NCBI RefSeq assembly: GCF_036588685.1
Contig: NC_086377.1
Location: 29,264,001-29,328,000, forward strand
Direction of reading: 5' to 3'
DNA: 64,000 bases
Source: Mytilus trossulus
Taxonomy: Eukaryota
In this document: positions 1 through 64,000 of the stretch, piece after piece
How the letters are laid out: each line of letters opens with the position of its first letter
How positions within the stretch are numbered: position 1 is the first letter of the stretch
Position numbers and translations under genes: made by a program
The notes under the pieces: generated by a model
Database searches by the model: none
Seen by the model: the letters and a program-made list of their open reading frames with translations, nothing else
What the model was told of the DNA's origin: nothing

Positions 1-1392
1 CTAAAAAGGGCAATAACTCCCTTGGGAATCAATTGACCATTTTGGTCATGTTGTCTTATTTGTAGATCTTACTTTGCTTAACATTTTTGCTGTTAACAGT
101 TTATCTCTGTCTATAATAATATTCAAGATAATAACCCAAAACAGCAAAATTTCCATAAAATTACCATTTCAGGGGCAGCAACCTAACAACAGGTTGTCCG
201 ATCCATCTGAAGATTTCAGGGCAGATAGATCTTGACCTGATAAACAATTAAACCCCTATGTCAGATTTGCTCTAAATGCTTTGGTTTTTGAGTTATAAGC
301 CAAAAACTGCATTTTATCCCTACATGTATGTTCTATTTTTAGCCGTGGCGGCCATCTTGGTTGATATGCCCGGTCACCGGACACAAATTTTAAACTAAAT
401 ACCCCAATGATGATTGTGGCCAAGTTTGGTTTAATTTGCCCTAGTAGTTTCAGAGAAGAAATTTTTTCTAAAAGATTACTAAGATTATCGAAAAATTGGT
501 CAAAATTGACTATAAAGGGCCGTGGTGTAGTGGTTAGTGCATCGGACTACTAGCACAAAGGTTCCTGGTTCGATTCCCGTTTGGGATGAAAATTTCAGGA
601 ACTCAATTTTCGGCTCTCCCTTGACACCATTTGCGAGTATAGTCTTGAGGAAACTATGATAGTCCGTCGGAAGGGGACGATAAATGGCTGACCCGTGTTA
701 AGAGAGAGCCATATCTCTTGCACGTAAAAGACACCCTTGTAGATTTCGAAAAAGAGTAGGCTAATGCCGCTACAAGGCAGCACTCGCACCCGCAAAGTGG
801 AAAGGGATTAATATAAGTTGCAAAACTTGTTTCCCAATCCACTATAAATAAATATGTTTAAACTAAAGGGCAATTACTCCCTAGGGGATGAATTGACTAT
901 TTTGGCCATGTTGACTTATTTGTAGATCTTACTATGCTGAACATTATTGCTGTTTACAGTTTGTCTCCATTTTTAATAATATTCAAGATAATAACCAAAA
1001 ATAGCAAAATTTCCTTAAAATTACCAATTCAGGGGCAGCAACCTAACAACAGGTTGTCTGATTCATCTGAAAATTTCAGGGCAGATAGATTTTGACCTGA
1101 TAAACACTTTAACCCCTTGTCAGATTTGCTCTAAATGCATTGGTTTTTGAGTCATAAGCCAAAAACTGCATTTTACCCCTATTTTTAGCCGTGGTGGCCA
1201 TCTTGGTTGGTATGCCGGGTCACCAGACACAATTTTTAAACTAGATACCTCAATGATGATTGTGGCTAAGTTTGTTTAAATTTGGCCAAGTAGTTTCAGA
1301 GGAGAAGATTTTTGTAATAGTTTACAGACGACGAACGACAGACGCCAAGTGATGAGAAAAGCTCACTTGGCCCTTTGGGCCAGGTGAGCTAA
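1..1392 (-). mobile_element. Non-autonomous Helentron/HINE (pearl-like) element, truncated by the window edge
   Basis: About 500-bp internal duplication (aagggcaataactcc at 6 and about 515/866); GACG-type microsatellite at about 1327-1346; terminal hairpin agctcacttggccc-ttt-gggccaggtgagct at about 1360-1390. A homologous inverted copy lies at 45181-46372. Confidence 0.7.
521..863 (+). mobile_element. tRNA-derived SINE with a Deu/Nin-like core, nested in the HINE
   Basis: Pol III A box (tggtgtagtgg) and B box (ggttcgattcc); core gtccgtcggaaggggacgataaa...gcacgtaaaagacaccc...aagagtagg; 8-bp target duplication taaagggc at 513-520 and 864-871; second copy at about 21764-22104. Confidence 0.8.
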
Positions 1393-2029
1393 AAAGGCAG
1401 GACCGAATAGAGAAGAAAAATAAAATGCAGAACAGAGAATACAAATAACAAAAAATACAGGACAACATTTTTCCTACTACACTTGGGCATGTCAATAAAT
1501 ATATTTGAAAAGAAGAATCACACTGGATACATCATAAATAAGAACTCAGACAAATGTCAAAACTTGAATACATGACATTAAGATGCTTTTGCTAAAAATT
1601 GTAGATAGTTTCAACTTTTTAAAATTATATAGTTTATGCAAATTGTAAATATTAAAGTAACATTATTCTTATTTTTTTTAATTCCATTCAGTATATCAAA
1701 TTGTGGACACATCGTAGTGCAAGAATTCATGGTTCATTTGTTTATATCAATGCTTACTATAAACCTTCTAATGAATTTAATTCAAACAGGGTTAAATCAT
1801 AGGTAAAATGTATGTATTCATACTAATATATTGCTTCATATTTAACGATGGTTGGTTTTCAAATTTTTATGAGGACATACAAAATGATCGAATTGTATGC
1901 ATTTTCGAAATTCATTTAATGTAAACCAGTTAATATATCCGGAGTTTTATTTTTTCGTCATTTTAACGAATAGTTTCAAAAAGTTCCTAGGCGAAAGTTT
2001 AACTTTTGATATAAATTGTAATACACTAC

Positions 2030-3091
2030 CTTTATCTCCTTGGGTGCCTTTGTTTCCTGTCATTCCTTTATCTCCTAACGTTCCCTTGTCTCCTTGTGTT
2101 CCTTTATCTCCTTGTATTCCTTTATCTCCTGCTGTCCCTGTGTCACCTTGTGTTCCTTTGTTTCCTGTCATTCCTTTATCACCTATTGTTCCTTTGTCTC
2201 CCTGTGTTCCCTTCATTCCTTTGACGCCTTTCATTCCTTGCATTCCTTTCATACCTTTATATCCCGTCTCTCCCTTCATTCCCTTTGCTCCTTTATCTCC
2301 TTGTGTTCCTTCTGTTCCAGCCACACCTTTGTCTCCTTGTGTTCCTTTTTCGCCAGTCATGCCTTTAACACCTTTCATACCCTGCATACCCTTCATTCCT
2401 TTATATCCTGTTTCACCTTTCATTCCCTTCGTTCCTGACTCTCCTGTTGCGCCTTTATCGCCCAAAGTACCCTTTTCTCCGGTCATTCCTTTGTCTCCTT
2501 GTGTTCCTTTGTCTCCTGATGTTCCTTTATTACCTGTCATTCCTTTGTCACCTTGTGTTCCCTTATCTCCCGTCGTTCCCTTATCGCCTTGGGTTCCTTT
2601 ATTACCTGTCATACCTTTATCTCCTTGTGTTCCTTTTTCTCCTTTCATGCCTTTGACACCTTTCATACCCTGCATACCTTTCATTCCTTTATATCCTGTT
2701 TCACCTTTCATTCCCTTCGTTCCTGTCTCTCCTGTTGCGCCTTTATCGCCCAAAGTACCCTTTTCTCCCGTCATTCCTTTGTCTCCCATTGTTCCTTTGT
2801 CACCATCAGTTCCTTTGTCTCCATCTGTTCCTTTTGATCCCTTCATTCCTTTGACACCTTTCATTCCCTGCATTCCTTTCATACCTTTATATCCCGTCTC
2901 TCCTTTCATTCCTTTAGCTCCTCTATCACCTATTGTTCCCTTTTCCCCAGTCATTCCTTTATCACCTTGAGTTCCCTTGTTTCCTGTCATTCCCTTATCG
3001 CCGGTTGTTCCCTTTTCTCCTATCATTCCTTTATCTCCCAATGTTCCCTTTTCTCCCTTATTTCCAGTCATTCCTTTATCTCCTTGCGTAC
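2030..3091 (-). CDS. Collagen exon 19 (1062 nt, 118 triplets)
   Basis: Acceptor TTTAG|GT ACG CAA; donor AAA G|GTAGTG; continuous Gly-X-Y with no Pro. Confidence 0.92.
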
Positions 3092-6000
3092 CTAAATAAG
3101 TAATGTATCATTAGCATTGCTCACTTGCCACAGGTACAAAAAACTGTGCTCCAACACAAAATTACTTCGAAATATTTAACAAATTCGTACAAACTCTCCT
3201 TCCACTAAGATATAAGAAATATATCTCAAACAATTTAAACTTTTAAGAATCAGTCAGATTTCACATAATATAAGGTAAACTACATATAATTCTCACCTTT
3301 GTCACCAGCTGTTCCTTTGTCACCATCTGTTCCTTTTGATCCCTTCATGCCTTTGACGCCTTTCATTCCCTGCATTCCTTTCATTCCTTTGTAGCCTGTC
3401 TCGCCTTTCATTCCTTTTTCTCCTCTGTCACCTTGTGTGCCTTTTTCTCCAGTCAATCCCTTATCTCCTTGCGTTCCTTTGTCTCCATCAGTTCCTTTAT
3501 CACCGTCTGTTCCTTTTGATCCTTTCATTCCTTTAACACCTTTCATTCCTTGCATTCCTTTCATACCTTTGTATCCCGTCTCTCCCTTCATTCCTTTAGC
3601 TCCTTGTTCCCCATTTGTTCCTTTATCTCCTACTGTTCCCTTGTCTCCTTGCGTTCCTTTATCTCCACCAGTTCCTTTGTCACCAACTGTTCCTTTTGAT
3701 CCCTTCATTCCTTTGACACCTTTCATTCCTTGCATTCCTTTCATACCTTTGTATCCCGTCTCTCCCTTCATTCCTTTAGCTCCTTTATCACCAATTGTTC
3801 CTTTTGGTCCTGTCATTCCTTTATCTCCTTGCGTTCCTTTATCTCCATCAGTTCCTTTGTCTCCGTGTGTTCCCTTTTCACCAGTCATGCCTTTGTCTCC
3901 TTGTGTTCCTTTCGTTCCTTTATCACCTAGTGTTCCTTTTTCACCGAATTCTCCTTTGTCCCCTTGTGTACCCTTATCTCCAAGTGTTCCCTTTTGTCCT
4001 TTAGCTCCTTTGTCTCCTTGTGTCCCTTTTTCCCCATTCATTCCCTTGACACCTTTCATTCCTTGCATTCCTTTCATTCCCTTATATCCTGTCTCTCCCT
4101 TCATTCCTTTTACTCCTTTATCGCCGTGTGTTCCTTTTTCTCCTGTCATTCCTTTGACGCCTTTCATTCCTTGCATTCCTTTCATTCCTTTATATCCGGT
4201 CTCTCCCTTCATTCCTTTTGCTCCTTGATCCCCTTCCGTTCCTTTATCTCCTACTGTTCCCTTTGATCCTGTCATACCCTTATCACCCTGTGTTCCCTTT
4301 TCTCCTGTCATTCCTTTGTCTCCTGATGTTCCTTTCATTCCTTTATCTCCTTGCGTTCCTACAATTGATAATGCATATATAAAAATATGTTGACTGAGAA
4401 ATGTATATAAGAACGGTTGTATTAAATCTTCAACTAGTCGAATAAACATTAAGCAGAATTTGAAGACTCCCTTTGTACGATTTATAAGAAATTCTGACCG
4501 AAGAAAGTAATTTAAATATTAGTATTATTCTTTTCGTTGTGAAATTCTTCATCAATTTTAGATACAAATAATACTTTAAATACATTTGTTTTACTTGAAA
4601 CTTGTACATTGTATTTAAGAAATGAATGCTTCTTTTTGAACCTGTATTGGGGTGTAAAAGCGTTGACCGAAGTACATTTTGTATGCAGCGCGGAAGCGCT
4701 AAATTCTAAAAATGTGCGCACGGTCAACGCTTTTTCAACCCTATGAAGTTACAAAAAGAAGCATGCAATTCTTATAATTACATTTGTTTAGCTAGGATCA
4801 TGAAAACACGATTTACATCAAGTTGTAATATATTTTACCTGTGCACTTTATTATGGGACCTCGTGTCTTCAGAAATGATAAGTTTTATTGTGTAATGCAA
4901 TGGCTTAATGAATAACACGTGATGTGCAGTTAGCCAATCAGAATAACGTTTTATAATGAAACAAACATCTAATGTAATTATTTAATGTTTAACTCTATTT
5001 CATCCCATCTATAGAATGTATTTGAAGATTTTGGAAAATATATAGATAAATATAAGCCTTCGTATTAACAATTATAAAACCCTATGTTCGTGTAAAAAAG
5101 ACAATTTTATTGACAATGTTGTCGTTATTCAATTAAGAATCTTGCAACTTATTCATGTAAAATTCCCTGACAACGAGCCTTGTCCAACATAGAGATATTA
5201 ATACATAATGAAGATTGTTTTACTTTTTTTCAATTTGATACTTATATTTTATATTCGAGCGTCACTGATCAGTCTTTTGTAGACGATACGCGCGTCTTGT
5301 GTATATATAATAATCATGGTATCTATAATGAGTTTATTTAGCTATTATCTTTCTCTTTTAAAAAAGACCCATTCATTATCATGACATTGAGTTATCTATT
5401 TATCAATCTTACCTTTATCGCCATCAGTTCCTTTGTCTCCATCTGTTCCTTTTGATCCCTTCATTCCTTTAACCCCTTTCATTCCCTGCATTCCTTTCAT
5501 TCCTTTATATCCTGTTTCTCCCTTCATTCCTTTGGTTCCCTTATCCCCTTGCGTTCCTTTTGACCCATCCATTCCTTTGACTCCTTTCATTCCCTGCATT
5601 CCTTTCATGCCTTTATATCCCGTCTCTCCTTTCATTCCTTTGGTTCCTTGATCTCCCTGTGTTCCCTTTTCACCAATCATACCTTTGTCACCTAGTGTTC
5701 CTTTTTCGCCTGTCATTCCTTTGTCTCCCTGTGTTCCTTTTTCACCTGTAGCTCCTTTATCTCCATAAGTTCCCTTATCTCCTTGTGTCCCTTTGTCACC
5801 ATCTGTGCCTTTCTCTCCTTTCATGCCTTTGACGCCTTTCATTCCCTGCATTCCTTTCATGCCTTTGTATCCCGTCTCTCCCTTCATTCCCTTTGCTCCT
5901 TGATCTCCTTGTGTTCCTTTTATGCCGGTCATTCCCTTATCTCCTTGTGTTCCCTTCAATCCAGTCATTCCTTTGTCTCCTTGTGTCCCTTTTTCACCCG

Positions 6001-9000
6001 TCATTCCTTTGTCGCCCTGCGTTCCTTTGCTTCCAGTCATTCCCTTGTCCCCCTTATCACCATCTGTTCCCTTATTTCCGGTCATTCCTTTGTCACCTTG
6101 TGTCCCTTTTTCGCCTTTCATGCCTTTTACCCCCTTCATTCCCTGCATTCCTTTCATTCCTTTGTAGCCTGTCTCGCCTTTCATTCCCTTTGTACCTTGA
6201 TCACCTAATGTTCCCTTTTCTCCTGCCATTCCTTTAACACCTTTCATTCCCTGCATACCTTTCATTCCTTTGTAACCTGTTTCGCCTTTCATTCCTTTCG
6301 TTCCCATGTCGCCTTGTGTTCCTTTTGGTCCTAGCATTCCTTTATCTCCCTGAGTGCCCTTGTTTCCTGTTATACCTTTGTCTCCTTGTGTGCCCTTGTC
6401 ACCAAGTGTTCCCTTTTCTCCTGTCATTCCCTTGTCCCCAGTTGTTCCTTTCATGCCTTTATCTCCATGTGTTCCTGAAATCATCAAACATGGCATTGTT
6501 CATCTAATATGACTGTTTATTGAAGAAAAAAAATCAACATTTAAAAAAATCAACATGAATAAAAATCAAAAGTTGAATGTGAAAAGAACAAAACTTTGTT
6601 TACAATTCCTTTTTTAGAAAATCTCTTGATAGCTAAAGAAATCTTTAACATCTTTTTCTATATAAATGAAGTAAAACCTTCCTTTACATATGTTCATTAT
6701 ATTTTACATAAATAAGGCCGTTAGTTTTCTCGTTTGAATTGTTTTACATTGTCTTATCGGGGCCTTTTATAGCCGACTATGCGGTATGGGCTTTGCTCAT
6801 TGTTGAAGGCCGTACGGTGACCTATAGTTGTAAATGTCTGTGTCATTTTAGTCTTTTGTGGACAGTTGTCTCATTGGCAATCATACCACATCTTTTTTTA
6901 TATATATATACAGCGGAAGAGTACATTTCTCAAATAAAGTGACTTATGTATTAAAATTCGCAAATGTAGTACGAGTATCCGATTTTCAGATTTATAGCAT
7001 TAACACATGTAATGTTTAAAAAAAATGTAACACAATCAGAAAATCCTAGACCGAATAAATTTATAAAACCAACGAATTTAATTACTTTAATCGTATAAAA
7101 AAGTATTGTTATTGAAAAGGTTTGAATTTAAGCTGACCAAAATCAATCGATTTTACTATCGGATCTGGCTTAACCTCAGAACATTAGGACACAAAGTCTA
7201 CAAGCATGGGACCAAAACCAGCGACTGCTTAACGTACAGTTGGGTGTGTATTACCCAATGATAACCAAAATACGGGATACAAAATGTTGTGTTGACCCAA
7301 CTACGGGATACAAAGTGTTGTGTTAACTAATATATGGAATAAAGTGTTCTGTTAACAAACACACAGGGTAAAAAGTTTTATGTAAACAAATATACGGGGT
7401 GAGGTTTTTTTTCCCGATCTACGGGGTAAAGGTGTTGTGTTAATTAATGTACGACCTAAAATGTGTTGTTTTAAACAATAAACTAGATAAAAAGTGTTTT
7501 TAACCAAGTTACGGAGTAAACCAATATATCAGTAAATAGTGTTATTTATTATATAGTAGACATACATGTATAAATGAATACATAAATATTTAATGGGATA
7601 GATGTGTTTAGATTTCTAGGCAAAGCTAGACACGAGTATATACAACACATATTTTATGTATTCCTTTTTCTCCTGTCATTCATTTGTCCCCAAATATTTC
7701 AAGAGCCTTCTATTCACAGTAACTTTACTTGTTAGCCAACTATTATGAAATTATCACCAGTAATAACTAATAAACTAACAGTGAGTCTATAATAAGGTTC
7801 AAATAAAATAAAATAGAATGTTTTTGAAAAAAGCGACGCATAATTTTTCACCTAACATAAATACAATTGAAATAATACCGTACCTTTTTCTCCAGTCATT
7901 CCTTTATCTCCTTCGGTTCCCTTCTCCCCTTTCCTTCCTTTGTCTCCTTGTGTTCCCACCATTCCTTTGTCACCTTGTGTTCCTTTTCTTCCGGTCATTC
8001 CCTTATCACCTTGTGTTCCTTTGTCTCCATCAGTTCCTTTATCGCCTTGTGTTCCTTTTTCTCCTTTCATTCCTTTGACTCCCTTCATTCCTTGCATTCC
8101 TTTCATACCTTTGTATCCCGTCTCTCCCTTCATTCCTTTTGCTCCTTGTTCGCCTTTATCTCCTGTCGTTCCTTTGTCACCGTCTGTTCCTTTGTTTCCT
8201 GTCATTCCCTTATCTCCTTGTGTTCCTTTGTTTCCTGTAACACCTTTGTCACCTAGAGTTCCCTTTTCTCCTTTGTCACCATCTGTTCCTTTGGATCCCT
8301 TCATTCCTTTAACACCTTTCATACCTTGCATTCCTTTCATACCCTTATATCCTTGTTCTCCCTTCATACCTTTAGTTCCTTTATCACCTTGTGTACCATC
8401 TTCTCCTGTTGCTCCTTTATCGCCAAATGTTCCTTTACTACCATCCTCTCCAGGTTGGCCCTTATCTCCGTCAGTACCTTTTTGTCCTTTCATACCTTTT
8501 ACACCTTTCATCCCTTGCATTCCTTTCATTCCTTTATAACCTGTCTCTCCCTTCATTCCTTTGACTCCTATATCGCCTTGTGTTCCTTTCATTCCTGTCA
8601 TTCCTTTGTCTCCCACAGTTCCTTTATCGCCATCAGTTCCTTTGTCACCTTGTGTTCCTTTTGATCCTGTCATTCCTTTAACACCTTTCATTCCTTGCAT
8701 TCCTTTCATTCCTTTGTAGCCTGTCTCTCCTTTCATTCCTTTGGCTCCTTTATCGCCTTGTGTTCCTTCTGCTCCTTGTATCCCTTTATCCCCTTGAGTT
8801 CCTTTTACTCCGGTCATTCCTTTGTCTCCTTGTGTTCCTTTATTTCCTGTCATTCCTTTATCACCTAGTGTACCTTTCTCTCCTGTCATTCCCTTATCAC
8901 CATCAGTTCCTTTCATCCCCTTGACTCCTTTATCTCCCTGTGTTCCTAGCAATGATAAGAAATTAATATGTAATAATGACTAGATTAACTACATTCACAA

Positions 9001-12000
9001 TGCACGGCGGCATATAGATGGTTTTTTTCAGTGTCCTGCCTATTGTATTTAACCTGTTCTTGTCCTAAACATACATGACATATTGGCCACTGGACGATAA
9101 GCAACCAACAATCAATGGCTAGGATGACAAATTTTGACTTGTATTTTTTCAGTTGTAATCTATGCCCTGCCTTTTTATATTAGTTTATCCTGACTTTTTT
9201 TACATTAATTGTTATTCTGCCTTTGTTTTGTAAAGTTGCTCATCCTGTCATTTTTTTTCAATTTTTATCCATCAAAATAAAATGAAACTCCCTTAGGGCA
9301 CGACCACCACTTTGGTGTCTTCTTATGCTGCAACACCAAAGCGGAAATAACCGAAAAACACTGTTTTACAGGACCATACAAATTAAGCTACGTTTCTGTC
9401 TTCAAATCCTTAAGAGTTGTTTATGAGAGTAATATTATTCGTATCGTCGTATCTGAATGAATTTCAAAAGAATAAAAATAAACAAGCATTTGTAATTGCA
9501 AAGCTAGATTTTTGAACTCCTTAAAGAAGATATAAAACCATGTTGTTTCTTCGACAGATATGGATATTGTTGAATGAAAAATGGAAAGAATGTGTATGAT
9601 CTATTAATGCATGACACACAACCTCTACGTGAACATAGTGAATCCTATCAATACGAAAAGATTCCTTTTGTTCTTACTCTAAGTCACAGTATGGCATTTG
9701 AGATGGTTTAAGGCTAACATCTGCATTCAAGATGTCAACCATCGGTTAAAACGTATTTTTTTAAACCTTAGACAACTCGACTTTTTTTAACTGAGTATTG
9801 TGGTAATGTTAACATATAAAGGGAACAAAAAACATAGAAATCTGAAAAGAACAGGCATAGTTTGTCTGGCAATCTTATTGTATAATACACATAATAAAAT
9901 TGATTCTTTTAAATATGTACCTGTTCCTCCTTTATCTCCTTGTGTTCCTGGCATTCCTTTGTCTCCTTGTGTTCCTTTGTCTCCTGTAGTTCCTTTTGTG
10001 CCAGTCATACCCTTGTCTCCTAGTGTACCTTTATCTCCCTTCATGCCTTTAACTCCTTTCATTCCTTGCATTCCCTTCATTCCTTTGTATCCTGTCTCGC
10101 CTTTCATTCCCTTGACACCCTTGTCACCCTGTGTTCCTGGCATTCCTTTGTCTCCTTGTGTACCTCCAGATCCTTTCTCTCCCTTATTACCGGTCATTCC
10201 TTTATCTCCTTGTGTTCCTTTATTTCCGGTCATTCCTTTGTCTCCCAGAGTTCCCTTTTCTCCCTTCATTCCTTTGACTCCTTTCATACCCTGCATTCCT
10301 TTCATGCCTTTATATCCCGTCTCTCCCTTCATTCCTTTAGGTCCTTCAGCACCTTGTGGTCCTTCCTGTCCCTTATCTCCTTGTGTTCCTTTTTCTCCTG
10401 TCATTCCCTTATCTCCTAATGTTCCTTTGTCCCCAGTATTTCCTTTGTCTCCTACAGTTCCTTTGTCTCCATCAGTTCCCTTGTCACCATATGTTCCTTT
10501 TGATCCCTTCATTCCTTTGACTCCTTTCATGCCCTGCATTCCTTTCATACCTTTATATCCCGTTTCTCCCTTCATTCCTTTAGTTCCTTTATCTCCTTGT
10601 GTCCCTTTTGTGCCGGTCATTCCTTTGTCTCCTTGCGTTCCTGTGTTAATTAAATGTAAGTTTTTCTTTTAAATCTCTTTTTTTTAAAGAAGAATTTTTA
10701 ATATGAAAACATATGTATAACTAGATGCAAGAAGCTTGTATTTGACAGTTCAATGCTGATGGCAAAACATTATGAAATAATGCTGTTTGTTAGTTTTGGG
10801 GAAAACTGTAACGACTATGCTTATTAAAAGATCGCACAATTCACAAAAGATAAGAAAGCTTGCAAAACAAATATTAAAACTAATGGTCGGCTTCAAAAAA
10901 GAGAGTAATCAATGAAGAACAAGCCACATCTCCTAACTAAGCGCTTCAATGTATATTCATGCTTAATTGTTACAAAGTATTGATAGCTTATTCATCTCTC
11001 ATGTGAAATAAGTGAAAAAAATCCATCGTGGGTAAATATAGTAGACACTTTTGTCAAGAAGGCCAAAATCATGTTACATGCGCTAATTTACCAGGGCAAG
11101 TAGTTTATGATTTTAACAGTATTAATCTTTTACAATTTACTTACCTTTGCCTCCTCCATCGCCAGGTGCACCTTTATCACCTAGTGTACCCTTTGCTCCA
11201 TTCATCCCTTTGTCACCTAGTGTGCCTTTGTCTCCTTGTGTTCCTTTATCTCCCAGTGTTCCTTTATCGCCATCCGTTCCCTTGTCACCATCTGTTCCTT
11301 TTGACCCCTTCATTCCTTTGACGCCTTTCATTCCCTGCATTCCTTTCATTCCTTTGTATCCTGTTTCTCCCTTCATTCCTTTGGTTCCTATATCGCCTTG
11401 AGTTCCTTTGTCGCCTATTGTGCCCTTATCACCATCTGTTCCTTTGTCCCCTTGTGTTCCCTTAGATCCAGTTTCACCCTTGACCCCTGCAATCGGTAGA
11501 GTGAAGTTGTTACACTGATTTTAAATATGAAAATATACCTTGCGTTAGGACCAATAAATAGTCAGAATAAAAGGTTCAATGAAGTTTTCGTATGAGACAA
11601 ATGGATGAAAACATCCTATATCATATAAAAAAAAATGTCAGTGAATAATATAAGAAAAAGTGAGAAAAAGATATAAGTTTACGAAAAACATCATTCATCA
11701 AATTAAAGAAACGGTTACTTTTAAATGTGTCATCGCCTAATAAATGGTTCTCTTAATTTACATGGTTAAAATTAAGTTCAAATCAATTCCGAAAATATCT
11801 TTACGGGTGTTCCTTTGTTGGTTTTCGTGTTCATTCCGTGTGCGAACATGTTCCTTCTAGTATTTTTTCCTGGTGCTATCTTAATATTTCATATAGTTTT
11901 GTTCATTACAACTGACAAGGAAAAAGTAGAAAATTGCAAACGAGGTGGATTATATTAAACTCGATTTTTTTTTGCTTTCTTAAATCTATAATGTTAAAGA

Positions 12001-15000
12001 TGATGAAATAGCTCATTCGCAAATAATCAAAATAATGTCATTTAGACGGCAAAAACAGTTCATGTAAATCTCACCTTTATCGCCATCAGTTCCTTTGTCA
12101 CCATCTGTTCCTTTTGATCCCTTCATTCCTTTAACGCCTTTCATTCCCTGCATTCCTTTCATGCCTTTATATCCCGTCTCTCCTTTCATTCCTTTGGTTC
12201 CCTTATCGCCTTGTGTTCCTTGTGTTCCTGTCATTCCTTTATCCCCTTGGGTTCCTTTTGCTCCAGCCATTCCTTTGTCACCTAGCGTTCCTTTTTCTCC
12301 AGTCATACCCTTGTCACCTTGTGTTCCTTTTTCTCCGGTCATACCCTTGTCTCCATCTGTTCCTTTTGATCCTTTCATCCCTTTGACACCTTTCATTCCC
12401 TGCATTCCTTTCATGCCTTTATATCCCGTCTCTCCCTTCATTCCTTTGTCTCCTTGCGTACCGATCATACCCTTATCGCCTTGTGTTCCCTTTGGTCCAG
12501 TCATTCCTTTATCTCCTTGTGTTCCTTTAGTTCCTGTCATACCTTTATCTCCCAGAGTTCCTTTATCACCGTCTGTGCCTTTCTGACCTTTCATTCCCTT
12601 GACACCTTTCATTCCTTGCATTCCCTTCATTCCTTTATATCCCGTCTCTCCCTTCATTCCCTTTGTTCCTTTATCGCCCTGTGTGCCCTTTTCTCCTAAA
12701 TCCCCTTGTGTTCCCTTTTCTCCTGTCATTCCTTTGTCTCCTTGAGTTCCTTTCAAGCCGGTCATTCCTTTATCTCCTTGTGTTCCTTTATCTCCATCAG
12801 TTCCTTTGTCACCTTGTGTTCCTTTCTCGCCTGCCATGCCTTTAACACCTTTCATTCCCTGCATTCCTTTCATACCTTTATAGCCTGTCTCGCCTTTCAT
12901 TCCCTTTGCACCTTGATCACCTTGCGTTCCCTTCTCTCCTATAATTCCTTTATCTCCTTGTGTTCCCTTCAATCCAGTCATTCCTTTGTCTCCTTGTGTT
13001 CCTTTTTCGCCTTCCATGCCTTTAACACCTTTCATTCCCTGCATTCCTTTCATTCCTTTGTATCCTGTTTCCCCTTTCATTCCCTTTGTACCTTTATCAC
13101 CTTGTGTTCCCTTCTCTCCTGACATTCCTTTATCTCCTTGCGTACCGATCATACCCTTATCACCTTGTGTTCCCTTTGACCCAGTCATTCCCTTATCACC
13201 TTGTGTTCCTTTTGTTCCTGTCATACCTTTATCTCCAAGAGTTCCTTTATCTCCGTCTGTTCCTTTCTGACCTTTCATTCCCTTGACACCTTTCATTCCT
13301 TGCATTCCCTTCATTCCTTTATATCCCGTCTCTCCCTTCATTCCCTTTGTTCCTTTATCGCCCTGTGTGCCCTTTTCACCTAAATCACCTTGTGTTCCCT
13401 TTTCTCCTGTCATTCCCTTATCTCCTAGTGTTCCTTTTTCGCCGGTCATTCCTTTGTCTCCAACAGTTCCCTTTTCTCCCTTCATTCCTTTTACCCCTTT
13501 CATACCCTGCATTCCTTTTATGCCTTTATATCCCGTCTCTCCCTTCATTCCTTTAGTTCCTTCAGCACCTTGTGGTCCTTCAATTCCCTTATCTCCTTGT
13601 GTTCCTTTTTCTCCTGTCATTCCCTTATCTCCTAGTGTTCCCTTTTCGCCGGTCATTCCTTTGTCTCCATCAGTTCCTTTGTCTCCATCAGTTCCCTTGT
13701 CACCATCTGTTCCTTTTGATCCCTTCATTCCTTTTACGCCTTTCATTCCCTGCATTCCTTTCATACCTTTATATCCCGTTTCTCCCTTCATTCCTTTAGT
13801 TCCCTTATCTCCTTGTGTACCCTTGGTGCCAGTCATTCCTTTGTCTCCCTGCGTACCTGTGTTAAGTAAAAGAAAGTTGCTAAAAAAAATATTCCCTTAT
13901 AAAAATAGATTTTGTTAATCTAAAAACGTATGTATTACTAGTTGCATTAAGACATAGACAATATATTTCTATTGAACCACAAAGTTCAATTAGTTGTCAC
14001 GAATCAGAACGTATCGAGTAGCAACTATTTATGACTTTGACAGTTCAATTATTGATTTTTTCATTTATTAGAAAAGTTTTATCGCTAAATATCATCCATT
14101 TTTATACCAATTGAAATCTCTTGACTTAAGAGGTAGTGTTGTTTGCCATTAAACATTCTCTTGACTTAAGAGGTAGTGTTGTTTGCCATTAAACATTCTC
14201 TTGACTTAAGAGGTAGTGTTGTTTGCCATTAAACATTCTCTTGACTTAAGAGGTAGTGTTGTTTGCCATTAAATATTGATTTGCTGTTATTGAATATCAA
14301 TTGTATAGTCGACCACGGATTATCGGGCACGACCTACGTACCCTTTCGAAAAAAACCTGCGTTTGCCACCCGTTTCCATGTGGTTTGTTTAATCATACTT
14401 TTTTCTATAACAGTCAATTTAATTTGACAATTTTGAGAGGGGTTTCTGTGTCCATTTTTTGTAATACTGTAAAAATTCTGGGTAGAACTCTTATGAGACT
14501 GTTTGAAAGAAAGCTCTTATTCTAATTTGGATTAATTGCCATCATATGTAGTTGATCATGAACTATACGTCAGTGTGTTCCAGGTATTCTATAGGAGTTA
14601 TGGGACTATTTTTGGGGGAGTATTGTAAGATTCATACATGTACGTTGTGAACGCAACTCTTCTAAGTTTTTTTGACATAGTTACTCTCGTATACATATAG
14701 TACATTTACCATATTGTGACATGCCCGGCGAAGAAGGATTGTTTTCTTAGGTCATGTTGACGGTTATGCTTCGACTTATTGCCGCCCTAGCATCTATCAA
14801 CAATAATTCATTCAAGAAATACGGTAGCTTAACACATATGGAAATTCACATACGGAAATTAAGAATACGGAAATTTAGAATACGGAAATTTGATGTAGAC
14901 ATCATATTGTGTGGTGTCTTTTAATTCAATTGTGCACATTTCATATAATGTTACGTAAACAAAAAGCTACTCAATATTTCTTCTTTATGCATATTTTTTT

Positions 15001-18000
15001 CAACACACAAAGCTGGCCTAGAAAAACACTATAGTTTGAATAAGCCACTAATTAAGGTGGTACCAAACACTTTAACTAAAATTAACTTGACTCGTTTAAT
15101 CAATATCTCAATAATTACATTAGATGTAAGTTTCATTATAATACGTTATTCTGATTGGCTAACATGTTATTCCGTAAACAATTGCATCAGACAATAACAT
15201 TTATCATGCATGATGACACGAGGTCCCACAAAAAAGTGCACAGGTGAATTAAATAAAACTGGATAAAAATCGCGTTTTCATGATTTTAGCTAAAAAAATG
15301 TAATTATAAGTATTGAATACTTCTTTTTGAAACTTTATAGGGTTGTAAAAGCGTTGACCGTGCGTACATTTTTAGAATGAAGCGCTTCCGCGCTTCATAC
15401 AAAATGTACTTCGGTCAACGCTTTTACCACCCAATAAATTTACAAAAAGAAGCATTCAATTCTTAAATAAAAATGTGATTGACCCCTTGATAAATCAAAG
15501 CCTGAAAGGCTGTAAAAGCAATTGCTGCCATGTTTATGTTTTGGGGACTTTTTTTTCATCCATAAGAATTAAACATGACAGGAGTGTTGTCTAGTGAGAA
15601 TTAAGAAGGTTTTAACTTTATATCAATTAAAGACTTTAGCAGAAAGTCATTTTTAATATGTTTTATATTTCACAAGGAGACAACACGTTTACCAGACTAA
15701 ATTTGGGGTCAAATATACATGTGCTGAAACATATAACTCCAAGAGAAATATTATGGATTATCCCCTAGTAGTGTTTGTAACTGGGCAATAATTTCCTTTA
15801 TTGATTTAATTTTCATAATTAATTTAAATTTAACACTTCAGTTAAAACATTTCAACTTTCCAGACGCAAATGTTGAAAAACGGGAAAGAAACAAAATATT
15901 TTACAAGACATAAACATGTAAAAAAATAAATATATATTTCAGCTGACTAAAAATATTTTCATAATGTTACTTTGTCATCATTTCTTAAAAACTAAATCCC
16001 AAACATTATTGCTCAGTTGATATGTGTCATCCTCATGCGGTACGAGATAACTATAATTCTCATGCAATCCCGAAAAGAGGGGCCATCACAGACAAACATG
16101 ACATCAAATCGTCATTATACGAACAAGAACAAACAGCTCTAAGTTGCTTTGATATTTATCCAATTTTCAGGAAACATTGTGAAAATGATCTTCAATATTT
16201 CGAAAACATGTGAAATAAAATTGCAAACACGGTGGACCGTCGAGGGTCAACAAACGTAGTAGACTCGTCCATTGGAAAGACGAGGATAATGGTTTCATCA
16301 TTTGTCATGCATACCCAGTTTTGAATATGATATCCAAAAAGGATGTACTTTTTTTAATCTATGAAACTAGAAAATTCCAAATTGTAAATATCTCTTCATC
16401 TGTACTTGGCATCTATCACGTTTGGACGGGTCCATTTCATTAGTAAGGTGATCGATAAATCTTACGGAGTATGACAAAAAAGGAAAACAAACTTATTGTT
16501 ATGTGTTTTTAACAAGGGTTTCGTTCCTCCAAATTATTTGCGCAAACAAATCAACAAAATAGGTCAGTTAACTTTGTCTATTTTTAGATTACAGGTCATC
16601 ATTTGACACTACGTATAACCTGATAACCTGTGTAGTGATTTTGATTTTACGATAAATTTATGAATGAACGATAAATTTATGAATGAACGACAACTTTATG
16701 AATGAACAAGAGCACCTGACCTCTTTCTTAAAAAAAAACACCAATTAAACATATAAAACCGTATATCATAAAAGATAATTCAGTCAAATTTTCAATACTA
16801 ATCAACAACTGAAATGATTCCATATTTTGTTGAAACATCGTACGAACGGAAAACGGAATCACAGGTATAAAAATGCATTTTTTTCACTCGGACGTCTATG
16901 TTTTTTGATAGTCAAACGGTTGTCCCCCTAAATACAAAAATACATCTACAAGAACGTATGCTGAAACTTCTTAAATCCACTAAAGTTTTTCAAAAGTTTC
17001 AAGCTATGTATTGCATTAGAAAACATACATAGGTGTTTAAGAATGACAGACCAGGAGCCTGTTTAACAAAATACTATGGCTTGATCTGGGCGGAGTCTCT
17101 GATCTGGGTCACAAAGATGGCCACACGCGACGGCATGAAAGCAATTGCTTTAAAAATTGAACCACATACTTTATCGGAAAATTTTCTTTGGACGCACACA
17201 AATTTTTTATCAACTAGAAGCTTGATATTTCCGTAACAGTAGAAACGTTCCGCTGATTTTTACAGAGTTATCTCCCTATAGAGAAATGTACAATCTTAAA
17301 TCTAAATTTAAAAATACCTTTATTTCCAGTTTCGCCCTTTTCGCCTTTATCACCCTGTGTACCCTTATTTCCTGTCATTCCTTTATCCCCTAATGTCCCC
17401 TTTTCTCCTTTCATTCCTTTATCTCCTTGTGTTCCTTTTAGTCCTGTCATTCCTTTGTCTCCTTGTGTTCCTTTATCTCCAGTAGTTCCTTTGTCTCCAT
17501 TTGTTCCTTTGTCACCATCTGTTCCTTTTGATCCTTTCATCCCTTTGACGCCTTTCATTCCCTGCATTCCTTTCATGCCTTTATATCCCGTCTCTCCCTT
17601 CATTCCTTTGGCTCCTTTGTCTCCTTGTGTTCCTTTTGGTCCAACAACTCCTGGCGCTCCTGTTGGAATCAGTCAGATTTTCAATTCAGACAAAATTATG
17701 AAAGAACGTATTAGACTTAAATAAGCAGTAGAATGCTACATTATAATATAATGTATTAATGTTTTTCTTGAAATTTTACGATACTCGGAAAAAAGTTATT
17801 GTAATATGAAACAATAGTATCTAGAACCAAGAAATAAATGACCACATCAAACGACAATAAATAGAACCATGCACATATATCATGCAGGCAGGTTCTCGGA
17901 CACCATCTCGCATTATGGATCATTTAAAAAAAGTGTTATTGTATTTACATGGAAATTATTTGAAAGTTTAATTGTTGAAAGGAAATCCTCCCATGTAATG

Positions 18001-21000
18001 TTGCACAAGCACAAAATTTATTTACAGGAATATTAACAGTATATACAAAGTACGTTGGCAAATATGTAGATTTGACATTATATGAAATGTCTTGTTAAAT
18101 AAAATATATGAACGGTCGACAATGTCTCCTTCATGACAGTCTTGAACATTAAAACTAAATATTAAATAAAAGACACTGCTTTTTGTCGAGCCTTCGACTT
18201 TAGTCGAAAAAGCGAGACTAAGCGATCCTACATTCCGTCGTCGTCGTCGGCGTCGTCGGCGGCGTCCACAAATATTCACTCTGTGGTTAAAGTTTTTGAA
18301 ATTTTAATAACTTTCTTAAACTATACTGGATTTTTACCAAACTTGGACAGAAGCTTGTTTATGATCATAAGATAGTATCCAGAAGAAAATTTTGTAAAAA
18401 TAAAATTCCATTTTTTCCATATTTTACTTGTAAATGGACTTAGTTTTTCTGAGGGGAAACATTACATTCACTCTGTGGTTAGGGAGCTACCATTTGATTT
18501 TTATAGGGGGGCAGGATGAAAATTTTTGTCCTGCATTTATTTTTAGCTGTAATCTCTGTCCTGCCTTTTTATTTTTCACTCTGTTCGGTCCAGCCTATTT
18601 TTTTTTTAGTTTATCCTGCCTTTTTTTTTACCTAAATTGTCGTCCTGACTAACTTTTTTTGCAAGTGTCTCATCCTGACTTTTTTTTTTACTCAAAACTC
18701 CTATCCTGCCTATTTTTTTCAAATTTCATCCTAGCCCCCCTCCCCTTTTTAAATTAAAAATTTTAATAACTTTTTTAAACTATCCTGGGTTTGTACAAAA
18801 CTAGGACAGAAGCTTGTTTATGATCATAAGATAGTATCCAGAAGTAAATTTTGTTAAAAAATAAATCATTTTTTTCCATATTTTACTTTTTAATGGACTT
18901 AGTTTTTCTGCGGGGAAACATTACATTCACTCTGTGGTCCAAAATTAGACAGAAGCTTATTTATGATCATAAGATAGTAACCAGAAGTAAATTTTGAAGA
19001 AAGAAAAATCCACTTTTTCGGGTTTTACTTTTAAATGCCCAGGACTTTGATTTTCTTCCAGTTAACATTACATACGTGTATTAAAAGTCTACAGTTTTTA
19101 AAGCATTTATTAGATTCATAAACTATGCTGGATTATTACCAAACTTGGACAGTAGCTTCTTACAATCAAAAGATTGTATCAAGAGGAATATTTTTATTGA
19201 TTTTTTTCCTCATTTTTGTTGAGCCTGTGATTTACAACACAAGTAGGCGAGACACTGGGTTCCGCGGAACCCTTACAATTTTTTTCAGAATAATCAGCGA
19301 CCTCTTTTTGCCAAAAAACTATATTATCCACACTGATGTTTGTCAACACTTGTATCTAGACCAAATAATTGGACTTTTTGTTTTAACATTGAGCTATTAT
19401 AGTCTGAATTATAGTATCTGAAATATCAATGACTCTGTCTAAAAACCAAATCAGAATTTTACGAAACATGGACAGAGAGGTAATTTGAAAAATAATGGTT
19501 TCTGTATTTACAGATTGAACGACCTTTATCCGTTTGATATTTGAATAAAATGTGGGGTTATTTGTCTAAAGACCCCTATTATTGTGTCAAGCCTCTTCTG
19601 AATTCTAAAACCTTGTAGCAGACGTTTTTCAGGGATCAAGAGATATTCTCGTTTGATAAAATATTTTTTTTAACGATAGCAAACAAATATTCCTTTTAAA
19701 TTCCCAAAGTTTTTTTATCGAACAGATGGATTTATTTTTTTCATTCATAAATAGCTTTAACATACATTATGGAATTATTTGGGTTTTTTTGGCATTATTT
19801 ACTTTTTTTAAACTTTCATGGGATCTTACGAAACTTGAAAATAATTTGATCAAGAGTACGTTATAGCATGTAAAGAAAATAATCGATTGTTTTTATTTTG
19901 TGCGCAATTCCACCCTCAAAACATTGTTGACTGGAAGCAGCATTGGCGCAAGGCAGACACAGGTTTCCATGGGATCCGTTACGAATTGGGCAAATATGAC
20001 TACTTAGGGAAATACAAACACCACCAAAAATCTGTCTCTGAGTTATCAAAAGTAACACCAACAAAACGGTAAAAATATAATGTGAAACTAGTAATTTTTA
20101 AATAAATTTTGAATGCAGTTGATCCACTTCAAAATATGCAGTGTTTTTACCTTTAAGCATGCACTAAAAAATCAATTAAGCTTACATAAGAATAAAAACA
20201 AGTACCTTTATCTCCATCTGTTCCCTTATTTCCTGTCATGCCCTTGTCTCCTTGTGTTCCTTTCAGACCAGTCATGCCTTTGTCTCCTTGTGTTCCCTTT
20301 TCACCAGTCATTCCCTTATCACCAAGTGTTCCTTTATCGCCCGCTGTTCCTTTGTCACCGTCAGTTCCTTCATTTCCTGTCATCCCTTTATCACCCTGTG
20401 TTCCTGGTAACCCTTTGTCACCATCTGTTCCTTTTGATCCCTTCATTCCTTTGACTCCTTTCATACCCTGCATTCCTTTCATACCCTTGTATCCTGTTTC
20501 TCCCTTCATTCCTTTGATTCCTTGGTCACCTTGTGTTCCTTTTTCTCCGGTTTCCCCTTTATCTCCAAGTGTTCCTTTGTCACCGTCTGTTCCTTTGTCA
20601 CCGTCGGTTCCCTTGTTGCCTTTCATTCCTTTAACGCCTTTCATACCCTGCATTCCCTTCATACCCTTGTATCCTGTTTCTCCTTTCATTCCTTTAATTC
20701 CTTTATCACCTTGTGTTCCTTTTTCTCCCTTGTCACCATCTGTTCCTTTGGACCCTTTCATTCCTTTAACTCCTTTCATTCCCTGCATTCCCTTCATACC
20801 CTTGTATCCTGTTTCTCCCTTCATTCCTTTGATTCCTTTATCACCTTGTGTTCCTTTTTCTCCTGTTTCCCCTTTATCTCCCAGTGTTCCTTTGTCACCG
20901 TTTGTTCCTTTGTCTCCGTCGGTTCCCTTGTTTCCTTTCATTCCTTTATCTCCAAGAGTTCCTTTATCCCCTGTCGTTCCTTTATCTCCCTGTGTTCCCT

Positions 21001-24000
21001 TTGGTCCTGTCATTCCTTTGTCACCTAGAGTTCCCTTTTCTCCTTTATCACCATCTGTTCCTTTGGACCCTTTCATTCCTTTAACTCCTTTCATACCCTG
21101 CATTCCCTTCATACCCTTGTATCCTGTTTCTCCTTTCATTCCTTTAGTCCCTTTATCACCTAGTGTTCCCTTTTCTCCTGTTTCCCCTTTATCTCCAAGT
21201 GTTCCTTTATCTCCTGTCGTCCCTTTATCACCTTGTGTTCCCTTATTCCCTGTTTCACCTTTGTCTCCATCAGTACCTTTTTCTCCTTTATCACCCAGTG
21301 TTCCTTTTTGTCCCTTGTCTCCTTGTGTACCGTCACCACCTATGAAGAAGCATTTTATATTTTATACGCATATCTTATCGAAACGTTGTTTTTAGAGAAA
21401 ATCAAAACCCTCCCAAACCAAATGCTCAAAAAACGAAGACGATGATAAGTTACGCCTATCACCGTGAACGTATTATAAACCGTTCCGATTGATTGGTTAA
21501 TTTTTGGTTGCTTAACGTCCAGTGGCAAATATTTCATGCATGTTAAGGACTATAATAAACCGTTATGTAGTATGGTCATAATTTATAATGATTAGAAATC
21601 AGTTCCTTTAAAATGTTTGCATAAATGTGTATGTTTTCAAATAGCTATCTGAAAAAAGGCACACTGTTCCATTAGAGTCTACTAAAATATAAACTATTAA
21701 GAATAAAACGAAAAGATCATTCACGAATTTAAACATCGCAGGATGAATCTTTTTTTTTTCATTTGGTTAAGCTATCGGATTTCCTACACAAAGGTTACTG
21801 GTTCGATCCCCGTTCCGGGATAAACATTTCAGGGACTGAATTACCAGCTCTCCCTTGACACCATTTGCGAGTATGGTCTTGAGGAAACGATGATGGTCCG
21901 TCGGAAGGGGACGATAAATGGCTGATTCGTGTTAAGAGAGAGACATATCTCTTGCATGTTAAAGACACCCTTGTAGATTTCGAAAAAGAGCAGGATAATG
22001 CCGCTACAAGGCTGCATTCGCACCCGCAAAGTGGAAAGGGGTTAATATAAGTTGCAAAAACTTGTTTCCCAATCTACTATAAATAAATGTGTTGAAACAA
22101 AACTATGAAATATTACCGATTGTGTTTATTTTGTGTCATCGTGTATATCACGATCTTGATTTGATAGTTCTTATTTTTTTTGGCATTTTTAATTATTAAT
22201 CTTGACTAGACAAATACAAGGAACATTCATATATTACCGAATAACCGAAACCTTAATATCTCTCTACCTTAAGCTTTCTCCCAAGTTATCAAATATATGA
22301 ATTACGGTTTGACTTAAACAGGATAAGATAATCGTTGTTTTTCTACGCGTTTATTTTTCACTTTCGGTAAATTGTTTTACCTGTTCTAGTTTTTGTTTTA
22401 TTGCAATAGTAGAATCTTTTTTCCTTCTTTCATATTACATGTAGGTCGATCCGTAAATACTAAGATTGCACTGTGTAACACCGAGCTTCCAGACAATAAA
22501 AAATATAAATACAAAAAAACAAAATTTACATTACCTTTATCTCCTTGTGTTCCTTTATCTCCCTGTGTTCCTTTAATTCCCTTAACACCTTTCATTCCTT
22601 GCATTCCTTTCATGCCTTTATATCCCGTTTCTCCTTTCATTCCTTTAGTTCCTTTATCTCCTTGTGTTCCTTGCTCTCCTGGCATCCCTTTATCTCCTTG
22701 CGTTCCTTTATCTCCATCAGTTCCTTTATCACCATATGTTCCTTTGGATCCCTTCATTCCTTTAACTCCTTTCATACCCTGCATTCCCTTCATACCCTTG
22801 TATCCTGTTTCTCCTTTCATTCCTTTAATTCCTTTATCACCTTGTGTTCCTTTTTCTCCTGTTTCCCCTTTATCTCCTAGTGTTCCTTTATCTCCTGTCG
22901 TTCCTTTATCTCCATTGGTTCCCTTGTCTCCTTGTGTTCCTTTATCTCCAATAGTTCCTTTATCCCCTGTCGTTCCTTTATCTCCCTGTGTTCCCTTTGG
23001 TCCTGTCATTCCTTTGTCACCTAGAGTTCCCTTTTCTCCTTTATCACCATCTGTTCCTTTTGATCCCTTCATTCCTTTAACTCCTTTCATACCCTGCATT
23101 CCCTTCATACCCTTGTATCCAGTTTCTCCTTTCATACCTTTAGTCCCTTTATCACCTTGTGTTCCTATTTACAAATCAAATATAAATACAAAATATTTGG
23201 AAAATACCAGAATATACCGCAGCTTACAATACTCATAATATTTGATTTACGGTATTCTGTATTAGTTAACATTAAATATTGCACATTTGTTTCTATTCAT
23301 TTGAAATGTTTCAATCTTAGGTTTGTTTTTTTCCTTGGTGGCATCTTTATGTTCTTTCAAACTTCCATATTTAAAAAAAAACACAAGGCGCAATATAAGC
23401 TAAAAGGGCAACCAACTGTGGACAATGTAAATCGAAACTGCCACAGGAAACGTTTACGAAAACACAGAGTTTATAGAGTTGACAAGTTTGACTGAAGTAA
23501 GAACATTTGACGACAAACTAAGAACACTTATTTTGGAAGAATTTTTCACTGAAACAGAATTGACGGCCTCAAACAAAACATGCAGTTCTTTGATAGAAGT
23601 TGAACTGTCGTTTTTTCTCTCTCTCTCGATAAACTATCACGTCCTATAATTCATCAAACATTTAATATAAAAAAGAAGATGTGGTATGATTGCCAATGAG
23701 ACAAGATGAACTCTCTACAATAAGTCCACTTAAGTGGGTAGATCATTTGTCTCGGAGCTAACTCTTAAAATCATATTGTTTTCTAAACAGTATATCCCCT
23801 TAAATTATATACATGTACCAATATTCTGGTCGAAATCAAGACACATTCAATAAGTATACACTCTCAAATACATTAACTGATTAAGTGAAGGAGTATATAT
23901 ACATATATTTCAAGACAAAAAAAAAAAAAAACAAGATACTAGTAGTTCTCTGTACCGTAAATATATCCTAAATATCCTGATTTTTCAGAAATTATTGCCA

Positions 24001-27000
24001 GCTTTTATCATTGCGAAAAATGCGAAAGAAACTTGTGATCGCATTTTTAAATTTATATATAAATAAAACAGGACTTTTCTCAAAATGGCATTTCAGTCTA
24101 AAATGAAAAAATGCAATAATAAATGCACACAATAGTTTTTGAATCTACAGTATCTAAATTCAAATCTCACCTGGTTGTCCTTTATCTCCATCGGTTCCCT
24201 TGTTTCCTGTCATTCCTTTATCTCCTAGAGTTCCTTTGTCTCCTTGTGTTCCTTTGTCTCCTAATGTTCCTTTGTCGCCTGTCGTTCCCTTGTCACCTTG
24301 TGTTCCTTTCGCTCCTTTGATACCCTTCATTCCTTGCATACCTTTCATGCCTTTGTAGCCTGTTTCTCCTTTCATTCCTTTATCTCCTAGAGTTCCTTTG
24401 TCTCCTTGTGTTCCTTTGTCTCCTAGTGTTCCTTTGTCGCCTGTCGTTCCCTTGTCGCCTTGTGTTCCTTTCACTCCTTTTGCACCCTTCATTCCTTGCA
24501 TACCTTTCATGCCTTTGTAGCCGGTTTCTCCTTTCATTCCTTTATCTCCTTGAGTTCCTTTCATGCCTATCATTCCTTTGTCCCCTTGTGTTCCTTTCTC
24601 TCCTATCATTCCTTTATCTCCTTGCGTTCCTTTGTCTCCATCAGTTCCTTTGTCGCCTTCTGTTCCTTTTGCACCTTTCATTCCTTTCACACCTTTCATT
24701 CCCTGCATTCCTTTCATTCCTTTGTAACCTGTCTCGCCTTTCATTCCTTTTGTTCCCATATCTCCTTGGGTTCCCTTTGCGCCTTTCATTCCTTTGTCAC
24801 CTTGCGTTCCCGATGGACCTTTTGGTCCATCTTCTCCTATTGCTCCTTTGTCGCCAACTGTGCCTTTATTACCAGTCACTCCTTTATCTCCATCTGTTCC
24901 TTTTGATCCCTTCATTCCTTTAACTCCTTTCATTCCTTGCATTCCCTTCATTCCTTTGTAGCCTGTTTCGCCTTTCATTCCTTTAGTTCCTTTATCGCCT
25001 TGTGTTCCTTTTTCACCTGTATCACCTTTATCTCCTTGTGTTCCCTTCTGTCCTGTCATACCTTTGTCTCCATCTGTTCCTTTAGATCCCTTCATTCCTT
25101 TCAATCCTTTCATTCCTTGCATTCCTTTCATACCTTTATAGCCTGTCTCGCCTTTCATTCCTTTCGTTCCTTTATCACCTAATGTTCCCTTTTGACCTGT
25201 CATACCCTTATCACCCGTGGTTCCTTTTCCTCCTGTCATTCCTTTATCTCCTTGCGTTCCTTTATCTCCATCAGTTCCCTTGTCACCTAATGTCCCTTTG
25301 TCTCCTTTCATTCCTTTAACTCCTTTCATTCCCTGCATTCCTTTCATTCCTTTGTAACCTGTTTCGCCTTTCATTCCTTTCGTTCCCTTATCGCCCTGTG
25401 TTCCTTCTGGTCCTGTCATTCCTTTATCTCCTTGTGTTCCCTTTTCACCTTTATCTCCGATAGTTCCCTTTTTTCCCGTCATTCCTTTGTCGCCTTCTGT
25501 TCCCTTGTCTCCTACAGTTCCCTTATCTCCTTGTGTTCCTTTTAGTCCTGTCATTCCTTTGTCTCCTTGTGTTCCTTTAATAAAAAATAAATTATATTAA
25601 CGAGATATAAGATGAAATATATATGTTTACGTGATTTCTACAGGTTTTAGGTAGCACCTAAATCAGAATAATTGTCCGACGATTATTTAATTCTACAAGT
25701 TTTCACAAATATACACGGATAGTTTTGTTCTGTTTTATTTCATTTTATGTGGATTGTTGTATCCTGGTCGACAAATACAGGGAGTTGTTTAGTCTGTTAA
25801 TGTGTCAATTTGCCGTTTCGGAATCTAACCCTGTCTGAGTAATATTTTCAAATGCTTACACCAACACGTCGTTATTTGCTAACAACGTCGCAAACAATTG
25901 AAATTAAACCAATGGCATGACTTGGTTTTTATTTTAGGGTACGAACAATAAAGGTACCCATAGTATTTTAGCTTTTGAAACGGAGGATTGGGTTTTATTT
26001 CCGATGGGTAATTTTGACTGAGTCTTGTTTTTAATGGCGTTTAAAGATTTTATCGTAGAAGATTCCAACCCTGCAAACATGTCTGATCCCGATCCTTTTT
26101 AATTTTTTGTCAGTTGTTCGAGTTTTGTTTTTGTGTTGTTGCTTTTTTTTTTAAATTAGGTTTATCTGTATAGTGTTATCATGAAATGTTCTTCCCTGTA
26201 ATAAAAGAGGGACGAAAGATACCAGAGGGACAGCCAAACTAATAAATCGAAAATAAACTGACAACGCCATGGCTAAAAATGGAAAGAACAAACAAACAGA
26301 CAATAGTACTGTACTTTGAAATACTTTCATGGAACACAGTGATAATGAATATTCCCTCTAGCATGTTTGATTTCGTATAACGAAGGACGTTACCCCCCCC
26401 CCCTCTTGTTTTTGTATATCATTAACAGACATGAGGATTCAAAAATTCTGCGTCACTCACCTATGTCAATACGCGTATTTAACAATATTATAGGCACTAT
26501 AAAACGTTGTGGATAAGAATAGAACATATGATATTTTTGTCTATTTACAGTTTCTGAAGGACACCTACGGGTGCGGGTGTTTCTCGCTACATTGAATACC
26601 CATTTGTAGCCTTCGGCTGTTGTCTGCTCTATGGTCGGGTTGTTGTCGCTTTGACACATTCCCTATAACCTTTCTCAATTTTATCTCTCTAAAATTTTAG
26701 CCCAAACCCCAAAATGGTTGACAAAATCGGCATTACTGAAAATCGTCATTTAATGGCAATAAATTCTATCAAAAGCCTACCGTGGATGCCATTTGAGGGT
26801 ACTAACTCCTATCAAGAGTCTACCATGGGTGTTGATTTAATATGACTTATTAAAAATCTTACTTTGCTCATAATTTTTACTTTTAAATTGTTCATCTGTC
26901 TTTTATCATTTTATAGATAATAGAGAAAAGGGGTAAAAGTTACTGCTTAGAGGTAACAATTATCATTGAAGAGCAAGATCTCTAATAGAGTGTCGACTTA

Positions 27001-30000
27001 ACATTTCGTCCATGTTGTCTCCTTATCAGATCTCAACTTGCTGATCATTTTTTGCTATTTAAAGATAAAAGGCAAACATACTAAATTTTGTATGACGTTC
27101 ATTATTACTGAACTAGTTCAAATATTTGTTAAGGGGCCAGCTGAAGGACGCCTCCGCTTTCGGGAGTTTCTCGCTGCATTTAAAACCCATTAGTGGCTTT
27201 TGAATGTTGACGCTCTTTGGTCGGGTTGTTGTGTCTTTGACACATTCTCCATTTCCATTCTCAATTAAAAATGGGCAAAGAGCGATAACTCTGAACAGCA
27301 GTCGACTGACATGTTTGGCCATTCAACTTATTTGTAGATTAATAAATAAATGTTTGGTTATTCAAGCTTTAGAATTTATCTAAAATTACATTAGGATGCA
27401 AACAAAACGCAAATGATTGGTAACAATTGTTATCAAAGGGCAATAACTGAAATAAGGAGTCGTCAGAAAATTTCAACTTTGTCTTGTCTCTCGAGCTGAT
27501 CATTTCTGATATTTTGAAATTTTCTTTTTTATCTAAAATTGTTGAAGGCAAAACGTATTACAGGCAAAAATAACATACAAACCGTAAAATTTGTGATGTA
27601 CGAGCAATAACTGTTTTAATGAGTAAAGACAGATCTCAGCATAATTCACACATCTACCAAGATTAATTATCTTTCCAATTATCTCTATTTATAGCAGTTT
27701 CATGATTAAAGACACAAACATGCATTTCCCCTCATGTTCTATTTTTAGCCATGTTGAATTTGGTCAAATTGTGAAATAGAATCAGAGGAGAAAATTTGTG
27801 CAAAGTTATCGCAAGACGGGCGACGGACGTCGAGTTATAAGTCAAGCTAAATTGGCCCTTTAGGCCAGATGAGCTAACAAATTGAAATGATTAACCAGTT
27901 ACCACATCAAAACTTTGTATTTTAATCACCACACACTTTGTATTGCACGATTGCTAAGGGACGACATCAAAAGATCGAAGTAGAATAAAAAAACTTAAAT
28001 CAAATAGTTTGGGGGTGGGGTAAAGATTCTGTAAGTTTTGTATATATAAAATCGATCTTTACATATATCCCTATTGGTCAATCAATTTTTTTCCAAATTA
28101 AGTTAAGAGGGGGTGGGGGATGGTCAGTAAAAAAAATGTGTATTAAGTTTTTTATCCTACATTGAACTTTTGATGTCGTCCCTAAGAGGACAACAAATGT
28201 AAAGTTTCACTATAATTTGTGTAGCATATATCAAATCAAATATATTTACAGGCAAACACAAACACAAAGTACTGATGCGCATAGTCATACATGTAGTAAA
28301 CAACTTTATGAGCGTATAACTGTATTTACTTACCAGGTTCTCCTTTATCTCCGGTGGTGCCTTTACCTCCGATCATTCCTTTATCACCTTGTGTTCCTTT
28401 GTCTCCTTGTGTTCCTTTGTCCCCTAGAGTTCCCTTTTCTCCCTTCATTCCTTTAACACCTTTCATTCCCTGCATTCCTTTCATTCCTTTGTAACCTGTC
28501 TCTCCCTTCATTCCCTTGGTTCCTTTGTCTCCTTGTGTTCCTTTCCCTCCTGTCATTCCTTTGTCACCTAGTGTGCCTTTGTCCCCAGTCGTCCCTTTGT
28601 TTCCTGTCATTCCTTTATCACCAGATGTTCCCTTATCACCTTGTGTTCCTTTGTCTCCTTGCGTTCCCTTCATTCCTGTCATCCCTTTATCTCCGTATGT
28701 CCCTTTGTCACCATCTGTTCCTTTATCTCCTTGTGTTCCTTTCATCCCTGTCATTCCTTTGTCTCCCATTGTTCCTTTATCACCATCAGTTCCCTTGTCA
28801 CCATATGTTCCTTTTGATCCCTTCATCCCTTTAACACCTTTCATTCCCTGCATACCTTTTATTCCTTTGTAACCTGTCTCGCCTTTCATTCCTTTCGTTC
28901 CCTTGTCGCCTTGTGTTCCTTTATTTCCAGTCATTCCCTTATCACCTTGTGTTCCTTTCAGTCCTTTGACACCCTTCATTCCTTGCATACCTTTCATGCC
29001 TTTGTAACCTGTTTCTCCTTTCATACCTTTGTCTCCTTGGGTTCCCTTCATTCCTTTCATTCCCTTGTCGCCTTGAGTTCCCTTCATTCCTGGCATTCCT
29101 TTATCCCCTTGTGTTCCCTTTTCTCCATCCATTCCTTTGTCACCTTGGGTTCCTTTGGAACCTGGTGGTCCTTCTCCTCCTTTCTCACCTTTGTCCCCAA
29201 CTGTGCCTTTACTTCCTTTCATTCCTTTAATACCTTTCATTCCTTGCATTCCTTTCGTACCTTTATATCCCGTTTCTCCTTTCATTCCTTTAGTTCCTTT
29301 ATCTCCTAGTGTACCTTTCTCCCCTGCCATTCCCTTGTCGCCTTGAGTGCCACCTTGACCTTTGTCACCAATTGTTCCCTTTTCTCCTGTCATTCCTTTG
29401 TCGCCTTGTGTTCCTTTACTTCCTTTCATTCCTTTAATACCTTTCATTCCCTGCATTCCTTTCATACCTTTATATCCTGTCTCTCCTTTCATTCCTTTAG
29501 TTCCTTTATCTCCTTGTGTTCCTTTCATCCCTGTCATCCCTTTGTCTCCTTGTGTTCCTGGTGTGCCATCTGCTCCTTTGTCACCTTGTGTTCCTTTGAC
29601 ACCTTTGTCCCCAATTGTTCCTTTTTGACCAGTTACACCTTTATCTCCTTGCGTTCCTTTGTCTCCATCAGTTCCTTTATCACCGTATGTTCCTTTCTCT
29701 CCTTTCATTCCTTTGACTCCCTTCATTCCTTGCATTCCTTTCATTCCTTTATATCCCGTCTCTCCCTTCATTCCCTTTGCTCCTTTGTCTCCTTGTGTTC
29801 CTTTCATGCCGGTCATTCCTTTGTCGCCTATAGTTCCCTTTGGTCCTACGGGTCCTTTAAATCCTGTTTCACCTTTATCTCCAGTAGTGCCTTTCATTCC
29901 CTTCATTCCTTTATCGCCATCAGTTCCTTTGTCACCATATGTTCCTTTTGATCCCTTCATTCCTTTGACGCCTTTCATTCCCTGCATTCCTTTCATGCCT

Positions 30001-33000
30001 TTATATCCCGTCTCGCCTTTCATTCCTTTCGTCCCCTTATCACCTTGTGTTCCTTTGTTTCCTAAAAGTAAATTGCAGACGTGTGGATATTTAAAAGAAA
30101 TAAAAAGTGTTACACATCAGTTCTATTATTGCAATGGTTACCGGACATTTTAAAATACCAAAGTAACCAAACCAGGCACTTCATATCTGAGAAATATGCT
30201 ATATGTCGTCAATTTAAGATTGTTTTCTTACATTTTTGCATTAATTTAATTGACAAGGATCACCAGTCCCTCGCTTTTCGTCTGATATCTTTTAAATAAC
30301 TAAATTATTTTGTTTTAATGCCACGTGGCAAAGGCCTCACGGTGATTTGAGATGAAGAAATGCAATAAAAAATAAGGGCTTTTCCTTTACTGTGTGTGTG
30401 TGTATTCTTATTTTGTTCTTTTTATTTTGCTATGCAAATATTGGATTTTGTGTCATTGGTAGATACTCTAGTCTATATCATTTGTTTTTTTCTATTGTAT
30501 CTATTTTCAGCGGCTGACATCGTTTTGCTGTTAAAAAAAGAATGTTTTTTGTAACATAAGGAATATACACCCATTGGTGGCATTCGGCTGTTGTCTGTTC
30601 TATGGTCGAGTTGTTGTCTCTTTGACACATTCTCCATCTCTATTCTCAATTTTATTATTCAGTGGTATCTATAGGTTATAAACATCGTTTAAATCATTTT
30701 TTGTAGTTATGATTTCATCTTTTTTGAGGATGGATATTTCATAAAATTACTTGTTTGATTCTAAATTCCTTGATAATGAAATGTGTTTTAGAAGTCACAG
30801 AGAAAATGGACATTGTTTCCATTGAAGAGCAGTAAAAACATACTATGTTTGTGTCATTTTGGTCTTTTGTGGATAGTTGTCTCATTGGTAATCATACCAC
30901 ATTTTCTTTTTTAAATATTCCCGTTAATGTATGAAAAAAAGGTGTTTTTTGCGAAATAAAAAAGAATGTGTGTCCCGAGAAATAAAATCACCAGAACATG
31001 AGGTTGGTTGGCGATGGCTTACTTTACCTGCAATTAGTCAAAGTTTCATACTACATACCTGTTGCGCCTTTGTCTCCTGTCGTTCCTTTGTCACCTTGTG
31101 TTCCTTTTAGTCCTGTCATTCCTTTATCACCATCAGTGCCTTTGTCGCCGTCTGTTCCTTTATCTCCAGTCGTCCCTTTGGATCCTGTCATTCCTTTATC
31201 ACCATCCGTTCCCTTATCGCCTTGTGTTCCTTTAGATCCTTTCATCCCTTTGATACCTTTCATTCCTTGCATTCCTTTCATTCCTTTGTAACCTGTCTCG
31301 CCTTTCATTCCTTTAGTTCCTTTGTCTCCTTGAGTTCCTTTTAGACCTGTCATTCCTTTATCTCCTTGTGTTCCTTTATCTCCTGTCGTTCCTTTGTCTC
31401 CTTGTGTTCCCTTGTCGCCTGTCGTTCCCTTGTCACCTACTGTTCCCTTGACCCCTATTAGAATGGATGATTTAAAAAGAAATTAAAGGTCAATAGCAGT
31501 GGTGTCGTGTTTAAACCGTTCTTTATATAAAATAGATGTGGAGATGTATAAGTTATTTTACGACCGTTAAATTCATACTGTATACAAAATATTACAATGG
31601 CCTCTAAATTGCTATTTCAAAATTTGAATAGTTGCAATGTATTGAAGATGCAAATATCACTTATTGATTTCGAATGTCCGAAACGCTTTCTTTGTTAACC
31701 TTCATACGGATACATCAAAACCCGAATACTTGATATCCTCTGAATAACAAGACCTAAACATTAAACCCCGCTATATTATTTATGTATGTGCCTGTCCCAG
31801 GTCAGGAGCCTGTAATTCATCGGTTTTCGTTTGTTTATGTGTTACATATTTGTTTTTCGATTATTTTTTTTTACATAAATAAGGCCGTTAGTTTTTTCGT
31901 TTGAATTGTTTTACATTGTCTTATCGGGGCCTTTTATACATGTAGCTGACTATGCGGTATGGGCTTTGCTCATTGTTGAAGGCAGTACGGGGACCTGTAG
32001 TTGTTAATGTTTGTGTCATTTTGGTCTTTTGTGGATAGTTGTCTTATTGGCAATAATACCACATCTTCTTTTTTTTTATATTAAAAGAGTTCTGTAACCA
32101 AAGGGGATCTACAATTATCCAAAGTCTTCTGAGCTGTATATTCTTATGCTTTCATTTAGAGTGTTTGTAGTATGTGACCCATTCATAACATTTTACATAT
32201 TGATTGCAAGACTTATGGACTTTGTTCATTATTGAAGGCAGAACGGTGACCTATAGTTGTTAATGTTTGTGTTGTTTTGGTCTTTTGTAGATAGTTGTCT
32301 CATTGGCAATCATACCACATCTTTTTTATATCAAAATTTTATCGTTGTTATGATAATGTTTCAAAAGTATGTTCCGGAACAATATGGAACACAAATTATC
32401 CAAACAACGGCTCAATCTCAAAGAAGCGAATGATATGACTACATAGTTACGTTTTTTGGTTTGTTAATTTTGACGCATTTATGAATAAGATTGGTAGTTT
32501 ACAATCTGATAAAAGAACAACGATTAAATGATCCTTCCATCGCTCATTGTTGAAAGATTAACATCATTACTATAATGAAAAACTAAACTTATATATATAT
32601 ATATTGTGTCGAAGTTTGTATACTTTCCTCATTTTTCTTCTCGAAGTTGCCAAAATTATATGGTAATCCATTTCTTTGTTCTTTCATTTGTGTATTCTTC
32701 AATTTGTTTGAACATTTTTCTCTTTTTTTTATATATATAAATTGGCAATTTTTTACTTTTATTTTTTATTAATTGACAATCTTTGTATTTTCGGTTTTGA
32801 ATTTTTTGTCTTGTCTGCACTTTTACCCAATTAATAAAATTCCGAAAAAAACCCTCATACAAACACGTTCAATTTCACAGTGAATATGTGTGTCAAGACT
32901 AAGTGTACATAAAGCGATGTCGACATGTAATTTTATGATAAACTAACAATTTATTATTTTAATGATTTGATGCAGAATTCCGAAGTTGACTTGAGTATTG

Positions 33001-36000
33001 TAAGATACATAAGTGTCTTAAAGTATTAGCTGTAAGAGCCTATAAATCAGGTGTATTTCAAGCTTCAGCGATCCAATATTCCTGTTTCGAGCCGTGTATT
33101 AACGTGGTGGTTGTATTAAAATAGTTTATTAAAATAGTTTTATAGAATTAAAAAATTGGAATTATTGGTAAATAAACGTTTAAGGATATTGTACAATCAA
33201 TGTCAATTAGATATCTGTACAAACCTTTATCTCCTTGTGTTCCTTTATCCCCTTGCGTTCCTTTCGAACCAGGTGTCCCCTTTCCACCTTTATCTCCTTG
33301 TGTTCCCTTGTCACCTACAGTTCCTTTATCTCCATCTGTTCCTTTAGACCCTTTCATTCCTTTAACACCTTTCATTCCCTGCATTCCTTTCATTCCTTTG
33401 TAACCTGTCTCTCCTTTCATTCCTTTTGTTCCTTTGTCTCCTTGAGTTCCTTTAAGACCTGGCATTCCTTTGTCTCCTTTTGGTCCATCTTGTCCTATCA
33501 TGCCTTTGTCTCCTTGTGTTCCTTTATCCCCTTGTGTTCCTTTCATTCCTGTCAGTCCTTTATCTCCCTGTGTTCCTTTCTGTCCAGTTATGCCTTTATC
33601 TCCTTGTGTTCCCTTCCCTCCTGTCATTCCTTTGTCACCTAGTGTGCCTTTATCTCCCGTCGTTCCCTTATCTCCGTGTGTTCCTTTTCCTCCTGTCATA
33701 CCTTTGTCTCCTTGTGTTCCTTTAGACCCTTTCATACCTTTGACGCCTTTCATTCCCTGCATTCCTTTCATTCCTTTGTAACCTGTTTCGCCTTTCATTC
33801 CTTTAGTTCCTTTGTCACCTTGTGTTCCTGGTTGACCAATCATTCCCTTGTCTCCATTTGTTCCTTTTTCTCCTTTCATTCCTTTGACGCCTTTCATTCC
33901 CTGCATTCCTTTTATTCCTTTGAATCCTGACTCTCCCTTTATTCCCTTGGTTCCTTTGTCTCCTTGTGTTCCTTTCCCTCCTGTCATTCCTTTGTCACCT
34001 AGTGTGCCTTTATCTCCCGTCGTTCCCTTATCTCCTTGTGTTCCTTTTCCTCCTGTCATACCTTTGTCTCCTTGTGTTCCTTTGGATCCTTTCATCCCTT
34101 TGACACCTTTCATTCCCTGCATTCCTTTCATTCCTTTGTAACCTGTCTCTCCTTTCATTCCTTTGGTTCCTTTGTCTCCTTGAGTTCCTTTTAGACCTGT
34201 TATTCCTTTGTCACCTTGTGTTCCTTCCTGTCCAACCATTCCTTTGTCTCCCTGTGTTCCTTTATCCCCTTGTGTTCCTTTTGGTCCTATCATTCCTTTA
34301 TCTCCTAGTGTCCCTTTAGCCCCTATGAAATAATGTTTAATGATGTTAGAATAATATCTGTATGTCATGCATTGTTATTTGCAAGGATGTGAAAGAAGTG
34401 CTATAAGGTCCGAGTACACAGTTATTTTGTAGTGCATTTCTTTTAGACAATAAATGAAAATTTTAAAAATCCCACCAGCGCTTTCTCAATTATATTTTTA
34501 CAGTGTGTTGTACTACTTTTGGGACAAATTATATCAAAATTATGGCAAACTTCATCAGCTCTAACTCAAAATATGGACAATTTTATGTTAAGGGGGTCTT
34601 GAAATCTTTTGACAGCTTCCAAAGTGCTAGTTTTTGACCTTTTTCAGCTGGACCTTTTATTTATTTAATATTTATGACACAATTATTTTAAAAGTGTCAT
34701 TTCGACCCCCTACTTGCTACATGAGGCATAAAACATGGATAAATAAATTTGGAAGGGGTATAAAAAAAATTGGCAGGTAACACACTGTCCACACTAAGGA
34801 CTATATTTGTAAAGGACGATAACTGCATACTCGGGCCATCAATAGAAAAATAACGTTGCTCAATCTGCAGTCGATGTTAAAGTTTTCTAATCCAGTTTAA
34901 AAGCATGCAATTAAAAAAAAAGAGTCCGCAAGCATTACATTTTTATATATTACTTTTCAGTTTTTTTCATATGATATGAATTGTTTACAATTTGCAATGT
35001 TTGAAATAAAATCGGCAACATAGATTTCTTTATGACATTTACTTCTAGTATACAGATAAATTATAATCATTGTAATCAATTTCCGTAACACGTGGGTCTT
35101 TTTAGTTGTCCATTTATTTGCTTCATTTAAAGATGACCAAAATATAACCTGACATAGTATGATTATAGTCAAATTTAAAAAGATAAAAAGGAAAGGTTTC
35201 ACTGTTTTTCTTCCGTTCATGTTAAAAATATAAAATCCTTATTTGGTCCATGTTTTATTACCAACCCTGTTCAATCCAAAGTTACGATAAGTTAAAATAT
35301 ATCTATAAAATTCTGTAAATAAGCCTTTTAGTTTACCTATCATTCCTTTGTCTCCTTGTGTTCCTTTTCCGCCTGTCATTCCTTTATCTCCATCTGTTCC
35401 TTTAGCTCCTGTCCTTCCTTTGTCACCTAGTGTGCCTTTGTCCCCAGTCGTCCCTTTGAAGCCTGTCTCTCCCTTCATTCCCTTGGTTCCTTTATCTCCT
35501 TGTGTTCCTTTATTTCCCGTCATTCCTTTGTCACCTAGTGTGCCTTTGTCTCCAATCGTTCCCTTATCTCCTTGAGTTCCTTTCCCTCCTTTTATACCTT
35601 TGTCTCCTTGTGTTCCTTTAGACCCTGTCATTCCTTTGGCGCCTTTCATTCCCTGCATTCCTTTTATTCCTTTGTATCCCGTTTCTCCTTTCATTCCTTT
35701 AGCTCCTTTGTCTCCTTGTGTTCCTTTTTTGCCTGTCATTCCTTTATCTCCATCTGTTCCTTTAGCCCCTGTCATTCCTTTGTCACCTAGTGTTCCTTTG
35801 TCCCCAGTCGTCCCTTTGTTTCCTGCCTCTCCCTTCATTCCCTTGGTTCCTTTATCTCCTTGTGTTCCTTTCCCTCCTGTCATTCCTTTGTCACCTAGTG
35901 TGCCTTTGTCCCCAATCGTTCCTTTGTTTCCTGTCATTCCTTTATCACCAGCTGTTCCCTTATCGCCTTGTGTTCCTTTTGCTCCTTTCATTCCTTTTAC

Positions 36001-39000
36001 ACCTTTCATTCCCTGCATTCCTTTTATTCCTTTGTAACCTGTCTCACCTTTCATTCCTTTAGTTCCCTTGTCACCTTGCGTTCCTATTTGACCTATCATT
36101 CCTTTGTCACCTTGCGTTCCTTTTTCGCCTGTCATTCCTTTGTCTCCTTGTGTTCCCTTGTCACCGATCGTACCTTTATTTCCTGTCATTCCTTTATCGC
36201 CTAGAGTGCCTGGGTTTCCGTTCATTCCCTTTTCACCTTTATCTCCTTGTGTTCCTTTCGTTCCTGTCATACCCTTATCCCCATGCGTTCCTTTGTCTCC
36301 TTGTGTTCCCTTATTTCCAGTCTCGCCTTTATCTCCGTGCGTTCCTTTGTCGCCAGAAGTTCCTGAAAAATTAAGGTTAATGTTACATGTACATGAGTTG
36401 TTTACACTATGAAAGTGTATTACAATCAATATATTAAAAAATATAATAAAGTAAAACCACGTGATTGCAGAGTATCAAATACGCTGACCATTTGTTATGT
36501 TGTTTGCACGTATTAAAAGAATATGGGTGGAGGTACTTTTTCCTATTTAGACATGTGTAGAGAAAGCCGTGTGTGGATTATTTTTGTATATGTTTTGTGT
36601 AAATACACAACTGTTTTATTAATACAGGTTGTTTTTAAATTATATATGCTACACTTTTTATCCCTTTTTACCGGAGTGGTATGAGCGAAATATAATTTGG
36701 ATTAAGTCGTGTATCAAACAAATTTCAAAAGTTGGGCCTAACTGACTTAAAATTAGGAGCCAACTGAAGTCACGCTTCAGTGACCGCACAAAAGGGGTGG
36801 ACCCTGCCCCTCCCCCTAGATTTGCCTCTGGGATTCGCTTATGATACTGATTACAACCTGTATACATTGTAGTTTTTAATCTGTTTAAAACAAATTTTAA
36901 AGTACCGAATAAATTTTTGAGGAAATGTCATGTTATATATCATTTTATTTCGTATACTAGTATCTTAAAAAGAAAAATACTACTGTTTGATAATCTTTTG
37001 TTCTGTCTTCTTTGTGTTAAAGTTTAAAACATCTACCAACGATGGTAAAGGAAAGGTCTCTTTTCAAGCCTCCATATTGGATTTTAAATAATCAGTGAGG
37101 AACTACAGACAACCTTTAAACTTTAATAGTATTTATTGAAAATCAGGTGCGGAGGCCAGAGAAGCGACATTTATTAATAATATCCACAATGTAGTACAAT
37201 TTCAGCCTTTATGAAAGTACGAATTTAAAAACTTTATACTGTTGTAACTTGTAAAGCGATATCGACTGATTCATCATAAAAGTCACGTAAAAAGACATGG
37301 AGACCTAAGCTAAATCTAAAGTAACCAACCGTGTAAAAAACATACCTTTAGATCCTTTATCTCCCGCCATTCCTTTGACGCCTTTCAATCCCTGCACTCC
37401 TTTAATTCCTTTATATCCCGTTTCTCCCTTCATTCCTTTTGTTCCTTTGTCACCTTGTGTTCCTTTATTTCCTGTCATTCCCTTGTCCCCTTGGGTTCCC
37501 TTCGAACCATCTTTACCATCCTCGCCGTTTACACCTTTGTCACCTTGTGTTCCTATTGCTCCTTTGTCGCCTTGCGTTCCTTTATCTCCGGTTGTTCCTT
37601 TGTCGCCTTGTGTTCCTTTATTTCCTATCGCTCCTTTGTCTCCTTGTGTTCCTTTATTTCCTGTCGCTCCTTTATCGCCTTGTGTTCCTTTGTTTCCTGT
37701 CATTCCTTTATCACCTTGTGTTCCTTTGTTTCCTGTACCTCCTTTCATTCCCTTATCGCCTTGTGTTCCCTTGTCTCCTGACGTTCCTTTGTCTCCTGTA
37801 GTACCCTTATCTCCTGTTGTACCTTTATTTCCAGTAAATCCTTTGTCGCCTAGTGTTCCTTTCATTCCTTTGACGCCTTTCATTCCTTGCATACCTTTTA
37901 TGCCTTTGTAGCCCATCATTCCTTTCAATCCTTTGATTCCTTGTGTTCCCTGTATTCCTGCCATTCCTTTGTCTCCTTGTGTACCCTTGTTTCCTGTCAT
38001 TCCTTTATCACCTTGCGTTCCCTTGTCTCCTTTTATTGCTAAAAAGAAAAAGAAAACGATTTTATAACACGGTACGTTCTATAAACTAACGGAGCTCAAG
38101 AAAGGGAACATAAGATTAAAATTGTCTTTTAAAGAATACAGAATGATTCATTTATATGGTTTGTTCTATACCACATTTTGTTTTAAGGAAAAGTAAAATC
38201 ACAAAAATACTTAACTCCGCGGAAAATTCAAACGGAATATTCCTATCAAAATGGCAAAATCAAATGATAAAACACATCAAGCGAATGGACAACAACTGTC
38301 ATATTCCTGACTTGGTACAGGTAGAAAATTGTGGATTGAATCTGGTTGTATAGCGCTAAACTTTTCACTTGTATGATAGTCACATCAAATTCCATTATAC
38401 CGGGGTATTTAAAACGATGTGTAAACACAACAGACAAGATAGGTAAATTAGTCACAATATGGGTACATCAGTAAGCATTGTGTCACAATATGGGTACATA
38501 AGTAATCATTGTGTCACAATCTCATAACAAACGATGTAATCTACTTCGTTGTTTGTCTGTATATATATAAAAAAAGAAGATGTGGTATGATTGCAAACGA
38601 GACAACTGTCCACATGAGACCAAAATGACAAAGACATTAACAAGTATCGGTCACCGTACGGCCTTCAACAATGAGCAAAGTCCATACCGCATAGTCAGCT
38701 ATAAAAGGTTCCGATATGACAATGTAAAACAATTCAAACGAGAAAACTAACGGCCTTATTTATGTACAAAAATTGAAGGAACAAAATGTAACACATAAAC
38801 AAACGACAACAACTGAAATTCAGGCTCCTGACTTGGGACAGGCACATACATAAATAATTTGGTGAACATTTGCTAGTTTGTAAATGATTAACTTGTACTA
38901 GCATTATGGCTGTACAGAGTCATGTAATCTGGTTCGTTGTTAGTTTGTATATGAACATTTGCTATTTTTTAGATGATTTACTTGTACTAGCATTATGGCT

Positions 39001-42000
39001 GTACCAAGTCAAGTATTCTCGTTCGTTGTTTGTCTGTATATGAACATTTGCTAGTTTTTCAATGATTAACTTGTACTAGCATTATGGCTGTACCGAGTCA
39101 TGTTATCTGGTTCGTTGTTTGTCTGTATATGAACATTTGCTAGTTTGTAAATGATTAACTTGTACTAGCATTATGGCTGTACCGAGTCATGTTATCTGGT
39201 TCGTTGTTTGTCTGTATATGAACATTTGCTAGTTTGTAAATGATTAACTTGTACTAGCATTATGGCTGTACCCAGTCATGTAATCTGGTTCGTTGTTAGT
39301 CTGTATGTGAACATTTGTTAGTTTGTAAATGATTAACTTGTACTAGCATTATGGCCGTACCGAGTCGTGTAATCTGGTTCGTTGTTTGTCTGTATATGAA
39401 CATTTGCTTGTTTTTAAATGATTAACTTGTACTAGCATTATGGCCGTACCGAGTCGTGTAATCTGGTTCGTTGTTTGTCTGTATATGAACATTTGCTTGT
39501 TTTTAAATGATTAACTTGTACTAGCATTATGGCTGTACCGAGTCGTGTAATCTGGTTAGTTGTTTGTCTCTATATGAACATTTGCTAGTTGTAAATGATT
39601 AACTTGTACTAGCATTATGGCTGTACCGAGTCGTGTTATCTGGTTCGTTGTTTGTCTGTATATGAACATTTTCTAGTTGTAAATGATTAACTTGTACTAG
39701 CATTATGGCTGTACCAAGTCAAGTAATCTGGTTAGTTGTTTGTTTGTATGTGAACATTGTTAGTTTGTAAATGATTAACTTGTACTAGCATTATGGCCGT
39801 ACCGAGTCGTGTAATCTGGTTCGTTGTTTGTCTGTATATGAACATTTGATAGTTTTTAAATGATTAACTTGTACTAGCATTATGGCTGTACCAAGTCAAG
39901 TATTCTCGTTCGTTGTTTGTCTGTATATGAACATTTGATAGTTTTTAAATGATTAACTTGTACTAGCATTATGGCTGTACCGAGCCATGTAATCTGGTTC
40001 GTTGTTTGTCTGTATATGAACATTTGCTAGTTTGTAAATGATTAACTTGTACTACCATTATGGCTGTACCAAGTCAAGTAATCTGGTTCGTTGTTTGTCT
40101 GTATATGAACATTTGCTAGTTTTTAAATGATTAACTTGTACTAGCATTAGCCTGATGATCAGTATTCCAGTAGTTTGGTTTGTTTAATGTGATCAATTCA
40201 ATGATTTAACTTTATTTAAACTGTTTTAAAGCTTAAGGCCAACAGCAGCAGATTAAGATAAGAATTATTTGAGTAACAAATGTAATGTTATCTTGGTTAT
40301 AGGACCTTACCAAAATCAACTGAGCCAGCGGCAGATTAAAATAAGAATTATTTGAGTAACAAATGTAATTTTATCTATGTTATAGGACCTAACCAAAATC
40401 AACTAAGCAAGCAGCGGATTTACATAATAATTATTTGAGTTACAAATGTAATGTTATCTTGGTTATAGGACCAACCAAAATCAACTGAGCCAGCAGCAGA
40501 TTAAGATAAGAATTATTTGAGTAACAAATGTAATGTTATCTTGGTTATAGGACCGTACCAAAATCAACTGAGGCAGCAGCAGATTAAGATAAGAATTATT
40601 TGAGTAACAAATGTAATGTTATCTTGGTTATAGGACCTTACCAAAATCAACTGAGCCAGCAGCAGATTTTGATAAGAATTATTTGAGTAACAAATGTAAT
40701 GTTATCTTGGTTATAGGACCGTACCAAAATCACCTGAGCCTCACTTCTGCAAAAAGAGATGAGCTCTACTCTAGGACTCCAAATAATTTTAGAGAATAAG
40801 AATTTTATTATTCTAAAATCCAAATAATATGATTGTTACTAAATATACAAAACAAAAACAAAAACAGTCAGGTATATTAAAATTACAAAACGATAGGCAT
40901 TAAACACTACAAACATGTAGCATTGAAAGGAAAACAAAAATATAGATTATTAATATCATTATAATACTATTTTTGACAGCATGCCTCCTCTTTAAAATTA
41001 TCAATTAAAATATTATGCTTATTTATAACATTATAAATTGAGCCATCAATTACACAGTTCATATATTGACATTATTATTGTTTCTCTCATTATACATTTC
41101 ACTTATGTAGTTAACAATGATAAGTAAAATATCACATTCTTCGCAGGAAAATATAAACTCAAATTTGTTTTCTTCACTCATTAAATTAAAACTGGGGGCA
41201 ATACTAGAAATTTCATCAAACATTTTAATCCTAGTTTTATTAATTTCTGAACATGTTATGATAAAATGAAATTCATCTTCCACCTCTTTCATGATGGCAT
41301 GAAGGACATATTCTATTTTTTAAAGCTGTTTTGTTGTATCTACCACGTTCAACAGCCAGCATACTATTACTTATTTTTATTTTAGCATATTTTTTGTAAT
41401 TTTTTTTATCTAAATTTAATAAAAGGTACTTATTGAAAAGCCTAATTACAATTTAGAATATCAGATTAGAGTTTTGTACTCACTGAGTTCTGGTTCCGGA
41501 TCAGCAAATTGTGGTTCTGAAGACTGAAGGGGGAATGATGATTGAACTACAATATAAAACATAAAACGATAATAAAGACAATAGCATCCATCACTTACCA
41601 CATGGTAAGAGTTAGGGAGCTACCATTTGATTTAGGGGGGGGGAGGCTAGGATGACAAATTTAGTCCTGCATATTTTTTTAAATGTAATTTCTCTCCTGC
41701 TTTTTTATTTTTCACTCTTTTCGGTCCTACCTTTTTTTTCTTAGTTTATCCCGACTTTTTTAACAGAAACTGTCATCCTGTCCTTTTTTTTACTCAAAAC
41801 TCCTGTCCTGCCTTTTTTCAAATTTCATCCTAGCCCCCATAAAAATCAAATGGTAGCTGCCTTATTCTGGTTGACATGTTTCGCCAACAAGTGTGGCATC
41901 TTCAGCTAGGACAATATTACATATGAACAATATCGTGTTGATTCTTATTACCGCAATTGTGATGTGTACATAATATTTTTAACTTATTATCGTCGTAATA

Positions 42001-44700
42001 TTTTAAGACTTTTAAAATATTGCTTTTAGTCGTACATATTTTTAATGTAAATATAAAGATATCCGCAATCTCGGTGTGTAAATTAAATTGCTCATCCGAT
42101 AAGTGGAGTGCTCCGATTAAACGGAGGTGAATACCTGTACAGAACAGAACATGGTGAAATCAAACAGTGAAGTACAACTTTGGTGGTTCATCCAGTTTGC
42201 CAGAAGAACTGTTACAATAAAATTTGTTATAAGGCTGTCTTAGATATAAATAGAAAGTGAAATAAGAATCTAGTTAATAAAAGTTAAAAGTAAAAGTTGA
42301 TGAATACAGCTGTTAGTCTATGTGGTTCGCTGCTATTTTTACATGTTTGTGTAGTGATTCTCATGGAAGTTTCTAGTAGTTTTGTTGTAGAAATGATGAA
42401 AATAGTTCATTTCGAAATTGGACAACACCCCACTGGTCAGGTTTAACAAGTCAGTTAGGAGACAACTTGGACCGTCTCTATAAAAGACCACTTGGACCGT
42501 CTTATTTTCACCAAAAAGTATACAGATCATATGAGAAACAACTATAATAAGTTTCATGAAATTTGGATAAGTCGTTCTCAAGTTACGGTGCGACATGTTT
42601 ACACCGGACAGGCAGACGGACGGACGGACGGACGGACGAACGGACGGACGAACGGACGGACGGACGAACGGACGGACAGACGGACGGACGGACGAACGAA
42701 CGGACGGACACCGGACATTTGTATAACATAATACGTCCAGTCAAAGTTTTGACGGGCGTATACAAAGGGAAGGGATATAAAGTCACTACTTAGTTCATGT
42801 ATTATATCGTTATAATTAGGTTTATAATTACCACTGGTTATCTGTCCTTTTTGCATGTTTGTCAAATGTTAAATTCGCTCATGAGTGTACACATTCTGTA
42901 CATGTATTTTTCTTTCTTTCAATAAAACAGTAATAACTTAAAGTATTTTACCTTGTGTGCCAATTACTCCCTTCAATCCAGTTGTATTTGTTCCGTTACC
43001 ATGGTAAGTATAATTTATAACATGCACATGGTGATATGTGACATTTGGGTCAATATAATTCACGCCGCATACTAAAATTTTGAAAAAAATGTCGTTAAGT
43101 TAGATAAAGTATAGGATGTACTCACAACTGAAGTTGTTATATTATACATACTATGCATAATTCAATTTTTTTTTAATCACAAAGAGTAGAAACACAACTT
43201 TTAAGGGGTGGAGTACCAATTAAGGGCGTTAAAGTCCTTCGTGCAATCGTCAAAACTCGGCTGATTCCGTACCTCAGCCGATAGAAGAAGACAAGCGGAG
43301 TCACCCGAGGATTGCCGATTGTCCCTAATCATAATCATTTGGAAAATAAAAAATAAAAGAGATTGCAGTGCGCCATAAACGTAGCGGTAATATGTAATGG
43401 TCGATATTCTGATAAAGCATTTCAATTAATATTTTATAATGCGTCTTTCTATGTTGTGATACTACACTACTGTTTCGGATAAAACACAACATGGATAGGT
43501 ATAGACTTCGCAAACGAACCGCTAAAAAAGTGTTTGACATTTCAAATAAATAGATATGATAATTTCAAAGTTCATGGTCACTCAATCGGTAGTTCGATTT
43601 TGTTTTTCTTTAAATTCGTTTTAATTCTTCCTTTACTTGCAATCCTTTTATATAAAGTATTGAAATAACAATGTTAAATTTCCAGTGGCATATATTTCAT
43701 GTAAAGAAGGAATTGTAAGGGCCTTTAATGTTTAACATGTAGATGGATTGCATGAATCCGTATTCTCTGAATGCCACGTCACAAATTAAATTCTTGCGAT
43801 CTGTAAATATATGTAGAAAATGTATTGTGCAATAGAGTATTTTGTAATTTTCGTAGACAATAGACCACAAACAAGTTGCATAACCAATGTTAGATGTTTT
43901 ATCCCGTTACTTATAACAAAGTAGGTGTGTTATGATTCCCAATGAGACAAATCTTCACAAAAGACCAAATGACACAGATATTAACAAATACTGGTCACCG
44001 TTCGGCCTTCAACAATGACCTAATCCTATACCGCAAAGTCCTCTATCATAGTCCCCGAAATACTTGTACGGTTTGTATATTAAATACATCACTTTATATT
44101 TTTATTTTGTTCAAAATACAAGTATTCTTTACTGATTTGTAGTTTTTCTGAATGACATTTTCGAATAAGATGTATTTTAGTGTATTAAAAACTGTTTTTT
44201 TTTTTACTTCTGTATGTTTCTGTCCTGGTTTGCTGGTAAGTCTGTTTGTTATTTTCTACGATGCTAACTAAATAGCATTGATTTATAATTGAATAATTTA
44301 AAAAAAAAATTAGTTAAATCGAGTCAATTTTCATGTGTAAATGCCACGTTAGCAATTATAGATATTTTTCGAATTTTAAATTAAACAAAAGTATTTTTTC
44401 CATACCTTTCCAGTCATGTATTTACAAATTGTGAAATTAAGCTTCATAACTGCACATAAAACCGCTAAAACAAACCTTTTCACATTTCTTTTTTTATATT
44501 ATCTCGGAATTTTAAATTCACGAAATTCCAATTTGCGTTTCATCACCAGTTAAAAAGCCCAAACTTTTGTTAGCCGAACAATATATATAAGGAATTATAC
44601 GAAGAACTTTTAGATATGAATAGCAATTACCGTTAGTCCAAAGTCCATGTACGCCATTTATACATGAAAGCAGCAAAAACGCCGCTGACTTCCACTCCAT
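2030..44700 (-). CDS. Giant secreted proline-poor collagen-like protein, 19 predicted coding exons in window, 3' end outside window (at least 5265 aa)
   Basis: Every exon is bounded by AG and GT in phase 1 and all join in frame. Signal-peptide exon at 44631-44700. The 16 Gly-X-Y exons all have lengths that are multiples of 9 nt. The last exon ends at a GT donor with no in-exon stop. Confidence 0.9.
3297..4358 (-). CDS. Collagen exon 18 (1062 nt)
   Basis: Acceptor TGTAG|GA ACG; donor AAA G|GTGAGA. Confidence 0.92.
4612..4982 (+). repeat. Interspersed repeat with an internal palindrome (MITE-like)
   Basis: aaaagcgttgaccg...cggtcaacgctttt inverted arms; reverse-complement copy at about 15110-15468. 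Confidence 0.65.
5250..5340. repeat. Interspersed repeat fragment
   Basis: attcgagcgtcactgat(c/g)agtcttttgtagacga motif recurs at about 63367-63456. Confidence 0.6.
5413..6474 (-). CDS. Collagen exon 17 (1062 nt)
   Basis: Acceptor TTTCAG|GA ACA; donor AAA G|GTAAGA. Confidence 0.92.
6705..6900. repeat. Abundant interspersed repeat (aagatgtggtatgattgccaatgagac family)
   Basis: Copies or fragments at about 23667, 30846, 31765-32080, 32215, 38567-38860, 43920, 49593, 59080 and 63460, in both orientations. Confidence 0.8.
7240..7520. repeat. Degenerate about 33-35-bp tandem repeat
   Basis: Recurring tgttgtgtt(a/g)ac...tacggg(a/g)ta.aaa units. Confidence 0.5.
7884..8945 (-). CDS. Collagen exon 16 (1062 nt)
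   Basis: Acceptor GCTAG|GA ACA; donor AAA G|GTACGG. Confidence 0.9.
9921..10640 (-). CDS. Collagen exon 15 (720 nt, 80 triplets)
   Basis: Acceptor ACACAG|GA ACG; donor ACA G|GTACAT. Confidence 0.9.
11145..11486 (-). CDS. Collagen exon 14 (342 nt, 38 triplets)
   Basis: Acceptor TTGCAG|GG GTC; donor AAA G|GTAAGT. Confidence 0.9.
12075..13856 (-). CDS. Collagen exon 13 (1782 nt, 198 triplets)
   Basis: Acceptor ACACAG|GT ACG; donor AAA G|GTGAGA. Confidence 0.92.
14117..14276. repeat. 40-bp tandem repeat, 4 copies
   Basis: tctcttgacttaagaggtagtgttgtttgccattaaacat repeated head to tail with no spacers. Confidence 0.95.
15110..15468 (-). repeat. Inverted copy of the 4612-4982 repeat
   Basis: Reverse-complement similarity over about 360 bp. 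Confidence 0.7.
17318..17659 (-). CDS. Collagen exon 12 (342 nt)
   Basis: Acceptor CAACAG|GA GCG CCA; donor AAA G|GTATTT. Confidence 0.9.
18180..19282 (+). mobile_element. HINE/pearl-like element (second family) with internal tandem units
   Basis: 5' T-run and hairpin (tcgactttagtcga); (GTC/GGC)n microsatellite at 18236-18266; repeated attcactctgtgg...cagaagcttgtttatgatcataag units; 3' hairpin gggttccgcggaaccc followed by a T-run. Confidence 0.7.
18482..18745 (+). mobile_element. Tourist/PIF-like MITE nested in the HINE
   Basis: Starts tta|gggagctaccatttgattt, same family as 41615-41861. Confidence 0.65.
20206..21339 (-). CDS. Collagen exon 11 (1134 nt, 126 triplets)
   Basis: Acceptor TCATAG|GT GGT GAC; donor AAA G|GTACTT. 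Confidence 0.9.
21490..21550. repeat. Short interspersed repeat fragment (possible SINE tail)
   Basis: tggttgcttaacgtccagtggcaaatatttcatgcatg recurs at about 46830, and inverted at about 9065 and 58720. Confidence 0.55.
21764..22104 (+). mobile_element. Second copy of the tRNA-derived SINE
   Basis: High similarity to 521-863, including the B box ggttcgatccc. Confidence 0.8.
22535..23164 (-). CDS. Collagen exon 10 (630 nt, 70 triplets)
   Basis: Acceptor AATAG|GA ACA; donor AAA G|GTAATG. Confidence 0.9.
24171..25574 (-). CDS. Collagen exon 9 (1404 nt, 156 triplets)
   Basis: Acceptor TTAAAG|GA ACA (weaker AAG); donor CCA G|GTGAGA. Confidence 0.88.
26555..26683. repeat. Interspersed repeat fragment
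   Basis: ggtcgggttgttgtc(g/t)ctttgacacatt motif also at about 27130-27265 and 30568-30655. Confidence 0.7.
26690..27880 (-). mobile_element. Old degraded HINE related to 1-1392
   Basis: Terminal aagctaaattggccctttaggccagatgagctaa at about 27844-27877; eroded aagggcaataact and tgttctatttttagcc motifs. Confidence 0.5.
27958..28182. mobile_element. PIF/Harbinger-type MITE
   Basis: TIRs gggacgacatcaaaag / cttttgatgtcgtccc, flanked on both sides by TAA. Confidence 0.8.
28334..30061 (-). CDS. Collagen exon 8 (1728 nt, 192 triplets)
   Basis: Acceptor TTTTAG|GA AAC; donor CCT G|GTAAGT. Confidence 0.92.
31059..31454 (-). CDS. Collagen exon 7 (396 nt, 44 triplets)
   Basis: Acceptor TAATAG|GG GTC; donor ACA G|GTATGT. 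Confidence 0.9.
31765..32080. repeat. Near full-length copy of the abundant interspersed repeat
   Basis: Reverse complement of 38567-38860. Confidence 0.8.
33225..34322 (-). CDS. Collagen exon 6 (1098 nt, 122 triplets)
   Basis: Acceptor TCATAG|GG GCT; donor AAA G|GTTTGT. Confidence 0.9.
34407..34837. mobile_element. MITE with imperfect TIRs
   Basis: ggtccgagtacacagttat / ataactgcatactcgggcc; partial inverted copy at about 59460-59765. Confidence 0.65.
35337..36362 (-). CDS. Collagen exon 5 (1026 nt, 114 triplets)
   Basis: Acceptor TTTCAG|GA ACT; donor ATA G|GTAAAC. Confidence 0.9.
37346..38038 (-). CDS. Collagen exon 4 (693 nt), start of the Gly-X-Y domain
   Basis: Polypyrimidine acceptor TTTTCTTTTTAG|CA ATA AAA GGA GAC AAG; donor AAA G|GTATGT. 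Confidence 0.88.
38567..38860. repeat. Abundant interspersed repeat inserted into the first satellite unit
   Basis: Satellite sequence flanks both sides (38533-38562 and from 38863). Confidence 0.75.
38863..40149. repeat. 89-bp tandem satellite, about 14.5 copies
   Basis: Unit gaacatttgctagtttgtaaatgattaacttgtactagcattatggctgtaccgagtcatgt...gtctgtatat; period measured from 39131 to 39220. Confidence 0.95.
40243..40740. repeat. 83-bp tandem repeat, about 6 copies
   Basis: Unit cagcagcagattaagataagaattatttgagtaacaaatg...aaatcaactgagc; period measured from 40271 to 40354. Confidence 0.95.
40790..41440 (-). mobile_element. 5'-truncated LINE ORF2 C-terminus (L2/Crack/Daphne-like)
   Basis: Minus-strand KISNSMLAVERGRYNKTALKNRICPSC, then a frameshift into KEVEDEFHFIITC. 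This matches the CxxC..EDExHFxxxC zinc-knuckle tail of non-LTR reverse transcriptases. Confidence 0.75.
41484..41546 (-). CDS. Predicted exon 3 (63 nt): VQSSFPLQSSEPQFADPEPEL linker
   Basis: Acceptor TTGTAG|; consensus donor A|GTGAGT; phase 1-1 and open. Confidence 0.6.
41615..41861. mobile_element. PIF/Harbinger (Tourist-like) MITE
   Basis: TIRs gggagctaccatttgattt / aaatcaaatggtagctgcc with TTA on both flanks. Degenerate relatives at about 9119, 18482 and 56928. Confidence 0.75.
42515..42766 (+). mobile_element. HINE-like terminal fragment with an (ACGG)n microsatellite
   Basis: ACGG/ACGA array at 42606-42710, followed by the hairpin atacgtccagtcaaagttttgacgggcgtat. Confidence 0.6.
42952..43071 (-). 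CDS. Predicted exon 2 (120 nt): VCGVNYIDPNVTYHHVHVINYTYHGNGTNTTGLKGVIGTQ
   Basis: Acceptor TTTTAG|; donor CAA G|GTAAAA; phase 1-1; ends in collagen-like GLKGVIGTQ. Confidence 0.75.
44631..44700 (-). CDS. First coding exon: signal peptide MEWKSAAFLLLSCINGVHG-LWTN
   Basis: ACC ATG G Kozak context; hydrophobic core and V-H-G cleavage motif; phase-1 donor AAC G|GTAATT matches exon 2. Confidence 0.75.
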
Positions 44701-45180
44701 GGTTAGTCCTATAGCCTAATGACTAGCTAGTTACAGTAGAATGCATAGAAAACCACGCATTTTACAGTAACAGCTGAAATCATTTGCATAAAATCAATCT
44801 ATTTTCTTATGAAACAAACGATATCATTAATGTTTCTTGTCATACTGACTCGACTATATAAAATAATACATCGTCATCATTTAATTGAAAACATAGAAAA
44901 TATTTTATTTAGTTTTCTTTAATTTTTATTGACGATTAGAAAAAGAAAGGACACGCGACGAGTGTCCATTAGATAGAGAAAAATAATTACCATAAAAAAG
45001 CTTTGAACCAAACGAGATCATTAATTAGTTAATTAAAAGTATTTTGTTGTCTTGATTCGAGTTTATATGGAATAATACAAATTTATTTAATGATCACTAA
45101 AAAGTTGTTCTTGTGATACGTTAATTTTGCGCTATTATAGTTTGAAATATTATAGGATGTGCGTCGACCTGACAATATTA

Positions 45181-46372
45181 AGCTCACCTGGGCCGAAGGG
45201 CCAAGTGAGCTATTCCCATCACATTGCGTCCGTCGTCCGTCGTCTGTGGTCGTTAACTTTTACAAAAATCTTCTGCTCTGAAACTACTGGGCCAAATTAA
45301 ACCAAACTTGGCCACACTCATCATTGGGATATCTAGTTTAAAAAAATGTGTCCGGTGACTCGGACAACCAACTAAGATGGTTCCCATGGCTAAAAATAGA
45401 ACATAGGGGTAAAATGCAGTTTTTGGCTTATAACTCAAAAACCAAAGCATTTAGAGCAAATCTGACAGTGGACAATTGTTTATCTATCTGCCCCCGAATT
45501 TTCAGATGAAATGGACAACCCGTTGGTGGGTTGCTGCCCCTGAATTGGTAATTTTAATGAAATTTTACTGTTTTTTTTGTTATTATCTTGAATATTATTA
45601 TAGATAGAGATAAACTGTAAACAGTAATAATGTTTAGCAAAGTAAGATTTACAAATAAGTCAACATGACCGCAATGATCAATTGACCCTTTTAGGAGTTA
45701 TTGCCCTTTATAGTCAATTGTTAACCATTTTTCGTAAATCTTAGTAATCTTTTACAAAAATCTTCTCCTCTGAAACTACTGGGCCAAATTATTCCAAACT
45801 TGTCCACAATCATCTTTGGGGTATTTAGTTTGAAATATGTGTCCGGTGACACAGCCGTTCAACCAAGATGGCCACCACGGCTAAAAATAGAACATAGGGG
45901 TAAAATGCAATTTTTGGCTTATAACTCAAAAATCAAAGCATTTAGAGCAAATCTGACAGTGGTAAAATTGATTATCAGGTCAAGATCCTTCTGCCCTGAA
46001 ATTTTCAGATGAATCGGACAACCTGTTGTTGGGAACATTGCTGCCCCTGAATTGGTAATTTTAAGGAAATGTTGCTGTTTTTGGTTATTCTCTTGAATAT
46101 TATTAGGCTTACTATAGTATTATCCTTTATAGTCAATTTTTAACAATTTTCATAAAATTTGTAAATTTTTACCAACATTTTCCACTGAAACTACTGGGCC
46201 AAGTTCATTATAAATAGAGATAATTGTAAGCAGCAAGAATACTCAGTAAAGTAAGATGAACAATCACATCACCATCGCCAAAACACAATTTTGTCATGAA
46301 TCCATCTGCTTCCTTTGTTTAATATTCACATAGACCAAGGTGAGCGACACAGGCTCTTTAGAGCCTCTAGTT
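45181..46372 (+). mobile_element. Near-complete HINE/pearl-like element
   Basis: 5' hairpin agctcacctgggccgaagggccaagtgagct; CGTC microsatellite; about 490-bp internal duplication; 3' ggtgagcg...aggctctttagagcct hairpin followed by a T-run. Confidence 0.75.
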
Positions 46373-48964
46373 TTTAATTCAACGTCTTTAGTTTGAAATG
46401 TCAGAAAGTATGCATCCGTTAATTTTATTATAAAACAGAAAGTTGTTTAGTGTTATTACAAGTAAAGAAAAAGGTATGTCCTGAGAAAAAAGCATCCCCC
46501 TTTTTATGATTAGCCATTAGCTAAGTGGGGCTAAAATCAAGAGACCGAGGACTACTGAGGCCTAACTGTCTCCAACATCATACGACGAAAAGCAAACATT
46601 TAACATGTAGGAATGACGACGACGGACAAAACATGATTGCACTGGATAATTTAAATACTTCCACACGATACCCTTTAAATTAATTTACATACTTGACCTC
46701 GTCTAAGGAATATATTTTTGGACCAAAACGAGTTCAGTACATGTATTTGTACTGTACAGACAGACAAACAATAAACATCAAATGATGGATACAGCTGTAT
46801 ATTGTTTAGAGCAAAATTTGATCGTTTGATTGTTGGTTGCTTAACGTCTAGTGGCAAACATGGCATGCATATTCAGGACGAGAAGTTAGAAATAGATAAT
46901 GAAGTATAAAGCATTACAAATGTTAAGATTTTCTCATCAGGATATATACCAAACTTTTTAATATTGAACGAATCATACATTTTGTTCGGGTACGTCTAAA
47001 CACCGATAAGGACTTCCCGAGTGCACGCAGTACATACACAGTTCACTCAGGACCCCTTATAGTCATCGTAGTTTGCACACCGGATGGATATATGTATTCG
47101 TTACACGCTTGTTATCTAAGAGTAAAATTTAGGTAGAATTTGAAATAGGACTTAATTAGATATGTTAATTCTTATAAAATAATGAGGGCACGTGTCACTG
47201 ATTTTCACTAATTTCTTAGTAATACTAGTACTTCCATCCATTTAATAAGGTTTACATGAATTTTATTATTTTTCAGAACAACATTTCAAAAATGTATAAA
47301 ACACATATGCGGTCGACTTTTCAAGGTCTCTTATACTTATAAATTGCCGGACAAGTATGTGAATGAATACAGGACAGACAGTGGCAGGATAAAAAGTTTT
47401 AGTTTAGATTATCTTTCTTTAATATTTTTTGAAAGCATTTCTCGGTTCACTTTTATTATCATACAATTGACACCATAAAAAAACACGTAGGCCTATAGTT
47501 AATATTTTAATAATAATCAACTTAAAGTTAAAAAACCAAGCTGTTATTGTGTTTTGCTTTAAGGTGACTATAGTTATACCAAGGACAATTCAATCTTGAA
47601 TCATGGAGGACAAATCCTTGAGTGTACGAATAAATGTAGTTTTAATATTCATCCACCAATTGTTTGTTGATTAGAACAAATACAAGAATCGAATCGAATC
47701 TGAGACTACTATAACACAGTTATATTAGTCGCAGATCGAATGTACAATTCATGAAATTATTTTTCTTAGAAAAAGATGTCTCAATATTGTTTTCCTCCTT
47801 GAAAATTGCAACGATATATATATATGTGACATTTTTGTCTAAATGATTTTAATTATAATGTCTGTACTTTTTGATCTGTCACACTTGTGTATTATGTGTT
47901 ATATGTATCAACAGATAAGACTCACTCTTCTCGTTCTGCTGTCAGGTGTGATTCAACGAAAAAGGTGGTCGAAAAACTGTTTATTATACAAGTAACATCC
48001 GGTTAATAGGAAATACGCTTATGTAACTCTAAATGCTACAATGAATATACAATATTTATATAATACGTAAAATCATTGTTTTACATATTTTTAAATATAT
48101 ACGGTATAAAAAAAAACCAGCAATTAAAATAACATTAAGCATTAAATTTAATAAAAATTTACAATTTCATCCCTCATTTCTATCGTTAAAAACTTGAAAA
48201 AAAGTAAAATGGATTGAATCTAAATATAAATGACAAAATACAATTTGAACTCTCTGTTCCATGATTCAAATGAATGGAAGGAATCAAAGTGAATCAAACT
48301 CCGCAGATGCGAAAATGCATACTGTCAACATCTTTAATCTAAGAAAAAAAATCTTTCTTGGGAAAAAAAATCATTCCTTTAAAATTTATCGTAAAAAGCC
48401 GTCTGTACAACATGCATTCCAACCTTTTTATGTTGTCTTACGTCTTTGAGTGTGTAACGTTAGGTGACACCAGTATCGTGCGACGTTTCTTGATATATTG
48501 CAATCTAATTGAAATATTGATCTCTGATTACGTTATACTAAATATAATTAGATTGCATATATTGAAAATAAAAAAAAATTGCAAGTATTAAAAAAAGTTT
48601 ACGGGCATGTCTGTTTGCGTATGCTGCAGTTTGTATATGAATGCTCTTTTAATATAAATACTTGTGGTTATTTTTTAAAAAACAAAATTTTCGTTTCAGA
48701 TTACATTCTCTTATTATCTACATTGTGATTTCGTATATAAGATTCCACTTTTTTTTATGATATAAGATTAAAATTCTAAAATCCGACTTTTAACTGCGTT
48801 TATTTGAAGAAGTACTACCTTTTTTTTTAACCAAGCTAGATCTGTCGACAGAATAAACAATTCCTGTATATATACTCTTTTCTGATAAACCGATGTAGAT
48901 GTAAAGGTACACGATGGACATAGACATTATATCGGGTATTAAAAAGGTACATATGTTGAGGAAG

Positions 48965-49440
48965 GGGTAAACGGACAAAAAGTCACAGGACATAAAGTCA
49001 CAAATTTGGTAGGACAAAAAGTCACATATAATTTGTTGACAATTGATTGAATATATTAGAGAAATATCTTGAAATATTTACTTTTAATACATGTTATTCA
49101 TGAAAGTTTAGGAAATGTGTCATTATACTTGAAAAATCAAGATATATGTAATTTTAATTATGCAAAAGATATAAATTATTTCTTGGCACCATGAAGCCAA
49201 ACTACTTTGACATTTTGTTTTTTTTTTAACAATTATTTGATTATCTTTGATATTTTTTTGAAAAATTTTATTTTCAAAGATGGTTTATATACAATAGTTC
49301 AAGAAAAATACAAAAATATTTTTTTCAGAAATAAGCGTTTTTTTCTTCAAAGAAAATAACCAGAAAAAATGAATTGTGACTTTTTGTCCTAAGACTTTTT
49401 GTTTGTGTCTTTTTTCCCTGTGACTTTCTGTCCTACATTC
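48965..49440. mobile_element. MITE-like element with aaaaagtcac subterminal repeats
   Basis: ggacaaaaagtcac repeats at left and gtgactttttgtcc at right; a related left end at 50932-51040. Confidence 0.6.
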
Positions 49441-51762
49441 TGGGGAAATACATAGATATGTTCACTGTTAAAAAAGGTAAGTATGTATTAATGGAAGACT
49501 TTAAATATGACAGAGGAGGGAGAAGATTTATTGACATAATCCACTTTATCATTTATAACTCTAATAAAATTACACAAATATCTAAGCTTATATAAAAAAA
49601 AAAGAAGATGTGGTATGATTGCCAATGAGACACCTCTCTACAAGAGACCATATAAAACAAAAATTAATACAAAAAGGTCACCGTACGGCCTTTAACAATG
49701 AGCAAAGACAATACCGTATAGTCATCTATAAAAGGCCCCCGAATTGACTTAGACTATTTAGATGTATTTATAAGTTCACTGAACTTAAGAATATTACAAT
49801 GTTGTGAGAACTTTTTATCTAAGTATTTATTTCTTTATGTTGTGAAAAATTTGCATTTGTGGAACATTCTTGTTACTGGTAGTTAGGAAAATATAGTTTG
49901 GAGTAAGAATGAAATATGTGCTTAATAAATTGTTTAAAAAAATATTTGGAACATTTAAGTAAAAACTGGTGGTATGACACTGTTAACTTAAAATTCACAG
50001 ACCAGTTCAGACAGACATGGTATGCAATTGTACATAATTCTCCAAAAAGCTATAAATTATTTAAAATTAGTTTAATTTCGAAACCTATTCTGATATTTTA
50101 GATGACAGATGACACAATTATTGCTATTGAAATTGTTAAAGGAGGCAAAAGGTTCAGAGAGAAAATCGATTTTGTACTTTCTGCAATGCCGTTGATATTG
50201 TCGACGAGGTCCATTACATGTATATTTCAGAAATTTGACAATAGCCGTTAGAAGACAAACGCTTTTATAAAAGCATCTTTTTGTAAGTTGCCAAAATTAC
50301 AAAAAAATAAAACCAAGGTCAAATGAATAGCAACAACCCATCTGTCATTTTTTTGTTTGCTATGACATTTGATAAGTAAATAACGCATGTCAATGATTCA
50401 GCTGAACCTTATAATATTTTTTTTCATTGATTATGAAGCTAAAAGGCCAACGCACCACCTCAAAAGAATCGCAACAGTTTAATTGATGAAGATGATCCAT
50501 TTATCAAACCTAAATATGTGCACCCTTCTATCTTAAAGAAGAGCAGACAGACAACGTATTGATCATATTCTAGCAAGAAGACAAAGGGAGTACTACCAAC
50601 AAATAAAAAAAGAAGAAAATACACGCCCGTTCGACAGTGCTTTTATTATTTATAGGCACTTCAATTAACATAGACAATGGATTTCAATGTAATACCCCTT
50701 TTCCCTGGTTCCGTCTACATCTAGTATACATATTAAGGACCATTTATTCTCATCCATCATCTTCTGGAACAACATACATTTTTTTGCTCTTTAGAGTCTC
50801 TACTATGTAATATGTGTGCAATTCAAGTGATTTGTGTGCAGATATAAAACACAAGATCGATTAGATCAATCCTAAATAAGAGGCTAAACTGACTATCTCA
50901 TTTGCAAACCTACAACTTGTCCTTGTTTATATGGTAAACGGAAAAAAAGTTACAGGATAAAAAGTCACAATATCCCTAGGAAAAAAAGTCACAGGAAAAA
51001 AAGTCACAAGAAAATAAGTCACAGGAAAAAAAGACACAATTTGTTTAAGTAAAATTATCTGTCAGAAATATGTTGGAATGCATGTGAAAAAGTCACTCTG
51101 TACATGTATGCAATAAATAATTAAACTGGAGTTTTTGAATGCATTGAAAAAAAGTAATAATATAGTTATATGAAATGTAATGCACAAACTCCTCTGGGAG
51201 GAAACGGGAAAAGCCCATATTATCGAGTATACAATATTATTGAAATCGGAGCAATTGTATTTTTTACACAAGTTAAACTTTAGATCGATTCTTTGAATGT
51301 CTGTATTTATCTTTTAAAAAATATTGAATCAAAAAAATAAATAACAAAATCATGTGCAAAATAAATCTCATTGAAATTCCTATGAAATAAAAAAAAATCC
51401 ATTTAAATTAAAATTTGAATCATAATATTTCTTTAAGATGATTATAGAAACATAAATATTTGAATATGTTTTAAGCAAGAATATGTTTTTAAAGTTATGA
51501 TCATAATTTCATATTTTCTTAAAGTTTATTATAATACATACTTCTTCTGATTTGACACGGGAAATTAAGAGAAGATATTTATTTGTACATTTATGAAAAC
51601 TTTTGTATATCACAAAATTTAAACTATGTAATACATGTATACACAGGATGTTTAATGCCACCCGGTTGCTTTTGGTTTGCATGTCTACCTGATAAATATA
51701 TTGTTATGTAACATTATAACCCAAGTCCAGAGTTCACCTGTTCTGTAATGGGATAAAATTTT

Positions 51763-52688
51763 GGCAGCACTCCTTTTGCGCCAATTACTGTTTTTCAGGG
51801 GTATCATTTGCGCCAATATTGTTTTTTCTCAAATGTATCAATTGCGCCAGTTTTCGGAACTCATTTGCGCCAATTTACCTGAACACATATTGATCGTACT
51901 TATTAAAGATTAATATATATTTAGTATCATTTTTGTCTTATAAATTTTTGTTCATTAAATAATTGTTACTGTTGTTGGTGAAAGGTGGGTATAAATAATA
52001 GGATTACCATTAAACTAATAAAAGTTTGGAAATATAAACAAACAGGTAAACACTAATTATAAAAAGTGTTCAGTGACAAATATAAAAGGTGTTTTTTCTG
52101 ATGGAACATTTTTAAGTGTTGTACGAAGTATTTCCAGCAATTGTATACAATACATGGATTCAGGAATGAACATTATATTCCACTTTTGATTGTCTTTTGC
52201 CTTCCAAATCAGGAGACTGTTATAGAAAAATGTAAAAGATTTAATCTTCAAATGAATTTTACATCTATGCATGTAGATTTTGAAGAGAGAATGCAAGTTG
52301 TCGTTAAAGAGTTTTTCCCAGGAATTATCATTAAGGCATGTCGTTTTCACCTTGGCCAGACATGGGGTCGGAAAATACAAAATCTTGGACTAGCAAAAAA
52401 GTATAAAAAAAAGTTGGCAGTGATGTTAGCAAGTAGTTACACCATATTGTTTATTAGCTTTTCTGAACCCAGATGAAGTAGGTGATTGCTTTGCTGAAGA
52501 TTTAATACAGGATATGCCAAAAGACAAGAAAATAGAAGTAATTTTTCTTTAAATTGGCGCAATCGTATATTTTATTTTTGGCGCAAATGATACCATGTAA
52601 TTTTTAAAACAGGTGGCGCAAACGTAGCATTGGAGAAAAAAAGTTGTGGCGCAAAAGGACGCATTTTTGGCGCACATGGATCTCTCCC
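51763..52688 (+). mobile_element. Internally deleted Mutator (MULE) element with a transposase relic
   Basis: DGTF, YTIHG...YIPL, VDFE...FP...ACRFHLGQ...RKIQNLGL (DDE and CxxH motifs); inverted tgcgcca subterminal repeats; imperfect flanking duplication aaaatttt/aaaatgtt. Confidence 0.8.
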
Positions 52689-52921
52689 AAAATGTTCAAG
52701 GTATAGAATAGTTATCTATAATATTTGTTCGGCATTGTTCTTTTTTCTCTTGGGATGAAACATTTTTTTGGTTCTAAAAGGAATGTATAAATATATTTCT
52801 AAAGAAAGAAAAATATACTGATAACAGGAAAAACACATTTAAAAAAGAAGAGAACATTTTTATTATTAATTTTATTGTAAACTATTTTCTGGTAATAGTA
52901 TATCCTAGACATCTGTCAATA

Positions 52922-53029
52922 CAAGGATTTGTATAGTTAGAAGGATTGGAATCTCGCGGTTTATCGTAATCTCTTCCGCGGCGAGACTTCGCACTACTCG
53001 CCACTATACTCTAACTATACAAATCCTTG
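52922..53029. mobile_element. 108-bp mini TIR element (P/Galileo-like)
   Basis: Perfect 20-bp TIR caaggatttgtatagttaga; 7-bp direct repeat gtcaata on both flanks. Confidence 0.75.
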
Positions 53030-53509
53030 GTCAATATAAATGTTCTCGTGTCACACTTAGAATAATATTTTTTTTAAATCGATGTTTGACAGAATTTTCC
53101 CTGAAATTAATCTGTTTTAAGTAGTATTCTTCGCCAGATATATGTTTTAATATACTTAGTCGATTTGCAATGTTTGTTTTTTTATTTACGGAATTTCTTA
53201 ATTTGTTGTACAAGTAGACATGGGTATCGGTAATTTAGCATTGAGTCAACGGAGAAATGACGAGAAAAAGTGCATGTTTTTTACAATTCTAAAGTGACAG
53301 ACTTTCAAAAATTAAACTGTTAGGACCAACATTGTTTGATAGAAATATGTTTGAATATCAAGGATTGATTTGCAAAAGATAGAAAACGGGTCAAGTTTAT
53401 GAGAAAATTAAACTTTATTGAAGCATCTATGCATTTTATATTGGGAAAATAAATACAAAATGGCGGCTAATATAGGTCACAAAAGTCAAGTGATGTCGAA
53501 CTTAGTTGG

Positions 53510-56180
53510 ATATGGGATATACTGCACTGATATATTACGTATACACTACACCCATGTCATACGGATACACTGTACACAAGATATAAGGATACACTGTACC
53601 AGTACTATAAGAATACACTGCACTCATAAAATACGGATACATTAAACCCATGTTATACGGATACACTGCATTCATAAAATACGGTTACACTGTACCAATA
53701 AAATACTGATACACTGTACACTTGACATACGGATACACGGTACCAATGTCATACGGATACACTCTACACCTGACATACTGATACACTGTACACTTGACAT
53801 ACGGATACACGGTACCAATGTCATACGGATACACTGTACACCTGACATACTGATACACTGTACACTTGACATACTGATACACTGTACACTATACATACGG
53901 ATACACGGTACCAATGTCATACGGATACACTGTACACCTGACATACTGATACACTGTACACTTAACATACGGATACACTGTACACTTGACATACGGATAC
54001 ACGGTACAAATGTCATACGGATACACTGTAAACATGACAATTGATACACTGTATACTTGACATACGGATACACTGCTCGCGAAAAATACGGATACACTAC
54101 ATCCATGACATAAGGATACACTGTTTCCATAATATACGCATACACTTAACTCATGAAATGCGATAACACTGCACCCATGTCATACGGCCACACAGAACCC
54201 ATAGCATTAGGAAACACGGCACTTGTGACATATGAATACAATGAACTCATGGCATACGGTCAAGCCTCTCCAGTGTCATATGGTAACACTGCACCCATTA
54301 TGTTTGGATACACTATATTTAGTACATGCAGTTACACTGCACCATTGACATACGCATACACCGCACCCATGACACATGGTAACTCTGAACCCATAATACA
54401 GATACAATGCACCTGTGATATTCTGTTACACATGCACCCATAAAATACAGATCAATAAATCAATGGCATGTGGACACACTGCACCCATGATTTACGGTTA
54501 CACAACAACCATGAAATACTAGTACAAATACACTGCCATTATGACAAACGGACACACTGTATCCATGACCTACGGATATACTGCACCCATGACATACGGA
54601 TACATTATGTAGTCGTACTATCTGGGCGTAAATAATAGAAGACTATGTATAGGGTTCTGGATAGTTTTATTATTCAATGAAGCATCAAACGAAACTCTCT
54701 GTCAAATACCTGAAACAATCGTGGAATTCCTCCAATACAAATGATACAAAATCGGAAACAGCAAATAAAGTAAATGAAACGTCTGTTCGGTTTGAACATC
54801 AATCCACCATTGAATATAGACTAAATATAAATAAACCGCCAAAAGATATATAACCAATGAAATAGCAGAAAGTGTGCAGTCAAATCAAGCGTAGAACACT
54901 GACCATCAGAATAGTAGAAGTGAGTAACAATCAAGGCCAAACTAGTCAATCGTCAAAGTCCGTGAATATAAAATACGAATAGTACCACTCATAATTAATT
55001 ACAATCCGTAATTAATCTATTTGAAAACGAAAACACAAATATGCATTAGGAATAAAATCATCTTTATTTAAAGTAAATTCAAATAGGAAATAAAATATAG
55101 ATTACAAAATCATATCAGTATTTATTCAATCATGAATAAATACACGCTAGCACAATTACACCCATAAAATACTAGTACGAATACACTGCACTTGTGGCAA
55201 ACAGCCACATAGCAAGCATGATATATGGATACACTGCACCCATGACAAACGGTTACACTACACAAATGGCATAGGGATACACTTCAACCATGAAAAACGG
55301 TTACACTACATCCATGTCATACCGCCGAATACACTACATCCATAACATACGGATATATTGCACCCATGACATACAAATACACTACACCCATGTCATACAA
55401 ATACACAGCATCCCTGACATACGGATACATTTCACCCATGACATACATAATTAAACATTAAACCCATGTCATACAAATACACAACACCCATGACATACAG
55501 ATACACTACACCCATGTCATACAAATACACAACACCCCTGACATACGGATACATTTCACCCATGACATACATATACACTACACCCATTTCATACAGATAC
55601 ACTAAACCCATGACATACGGATACATTGCACCTATGAAATACAGATACACTATACCGATGACATAGGGATACACTTCACCCATAGCATACTGCACTCATG
55701 AAATACGGACACTCTTTACTCATAGAATACGGTTACACTGCACCGATGACATAGAGATACATTTCACCCTTGACATACATAACTATACACTTCACCCATG
55801 TCATACAAATACACTACACCCATGTCATACAAATACACAACACCTATGACATACGAATACATTTCACCCATGACATACAGAAACACTGCACTCATAAAAA
55901 ACACGTATGAAATCCGGACACATTGCACTAATAAAATACGATTTCACTGCACCAAAAATAATAAGGATACACTTGCACCCATGAAATACGGAAACACCTC
56001 ATTTATAAAATACGGTTACACTGCACCCATGACATAAGAATACACATGTACCCATGAAATACGGAAACACTGCACTCATTAAATACGGTTACACAGTACA
56101 CTGCACCCATGACATAAGGATACATATGCACCCATGAAATACGCAAACACTACTCATAACATACGGATACACTGCATTCA
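53510..56180. repeat. Degenerate about 23-25-bp minisatellite (gacatacggatacactgcacccat), interrupted at about 54610-55140
   Basis: Dozens of variant units, with higher-order repeats at 53700-54000. Confidence 0.9.
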
Positions 56181-59100
56181 TTACAAACAAATAACACAAG
56201 AGAATGTGTGTGTTAAAGTTCAACGACCCCTAATCCCAACTGTTTTAAACCGTCCATGAGTTTGTATACTGGTCTTGATGGGGGTCTTTCAATACTGGAT
56301 TCTTCAATGTTTAAGGCAGTTTCTCTATTCCTTATTAATATTTTTCATTACACTGTCGTACTCTTTTATAATTTAACACCCAAGTATTCTCTATTCCTTT
56401 TATTTTGCCTTCTTGTTTCAATTATTAACTTTGGTCCATTTTCTAAAATATCAACCCATTATTCTCTTTTCTATAAACCCCCATGACACATACATAATCT
56501 TTATTTTTTTTATTTTTGTTTTTTTAAATATAGTAATTTAGCGATGATATACGCAGTTGTATACGAAAATGTTTACCTCAGCAATTAGTGAAGATGTTTT
56601 TGCAACACCTGCAAACAATAATTTCTCCACATACCAGATGCTACTCCACGATCACAAAATCAATGTACTTCATGTTGCGGTATGTGGCGACATACGATTT
56701 AAGAAGATAATATAGTTAATTATTTTGCTGAATTTGTAAAATAATAATACAAATTTTATCTTGTAAATTATTCATTTGTTTTAAATCATTTAATATGTAA
56801 AAATTACTTTCTAAAAAAAAAATAGGAATTAACTTGGATACCAAACTTTACTCTGGAAAACATAGAACGAAGAAGCTTGCATTGACAAAAAAGACAAAAC
56901 AAACACAAAAATATGATATTTATTTAAGGGAGCAAACCATTTGATTTTTTAATGGGGGAAGGGGCTAGTATTAAAAATTGTGTCCTGGATTTGTTTCTTA
57001 TTTGTTATCTTTGTCCTGCCTTTTTATTTTCACTCTATTCGGTCATGCCTTTTTTATTAATTCATCCTGCCTTTGTTTTGCATAAATGTTCATCCTTTAA
57101 TTTTTTTAATCCAAACTTCTGTCCTGCCATTTTCCAGACGATAGATGCTAATTATAGTACATGCCAATACGTCACATCATCTATTTTCATACCTTGAACA
57201 GGTATTCCTACAAAAACAAGGCCAAGACTTAACTTTGTAATATTGATTTATTTTATTCTTAACATCCTTTATACAAGGTGCCATACGACGTAACTTGTGA
57301 AGGAGCCAAATTATTTCGAACAAATTCAAATCGTGATTTTCTCATTCTGAATATATGTATATCTGTATTTGTCCTGGTCTTTTAATGTTTTATCGTCTAT
57401 AAGATAAGATAAGATAATACATGTATATATTTTAACCAGAGAACATCTTACATCAGTTGGTCATAGATCACCCTGTGTTACTAACACATGTTACATTGCC
57501 TTTTCTGTCATTTTAACAAATCGGCCCTTTGTAGTGATACAGATGCAACAGCTTCTTGATGTTTTACTTACAATCACGATTTGTGGTGTAACTGATTTGT
57601 TTTGTTGTGTTGTTTTATTTTCTGATGACTAAGGTACCGGTGTAGGGACGGTGGTAACAATTTCAGTACTAGTACATGTATCTATACAATTTGTGATTTG
57701 GCGACAAAATTGTTGTTGACTGCATTTGTTACATAAAATACCATGTTCAAAAAAGGTTTCGAAAAAACTGTTTTTGTTGTTTTGTATACAATGGCCTTTT
57801 TTTAAGTTATGTATATATTACACCCGCAACATGTAGGCTTCATTTCTATAGAATTAATTCTCGTGTTATTGGTTATGTACAGGCACCTACATCAGTTTGA
57901 CGGCAGTTGTCCCTTGAATATATGTAATAAATGTAAACACATGAATAGAAAGTAAGTCAAGAGAAAGGACAGTCATTGGATTGCACACAATAAGCGATAC
58001 ATTATTTTTTCTTTGATACATGTACAATGATATAGTACTAGTACTAGTAAAATATATAGTCAAAAGGAACCAGAAGACTCTAGGAATTAAGCAAACATCC
58101 GAACAAATATGATAGAAACATTAACATTTAATATAACAACATAAAAATTGAAAATATTCTGAGCGAGATTCGAACCCTTTCGTCAAAACCATCTTTAATA
58201 GTAGTTCTGTGCTTTACTGATGGAGTTAAGGCGATGCTTATAATAATATATCTTATTTAGAAGCTATATCGGTACAATTTATCGATGTTACAAGTTTTCT
58301 TTAAAAACAATGTTATTTATGTAATAAGGACACACTAAACCAATTTCATTTTGTAGGGAAAAAGTAGTATGAATAACAAGTCATAAAAAGCATATTTTTT
58401 TTCTGGTTTGAAATATCCTTCTGGGGAGATTCGCTGTTTTTTCAACCTAAAAAACACCCGAAAATCCGCATATTGGACTTTCATCCCTTTAGAGGGTTAA
58501 ATCAACTATTGGTCACACATATCATAATATTTATTTTTTTGTTTTTATGGTAGATTTTATTTTGTCGGCACTTTTTGAAATTGGCCCTTCTGTGAAAAAA
58601 ATCCCCGGCAAATTGTCCCTTCCTCTTTCATCCATATATGTATGATTGACATTATCAATTAAATGGTCTATTCTTACAATATTAATTGGTTGTTTATAAT
58701 TATGGTGTTCTTATTATGAAATATTTGCCACTAGACGTTAAACAACAACCAATCTGTCATTTTTATGACTTTTAGAAGCAAGGTTAATACAATATAAACT
58801 AATAGCTGAAGAATGATAATCAATGTAGGATTTAATGAAAAATATGATTAAATGATTGATTGTTGATGTTAGCACCACTTTCAATAACGATGGTGCACTA
58901 TAATGTTACATTTTTGAATCAGCGAAATGCTTTTATTCGTGAATTAAAGCGGAGTACCCTAAGATATCTATCGACCTTCGACAAGAATACTGACATTCTT
59001 AGTTAATTAAAATCAGGATTGCACACGGATGCCACGAGAGGAGGACAGTGAAATGTGTAGACACATATTTTGATAATTTCTGTTTCATTTGGTCTCGTGT

Positions 59101-60517
59101 GGAGAGTTGTCTCATTGGCAAACATACCACATCTTCTTTTTTTAAATACAGAGGCGGATTCAAGACGGACACAGGGGACATTGCTCCTTGTATGAATGCA
59201 CAATGTACTAGTAGTATACGTCTCTGATACTATAGGTTAGTCCTCTCCGTAAAACATTCAGGGATATACAAACGATCTTTCAGTTCCACGAGAATACTCG
59301 AGAAGTACAATGAAAAGCAATCGTTTACATAGGCTCTGTTGAACATATGGTCCGGGAACACAGTTATCGAAAATAGTCCCTAGTGTGGACAGTGTGTTGC
59401 TTGCCGATTTATTTATAACCCTTCCTAATGTATTTCTTCGTGTTTTAAGCCTCAAATAGCAAGTAGGGGGATGAAATTACACTGTAAAAAATTTTGGATC
59501 ATGAATTTTAAAGAAGAGATTTGGTCAAGCTGAAAAAGGTTAAACATTAGCACTTCGGCAGCTGTCAAAAGATTTCAAGACTCCCTTAACATATAATTGT
59601 CCATATTTTAAGTTAGAGTCGATGAGTGTTCTATAATTATTATATACATGTAATTTGTCCCAAAAATAGTACAATACAATGTAAAATTATCACTGAGAAA
59701 TCGCAGGTGGGATTTTCATTTATTGTCTCAAAGAAATGCACTACGAAATAACTGTGTACTCGGATTCTCGGATACAGGGAAAACAATTTTCAACAGATAT
59801 GTGTTTGAACATCTTCAGTTAGAAGAAAGGCAAGGAAATGGTCATTGACTTTCAGTATTATAAGCTAAAGGAAAGACTGCGATCATCTATTTAGTTGTTT
59901 TTTTAAATAAAAAAAATATCCTTTAAGTTACACGTTGTTAGGTTAGAAAGAATTTTCTAATGTATAGTGGGTCGAGACTGATTAGGTAACAATTAAACTA
60001 TATCGTGGATGTACTATAAATTTTACCTAATACATAAACTAGTAAATATTGTTGTTCAGGGGACAACTAAAGCGCGCATAGTTAATGTGTTTCGTAAATC
60101 CCCCGGCAACCTCACTCAACCTTCGGTCTTGTGAGGTTAAGGTCAAGGCTTTCAACATAAAGCTATGGTATAAGTTACAGATATTTCATATCTTTTGGAC
60201 AGTTTTCGAAAGCTATGGTATAGTTTACGAAATACCACAAAACTATCCAAAAGATATGAACTATCTGTTTTAACATATCGCATATATTGCTGTATGAAAA
60301 TGTGTATTTCATATATTTTTGTTAGTTTACTTTAAAAATACTTTTATAAGAATCAGTCAAATTACCCTTTTCGGACCTTACACATTTAGCTCCGCCTTCC
60401 TTATGAAATAAGCACTGGCTTCTGAAACAGCGGGACCATCAGTTAGACAAGATTTTTCGACAGCGATAGATACACATCTACATTGGTGACGGGTAACGTT
60501 ACAGACAAAATAAACTG

Positions 60518-60589
60518 GATGTTGCATATGGCTGCAAGAGATATTTTAAAAGTTTTCCGAATCCCAAGATTAAAATTGAACTGCAAAGG
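60518..60589 (+). pseudogene. Possible degenerate THAP-domain N-terminus
   Basis: DVAYGCKRYFKSFPNPK resembles the THAP CxAxGC...FxxFP pattern with the first Cys lost; possible donor gttagt follows. Confidence 0.3.
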
Positions 60590-63500
60590 GTTAGTGTAAT
60601 TTTCTATTTTATCAAAATGTTACGAAATGTTTAAATTTTTATTGTTAATTAATTTTATAATTCTGTGGAAATTTGAAAGTCAAGAATCTTTTGGCGAGTT
60701 TGAATGACTATTTCCGCGTTTTGATTTGTATCAGAAGCCCAAGTCACGCATTAATTTACAGGGTTTCAAAATGTCCACGATTAAAATCGCATGTAATGTA
60801 TATTCTAGATAATTTAAACAAAATGTTCAACTTCATTTAAAGAAACCTATGTTCAGCTTCATTTAAAGGAACCTATCTATTTTTAATTCAGTTTAGATTT
60901 ATATCAAATCGGATGAGAATCCAGGATTTTTAATGGGGAGGGGTCTAGCAAGTCAACTATATTTAAGAAAAAAAAGAACTACCCTCAACCATACAAGAAG
61001 CTCCTTGAAAAGGGCGTGCCTTCTTCCACTCCCTTCTACCCCAAAAAAATCTGTCTCGGCATTTTTAAAACCTTTTACCCAATATATTCATGTAGCTGTA
61101 CAGTGAGGCTATGGGAGTACAATCTTAAGTAGACGCCTGAATCACCGAAAATCAACATTCTTTCATGTATACATTTATACCTTTTTTTAAATTTGTTCTT
61201 GAATATTTTTTGTTTATTTAAAAATATAGGGAAGTACAGCTGAGTTGGGTTCGATTCCCACCCTAGGCATTCATTTATATCGGCTGGTGCAAAGCGGGCA
61301 GTTTAGCTTAGTGGCCCCACATTGACTCTGTTGTTAATATGTCAATTAAAAAATTCAGGCGGCCTCGTTCAGGTCGTGTCATTGTTTTTCTTTTCGAAAC
61401 AAAACCATGGTATAATTTTATCTATGGTATAATTTTCGGTTATTGAGATTTATACTCTTGTTGCATTCCCATAGGTTACATTGTACGGCTATAGGTTAAT
61501 TTAAGAAAAAAAACATCATTTTACAACTTTATTTTGAGTAAATCATAGAGAATTTAACGAGAAATTATTGGTGACTTCCATTCATATCTTCTTATCCTAT
61601 TTCCGATATGAGTGGGAGCATTTTACGAAATATTTTGGCTATTTAGAACTTTGCTTATACTTTTCTGTGAAAAGACGCGCATGCACGATTATGACACGAA
61701 GATAATACTAAAGTTAGTTCGGGGCCTGCCTCGAGGATGTGCGGTAATCGTTTGTCTTTCTGTACATGTACATTCAATTATTTCAATATAGAATCGAGCT
61801 GTCATTTTATCAATATAAGATTTTGAGAATTAAATGGAACTAGAACACACCCGCGAAAGTGTTGGCATTTCCAGCTTGTAAGCTGTTGAAGGATGCATTT
61901 TTGTAAAAAAAAAATATGTCTGGAGAATTTCAGAAAAGGTATCAAAAGCCCTCTCCCTTTTTTTCCGAAGTCCATTATATGTTTCCTTTCTGTTAAATTC
62001 CATTATTTTCCCGTTTCTGCCACCAGACCACAATTACTCTTCCGCTTTGCTACAGTGAATGTTTTGGTAAAAGTAAAATTAATTAAAAAAATTGCACCGC
62101 TTCAAACACAAATTAAATGTAACAGCTTATGGACCATTATTATTCTAATGAAATATGCTTCTAGGAAAATTCATCAGTGCTTTTCTTTCGAGAACCCTAT
62201 TAACATGCAAATCGTAGGATTTGAATCTTGTATAAATGACTAAGGTGGCAGAAACCAGTTATTTTACAATAAATCTTTAGAACTTCATGGATTTATGATT
62301 TTATTTTCTTGAAAATTCATTCAAGCTTATATGCAAATAAAATGTATGGTTTCAAGGAACCAAGATGTGTGCGTGCTTATGTAAATATATAGAAAACCTT
62401 TAAATGTGAGTGTCTGTCCAGCATGGAGATTTAAAAATTTATAAATGCATTGTAAATAAGGCAAAAAATGTGATGCTCTGATACCAATCTATTGCTCATT
62501 TGCAGAATCCTGCTAAAAGCCGACAAGAATTTTAGGCAAAATTCAAGTGAATTAGAGCCTTGTCCGAACCTATCCTTACCATCAAAATCTCAAGATATTT
62601 TTGTTTACAAAAAAATGAATATTTTCACTACTTTGATTGGATGCCGTCAAGTGAGGAGACCACAATTTTGACATCTGATTGGACCCATGTGTGAAGGAAA
62701 TCCCCAACCTGTGTATGCAACTACTTACTTGTGTAGTATACTAGCCTAGAATTTACATTCACTTATTTTTTTAGTCCACATGATGCAATCATATACCTCA
62801 ATGCTTTACTATAACAAAATTTCTGCGTGGGACACATGTTCTGGTACACCAAAACTGGTACCTGCTACCTAAGGCTAATTCCTACACTACTTTCGTTTTA
62901 GCCAAATAACTACTTTCGTTTTAGCCAAATAACTACTTTCACTTTCAACAATAATTTTTGTCCACATGTTTTACTTATTTCAATACATATATATGCAACG
63001 GTTATGACCCTTTGAATAGTACACATTTCAAAGGAAACAGTAGAGAAAATACTTAGGAATCATGACCCCGTATAATAAGTGGGAACTATATTCAAAGACC
63101 ACGAACAAAAATAATTGATTGTGGTTTGAAACCTTCTGTATATACTCTGAACATATTATAAAGTGTATTTGCTAATAATTACCAATTCCAAGTTTTTTCT
63201 CCACGGCGATCACTGCAGTATAACTATATTTCGTATGCGACTTTTTGTCATGTGACTTTGTTTCTGTGATACAGTCATTACAAAAGGGGACCTACCTTTT
63301 CCCACTTGTGCAAACCCGTTTTCAACTTCAACTTCGTACTTTATTTGGCCTATTGAACTTTTTTTGATTCGAGCGTCACTGATGAGTCTTTTGTAGACGA
63401 AACGCGTGTCTTGCATACATTGTATATACAAAATTTAGTCCTGGTATCTATGATGATATAAAAAAGATGTGGTATGATTGCCAATGAGACATCTATCCAC

Positions 63501-63705
63501 AAAAGACCAAAATGACACAGACATTAACAACTATTGGTAACCGTACGGCCTTCAAGTTTATTTTCATCCCATCATGCTCTCCATACAATTTTTACGTAAA
63601 TATTTCTTCGGTGCTAAGACTGATAACAGACACTTACTCATGTGACAGAAGTGAAAATAGTGAGTCAGAGTAACATATGAATTACATTACATTTTCATAT
63701 TTTAG

Positions 63706-63834
63706 CACAGGTTGATAGGCTTCACACCTAGACCTCGAGGACTGAAGTCAGCTGCAGTACCAACACTTTTCGCATTCAACCAAGGCTTGAGAGATGACAG
63801 TAATTCACAAACAAGAATAAGAGTGTTGAATGAG
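63706..63834 (+). CDS. Probable exon encoding a THAP-domain C-terminus (gene or transposase relic)
   Basis: ttttag|HRLIGFTPRPRGLKSAAVPTLFAFNQGLRDDSNSQTRIRVLNE|gtaaaa; contains the AVPTIF-like box. Confidence 0.5.
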
Positions 63835-64000
63835 GTAAAAATGTCATCATCTTTTTGATTTATAAATGAATGCGATGTTGGCTGATCAAAAATTAATATT
63901 TTAAAGCAAGTGGAATACAATAACAGTTGGTGTCTTCTGGCTATTCCTACATTTTGTATTTTATTATTCTGGCTAGTAATCCTACATGGGAGATTAGTGG

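Follow-up and report, generated by a model that had tools for sequence, protein, structure and literature searches.

The window analysed here, a 64,000-nucleotide stretch of the Mytilus trossulus genome (NC_086377.1, positions 29,264,001 to 29,328,000), holds on its minus strand a spliced gene that codes for an unbroken Gly-X-Y repeat and that we refer to as the giant collagen gene. A six-frame scan of the window located 16 Gly-X-Y runs of 38-199 triplets each between 2022 and 38030, on the minus strand only; the plus strand had no run of at least 5 triplets. The gene model has 22 helix exons on the minus strand, 16 inside the window and six beyond its left edge, which together encode 2,279 Gly-X-Y triplets (6,837 residues) with zero breaks. 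From the 5′ side, these are exon 1 at 37346..38029 (0 Pro), exon 2 at 35337..36362 (1026 nt), exon 3 at 33225..34322 (1098 nt; AG/GT ends, phase 1 and 9n length, with junctions placed from the sequence), exon 4 at 31059..31454 (396 nt, 0 Pro), exon 5 at 28334..30061 (1728 nt, 7 Pro), exon 6 at 24171..25574 (1404 nt), exon 7 at 22535..23164 (630 nt), exon 8 at 20206..21339 (1134 nt), exon 9 at 17318..17659 (342 nt), exon 10 at 12075..13856 (1782 nt), exon 11 at 11145..11486 (342 nt), exon 12 at 9921..10640 (720 nt), exon 13 at 7884..8945, exon 14 at 5413..6474, exon 15 at 3297..4358 and exon 16 at 2030..3091 (1062 nt each), the last of which has 0 Pro and matches Pfam Collagen PF01391 with E=2e-62. 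Exon 1 has two possible acceptors, 38029 and the alternative 38038: one RNA contig ends at 38030 and another reaches 38038. The intron at 1..2029 (minus strand) leaves the window at the left edge, beyond which places are given as the C5 position minus 29,264,000. There, on the same strand, lie Gly-X-Y exons at -986..-2047, -3125..-4186 and -4710..-5033, three more at -5413..-6546, -6954..-7106 and -8529..-9770, and three tail exons at -11031..-11084, -12070..-12134 and -14129..-14317. The extent of 2030..38038 that a first-pass annotation had given is continued past the left edge by six more Gly-X-Y exons and three tail exons, and what it had called exon 19 (2030..3091) becomes the 16th Gly-X-Y exon and 18th coding exon. 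Each of the 22 helix exons has phase 1-1 and a length divisible by 9 nt (1062 nt in six of them), and in every one the reading frame is open, the splice ends are AG/GT and Gly is invariant; such split-Gly phase-1 exons resemble those of non-fibrillar collagen genes. The gene adjoining the giant collagen gene matches a Mytilus trossulus protein.

At the 5′ end, a signal-peptide exon and a His/N-glycan exon are candidates only. The candidate first coding exon (44631..44700, minus strand), one of 22 candidates listed by an ATG/donor scan and chosen on sequence evidence only, has an ATG in good Kozak context, 23 signal-peptide-like codons and a phase-1 donor. A splice-site scan gave a candidate N-terminal exon of 120 nt, phase 1-1, at 42952..43071 (minus strand), with 1 Cys, 4 His, four N-X-T sequons and three Gly-X-Y triplets that close the exon; the candidate head comprises 54 aa. 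RNA contigs extend upstream of Gly-X-Y exon 1 by 275-294 nt of unplaced sequence, which fits this exon without confirming it. With both candidate 5′ exons the modelled chain would measure 7,002 aa and weigh ~690 kDa, and its mRNA would be ~21 kb long. The features that would point to secretion, i.e., the candidate signal exon and the four sequons, are both predictions from sequence. At the opposite end, the tail exons code for 102 aa and a stop, and AATAAA is present. The tail contains 14 Tyr, 12 Lys, 10 Thr, 8 Ser, 6 Arg, 5 His and no Cys, and this Tyr/Lys-rich piece stands in place of COLFI or NC1: the spliced 3′ end of the giant collagen leads to it and not to a COLFI propeptide, and the collagen IV/spongin traits of an NC1 domain and helix interruptions are absent. 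No trimerisation domain was recognised in the giant collagen, no Pfam match was found in the two tail pieces scanned, no second genomic copy of the tail exons or candidate head exons appeared at E<1, and no match to the tail turned up in the other loci fetched from the genome.

Splicing was assessed with contigs of sequencing runs presumed to be RNA by guess, none being recorded as RNA. Four introns were seen spliced, in up to three studies: the three tail introns were skipped at CT..AC ends in contigs of 4/4 runs from 3 studies, and the intron between Gly-X-Y exons 1 and 2 was skipped in contigs of 3/4 runs, so that 1/21 helix introns was seen spliced among the 15 of 196 contig joints listed. 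The last exon differed between run contigs and genome by 11 substitutions plus 9 gap positions over ~190 nt; the 11 listed differences comprise 7 synonymous changes and 4 replacements (one R>K, one N>T and two T>S), with indels adding up to -3 and -6 nt. Of the 11 differences listed in helix exons, none alters a Gly. Given the last-exon divergence and the guessed RNA label of the runs, what these contigs establish is expression in a close relative or from a diverged allele. Since all helix exons are symmetric, exon skipping could shorten the chains, and a full 2-micrometre form would be made only if all 22 helix exons are used.

The helix is under purifying selection. Gly every third residue over a long domain, the mark of the collagen superfamily, was kept at 2,279/2,279 positions, where the X/Y rate would predict ~105 substitutions, with all four Gly codons in use (GGA 1540, GGT 385, GGC 239, GGG 115). 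Moreover, a cassette that recurs in the helix is present in 80 copies with 79 distinct DNA sequences and a pN/pS of 0.057. We considered an assembly artefact and rejected it on this pN/pS over 80 cassettes and on the shortness of the exact repeats, none of which exceeds 116 nt in 20.5 kb of coding DNA. Of 210 intron pairs, just 5 share more than five 25-mers. With short exact repeats, dissimilar introns and intact frames, splice ends and Gly, an assembly error is very unlikely.

The composition bears out what had been noticed on first reading, i.e., a Pro-poor Gly-X-Y repeat. The 353 whole codons of exon 2030-3091, or 354 counting the split codon, include no Pro, and the remaining 15 in-window exons have few, 0-7 each and two with none. 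The in-window helix has 33 Pro in 1,726 triplets (0.64% of residues) and the whole helix 43 Pro in 6,837 residues, or 0.94% of X/Y positions, far from the high Pro/Hyp content typical of animal collagens; at X, Pro occupies 21/2,279 positions (0.9%). Lys dominates the Y position, as had been reported (58.3% in the window, 57.7% over the whole helix), while X in the window is led by Thr (24.4%), Met (24.4%) and Asp (22.1%), then Glu (8.6%). The five triplets named as dominant do make up 54.7% (GDK 365, GMK 236, GTQ 183, GMT 93, GEK 67), although GET, at 68, outnumbers GEK. The chain as a whole is 34% Gly, 8% Met and 0.6% Pro, with 31% charged residues, a pI of 9.8 and a net charge of +544, or +0.24 per triplet.

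These residues are laid out in blocks, with cationic Met-Tyr-Lys cassettes alternating with neutral Thr-Gln-Asp-Lys spacers. The 80 cassettes occupy 35% of the helix, carry net +0.62 per triplet and hold 79/86 Tyr and 383/574 Met of the helix; the spacers carry net +0.03 per triplet and 561/575 of its Asp. If all exons are used, the computed rod length is 1,955 nm (0.286 nm per residue), on the scale of the very long triple helices of annelid cuticle collagens, and the mean cassette spacing is ~24 nm. A preferred D-type lateral stagger was not found in a crude test, in which the best charge/hydrophobic staggers were equalled by 50-135 of 200 block shuffles. The helix also contains ~1,316 X-Lys-Gly sites, and the genome contains three loci with a GT_PLOD domain; with these sites and three PLOD glycosyltransferase-domain loci, Lys modification of the giant collagen is plausible.

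We identified three shorter Pro-poor Gly-X-Lys genes on another chromosome; these related genes, like the extreme length, the block layout and the Tyr/His-bearing ends, had gone unmentioned on first reading. In searches against protein databases, Gly-X-Y exon 1 reached at most 53% identity among proteins of 400-2,000 aa (best 120 of 2,114 matches), Gly-X-Y exon 16 at most 52% among 50%-identity representatives (best 150 of 75,093), and the last tail exon matched nothing among proteins of 110-2,000 aa. The cassette motif occurred in none of the 264 database matches listed, and the ESM Atlas returned generic collagen clusters only and nothing for the tail. A protein of ~7,000 aa lies outside the 110-2,000 and 400-2,000 aa searches, and sequences of this kind are penalised by composition correction; absence of the giant collagen from the databases is therefore not established, and a predicted annotation may exist. 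A full-text literature search outside subscription journals and mussel byssus and shell proteome supplements, either of which could contain it, listed no paper on the giant collagen gene; five peptide motifs, taken from the giant collagen and from related genes, gave 0 matches in the full-text literature.

Annelid cuticle collagens are 1.5-2.4 micrometres long, which brackets the 1.96 micrometres computed for the mussel gene, and in Riftia the stabilising mechanism is glycosylated Thr at the Y position. Compared by description alone, the annelid proteins (Riftia, Alvinella, Nereis) are like the giant mussel collagen in very long helix and high mass, and Riftia also in stabilisation by means other than Hyp (PMC11766948). 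Riftia relies on glycosylated Thr, whereas the Y position of the giant collagen is 58% Lys and 13% Thr; with Thr mainly at X (545 versus 290/2,279 at Y), the earlier suggestion that the Riftia route stabilises this helix loses ground. The byssal preCols (preCol-D, -P, -NG) share with it a basic pI, and their His- and Tyr/Dopa-bearing ends may have a counterpart in the 4 His of its candidate N-terminal exon and the 14 Tyr plus 5 His of its tail, if the Tyr are converted to Dopa. However, the preCol core is ~150 nm long, interrupted, with frequent Pro/Hyp and silk- or elastin-like flanks, whereas the giant collagen is ~13 times longer, uninterrupted and 0.6% Pro, and neither its candidate head of 54 aa nor its tail of 102 aa has a preCol-type silk, elastin or Gly-rich flank. 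Fibrillar collagens likewise have an uninterrupted helix, though theirs is about 6-7 times shorter. We know of no Met/Tyr cassettes or intron structure in mimivirus collagens. The mimivirus collagen-like proteins (L71 and relatives, with the L230 lysyl hydroxylase) are low in Pro, with frequent Lys at Y and hydroxylysine in the particles (PMC9614988); they are viral, and the likeness is one of composition. Streptococcal Scl2 and other bacterial collagen-like proteins have no Hyp and ~30% charged residues, as here. To that extent the reading of this gene as a Hyp-poor, collagen-type sequence resembling viral and bacterial collagen-like proteins in composition is upheld. The sawfly silk collagens SfC A-C are animal collagens without hydroxyproline (PMC3790195), but theirs is a helix of 60-62 triplets in which imino acids reach ~16% and Pro fills 38-53% of X positions, against 2,279 triplets and 0.6% in the giant collagen.

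Taken together, we lean, at slightly better than even chances, towards a secreted collagen rod of ~2 micrometres that is marginally stable alone and is locked by Lys modification and cross-links, not by hydroxyproline. The chain would be secreted through the candidate signal exon and would form a homotrimeric triple helix, given that every third residue is an invariant Gly whereas X and Y are variable; the triple helix of the first-pass annotation was itself a deduction from sequence and not an observation. Its intrinsic melting point would be low, which should be tolerable for a cold-blooded marine animal; sawfly collagens show that cold-blooded animals get by with less thermal stability (PMC3790195). 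Part of the ~1,300 Y-position Lys may be hydroxylated and glycosylated, and the Pro-poor mimivirus collagens do bear hydroxylysine (PMC9614988). After secretion, the 80 cationic Met/Tyr/Lys cassettes and the Tyr/His-rich ends could act as cross-link nodes, joined by DOPA-quinone-Lys tanning and perhaps also by Met-hydroxylysine bonds; the neutral spacers would keep the rod soluble. Mussel preCols cross-link through His/Dopa termini (PMC9999432), collagen IV is known to contain a Met-Lys cross-link, and cross-linked insoluble bivalve matrix includes Met-rich proteins (PMC7591529). Such a product would presumably bear load as a fibre in an extracellular material or matrix and would lack a D-stagger of the collagen-I type.

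Several other readings were weighed against this one. Interchain Lys-Asp/Glu salt bridges might replace hydroxyproline in a self-sufficient helix, as proposed for Scl2, and the 31% charged residues compare with 30% in Scl2 (PMC3368898). The GTQ-GDK alternation enriches pairs of Lys(Y) with Asp/Glu(X) two triplets on (626 versus 402 +/- 10 expected) and the spacers are balanced in charge; with 564 same-triplet Lys-Asp/Glu pairs besides, some salt bridges may contribute. However, the Lys-Gly-Asp/Glu motif, worth an extra 15-17 C when placed in host-guest peptides (PMC7824840), is three-fold depleted (127 versus 402 +/- 11 in triplet shuffles), the net charge is +544 with strongly cationic cassettes, (DKG)10 gives no stable homotrimer and like-charged decapeptides repel. 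Scl2 stability is credited to high Pro at X, which the giant collagen lacks (21/2,279), as well as to charge pairs, and a 2026 preprint reports little KGE stabilisation in long imino-poor helices. We consider stability from salt bridges, put forward on first reading, to be weakened and in this self-sufficient form improbable; sheer length, proposed with it, fares no better, as the Tm of Scl2 constructs levels off at ~150 residues. The net +0.24 per triplet would instead suit a heterotrimer in which an acidic partner chain neutralises the basic giant chain. Designed Lys/Asp heterotrimers are stable without Hyp and the genome does hold other Pro-poor Gly-X-Lys genes, but among 12 collagen-bearing regions the largest has 725 triplets and none falls below -0.15 net charge per triplet. 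These regions were chosen by likeness to the giant collagen gene and several were fetched in part, which may have let an acidic partner escape notice; we nonetheless hold a heterotrimer to be distinctly unlikely.

A protein without a stable triple helix, either disordered and elastomeric like abductin or a polyproline-II bundle, is to us very doubtful. The dominant triplets of the giant collagen are of low propensity on host-guest scales, which speaks for disorder, as do 34% Gly, 8% Met and 0.6% Pro when set beside abductin, a Met-rich and Gly-rich random coil (PMC9999432). But Gly at a perfect period of 3 throughout 6,837 residues, together with exons of 9n length, would be hard to keep without triple-helix packing. 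Polyproline-II bundles need turns or short helices, and the giant collagen has neither. Hardly any more credible is a length that is never realised, through an over-assembled repeat or the making of short exon-skipped isoforms only. The coding DNA is highly repetitive, with its six exons of 1062 nt, symmetric exons permit any skipping, and splicing was seen for the single helix intron noted above; over-assembly, in turn, is countered by the 116-nt limit on exact repeats, the dissimilar introns and the intact frames, splice ends and Gly.

A survey of 57,104 metazoan collagens gives the scale: the median collagen has 64 triplets, median Pro at X/Y is 29.9%, and the longest collagen domain known to the survey from any eukaryote exceeds 4,000 aa (10.1101/2021.10.08.463732), against 6,837 unbroken aa and 0.94% Pro at X/Y here. 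We suggest, tentatively and in the knowledge that it may well not hold, that this is the longest unbroken animal collagen helix described, near imino-acid-free, with cassettes as periodic cross-link nodes, and that it founds a mussel Gly-X-Lys family and is maybe the molluscan counterpart of annelid cuticle collagens. As a natural, selected test case, the gene could show how an animal triple helix exists nearly free of imino acids. It also poses the problem of how a rod of 2 micrometres comes into register, folds and leaves the cell when no trimerisation domain is known. Its use as a biomaterial, envisaged on first reading, becomes a weaker prospect if stability requires animal enzymes. The modular repeats ease testing, with spacer and cassette fragments compared with and without lysyl hydroxylase: stable unmodified fragments would make useful prolyl-hydroxylase-free materials, and if unmodified fragments are unstable, the gene would point to a Lys-centred route to collagen stability.

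Six-frame scanning of the window showed 16 Gly-X-Y runs of 38-199 triplets each on the minus strand (2022-38030), and no such runs on the plus strand. The gene is real and the compositional observation of the first-pass annotation holds: the exon described there as Pro-free (2030-3091) contains no Pro, the in-window helix has only 33 Pro in 1,726 triplets, Lys occupies 58.3% of its Y positions, X is dominated by Thr (24.4%), Met (24.4%), Asp (22.1%) and Glu (8.6%), and the five triplets named as dominant (GDK, GTQ, GMK, GEK and GMT) make up 54.7%. The window occupies C5:29,264,001-29,328,000 of a 1.3 Gb genome, and six further helix exons lie to its left. Each of the 22 helix exons is bounded by AG/GT, is in phase 1 (splitting a Gly codon) and has a length that is a multiple of 9 nt. 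When joined they encode 2,279 triplets with no interruption (6,837 residues with 43 Pro and a net charge of +544), a helix of about 1.96 micrometres as computed at 0.286 nm per residue. Six successive helix exons are exactly 1,062 nt (118 triplets) each (7884-8945, 5413-6474, 3297-4358 and 2030-3091, minus strand, and the two that follow beyond the left edge) while differing in sequence and introns, which suggests old exon duplications with conserved length.

Splicing was followed in public runs that were taken as RNA by guess only; their contigs differ by several percent from the genome and, therefore, derive from a close relative or a diverged allele. The intron between helix exons 1 and 2 was skipped in contigs of three of the four runs, and three more introns at the 3′ end were skipped in contigs of all four (three studies). 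The spliced 3′ end defines a 102-aa tail (14 Tyr, 12 Lys, 5 His and no Cys) followed by a stop and AATAAA, and scanning of two tail pieces found no COLFI, NC1 or any other Pfam domain. Upstream, the sequence offers a candidate signal-peptide-like 5′ exon (44700-44631, minus strand) and a candidate 120-nt 5′ exon (43071-42952, minus strand) with His, four N-glycosylation sequons and three Gly-X-Y triplets; the model including both has an open frame of 7,002 aa (about 692 kDa, pI 9.8). The RNA contigs carry 275-294 nt without placement upstream of helix exon 1, compatible with these exons rather than confirming them. Within the stretch from the candidate 120-nt exon to helix exon 1 there is a short GGAC/GAAC-type tetranucleotide repeat tract (42,560-42,790).

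The helix has a multiblock layout, which the first-pass annotation overlooked. Cationic Met-Tyr-Lys cassettes (GYK-GMK-GMQ-GMK core) form 35% of it at +0.62 charge per triplet and contain 79 of the 86 Tyr and 383 of the 574 Met, and the spacers between them (GTQ-GDK core) are neutral (+0.03 per triplet) and contain 561 of the 575 Asp. Blocks recur every 28 triplets on average (24 nm; range 12-58), and no parallel or antiparallel stagger was better than block shuffles (50-135 of 200 shuffles match the best). Searches of protein databases, two of them length-limited, returned no close relative (identity at most 53% among the matches listed) and, given these limits, a predicted annotation of the gene may exist. 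Of the 264 matched proteins, 27 had less than 2% Pro; unbroken runs reached 377 triplets at most, and the cassette motif was absent from all of them. No published account of the gene was found in the open literature. By the features compared, the gene belongs to none of the fibrillar collagens, collagen IV, preCols or Scl2-type proteins; it is like annelid cuticle collagens in helix length (PMC11766948) and mimivirus collagens in composition. It has 6,837 aa of unbroken helix with 0.94% Pro at X/Y, compared with a median of 64 triplets and 29.9% Pro at X/Y among 57,104 surveyed metazoan collagens and a longest eukaryotic domain of >4,000 aa (10.1101/2021.10.08.463732).

Stability of such a helix had been ascribed to Lys-Asp/Glu salt bridges, Thr or hydroxylysine glycosylation, or sheer length. 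The Riftia precedent for Thr reportedly concerns the Y position, and the proposal fits poorly with Thr here (545 at X vs. 290 at Y). Lys-Gly-Asp/Glu, which contributes 15-17 °C in host-guest peptides (PMC7824840), is depleted (127 vs. 402 ± 11 expected from 300 triplet shuffles), against the salt-bridge proposal; acidic residues instead share a triplet with Lys (564) or follow it at a distance of two triplets (626 vs. 402 expected, enriched). Length is also disfavored, as Scl2 constructs reach a plateau at about 150 residues (PMC7824840, section 3.1). Three loci in the genome (contig positions C12:3.587 Mb, C12:4.09 Mb and C2:40.80 Mb) matched the PLOD glycosyltransferase domain PF25342 above cut-off, a possible expansion of lysyl hydroxylase-type genes. 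The helix has about 1,316 X-Lys-Gly sites, the lysyl hydroxylase consensus. Pro-poor mimivirus collagens bear hydroxylysine (PMC9614988), and lower thermal stability is argued, for sawfly collagen, to suffice in cold-blooded animals (PMC3790195).

On balance we lean toward a mechanism in which three copies of the chain would form a secreted rod with little stability of its own; its Y-position Lys would be modified, and cross-links at the Tyr/Met/Lys cassettes and at the His/Tyr ends would lock it once it is outside the cell. Comparable cases are known from preCols, with their His/Dopa termini for cross-linking ends (PMC9999432), and from insoluble Met-rich bivalve matrix proteins and the Met-Lys bond of collagen IV (PMC7591529). 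Stability from charge alone is unlikely: the total charge (31%) is at the level of Scl2 (30%; PMC3368898) and the n+2 Lys-acid pairs could bridge in one chain register, but Lys-Gly-Asp/Glu is depleted, (DKG)10 gave no stable homotrimer (PMC7824840), and KGE was found to have little effect in long imino-poor helices (preprint 10.64898/2026.07.29.741348). It seems quite improbable that the product is one strand of a heterotrimer with an acidic chain, and less probable still that it is a non-helical elastomer.

The least probable alternative is that the full length is not realized. Shorter isoforms are possible, since every helix exon is symmetric and splicing was observed for only 1 of the 21 introns between them, but it is very unlikely that the gene is an assembly artefact or a dead repeat, given the short exact repeats (116 nt at most in coding DNA), the distinct cassette copies (79 DNA sequences for 80 copies of the main cassette, pN/pS 0.057), the in-frame tail indels between RNA contigs and genome, and Gly retained at 2,279 of 2,279 positions using all four Gly codons. 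Period-3 invariant Gly with free X and Y is a signature of triple-helix packing, and the pattern points to such packing in the predicted protein. Seven of 11 listed RNA-genome differences in the tail are silent, the replacements being R>K, N>T and, twice, T>S.

This genome shows a trend toward Pro-poor Gly-X-Lys collagens, with further loci on C11, C5 and C3; among the 12 regions surveyed, several only in part, the giant gene is the longest of this kind. Three genes on C11 (46.218-46.225, 46.249-46.255 and 46.296-46.312 Mb) each carry a single ~2.9-3.0 kb exon built of GYK/GQK/GNK repeats. Each has about 330 triplets with 0.7-0.8% Pro, 7-8% Tyr and a charge of +0.8 per triplet, and Lys fills 81-87% of the Y positions. 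They are almost without acidic residues, so repeats of this kind occur even where the chain itself offers no salt-bridge partners; these candidate polycationic DOPA-Lys collagens are arguably as odd as the giant gene. At four loci on C5 and C3, Pro stands at 3-5% and Lys takes 36-39% of Y; five other loci have 11-18% Pro. A stretch 1 Mb from the gene (C5:28.277-28.320 Mb), one or two genes, holds 26 Gly-X-Y runs (725 triplets, 4.9% Pro, GDK/GEK-rich, near neutral).

The gene adjoining the 3′ end of the collagen gene encodes a product 100% identical to an NCBI-listed M. trossulus protein, with matches of 84% in M. edulis and 63% in M. californianus, which identifies the source as a blue mussel. 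An open frame of 1,909 codons (locus L003:3777-9506, plus strand) lies some 20-26 kb to the left of the window; it contains Gln/Pro/His repeats together with a small Cys-rich module and matches an uncharacterized Mytilus protein. Minisatellite-like tandem repeats at about 53,400-56,100 of the window carry long open frames on both strands with opposite AT/GC skews, and a frame of ~100 codons on the minus strand (L010), about 13.9 kb to the right of the window, resembles a Crypton/DUF3504 transposase fragment.

Follow-up and report, generated by a model that had tools for sequence, protein, structure and literature searches.

The window, a stretch of 64,000 nucleotides of the Mytilus trossulus genome, contains exons 1-18 of a modelled single-copy gene of 27 exons on the minus strand, which extends 14 kb past the window. 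The original prediction described about 59 Met/Tyr/Lys cassettes at 2030..38038, and GYK indeed occurs there exactly 59 times in Gly-X-Y register on the minus strand. The coordinates are right for these cassettes but not for the feature as a whole, which continues, the stretch being exons 3-18 (16 exons) of the 27-exon gene. The parts of the gene are as follows.

Exon 1 (coding), 44631..44700, minus strand: start codon; ~19 residues that by eye resemble a signal peptide
Exon 2, 42952..43071, minus strand: short N-terminal segment, rich in His/Tyr; four N-glycosylation sequons; Gly-X-Y triplets begin here
Exon 3, 37346..38038, minus strand: 77 codon triplets (76 within the unbroken run); 2 cassettes
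Exon 4, 35337..36362, minus strand: 114 triplets; 2 cassettes
Exon 5, 33225..34322, minus strand: 122 triplets; 3 cassettes and one GFK variant
Exon 6, 31059..31454, minus strand: 44 triplets; 1 cassette
Exon 7, 28334..30061, minus strand: 192 triplets; 7 cassettes
Exon 8, 24171..25574, minus strand: 156 triplets; 6 cassettes
Exon 9, 22535..23164, minus strand: 70 triplets; 3 cassettes
Exon 10, 20206..21339, minus strand: 126 triplets; 4 cassettes
Exon 11, 17318..17659, minus strand: 38 triplets; 1 cassette
Exon 12, 12075..13856, minus strand: 198 triplets; 8 cassettes
Exon 13, 11145..11486, minus strand: 38 triplets; 1 cassette; match to Pfam Collagen (PF01391), E 1.5e-19
Exon 14, 9921..10640, minus strand: 80 triplets; 3 cassettes
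Exon 15, 7884..8945, minus strand: 118 triplets (1062 nt), the first in a row of six exons of equal length; 4 cassettes
Exon 16, 5413..6474, minus strand: 118 triplets; 5 cassettes
Exon 17, 3297..4358, minus strand: 118 triplets; 5 cassettes
Exon 18, 2030..3091, minus strand: 118 triplets; 4 cassettes
Intron 18, 1..2029, minus strand: continues out of the window
Exons 19-24, outside the window past intron 18, minus strand: 118, 118, 36, 126, 17 and 138 triplets; 20 further cassettes
Exons 25-27, outside the window, minus strand: three small exons with a 99-aa tail and the stop

Exons 19-27 span C5:29,249,683-29,263,014, and the acceptor of exon 3 possibly lies 9 nt further in, at 38029. When joined, the exons give an open frame of 7,005 codons, for a modelled product of 7,005 aa and 683 kDa. 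All 22 collagen exons (153-1,782 nt) are in phase 1, have lengths divisible by 9 nt and are bounded by GT-AG introns, and the Gly register is preserved over each junction between them. No hidden small Gly-X-Y exons were found in the introns. Exon 2 is single-copy in the genome; a weak upstream match to the N-terminus (E 0.004) was rejected, as it sits in unrelated sequence.

Splice joints were seen in RNA-type runs, none of the listed ones being labelled as RNA in its record, for six of the 26 introns, namely intron 3 (spliced in 3 runs) and introns 22-26, so that the 3' end with the tail is seen spliced; within the two stretches checked against RNA, this amounts to 6 of 9 introns, each joint being present in 3-4 studies. 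Exon 1 has contig cover, and the joint between exons 1 and 2 is not among the joints listed. A candidate exon within intron 26 was skipped in 4 of 4 runs and was discarded, and one joint, which would leave out exon 23 together with some of exon 24, was discounted because it probably reflects cross-mapping of repeats. Run X16 has almost no cover over the collagen exons and is uninformative either way. Among the listed differences from RNA contigs, all nine in Gly codons are synonymous. In a cross-species comparison of cassettes and spacers, 1 of 51 listed differences falls in a cassette, a count in which repeats may be mis-mapped.

The chain belongs to the collagen superfamily by its Gly-X-Y repeat domain (PF01391), which comprises 2,280 triplets with Gly at every third position, 22 of them with a second Gly. 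In its composition, Pro accounts for 0.6%, Lys for 57.7% of Y, Met for 24.9% of X, Thr for 12.7% of Y and 23.9% of X, and Tyr for 1.3% of the helix. The pI is 9.8 and the net charge +544. There are two Cys in the whole chain, both within the first 25 residues. Exon 2 holds 4 His and 4 Tyr, and the 99-aa tail is rich in Tyr and Lys (14 Tyr, 12 Lys, 5 His). No trimerisation domain could be made out in it, and the two of its exons that were scanned have no Pfam match. The signal-peptide-like start and the four sequons, read by eye, may point to secretion. The Gly register and the conservation of exon lengths make a triple helix likely and, with the rise of 0.286 nm per residue typical of triple helices, it is predicted to be 1,956 nm long.

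The whole gene encodes 79 GYK cassettes. A search anchored on G[MV]Q, with Tyr ignored, returned 80 cassettes (the 79 with GYK and one with GFK), so that Tyr is kept in all but one. The nine-triplet motif originally described is exact in 36 of the 59 copies in the window, its two edge triplets being more variable than the core; the seven-triplet core GMK-GET-GYK-GMK-GMQ-GMK-GVK shows no mismatch in 61 of the 79 copies and at most one in 71. Conservation of the cassettes has sharp edges. The synonymous codon variation noted earlier is extensive: 77 of the 79 cores have a DNA sequence of their own, yet only 15 peptides are encoded (dN/dS 0.022). Purifying selection, as had been proposed, is evident and much stronger in the cassettes, with pN/pS of 0.04-0.05 (0.046; bootstrap 0.024-0.071) against 0.29 in aligned spacers, so that the equality of rates that would have spoken against the original prediction is not seen. 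All cassette positions are about equally conserved (Lys and Gln in 79 of 79, Tyr no higher), and selection thus does not single out cross-linking. Met is enriched in cassettes (17.8% versus 4.1%). The positions of the cassettes lack periodicity (peak power 3.7 versus a permutation mean of 4.8), which argues against an ordered cassette-to-cassette lattice.

The spacers were expected to be near neutral or acidic; they are near neutral but not acidic, with a mean net charge of +1.2 (among 78 spacers, 18 are negative, 15 zero and 45 positive). Same-triplet charge pairing, here counted as neutralising, has a weaker geometry. Nearly all Lys and Arg in Y have an acidic residue nearby in the spacers (776 of 793; 17 have none), whereas 335 of 530 in the cassettes are without an acidic partner, a concentration that supports the predicted block design. 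Pairs of K(i) with D/E(i+5) number 626, versus 405±11 in shuffles. The canonical KGD/KGE (i+2) pairs are depleted to 128, versus a shuffle expectation of 405, so the stability of the helix is not assured; pairing rules for triple helices at i+2 and i+5 have been described (PMC11923368).

Six consecutive exons (15-20) are exactly 118 triplets long but differ in content (P about 3e-5 under a rough null), and alignments among them need 7-24 compensating gap triplets. The same strictness is seen in two related Pro-poor collagen genes of the GDK/GEK type 1 Mb away (C5:28.28 and 28.32 Mb), which share 12 exon sizes at an X/Y identity of 21-37% in matched exons. These genes likewise have phase-1 exons in multiples of 9 nt, with Lys at 38% of Y and 5% Pro; they differ in lacking cassettes and detectable shared end domains, and the parts read comprise some 350 triplets per gene.

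Fibrillar collagen genes have 54-bp-type phase-0 exons. Fibrillar collagens (types I-III) and collagen VII share long Gly-X-Y runs with the mussel chain and were the top database matches (27-43% identity), but they have about 340 triplets at most, are Pro-rich and carry COLFI or vWA/FN3 domains; the longest Gly-X-Y run among 379 fetched proteins was 342 triplets. The mussel gene has neither ~338 Pro/Hyp-rich triplets in fibrillar-type exons nor a C-terminal COLFI (NC1) propeptide or a vWA/FN3 domain, ending instead in the 99-aa tail, and, with its two N-terminal Cys, it also lacks the Cys-rich NC1 domain of collagen IV. Byssal preCol-D, -P and -NG are likewise mytilid, collagenous, block-like and basic, with ends containing His and Tyr. 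They are described as trimers of 230-240 kDa in which Pro/Hyp is frequent and whose flanks are silk-, elastin- or Gly-rich (PMC9999432), whereas a single chain of the present protein is 683 kDa, with 0.6% Pro, no such flanks around a Pro/Hyp core and its blocks within the helix. Bacterial and viral collagen-like proteins (Scl2 and the GDK/GEK-rich giant-virus types) share Hyp-independent, charged or polar Gly-X-Y sequences (PMC8968730), but the mussel gene is a spliced animal gene depleted, not enriched, in KGD/KGE; at 7,005 aa its chain is longer than the upper size of 6,000 aa quoted for bacterial ones (PMC11923368). The best identity among the matches listed, 56%, is of the level that shared composition would give. 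The annelid cuticle collagens of Riftia, Alvinella and Nereis, 1.5-2.4 µm long, are alike in their very long helix (here predicted), high mass and varied composition; the likeness is one of description, as none surfaced in the protein searches, and the mussel chain differs in having mainly Lys in Y (58%), Met-rich Tyr cassettes and tiny end domains.

The chemical analogies drawn earlier are weak. GMKG, likened to the cross-linking site of collagen I, occurs 304 times, but the fibrillar cross-link motif is GXKGHR (PMC6249252) and KGHR occurs 0 times in the chain. The comparison with Met-hydroxylysine sulfilimine bonds of collagen IV falls away, as these link globular NC1 domains (PMC13098435). 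Likewise, Mfp-3f and Mfp-5 contain 20-30% Dopa (PMC9999432), far above the 1.3% Tyr of the helix here.

Searches revealed no specific homologue. A phmmer search with exon 13 against 1.84 billion representatives returned nothing specific among the best 150 matches listed; exon 12 against proteins of 326-1,040 aa and exon 7 against those of 1,009-2,880 aa found only generic collagens among the 7,979 candidates scored in each case; and the last exon had no homologue among proteins of 110-2,000 aa. The cassette is absent from all 379 fetched proteins, two of which contain one 6-residue piece. Among Atlas clusters, the nearest consist of Collagen-repeat proteins, and those with recorded taxa are bacterial. 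A gene model of more than 2,880 aa may exist in public Mytilus annotations. The 'MGK-rich' and 'LGDK-rich' shell proteins (PMC4517812) were ruled out, as the five supplements of that paper contain no GMK or GDK, and no description of the protein was found in the literature searched (outside subscription journals and bioRxiv supplements).

Taken together, the gene probably, though by no great measure, encodes a secreted homotrimeric triple helix of ~2 µm in which the cassettes would serve as repeated cationic binding or cross-linking nodes. The Pro-poor helix would be held by Lys-Asp/Glu pairs in a two-triplet spacer unit (of the GTQ-GDK type), perhaps aided by glycosylation of Thr or hydroxylysine. 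Hyp-free triple helices with a Tm of 36 °C exist in bacteria (PMC8968730), and the stability of Riftia collagen has been tied to glycosylated Thr and not to Hyp (PMC11766948). About every 29 triplets (about 25 nm, irregularly), the three chains would form a patch of 6-8 nm that contains 3 Tyr, some 14 Met and numerous Lys lacking an acidic partner. This patch may bind polyanionic matrix components or neighbouring rods; oxidative Tyr/Lys cross-links could then fix the patch, and likewise the tail. Since three chains would contribute to each patch, selection would act against changes in length that put them out of register, from which the retention of exon lengths with shuffled contents would follow. 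Whole-exon duplications shift the register too, yet became fixed, which runs counter to this reading.

The cassette may instead be a stability or folding module of the same giant helix, a periodic clamp or a hydroxylation or glycosylation site, which we consider rather unlikely. K-G-E opens each cassette, 85 of the 128 canonical i+2 pairs sit in cassettes, a distribution that fits a folding role better than a binding one, such pairs slow unfolding (PMC11923368), and the even conservation across positions agrees with it; but the rest of the cassette is an acid-free run of like charges that should destabilise, and neither the retention of Tyr nor the enrichment of Met is explained. The protein might also be a byssal adhesive or tanning protein, the earlier chemistry in its narrow form, with the foot converting Tyr-Lys pairs to DOPA-Lys for adhesion or quinone curing. 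The mytilid host genome has an Mfp-3 cluster, the protein is basic, and the glue of Geukensia is Gly-DOPA-Lys. The His/Tyr- and Tyr/Lys-rich ends also resemble the His/Dopa-rich ends of preCols (PMC9999432). The scarcity of Tyr, the missing preCol flank domains and the failure to recognise the protein in the papers searched on byssus, foot and shell make this clearly unlikely.

The chain might also lack a stable triple helix and be a polyampholyte, disordered or polyproline-II, that forms gels or coacervates. This would accommodate the near absence of Pro/Hyp, the depleted i+2 pairs and the high net charge; it is improbable, since Gly recurs at every third position through 2,280 triplets and across all collagen-exon junctions, and since the collagen exons are all multiples of 9 nt with lengths conserved here and in the related genes. 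Segment copying does occur, as 16 exact repeats of 60-116 nt lie within the coding sequence, and neighbouring cassettes are slightly more alike (6.4 versus about 8 differences). That the cassettes are nearly identical through recent tandem duplication, through gene conversion or through an assembly artefact, and have no special function, is scarcely credible and already contradicted by synonymous divergence near saturation (pS 0.56), the many distinct cores and a pN of 0.026 versus 0.15 in spacers; the introns, too, are not mutual copies, except for dispersed repeats.

The prevailing view is that triple helices in animals depend on Pro/Hyp and KGD/KGE salt bridges. We suggest only tentatively that this may be the longest unbroken animal collagen helix predicted from sequence, a 2-µm Hyp-free, non-KGD/KGE homotrimer with a two-triplet charge-pairing code and 79 register-locked Met/Tyr/Lys cross-link nodes within the helix, a chain whose exon lengths would have been frozen by selection on register. 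The larger point beyond the original prediction is the 2,280-triplet, nearly proline-free collagen itself, which at the level of sequence is a counterpart of the giant cuticle collagens of annelids. The spacer and cassette modules are short and in principle free of any need for prolyl hydroxylase, so they could be obtained by peptide synthesis or expressed in E. coli for direct tests, and the chain could serve as a model for collagen block copolymers that carry their own cross-link sites. Mussel proteomes that rely on the protein collections searched would miss the chain, which is apparently absent from these. A micron-scale animal collagen with so little Pro and depleted KGD/KGE would provide a natural test of how triple helices fold and remain stable.

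The window covers 29,264,001-29,328,000 of contig C5. Gly-X-Y runs fill 16 blocks at 2030-38038 of it, all on the minus strand. Six further collagen blocks were found in the 80 kb read to the left, and none in the 60 kb read to the right. Splice sites delimit 22 collagen exons, every one of phase 1 and a multiple of 9 nt in length. Ahead of these, two small 5' exons hold the start codon, a stretch resembling a signal peptide, and a piece rich in His and Tyr that carries four N-glycosylation sequons. Three small 3' exons encode a 99-aa tail (14 Tyr, 12 Lys, 10 Thr, 6 Arg). The modelled coding sequence of 21,018 nt specifies 7,005 aa (~683 kDa). Between residues 67 and 6,906 Gly recurs at each third position, giving 2,280 triplets; 22 of these contain a second Gly and count as interruptions by the criterion in the excerpted text of PMC11923368. 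The helix contains 0.6% Pro, 19.3% Lys, 12.2% Thr, 8.4% Asp and 8.4% Met, with Lys at 57.7% of Y positions and Met at 24.9% of X positions, and the whole modelled chain has only two Cys. Given the triple-helix rise of 0.286 nm per residue, the predicted helix length is 1,956 nm. Both end exons are single-copy in the 1.30-Gb genome. When a collagen exon was searched against the genome, the best non-self hit among the 150 scored of 495 candidates was far weaker (56% identity, E 1.6e-17). Other features of the gene and its surroundings are:
Window 38860-40800 and 53646-54440: arrays of tandem repeats, of which two lie within intron 2 and one upstream of the gene.
Window 52102-52473, plus strand: weak remnant of a MULE transposase, under the Pfam cut-off (E 0.009).
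L002 (a stretch carrying exon 25) 9050-9100, minus strand: near-duplicate of the exon 25 acceptor and start; the genuine copy lies ~110 nt downstream and is the one spliced in RNA contigs.
L003 (a stretch past the 3' end) 3777-9506, plus strand: 1,909-codon open frame ~6 kb past the gene, tail to tail, rich in Gln/Asn/His/Pro, with two repeat blocks and a single Cys/Trp motif near its end; a Pfam scan of it gave no match.

Small shares of the stretch are carried by 19 coded sequencing runs, none recorded as RNA. In the two stretches compared with contigs from four studies, which cover nine of the 26 introns, splicing is supported for six. Intron 3 is spliced out of spanning contigs in three of four runs, introns 24-26 are joined in all four, and introns 22 and 23 in three of four, the intron-22 joint matching the predicted length of 407 nt, though its cut is shifted; joints of introns 1, 2 and 4 are absent among the matches listed. 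Indels in the last exon add up to multiples of three. Among the differences listed (at least 51 exonic, with possible mis-mapping), all nine in Gly codons are synonymous, as are six of ten in the tail (four replacement), and spacer X/Y codons show 10 synonymous and 21 replacement differences.

The original prediction counted 59 GYK cassettes at 2030-38038; we obtained the same number, and 79 in the whole gene. Its near-invariant nine-triplet motif is exact in 36 of 59 copies, and a seven-triplet core, GMK-GET-GYK-GMK-GMQ-GMK-GVK, is exact in 61 of 79 (at most one change in 71). A search anchored on G[MV]Q, with Tyr not used, returned 80 cassettes, 79 with Tyr and one with Phe. Comparing every core with every other (79 in all) gives pS 0.565, pN 0.022 and dN/dS 0.022; DNA is distinct in 77 cores, yet the peptides number 15, and core similarity falls hardly at all with distance between copies. 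Beyond positions -2 to +4, pN climbs sharply. Purifying selection on the cassettes, as had been proposed, is borne out: cassette pN/pS without the GYK anchor is 0.046 (bootstrap 0.024-0.071), some six-fold below the spacer value of 0.29, so the equality of the two that would have told against the proposal is not seen. The spacer ratio is 0.29 whether all pairs or just the 54 best-partner pairs are used; it is approximate, since it comes from gapped alignments of the 66 of 78 spacers with at least 10 triplets and not from true orthology. The spacers are likewise under constraint.

Spacers span 3-49 triplets with a mean net charge of +1.2; they had been described as near neutral, which fits, or acidic, which mostly does not (18 of 78 negative, 15 neutral, 45 positive). 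The excerpted part of PMC11923368 gives Lys(i) with Asp/Glu at i+2 and i+5 as salt-bridge geometries. Against 405±11 expected for either (500 triplet shuffles), there are 626 i+5 pairs and 128 i+2 pairs, the latter (5.6% of triplets) ordinary in absolute level and low given the composition. Triplets of GDK/GEK type number 569. Y-position Lys/Arg lacks an acidic partner at 17 of 793 sites in spacers versus 335 of 530 in cassettes (all three pairing arrangements counted), and Met makes up 4.1% and 17.8%, respectively. Cassettes recur every 28.8±10 triplets, with no periodicity of position detected over the whole gene.

The gene, its composition, the selection and the charge pattern are established. 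We lean towards a reading in which the protein would be secreted as a homotrimeric helix held together by charge pairs and perhaps glycosylation; at each cassette the three chains would form a cationic and hydrophobic patch, which may bind polyanions or adjacent rods before Tyr/Lys cross-linking. Excerpts of earlier work report that bacterial helices without Hyp melt at 36 C (PMC8968730) and that Riftia uses glycosylated Thr (PMC11766948). The cassettes might instead act as a folding clamp, a rather unlikely role that gains support from the location of 85 of the 128 i+2 pairs inside cassettes, chiefly at the opening K-G-E. A non-helical polyampholyte is very improbable, and neutral repeats are scarcely credible alongside the six-fold contrast in pN/pS.

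A byssal DOPA glue is improbable. Helix Tyr is 1.3%, whereas PMC9999432 gives Dopa contents of 20-30% for Mfp-3f and Mfp-5, and of 0.1% for preCols. The genome has 20 clustered Mfp-3 matches above the Pfam cut-off, and none of 14 control genomes has any, which marks its owner as a mytilid mussel. The glue of Geukensia contains Gly-DOPA-Lys. Two further chemical analogies drawn for the cassette are weak: there are 304 GMKG but no KGHR, the cross-link site of fibrillar collagens being GXKGHR (PMC6249252, in part), and the chain lacks the NC1 domain that the collagen IV sulfilimine bond welds (PMC13098435, in part), besides having just two Cys.

Exons 15-20 are exactly 1,062 nt each; six equal lengths in 22 exons have P ~3e-5 under a rough null of even lengths only. 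Their pairwise ungapped identity is 0.55-0.71, and the best alignments require 7-24 gap triplets per side. Sharing of 30-mers is higher within this set (0.032) than between it and the other exons (0.014), so the six probably arose by old duplication, their contents having since been reshuffled while length stayed constant. A tandem pair of Pro-poor collagen genes of GDK/GEK type 1 Mb away (contig C5, 28.276-28.321 Mb; stretches L016-L021) has the common exon series 19, 38, 38, 50, 10, 28, 10, 24, 14, 63, 19, 30, with X/Y identity of just 21-37% between matched exons; the two may be partner chains of one heterotrimer. Since lengths are kept while contents differ, chain register appears to be under selection, as a real triple helix would predict; this argument leaves exon duplication, itself register-shifting, unaccounted for.

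Four protein database searches, three of them covering proteins of up to 2,880 aa and so not longer public models, and an Atlas search returned generic collagens only, and no published description of the gene or protein was found in the literature searched. The longest unbroken Gly-X-Y run in 379 fetched proteins is 342 triplets; excerpts of PMC11923368 give 1,380 residues for the longest human helical domain and up to 6,000 for bacterial chains. Judged by its repeat the protein is a collagen, but it falls outside the fibrillar collagens, collagen IV and preCols on tests of membership; in the way it works it may most resemble the giant cuticle collagens of annelids or the charged collagens of bacteria.

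Collagen-like exons also occur elsewhere in the genome (positions within stretches):
L023 3070-6099 (plus), L024 4143-7043 (minus), L025 3198-6101 (plus): three exons of ~1,000 codons at C11, 46.22-46.31 Mb, nearly pure Gly-X-Lys, GYK, GQK, GNK and GFK being commonest, with 33-47 GYK in each exon's longest run.
L026 4749-5540 (minus), L027 5652-6110 (plus), L028 5165-5749 (plus), L032 4720-5349 (plus): more collagen-like exons with little Pro and much Lys, located on C5 and C3.
For the DOPA-Lys idea, the highly cationic, Tyr-rich collagen-like genes on C11 would be better candidates than the present gene, and the exons on C5 and C3 suggest that the composition of the present gene is a family trait within this mussel genome.

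Follow-up and report, generated by a model that had tools for sequence, protein, structure and literature searches.

A real gene under selection, encoding an extreme and previously unseen form of collagen, is present in the mussel Mytilus trossulus. It spans ~54 kb on the minus strand of an 88 Mb chromosome (C5:29254230-29308700), where at least 23 GT-AG introns separate no fewer than 24 exons, and its predicted secreted chain amounts to ~6,900 residues in total. With a probability of roughly 0.7, the locus represents one intact gene, maintained by selection, for a secreted chain of the collagen superfamily, which is built like a block copolymer and would assemble into a staggered homotrimer of ~2 µm. 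Two hallmarks of this superfamily were indeed found, namely a glycine at every third residue and a secretory signal-like peptide, the latter recognized by inspection. Judged from its predicted sequence, the chain is far longer than any collagen in the libraries and papers searched, and chemically unlike them. That the product is secreted, modified and trimeric, that it forms a rod of this length and that it serves a structural purpose is what we infer.

A six-frame scan of the window (the whole 64,000-nt stretch of DNA that was analysed, corresponding to C5:29264001-29328000 in an assembly of 1.30 Gb and 541 contigs) detected 16 stop-free perfect (G-X-Y)n blocks, all on the minus strand and lying between 2022 and 38030. 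Trimmed to their splice sites, these blocks run from 2030 to 38029 and comprise 15,534 nt, or 1,726 triplets. The 16 in-frame exons and 1,726 triplets behind a signal-like peptide, as described in an earlier sequence-only reading, were thus reproduced; its total of 15,543 nt holds if exon 3 uses an acceptor located 9 nt upstream and has to be replaced by 15,534 nt otherwise. The same reading had the gene running off the left window edge, with a helix of at least about 5,180 residues. The gene does continue there and this length was too low, since the 60 kb examined to the left of the window contain six further pure Gly-X-Y exons, which add 553 triplets (C5:29254230-29263014). The exons and associated signals are listed below, all on the minus strand; positions without a prefix are those of the window, and L009:230 corresponds to C5:29254230.

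44855..44860, minus strand: putative TATA box (TATATA), read from the sequence and lying 155-160 nt ahead of the ATG
44631..44700, minus strand: coding part of exon 1, 23 codons, with the ATG at 44700 in an ACCATGG context
44631..44700, minus strand: exon 1 peptide, by inspection a 19-residue signal-like sequence (MEWK, hydrophobic core, VHG) followed by LWTN
Exon 1 donor, minus strand: AACG/GTAATT, phase 1, read from the sequence
42952..43071, minus strand: exon 2, 40 codons, phase 1-1; 36-residue mature N-terminal head and first 3 Gly-X-Y triplets
37346..38029, minus strand: exon 3, 76 triplets; Pfam Collagen E = 3.8e-40
35337..36362, minus strand: exon 4, 114 triplets
33225..34322, minus strand: exon 5, 122 triplets
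31059..31454, minus strand: exon 6, 44 triplets
28334..30061, minus strand: exon 7, 192 triplets
24171..25574, minus strand: exon 8, 156 triplets
22535..23164, minus strand: exon 9, 70 triplets
20206..21339, minus strand: exon 10, 126 triplets
17318..17659, minus strand: exon 11, 38 triplets
12075..13856, minus strand: exon 12, largest of all with 198 triplets and eight copies of the Met/Lys/Tyr module; Pfam Collagen E = 5.9e-102
11145..11486, minus strand: exon 13, 38 triplets
9921..10640, minus strand: exon 14, 80 triplets
7884..8945, minus strand: exon 15, 118 triplets
5413..6474, minus strand: exon 16, 118 triplets
3297..4358, minus strand: exon 17, 118 triplets
2030..3091, minus strand: exon 18, 118 triplets; last exon within the window
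L009:7953-9014, minus strand: exon 19, Gly-X-Y, left of the window
L009:5814-6875, minus strand: exon 20, Gly-X-Y, left of the window
L009:4967-5290, minus strand: exon 21, Gly-X-Y, left of the window
L009:3454-4587, minus strand: exon 22, Gly-X-Y, left of the window
L009:2894-3046, minus strand: exon 23, Gly-X-Y, left of the window
L009:230-1471, minus strand: exon 24, Gly-X-Y, left of the window; last collagen exon

Over the whole locus, the 22 collagen exons encode 2,279 unbroken Gly-X-Y triplets without a single Gly substitution, equivalent to 6,837 aa and 673 kDa with a net charge of ~+544, and the end of exon 2 adds 3 more triplets to reach 2,282 (6,846 residues). A helix made from all exons would measure 1.96 µm, calculated with 0.286 nm per residue. 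The collagen exons range from 153 to 1,782 nt; six of them count exactly 118 triplets (1,062 nt), and exon sizes and module layouts fall into recurring classes. The Pfam Collagen family (PF01391) was recognized in the four exons tested, with E values from 1.5e-19 to 5.9e-102. The head encoded by exon 2, which has no match in Pfam, contains one Cys, 4 His, a His/Tyr cluster and four N-x-S/T sequons, and the Gly-X-Y register opens at its end as G-L-K G-V-I G-T-Q. The alternative in-frame acceptor of exon 3, 9 nt upstream, is preceded by a better pyrimidine tract, and its use would add A-I-K, a single Gly-to-Ala break in the register.

The repeated nature of the locus calls for a distinction between gene and artefact. 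Short transposon fragments are all that the introns have in common, ungapped alignment of the six 1,062-nt exons gives identities of 55-71%, and the closest match between any two exons reaches 87% over 540 nt. With unique introns and exon pairs at most 87% identical, the locus is no product of assembly expansion or duplication, a possibility that had been raised against it from the start. In the genome, matches at 73-91% protein identity are confined to this locus, and the next best, at 52-58%, correspond to other collagen genes. Comparison of internal repeats gives dN/dS values of 0.08-0.40, the corresponding dS ranging from 0.33 to values above 1. The most detailed insight comes from the 79 copies of a short module described below. 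Pairwise comparison of these copies shows differences of 4.7%, 4.5% and 36.5% in the first, second and third codon position, respectively, and their Gly, Lys, Thr, Glu, Tyr, Gln and Val codons vary freely among synonyms. Divergence so concentrated at third positions means that the protein is under selection; this codon usage bears the mark of purifying selection maintained over a long time, and neither that of gene conversion nor that of a dead repeat. A locus that is silent, recently dead or an assembly artefact of a repeat region, and thus without any product, would fit the lack of a gene model in the public annotations searched, but it appears very improbable in view of 20.5 kb of coding sequence free of stops and frameshifts, of a divergence of 36.5% at third positions against 4.6% elsewhere in the codon, of the dN/dS range, and of the unique introns and non-identical exons of what is a single genome copy.

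The splice pattern is equally regular. All 22 collagen exons begin at an AG/G acceptor (chance expectation for 22/22 ~0.33^22; 16/16 in the window) and end at a G/GT donor, with a purine at +3 in 21/22 and frequent GTAAGT, GTGAGA and GTATGT sequences. Every collagen exon is of phase 1-1 and has a length that is a multiple of 9 nt, the introns splitting a Gly codon after its first base, so any subset of exons would splice in frame. The gene could then be real and its giant product only a maximum, the exons acting as cassettes of which the usual mRNAs carry subsets, which would yield much shorter collagens. The symmetry of the 22/22 exons, in phase and in multiples of 9 nt, is consistent with such a use, and so are the recurrence of size and module-layout classes, for example the six 118-triplet exons, and the absence of the full-length model from the annotated proteomes searched. 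Yet all exons, including the most distal ones, are under equally strong purifying selection with intact splice signals, and none is marked as optional; cassette use is thus considered possible but rather unlikely. As regards the 5′ end, no second copy of exon 1 or exon 2 was found in the 124 kb examined, from which it follows that the 22 collagen exons share one secretory start and do not belong to several small signal-peptide genes, a dissolution of the locus that the sequence-only reading had itself envisaged.

The 3′ end looks less sharply defined. The last collagen exon ends in a consensus donor (CAG/GTAATA), hence at least one small exon is probably still to come. No Gly-X-Y run of at least 6 triplets was detected on either strand in the next 50 kb past this exon, and on the minus strand, from the last collagen exon to position -30,000 relative to the window, the search for runs of at least 3 triplets returned a single one, of 3 triplets. 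This short run is antisense to the neighbouring gene. On the plus strand, an open frame of 1,909 aa converges on the collagen gene, and its end, ~10.7 kb downstream, sets the limit of that gene on the 3′ side. Pfam analysis of 20 of the 57 minus-strand frames of at least 40 aa lying between the last collagen exon and this convergent neighbour gave no significant or collagen-associated match. The proposal that a leftward extension would reveal a terminal COLFI, C1q or NC1 domain was therefore not borne out among these 20/57 frames, which show no sign of C4 or VWA domains either, and from which smaller exons could escape. The best candidate combining a splice site with an open frame, a 24-residue C-x-x-C tail ~580 nt downstream, was dropped because a MITE-like inverted repeat encloses it. 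If the last donor were read through, a 7-residue tail with one Cys would result, and poly(A) signals do not separate the C-terminal options.

The composition of the collagen region, which the sequence-only reading had passed over, is the strangest trait of the chain. Proline accounts for 0.6% of the residues (0.9% of X and 1.0% of Y positions), lysine for 19.3% (58% of Y positions), methionine for 8.4% (25% of X positions) and threonine for 12.2% (24% of X and 13% of Y positions); Asp, Gln and Tyr amount to 8.4%, 5.6% and 1.3%, and there is no Cys. A 27-residue Met/Lys/Tyr module with the consensus G[T/A]K GMK GET GYK GMK GMQ GMK GVK GMK recurs 79 times, each of its positions being conserved at 71-100%, and at 90% or more for 23 of the 27. 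The modules make up 31% of the residues, contain 25% Lys, 18% Met and one Tyr apiece, and carry a summed net charge of +446. The spacers between them consist mostly of GDK, GTQ, GMT and GEK triplets with a near-balanced charge (+98 over 4,704 residues), so that variable, zwitterionic spacers of the GTQ-GDK and GMT-GEK types alternate with near-invariant cationic modules. The modules are spaced by 12-58 triplets (median 28), irregularly, and no D-period-like regularity was found in this spacing.

Whether such a chain would form a triple helix may be judged in part from its ion pairs: i to i+2 pairs bridge the leading to the middle and the middle to the trailing chain, and i to i+5 pairs the trailing to the leading chain (PMC11923368). 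Among the 1,316 lysines in Y position, K-G-D/E pairs occur 127 times against ~403 expected, a threefold depletion, and Lys-to-acid pairs at i+5 are enriched, with 615 against ~403 expected. As read from the predicted sequence, the chain thus avoids the classical K-G-D/E clamp and enriches the i+5 trailing-to-leading one. The i+5 enrichment counts in favour of the helical reading. The scarcity of proline and the depletion of K-G-D/E pairs make the stability of the helix doubtful and weaken the simple inference of a collagen rod.

Three copies of residues 31-129 of exon 18, folded with ESMFold2, gave a median-run ipSAE of 0.46 against 0.00 for the best of 3 controls; the mark set for this tool is reached by 21/30 solved homo-pairs and by 0/23 single chains. 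In the trimer model, the partner pLDDT is at least 80 (80-85), contact agreement from run to run is at least 96%, and the contacts are continuous over all 99 residues with offsets i/i-1/i-2, as in a staggered arrangement. The three-copy fold lends weak support to a staggered trimeric helix, as it may simply reflect the memory of solved Gly-X-Y collagens by the model.

A secreted chain without a stable triple helix would be the opposite solution, namely a flexible glycine-rich polycation within a coacervate, adhesive or mucus-like matrix, whose Gly-X-Y register would be kept for another purpose, for example recognition by modifying enzymes at X-Lys-Gly. The 0.6% proline and the threefold depletion of K-G-D/E would be in line with this, as would the net charge of ~+544, the presence in the conserved module of Lys and Tyr, a combination typical of mussel adhesive chemistry, and the existence of a second Pro-free (G-x-K)n Tyr-rich family on C11. 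It is hard to reconcile with the zero Gly substitutions in 2,279 triplets, which are difficult to explain except by close packing of three chains, and with the confident staggered trimer predicted by modelling (0.46 against 0.00 for the best control); besides, Pro-poor collagen-like proteins exist in prokaryotes and viruses. We consider a helix-free polycation unlikely.

For the favoured reading as a triple-helical collagen, the following scheme of assembly is proposed. Behind the signal peptide, a small N-glycosylated head with one Cys and rich in His and Tyr would precede the 2,279-2,282 triplets, and three identical chains would join into a triple helix of ~2 µm, staggered by one residue. 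The homotrimer is the likeliest form because no close paralogue exists. Lysine-acid pairs, and not proline or hydroxyproline, would hold the helix in a cold-water animal, and glycosylation of hydroxylysine or threonine would probably add to its stability. Lysyl hydroxylases act in an X-Lys-Gly context, and every Y-position Lys of the chain sits in X-Lys-Gly, which makes heavy hydroxylation and glycosylation plausible at these sites. Within an extracellular structural fibre or tether, the Met/Lys/Tyr modules may offer recurrent sites for cross-linking or for the binding of ligands. The byssus, periostracum, mucus or cuticle role put forward in the sequence-only reading would be a conjecture. 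In the strongest version, which we put forward tentatively as a real but less than even prospect, the full 24-exon transcript is made and its product is a virtually proline-free homotrimeric helix of ~2 µm and 2 MDa, stabilised without hydroxyproline. The corresponding chemistry might combine glycosylated hydroxylysine or threonine with i+5 Lys-Asp bridges, and covalent Met-Lys (sulfilimine-type) or Lys/Tyr-derived links could possibly form within the 79 modules. With such a protein, an animal collagen of the micrometre class would for the first time be known in complete sequence.

In their behaviour, the annelid cuticle collagens are the closest counterparts. Those of Riftia, Alvinella and Nereis have a helix of up to ~2.4 µm by rotary shadowing and odd compositions, with glycine at one third as almost their sole common feature, and the Riftia cuticle collagen owes its stability to threonine glycosylation, not to hydroxyproline (PMC11766948, PMC2443231). 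The likeness lies in the calculated 1.96 µm and the 12% Thr of the mussel chain, and the comparison is one of reported lengths and compositions. The annelid size class suggested by the sequence-only reading would apply if the chain is helical with all exons. Annelids are however another phylum, their collagens have globular end domains, of which none was found in the mussel gene, and a high Met/Lys content with 79 invariant modules is not described for them.

Closer in taxonomy, the mussel byssal preCols (preCol-D, -P and -NG) have a short collagen core between silk-, elastin- or polyglycine-like domains, with His-rich termini. The giant collagen differs by the lack of such flanks, as had been noticed earlier, only the 36-residue head preceding its helix, which is more than 10 times longer and nearly devoid of proline. 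PreCols are also secreted and have histidine-containing ends (PMC11766948).

Among prokaryotes, bacterial collagen-like chains of up to ~6,000 aa are described (PMC11923368). The similarity of the mussel chain to prokaryotic and viral collagens is compositional only, and consists of Pro-poor, charge-rich runs; the matches of highest identity, at 51%, were of this type, with GDK/GEK/GTQ-like triplets. Pro-poor types are known among these collagen-like proteins, which include Scl1/Scl2, BclA, phage tail-fibre and giant-virus proteins. In contrast, the mussel gene has at least 23 spliceosomal introns and a eukaryotic signal-like peptide, and no phage or anchor domains were found in it.

The vertebrate collagens I, VI, VII, XII and XXI share the same Pfam repeat and provide the top sequence matches, at 36-46% identity, but the mussel gene is without detected COLFI, VWA, FN3 or Kunitz domains, its helix is 6.7 times the fibrillar one, and it has almost no proline. 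Fibrillar helices comprise ~338 triplets, encoded by 54-bp-type exons starting with an intact Gly codon, whereas the mussel gene has 2,279 triplets and exons of 153-1,782 nt, all with a split Gly codon; it is in non-fibrillar collagen genes that introns interrupt Gly codons. Pro and Hyp together reach around 20% in typical animal collagens, an imino-acid level far above the 0.6% Pro of the mussel chain. The gene is thus outside the fibrillar, preCol and prokaryotic groups, the defining features of each having been tested and found absent.

Database searches, run with single exons and therefore blind to matches spanning only exon junctions, are in line with this isolated position. Exons 12 and 3 matched only generic collagens, at 32-53% identity, in a library of 5.8 billion clusters, and exon 12 had no close relative among 1.84 billion representative proteins searched without length limits. 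The library matches belonged either to vertebrate VWA/FN3/Kunitz collagens or to proteins resembling those of phages and giant viruses, and a sequence search of the PDB gave Gly-driven matches only. The closest item is a genomic-looking 203-aa Logan fragment (P0296), with 65% identity over ~98 aa. Within the genome, the nearest paralogues (C5:28.28-28.32 Mb) are VWA-collagens of ordinary length, which give no clue to the C-terminus. A full-text literature search with four motif strings of the giant collagen found no paper, and the earlier view that the gene has no characterised relative was thereby upheld, both in the protein libraries and in this search. Some M. galloprovincialis proteins of the shell matrix bear promising names ('MGK-rich', 'LGDK-rich', 'GYDK-rich'; PMC4517812), but were rejected as relatives, their sequences being of MMMPEMGGK type or unrelated.

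The libraries searched contain the annotated proteins of M. trossulus, M. edulis, M. galloprovincialis, M. californianus and M. coruscus, and in the absence of a match the gene appears to be unannotated in these five species. The missing gene model speaks for novelty; it also argues mildly against a high expression level in the sampled tissues, and repeat masking may be another cause. As to the host, an intronless HSP70 frame of the genome has 100% identity with an NCBI protein of M. trossulus, 98% with those of M. edulis and M. galloprovincialis and 95% with those of M. californianus and M. coruscus, which makes it the bay mussel or an animal that this gene does not separate from it.

What is held to govern the stability and length of collagens derives from proline/hydroxyproline-rich helices of ~1,000 residues. 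A selected series of 2,279 flawless triplets at 0.6% proline would imply either a micrometre helix that does not depend on hydroxyproline or a new use of Gly-X-Y. If the product is a rod, its gene would provide the first full primary structure for giant collagens known only from electron micrographs of worm cuticles. As a block copolymer designed by nature, in which a putative 2-µm scaffold carries 79 cationic Met/Lys/Tyr sites, it would also be of interest for mussel-inspired materials. The locus further reveals a blind spot, being in no annotated Mytilus proteome searched, and its product would hardly be seen by tryptic proteomics. The gene may have escaped notice because trypsin would shred 90% of the helix and because short reads collapse 79 near-identical modules: among 1,341 predicted tryptic peptides, 69 have at least 7 residues, and 90% of the helix falls into pieces of at most 6 residues.

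Three lysine-rich open frames, each built on (G-x-K)n, are grouped on another contig (C11:46.219-46.306 Mb) of the M. trossulus assembly, within the loci L015, L016 and L017:

L015:3071-6100, plus strand, (G-x-K)n open frame 1
L016:4144-7044, minus strand, (G-x-K)n open frame 2
L017:3199-6102, plus strand, (G-x-K)n open frame 3

Each encodes about 970-1,010 aa, with 28-30% Lys, 7-9% Tyr and Pro nearly absent. Besides the giant gene, they make up another family of collagen-like genes that is proline-free and of Lys/Tyr type, the second in this genome. This Lys/Tyr make-up is reminiscent of the mussel-type adhesive chemistry based on Lys and Tyr (DOPA).

Two tandem paralogous collagen genes, covered by the loci L018, L019, L030 and L033, lie at 28.28-28.32 Mb of C5, the contig of the giant gene:

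C5:28276672-28286770, minus strand, collagen gene 1 of the pair
C5:28310067-28320456, minus strand, collagen gene 2 of the pair

Each has 13 exons and about 360 triplets, with low Pro content and VWA-like exons upstream. Their length is ordinary, and they have no kinship to the N-terminal head of the giant gene.

The convergent neighbour of the giant gene and a small element downstream of the last collagen exon were also delineated (negative positions lie left of the window):

L011:3777-9503 (window -26223 to -20497), plus strand, single 1,909-aa open frame
L010:9540-9670, minus strand, small palindromic MITE-like element, about 580 nt 3' of the last collagen exon

Q, N, P, H and T are abundant in the 1,909-aa frame, which has no match in Pfam. 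Several families of repeats occur within it, together with a small cluster of Cys residues. One arm of the palindrome imitates a strong acceptor that leads into a frame of 24 codons containing C-x-x-C; the element is a trap for gene models.

Repeats were found at several places of the window:

38863-40149 and 40243-40740, satellites in intron 2 of the giant gene, two arrays
45176-46106, dispersed repeat of about 930 bp, partly tandem
53536-54187 and 55217-56176, degenerate 24-bp satellites

The intron 2 arrays comprise 14.5 copies of 89 bp and 6 copies of 83 bp (91-92% match). At 27-28 copies and 71-75% match, the 24-bp satellites give rise to false open frames on both strands. The dispersed repeat recurs at more than 100 further places of the assembly, on many chromosomes, with 86-89% identity. 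COX1 is carried in this assembly by many separate mitochondrial contigs (C53, C73, C78 and dozens more).

Follow-up and report, generated by a model that had tools for sequence, protein, structure and literature searches.

Exon sizes that derive from one ancestral unit are classically known from collagen genes, and those of vertebrate fibrillar collagens follow a 54-bp exon rule (54, 108, 162, 45, and 99 bp). The spider flagelliform silk gene consists of tandem, similar-sized large exons, and its introns are homogenized as much as the exons or more. The cuticle collagens of annelids and vestimentiferans are micrometre-long, high in threonine, and rich in hydroxyproline.

In this study, a 64,000-nt stretch of Mytilus DNA (the window) was analyzed together with sequence beyond its start. 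In our reading, the window holds most of a single gene, which encodes a secreted collagen with a length of about 2 micrometres. The logic of its exons is that of the 54-bp rule: their lengths are integer combinations of what appears to be one ancestral unit, sums are kept where individual exons differ, and lengths outlast sequence divergence among paralogues. However, the mussel unit, at 1062 nt, is some 20-fold larger, and its introns interrupt the Gly codon (phase 1), whereas those of the 54-bp genes fall between codons. Matches to the fibrillar-collagen COLFI propeptide (PF01410) were found on contig C2 alone, with none on C5, the chromosome of the gene, and the helix is 6,846 residues long instead of ~1,014. 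Fibrillar collagens have a 234-residue D-period and 54-bp-based phase-0 exons; in contrast, the mussel exons are phase 1, measure 153–1782 nt, and show no D-period-like periodicity.

The gene resembles flagelliform silk as a structural-protein gene with iterated large exons that seem to have been reworked by intragenic recombination, but its introns are unalignable and exon length alone has been retained. Like the cuticle collagens, the predicted protein would combine an uninterrupted, micrometre-long triple helix with much threonine; unlike them, it contains 0.6% Pro, 19% Lys, and 8% Met, and no sequence relative bearing its cassettes was found.

Gene Structure and Protein Composition

The gene lies on the minus strand and has 22 helical exons. 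Exons E1 to E16 lie in the window, each with AG|G at its start and G|GT at its end; additional evidence is given with the exon concerned. Positions of E17 to E22, beyond the window start, are contig positions.

44640..44700, minus strand: putative first coding exon; ATG at 44700, signal-peptide-like start; open frame only
42952..43071, minus strand: putative head exon, phase 1; sequence read; donor G|GTAAAA
37346..38029, minus strand: E1, 684 nt (38 x 18), off lattice
35337..36362, minus strand: E2, 1026 nt (1062 - 36)
33225..34322, minus strand: E3, 1098 nt (1062 + 36); E2 + E3 = 2124
31059..31454, minus strand: E4, 396 nt, short exon of the "GVKG..." type
28334..30061, minus strand: E5, 1728 nt; E4 + E5 = 2124
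24171..25574, minus strand: E6, 1404 nt (= 1062 + 342)
22535..23164, minus strand: E7, 630 nt
20206..21339, minus strand: E8, 1134 nt; E6 + E7 + E8 = 3168 = 3 x 1062 - 18
17318..17659, minus strand: E9, 342 nt
12075..13856, minus strand: E10, 1782 nt; E9 + E10 = 2124; donor side of the 588-nt skip
11145..11486, minus strand: E11, 342 nt; acceptor side of the 588-nt skip; PF01391
9921..10640, minus strand: E12, 720 nt; E11 + E12 = 1062; one contig at donor
7884..8945, minus strand: E13, 1062 nt, 4 GYK cassettes; one contig at donor
5413..6474, minus strand: E14, 1062 nt, 5 cassettes
3297..4358, minus strand: E15, 1062 nt, 5 cassettes
2030..3091, minus strand: E16, 1062 nt, 4 cassettes; PF01391
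29261953-29263014, minus strand: E17, 1062 nt
29259814-29260875, minus strand: E18, 1062 nt
29258967-29259290, minus strand: E19, 324 nt
29257454-29258587, minus strand: E20, 1134 nt
29256894-29257046, minus strand: E21, 153 nt
29254230-29255471, minus strand: E22, 1242 nt

The 22 helical exons encode 6,837 uninterrupted Gly-X-Y residues (2,279 consecutive triplets, with Gly at every third residue), or 6,846 once the head exon is added. The head exon, which had no Pfam match, encodes a His/Tyr-rich stretch with N-x-T sites followed by helix triplets 1–3. The protein is constructed from G-x-x-G-x-K hexapeptides and 80 conserved Gly-Tyr-Lys (GYK) cassettes and is also rich in Thr and Asp. The collagen triple-helix repeat (Pfam PF01391, cut-off 27.2) was recognized in E16 (207 bits, E 2e-62) and E11 (70 bits). 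The usual collagen mark of high Pro/Hyp at the X and Y positions is absent, Pro making up 0.6% of residues; stabilization of the helix, if any, would need Lys-Asp/Glu pairs or modification. A homotrimer model of E11 scored 0.38, against 0.00 for the best control, a result which may reflect the model's memory of collagen structures. Its contacts were staggered by 1–3 residues along the whole chain, with at least 55% contact agreement among runs and a pLDDT of at least 61; of 30 solved one-chain pairs 21 attained the mark, whereas none of 23 single chains did. Downstream of E22, no recognizable C-terminal domain was found among the open frames within 30 kb, and no Gly-X-Y run within 50 kb.

Each of the 21 introns that separate helical exons is in phase 1 and takes the form AG|G…G|GT. 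Every Gly-X-Y run in the window (16/16) begins at an AG whose G opens a Gly codon, and all 16 close at an in-frame GGT, which gives the donor as G|GT. In contigs assembled from four RNA-like runs the exons were covered and the introns were empty (depth zero). A 588-nt skip, seen in two runs (X5 and X6) from two studies, coincides exactly with the intron between E10 and E11. The E12 donor at 9921 is represented by one contig joint with CT..AC ends, and at the E13 donor the fit of one contig is lost at 7886. RNA support is partial: one intron is exact in RNA-like contigs, and most junctions are predicted from sequence signals. Other contig joints were considered as possible splicing; they are mostly backward, kilobase-skipping, or non-canonical at their ends, and were taken for de Bruijn chimeras arising from a repetitive transcript.

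The 1062-nt Lattice

The exon lengths given in a first-pass annotation of this DNA were all reproduced, with an additional upstream exon of 684 nt (E1) that it had omitted, and its sums of adjacent exons (2124, 2124, 3168, 2124, and 1062) were recovered from the exon bounds. Its run of four 1062-nt exons proved to be six, since E17 and E18 sit 1–4 kb outside the window start. These six consecutive exons are tandem coding units of equal length, each corresponding to 59 hexapeptides or 354 residues (~101 nm), and the lattice spans ~16 units. Introns fall exactly on 12 of 17 lattice points if one 18-nt slip is allowed, and four extra introns lie 342, 342, 342, and 396 nt past a lattice point. The outermost helical exons are off the lattice (684 at the 5′ side; 324, 1134, 153, and 1242 at the 3′ side).

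The eleven non-1062 exons of the region first annotated (E2 to E12) carry the lattice independently of the equal ones: seven of their boundary pairs are spaced at multiples of 1062, against ~1.1 expected, and in a period scan from 306 to 3200 nt on these exons alone 1062 ranked best. For this excess of boundary pairs the chance probability was ~9e-4 if lengths were drawn at random in 18-nt units, and 0.03 when only the order was shuffled. At three places a boundary shift is offset in the adjoining exon (1026/1098; 396/1728 vs 342/1782; and 630/1134, which is 18 short). Such compensated shifts weigh against the account favored below, since plain freezing of lengths does not lead one to expect them; they hint that the local sum is constrained or that introns were moved in single events. 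In the fused exons E5, E6, and E10 no junction-like signature was present at the virtual lattice points, one of which is inside a cassette. Exon lengths are multiples of 18 in 21 of 22 cases, despite odd triplet numbers in 33 of the 79 spacings between cassettes; this is not fully explained.

Exon Content and Possible Sequence Exchange

The GYK counts (4, 5, 5, and 4) and first GYK positions (triplets 26, 23, 19, and 23) in E13 to E16 were exactly as annotated before. The 1062-nt exons are not collinear, as had been stated for the first four. Among the six, ungapped identity is 55–60%, the repeat background, apart from three pairs (E14/E15, 0.705; E16/E18, 0.668; E14/E16, 0.621); gapped identity is 76–83%, with 8–21 gaps in each pair. 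The canonical 30-residue cassettes (n = 39) encode the same protein with synonymous sites near saturation (e.g., AAA 20 and AAG 19; TAC 21 and TAT 18; GGT 14, GGA 13, and GGC 10). Unalignable introns together with these near-saturated sites indicate that the array is old. The missing intron homology fits great age, yet is no positive evidence. Intron homology was also sought as proof of segmental duplication, and BLAST returned dispersed repeat pieces only. The only alignable intron ends are the 3′ ends of the introns between E9 and E10 and between E11 and E12 (score 37.5 vs a shuffle maximum of 21.5). The first 420 nt of E10 are collinear with E12 at 85–97% identity, and each exon directly after a short one (E5, E7, E10, and E12) opens with a shared cassette-first signature.

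We found 103 tracts of at least 108 nt with at least 93% identity. For most of them the offset is no multiple of 1062, and some are within exons of exactly 1062 nt; these near-identical tracts (110–260 nt, many at off-lattice offsets) form a mosaic between otherwise diverged units. Within E18, nt 23–242 and nt 239–458 are 93.6% identical, while the same stretch of its sister E16 shows 65%. E16 and E18 both carry their second cassette at triplet 45, and between these two exons blocks are displaced by -18, 0, and -36 nt, returning to 0 by the exon end. Off-lattice tracts inside exact-1062 exons are the expected product of length-neutral patch conversion. Judged from the sequence, shifted-register patch conversion and pairs of exactly compensating indels would look alike, and the present data do not distinguish them.

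Origin of the Equal Exon Lengths

The account that we favor, and hold to be moderately probable, starts from an ancient duplication of a 1062-nt unit, after which introns were lost, sequence was converted, and indels were in general not tolerated. The central part of the gene would have arisen when a coding unit of 1062 nt (59 hexapeptides) was duplicated in tandem long ago, partly as a 2124-nt super-unit in which an extra intron lay ~342 nt into the unit. Subsequent loss of introns may have joined neighbors into exons of 1404, 1728, and 1782 nt, and because of such fusions sums rather than individual exons would be multiples of 1062. Patch gene conversion could then have copied sequence among non-homologous sites of the hexapeptide array; where a patch is replaced by an equally long tract, cassettes are moved, added, or removed and the length is unchanged. 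Exon duplication with length-neutral gene conversion had been put forward by the first-pass annotation as an alternative, and it agrees well with the tracts, the E10/E12 collinearity, and the intron ends.

Changes that alter length would have been purged by selection. In-frame collagen indels are known to be dominant-negative. Unequal chains shift the register of a trimeric Gly-X-Y helix, so that a new length allele would be harmful in heterozygotes, and this harm would be independent of the actual length. In mice, an in-frame deletion of 15 residues from a collagen helix is reported to be dominantly harmful (PMC2289514). Two paralogous collagen genes at C5:28.27-28.32 Mb have equal lengths in 11 of 13 exons at an X/Y identity of only 21–40%, which makes frozen exon lengths ordinary for collagens in this genome. 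They share with the giant gene, to which they are ~55% identical, phase-1 AG|G…G|GT introns, lengths frozen between copies, and 342-nt exons; they differ from it in their small exons (90–567 nt) and ordinary composition and have neither lattice nor GYK cassettes.

The first-pass annotation had instead proposed selection on a ~100-nm axial unit, which might serve as a D-period-like stagger, as a register with a partner chain, or for length isoforms. Its idea that length is constrained is supported: the array is old, yet six exons are exactly 1062 nt. This constraint need not be specific to 100 nm because the nearby collagen paralogues freeze exon lengths likewise. Selection on a 354-residue (~101 nm) unit, as a stagger or register of one unit with length fixed and content free, is doubtful in our estimation. 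It would account for six diverged exons of identical length and for the compensated sums of adjacent exons (1026 + 1098 and 396 + 1728), and an old array does require some selection on length. A stagger, however, demands periodic interaction sites, and the periodicity named as its test failed to appear: Rayleigh power for the cassettes (80 positions) was 0.27–0.41 at 118 triplets vs 1 expected, and periodogram power at 354 aa for charge, Met, Thr, and hydrophobicity was 0.07–0.7, with simple harmonics also null. Autocorrelation and spectra were computed on a cumulative exon axis. The top long-range nucleotide autocorrelation was at 708 aa, or 2124 nt (z 3.2, rank 1 of 485), with a z of 2.0 at 354 aa; this weak signal is open to the axial reading, but the 708-aa peak is explained by the duplicate E9-E10/E11-E12 and the pairs E15/E17 and E16/E18. 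At both ends of the helix the exons depart from the lattice, and one block is 18 nt too short. A register with a partner chain had also been suggested; the genome holds no gene with the same motifs, the next best collagen being ~55% identical.

Equal exons might instead be interchangeable splicing modules, giving isoforms that differ by whole units. Skipping of any exon would preserve the Gly-X-Y frame, since 21 of 21 helical introns are phase 1, and one contig links the E12 donor to 180 nt within E13, so non-canonical joints may exist. Frame-preserving skipping needs no equal lengths, however, the odd joints are mostly repeat-induced chimeras (backward or with non-canonical ends), and the contigs, a data type unable to show isoforms, contained no exon-skipping joint; we regard this explanation as very unlikely. 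A lattice that is functional at all, as a ~101-nm assembly register or as exon-sized modules for length isoforms, appears unlikely; if true, it would be a second, independent D-period-like design encoded in exon structure, in a proline-poor collagen without a described relative. Recent amplification would yield equal lengths without selection, and local tracts at 93–97% identity speak for it; against it are six exons at background ungapped identity, introns that are unalignable with one pair excepted, and cassette synonymous sites near saturation, and it is disfavored as highly improbable. Wrong splice calls or mis-assembly of a repetitive gene might be suspected as well, with exact RNA confirmation for one intron alone and with internal AAA-GGN and G-GT all being potential splice sites. 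Such an artefact is scarcely credible: each of the 22 helical runs has AG|G and G|GT at its two ends, precisely at the breaks of the Gly-X-Y frame, intron depth is zero, the 588-nt skip agrees, the window contains no N, and collapse would not yield six diverged exons of equal length.

Relatives and Significance

Searches were run exon by exon. HMMER against 1.84 billion representatives returned generic collagens only, at no more than 51% identity and none with a cassette, and a word-indexed protein search with E16 likewise found no cassette-bearing homolog. None of ten exon ORFs was present in the protein collection by exact look-up, and a literature search found no paper on this collagen gene. 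The composition of the "MGK-rich" shell-matrix proteins of M. galloprovincialis seemed promising; their sequences are Met-Pro-Glu-Gly repeats, not collagen (PMC4517812).

Exon length in the mussel gene is fixed while cassettes move. The gene therefore offers a natural setting in which selection on the length or register of the helix can be told apart from selection on its sequence, and in which length-neutral conversion can be measured relative to slippage within a coding repeat. It has practical interest as well: it is missing from the searched protein libraries, is highly covered in RNA-like runs, and would encode a Lys/Tyr/Met-rich, almost proline-free helix of ~2 micrometres in an animal studied for protein materials.

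Gene Structure

Strong negative GC and AT skew at ~2-38 kb of the window indicates a minus-strand gene. Its translation gives long Gly-X-Y frames built of G-x-x-G-x-K hexapeptides (e.g., GTQGDK, GMTGEK), with conserved GYK cassettes (Gly-Tyr-Lys motif blocks, five hexapeptides each) interspersed among them. All 16 helical runs in the window have AG at the 5' edge, its G opening a Gly codon. All 16 end at an in-frame GGT, so that the donor reads G|GT; together the AG|G starts and G|GT donors place every intron in phase 1, splitting a Gly codon. The helix is coded by 22 exons (E1-E22, 5' to 3') and comprises 6,837 residues with 80 cassettes. Coordinates outside the window are given with their chromosome; the window lies on C5.

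Parts of the GYK-cassette collagen gene, 5' to 3'
Window 44700: predicted signal-peptide-like start (from the sequence)
Window 43071-42952, minus strand: putative head exon, contributing three more triplets
E1-E8, minus strand: 684, 1026, 1098, 396, 1728, 1404, 630, 1134 nt
E9-E12, minus strand: 342, 1782, 342, 720 nt
E13-E16, minus strand: 1062 nt each
E17-E22, C5:29254230-29263014, minus strand, 1-10 kb past the window start: 1062, 1062, 324, 1134, 153, 1242 nt

The exon lengths of the first-pass annotation were reproduced exactly (E1 fell outside its interval), as were its cassette counts of 4, 5, 5, and 4 in E13-E16 with the first cassette at triplet 26, 23, 19, and 23. Because E17 and E18 are also 1062 nt long, the equal-length run consists of six exons (E13-E18); E17 has five cassettes, the first at triplet 13, and E18 has four, the first at triplet 21. 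The search for further exons included 60 kb past the window start, in which Gly-X-Y runs downstream of E22 were absent, and the gene's C-terminal end could not be located within 50 kb. E22 contains a 37-triplet tandem repeat in three copies, and E20 a 17-triplet tandem repeat.

Contigs from four RNA-like runs (four studies) cover the exons at 7.8-13.8 kb; coverage in introns is zero except at ~9.06-9.26 kb, a dispersed repeat. A 588-nt skip, the size of intron E10|E11, was present in two runs, its position 3 nt off and inside alignment slack. One contig joint with canonical CT..AC ends was found at the E12 donor (9921), and the fit of one contig breaks at 7886, adjoining the E13 donor (7884). 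These short RNA-like contigs support intron E10|E11 and the E12 and E13 donors (one contig each); the remaining junctions are predicted from sequence signals. In run X6 (window 8765-9920), a contig with canonical CT..AC ends links the E12 donor to a site within E13, 180 nt from its edge, and reflects either use of an AAA-GG acceptor internal to the exon or chimeric assembly of the repeat.

Family Placement

The product was identified as a collagen-repeat protein (PF01391, E 2e-62) of atypical composition (Pro 0.6%, Lys 19%, Thr 12%, Asp 8%, Met 8%). Fibrillar collagens have 54-bp phase-0 exons and a D-period, whereas the GYK-cassette gene has neither, and no COLFI domain was detected on chromosome C5; it is not a fibrillar collagen. 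Homology searches were run exon by exon, the exons being joined solely as a cumulative axis for computation. No cassette-bearing protein was found among 1.84 billion representatives or in a word-indexed protein library, the exon ORFs had no entry in the protein collection, and a literature search found no publication on the gene. MGK-rich shell proteins, a lead from composition, proved unrelated.

The 1062-nt Lattice

Intron positions were compared with a lattice of 1062-nt coding units (354 aa, 118 triplets, 59 hexapeptides) counted from the start of E2, with one 18-nt slip permitted, in E6-E8. An intron lies exactly on 12 of the 17 lattice points; at two it comes early by 36 or 90 nt, and three are without an intron. 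Four extra introns lie +342, +342, +342, and +396 nt from a lattice point. The eleven non-1062 exons give seven boundary pairs spaced by multiples of 1062. For this count, P is ~9e-4 when lengths are drawn at random in 18-nt steps and 0.03 when the order is shuffled, a conservative null. The best period among 306-3200 nt was 1062 (21 of 66 pairs at 18-nt tolerance, vs. 14 for the runner-up). Both helix ends, E1 and E19-E22 (324 + 1134 + 153 + 1242 = 2853), are off the lattice.

Multiples of 18 nt (one hexapeptide) account for 21 of the 22 helical exon lengths; the frame alone needs multiples of 9. Cassette-to-cassette spacings are odd in triplets in 33 of 79 cases, so the hexapeptide register flips often within exons. 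The origin proposed below accounts only in part for this divisibility by 18.

Content of the Exons

Ungapped identity among the six 1062-nt exons is 55-60%, the hexapeptide-repeat background, except for E14/E15 (0.705), E16/E18 (0.668), and E14/E16 (0.621); with gaps allowed it rises to 76-83%, each pair then needing 8-21 gaps. The exons are therefore not collinear copies, as had been noted from the sequence. No 118-triplet period was detected in the 80 cassette positions (Rayleigh power, expected to be 1, was 0.27 over the full gene and 0.41 over E2-E18), nor a 354-aa signal in charge, acidic, basic, Met, Thr, or hydrophobic residues (power 0.07-0.7).

At long range, nucleotide autocorrelation peaks at 708 aa (z 3.2), with a modest value at 354 aa (z 2.0). 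The 708-aa signal traces to particular remnants of a duplication of 2124 nt. The first 420 nt of E10 and E12 are collinear at 85-97%, and the intron 3' ends before these two exons are the sole alignable pair of intron ends in the gene; otherwise sequence common to introns is limited to dispersed-repeat pieces. E15 and E17 have the same cassette spacing (12, 37, 20, 20), offset by six triplets, and E16 and E18 resemble one another. Thirty-nine cassettes match the canonical 30-residue form perfectly; they share one protein sequence, with synonymous sites near equilibrium (mean pairwise identity 0.86; AAA 20/AAG 19, GAG 23/GAA 16, TAC 21/TAT 18, GGT 14/GGA 13/GGC 10). Unalignable introns and near-equilibrium synonymous sites under an identical protein indicate an old array under strong protein-level selection. 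Recent amplification cannot account for the equal lengths.

Near-identical tracts (at least 108 nt, at least 93% identity) number 103, most of them offset by distances other than multiples of 1062 (e.g., 684, 801, 3312, 153, 360, 216, 162), and several sit within exons of exactly 1062 nt. Had such tracts arisen as insertions of 160-680 nt, an equal deletion would have been needed in the same exon each time. The clearest case is E18, in which nt 23-242 and 239-458 are 93.6% identical vs. 65% for the matching stretch of its sister exon E16 against itself; the second cassette is at triplet 45 in both exons. In E18 a neighbor module appears to have been copied over one module with length unchanged. 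Blocks of E16 and E18 match at shifts of -18, 0, and -36 nt, returning to 0 at the exon end, as would be expected if patches had been copied out of register; formally, such copying is not separable from paired indels that compensate each other exactly.

Origin of the Pattern

Loss of introns from a lattice of 1062-nt units would leave exon sums at multiples of 1062. The extra intron near +342 of the unit was probably inherited, since E5, E7, E10, and E12, each after a short exon, begin with a common cassette-first signature. Length-neutral conversion would scramble the content, and general indel intolerance would keep the lengths exact. We consider it moderately likely that the three processes acted jointly, which agrees with the alternative raised in the first-pass annotation (ancestral exon duplication followed by length-neutral gene conversion). 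That annotation had preferred selection on an axial unit of ~100 nm. Such a unit would suit the three boundary shifts that are offset in the adjoining exon (1026|1098; 396|1728 vs. 342|1782; 630|1134, short by 18), and it could draw on the divisibility by 18 left over otherwise; however, it predicts a 354-aa periodicity in the protein, which was not found, and we regard it as unlikely.

Constraint on Length

The fixed exon lengths have a parallel nearby.

C5:28270001-28325000, ~1 Mb away: two tandem paralogous collagen genes with phase-1 introns

Eleven of 13 exon lengths are equal between the two (270, 171, 567, 126, 90, 252, 90, 450, 342, 342, 171) while just 21-40% of their X/Y residues are identical. 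One unequal exon (216/225 nt) lies between those of 126 and 90 nt. The pair and the GYK-cassette gene share the phase-1 structure and exon lengths frozen as content diverges, and equal lengths at such low identity show that length freezing is ordinary for collagen genes in the M. trossulus genome. Exon length is likewise frozen in vertebrate fibrillar collagens while content diverges. The accepted reason is that unequal chains shift register in the trimer, and in-frame deletions in collagen helices act dominantly. A new length allele would thus be selected against in heterozygotes, whatever its length. A dominant 15-residue in-frame deletion in mouse type II collagen is described in one report (PMC2289514).

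No close paralogue that might serve as a partner chain was found in the genome, the next best being ~55% identical. A homotrimer model of E11 passed its controls, scoring 0.38 vs. 0.00 for the best control, a pass that may come from the model's memory of collagen structures; of the solved one-chain pairs, 21 of 30 attain the mark, and of the single chains, 0 of 23. Contact agreement was at least 55% and pLDDT at least 61, with contacts predicted along the whole length at a stagger of 1-3 residues. At three other loci, open Gly-X-Y frames reach very large sizes, up to 2196 nt; they are Lys/Tyr-rich (GYKGQKG-type) and ~55% identical to the GYK-cassette gene. Each frame is interrupted by short non-Gly-X-Y stretches, not introns.

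C11:46219187-46221949: Gly-X-Y locus
C11:46249254-46251872: Gly-X-Y locus
C11:46303231-46306017: Gly-X-Y locus

Other Repeats in and near the Gene

Window 1-1400, intron E16|E17: dispersed repeat (segments 1-520 and 864-1400), found on many chromosomes, often in tandem, with at least 40 copies scored (85-91% identity)
Window 38863-40740, intron between head exon and E1: two satellite arrays, one with an 89-nt unit (14.5 copies) and one with an 83-nt unit (6 copies), 91-92% identity
Window 42342-42790, intron just 3' of the head exon: short tandem array
Window 53536-54187 and 55217-56176, upstream of the gene: degenerate 24-nt arrays, ~27 copies each, 71-75% matches

An 80-nt array lies beside the 24-nt arrays, and the local skew at 54-56 kb is due to these upstream tandem arrays. 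Translated, the array at 42342-42790 gives (Arg-Pro-Ser-Val)n from one strand and (Asp-Gly-Arg-Thr)n from the opposite strand.
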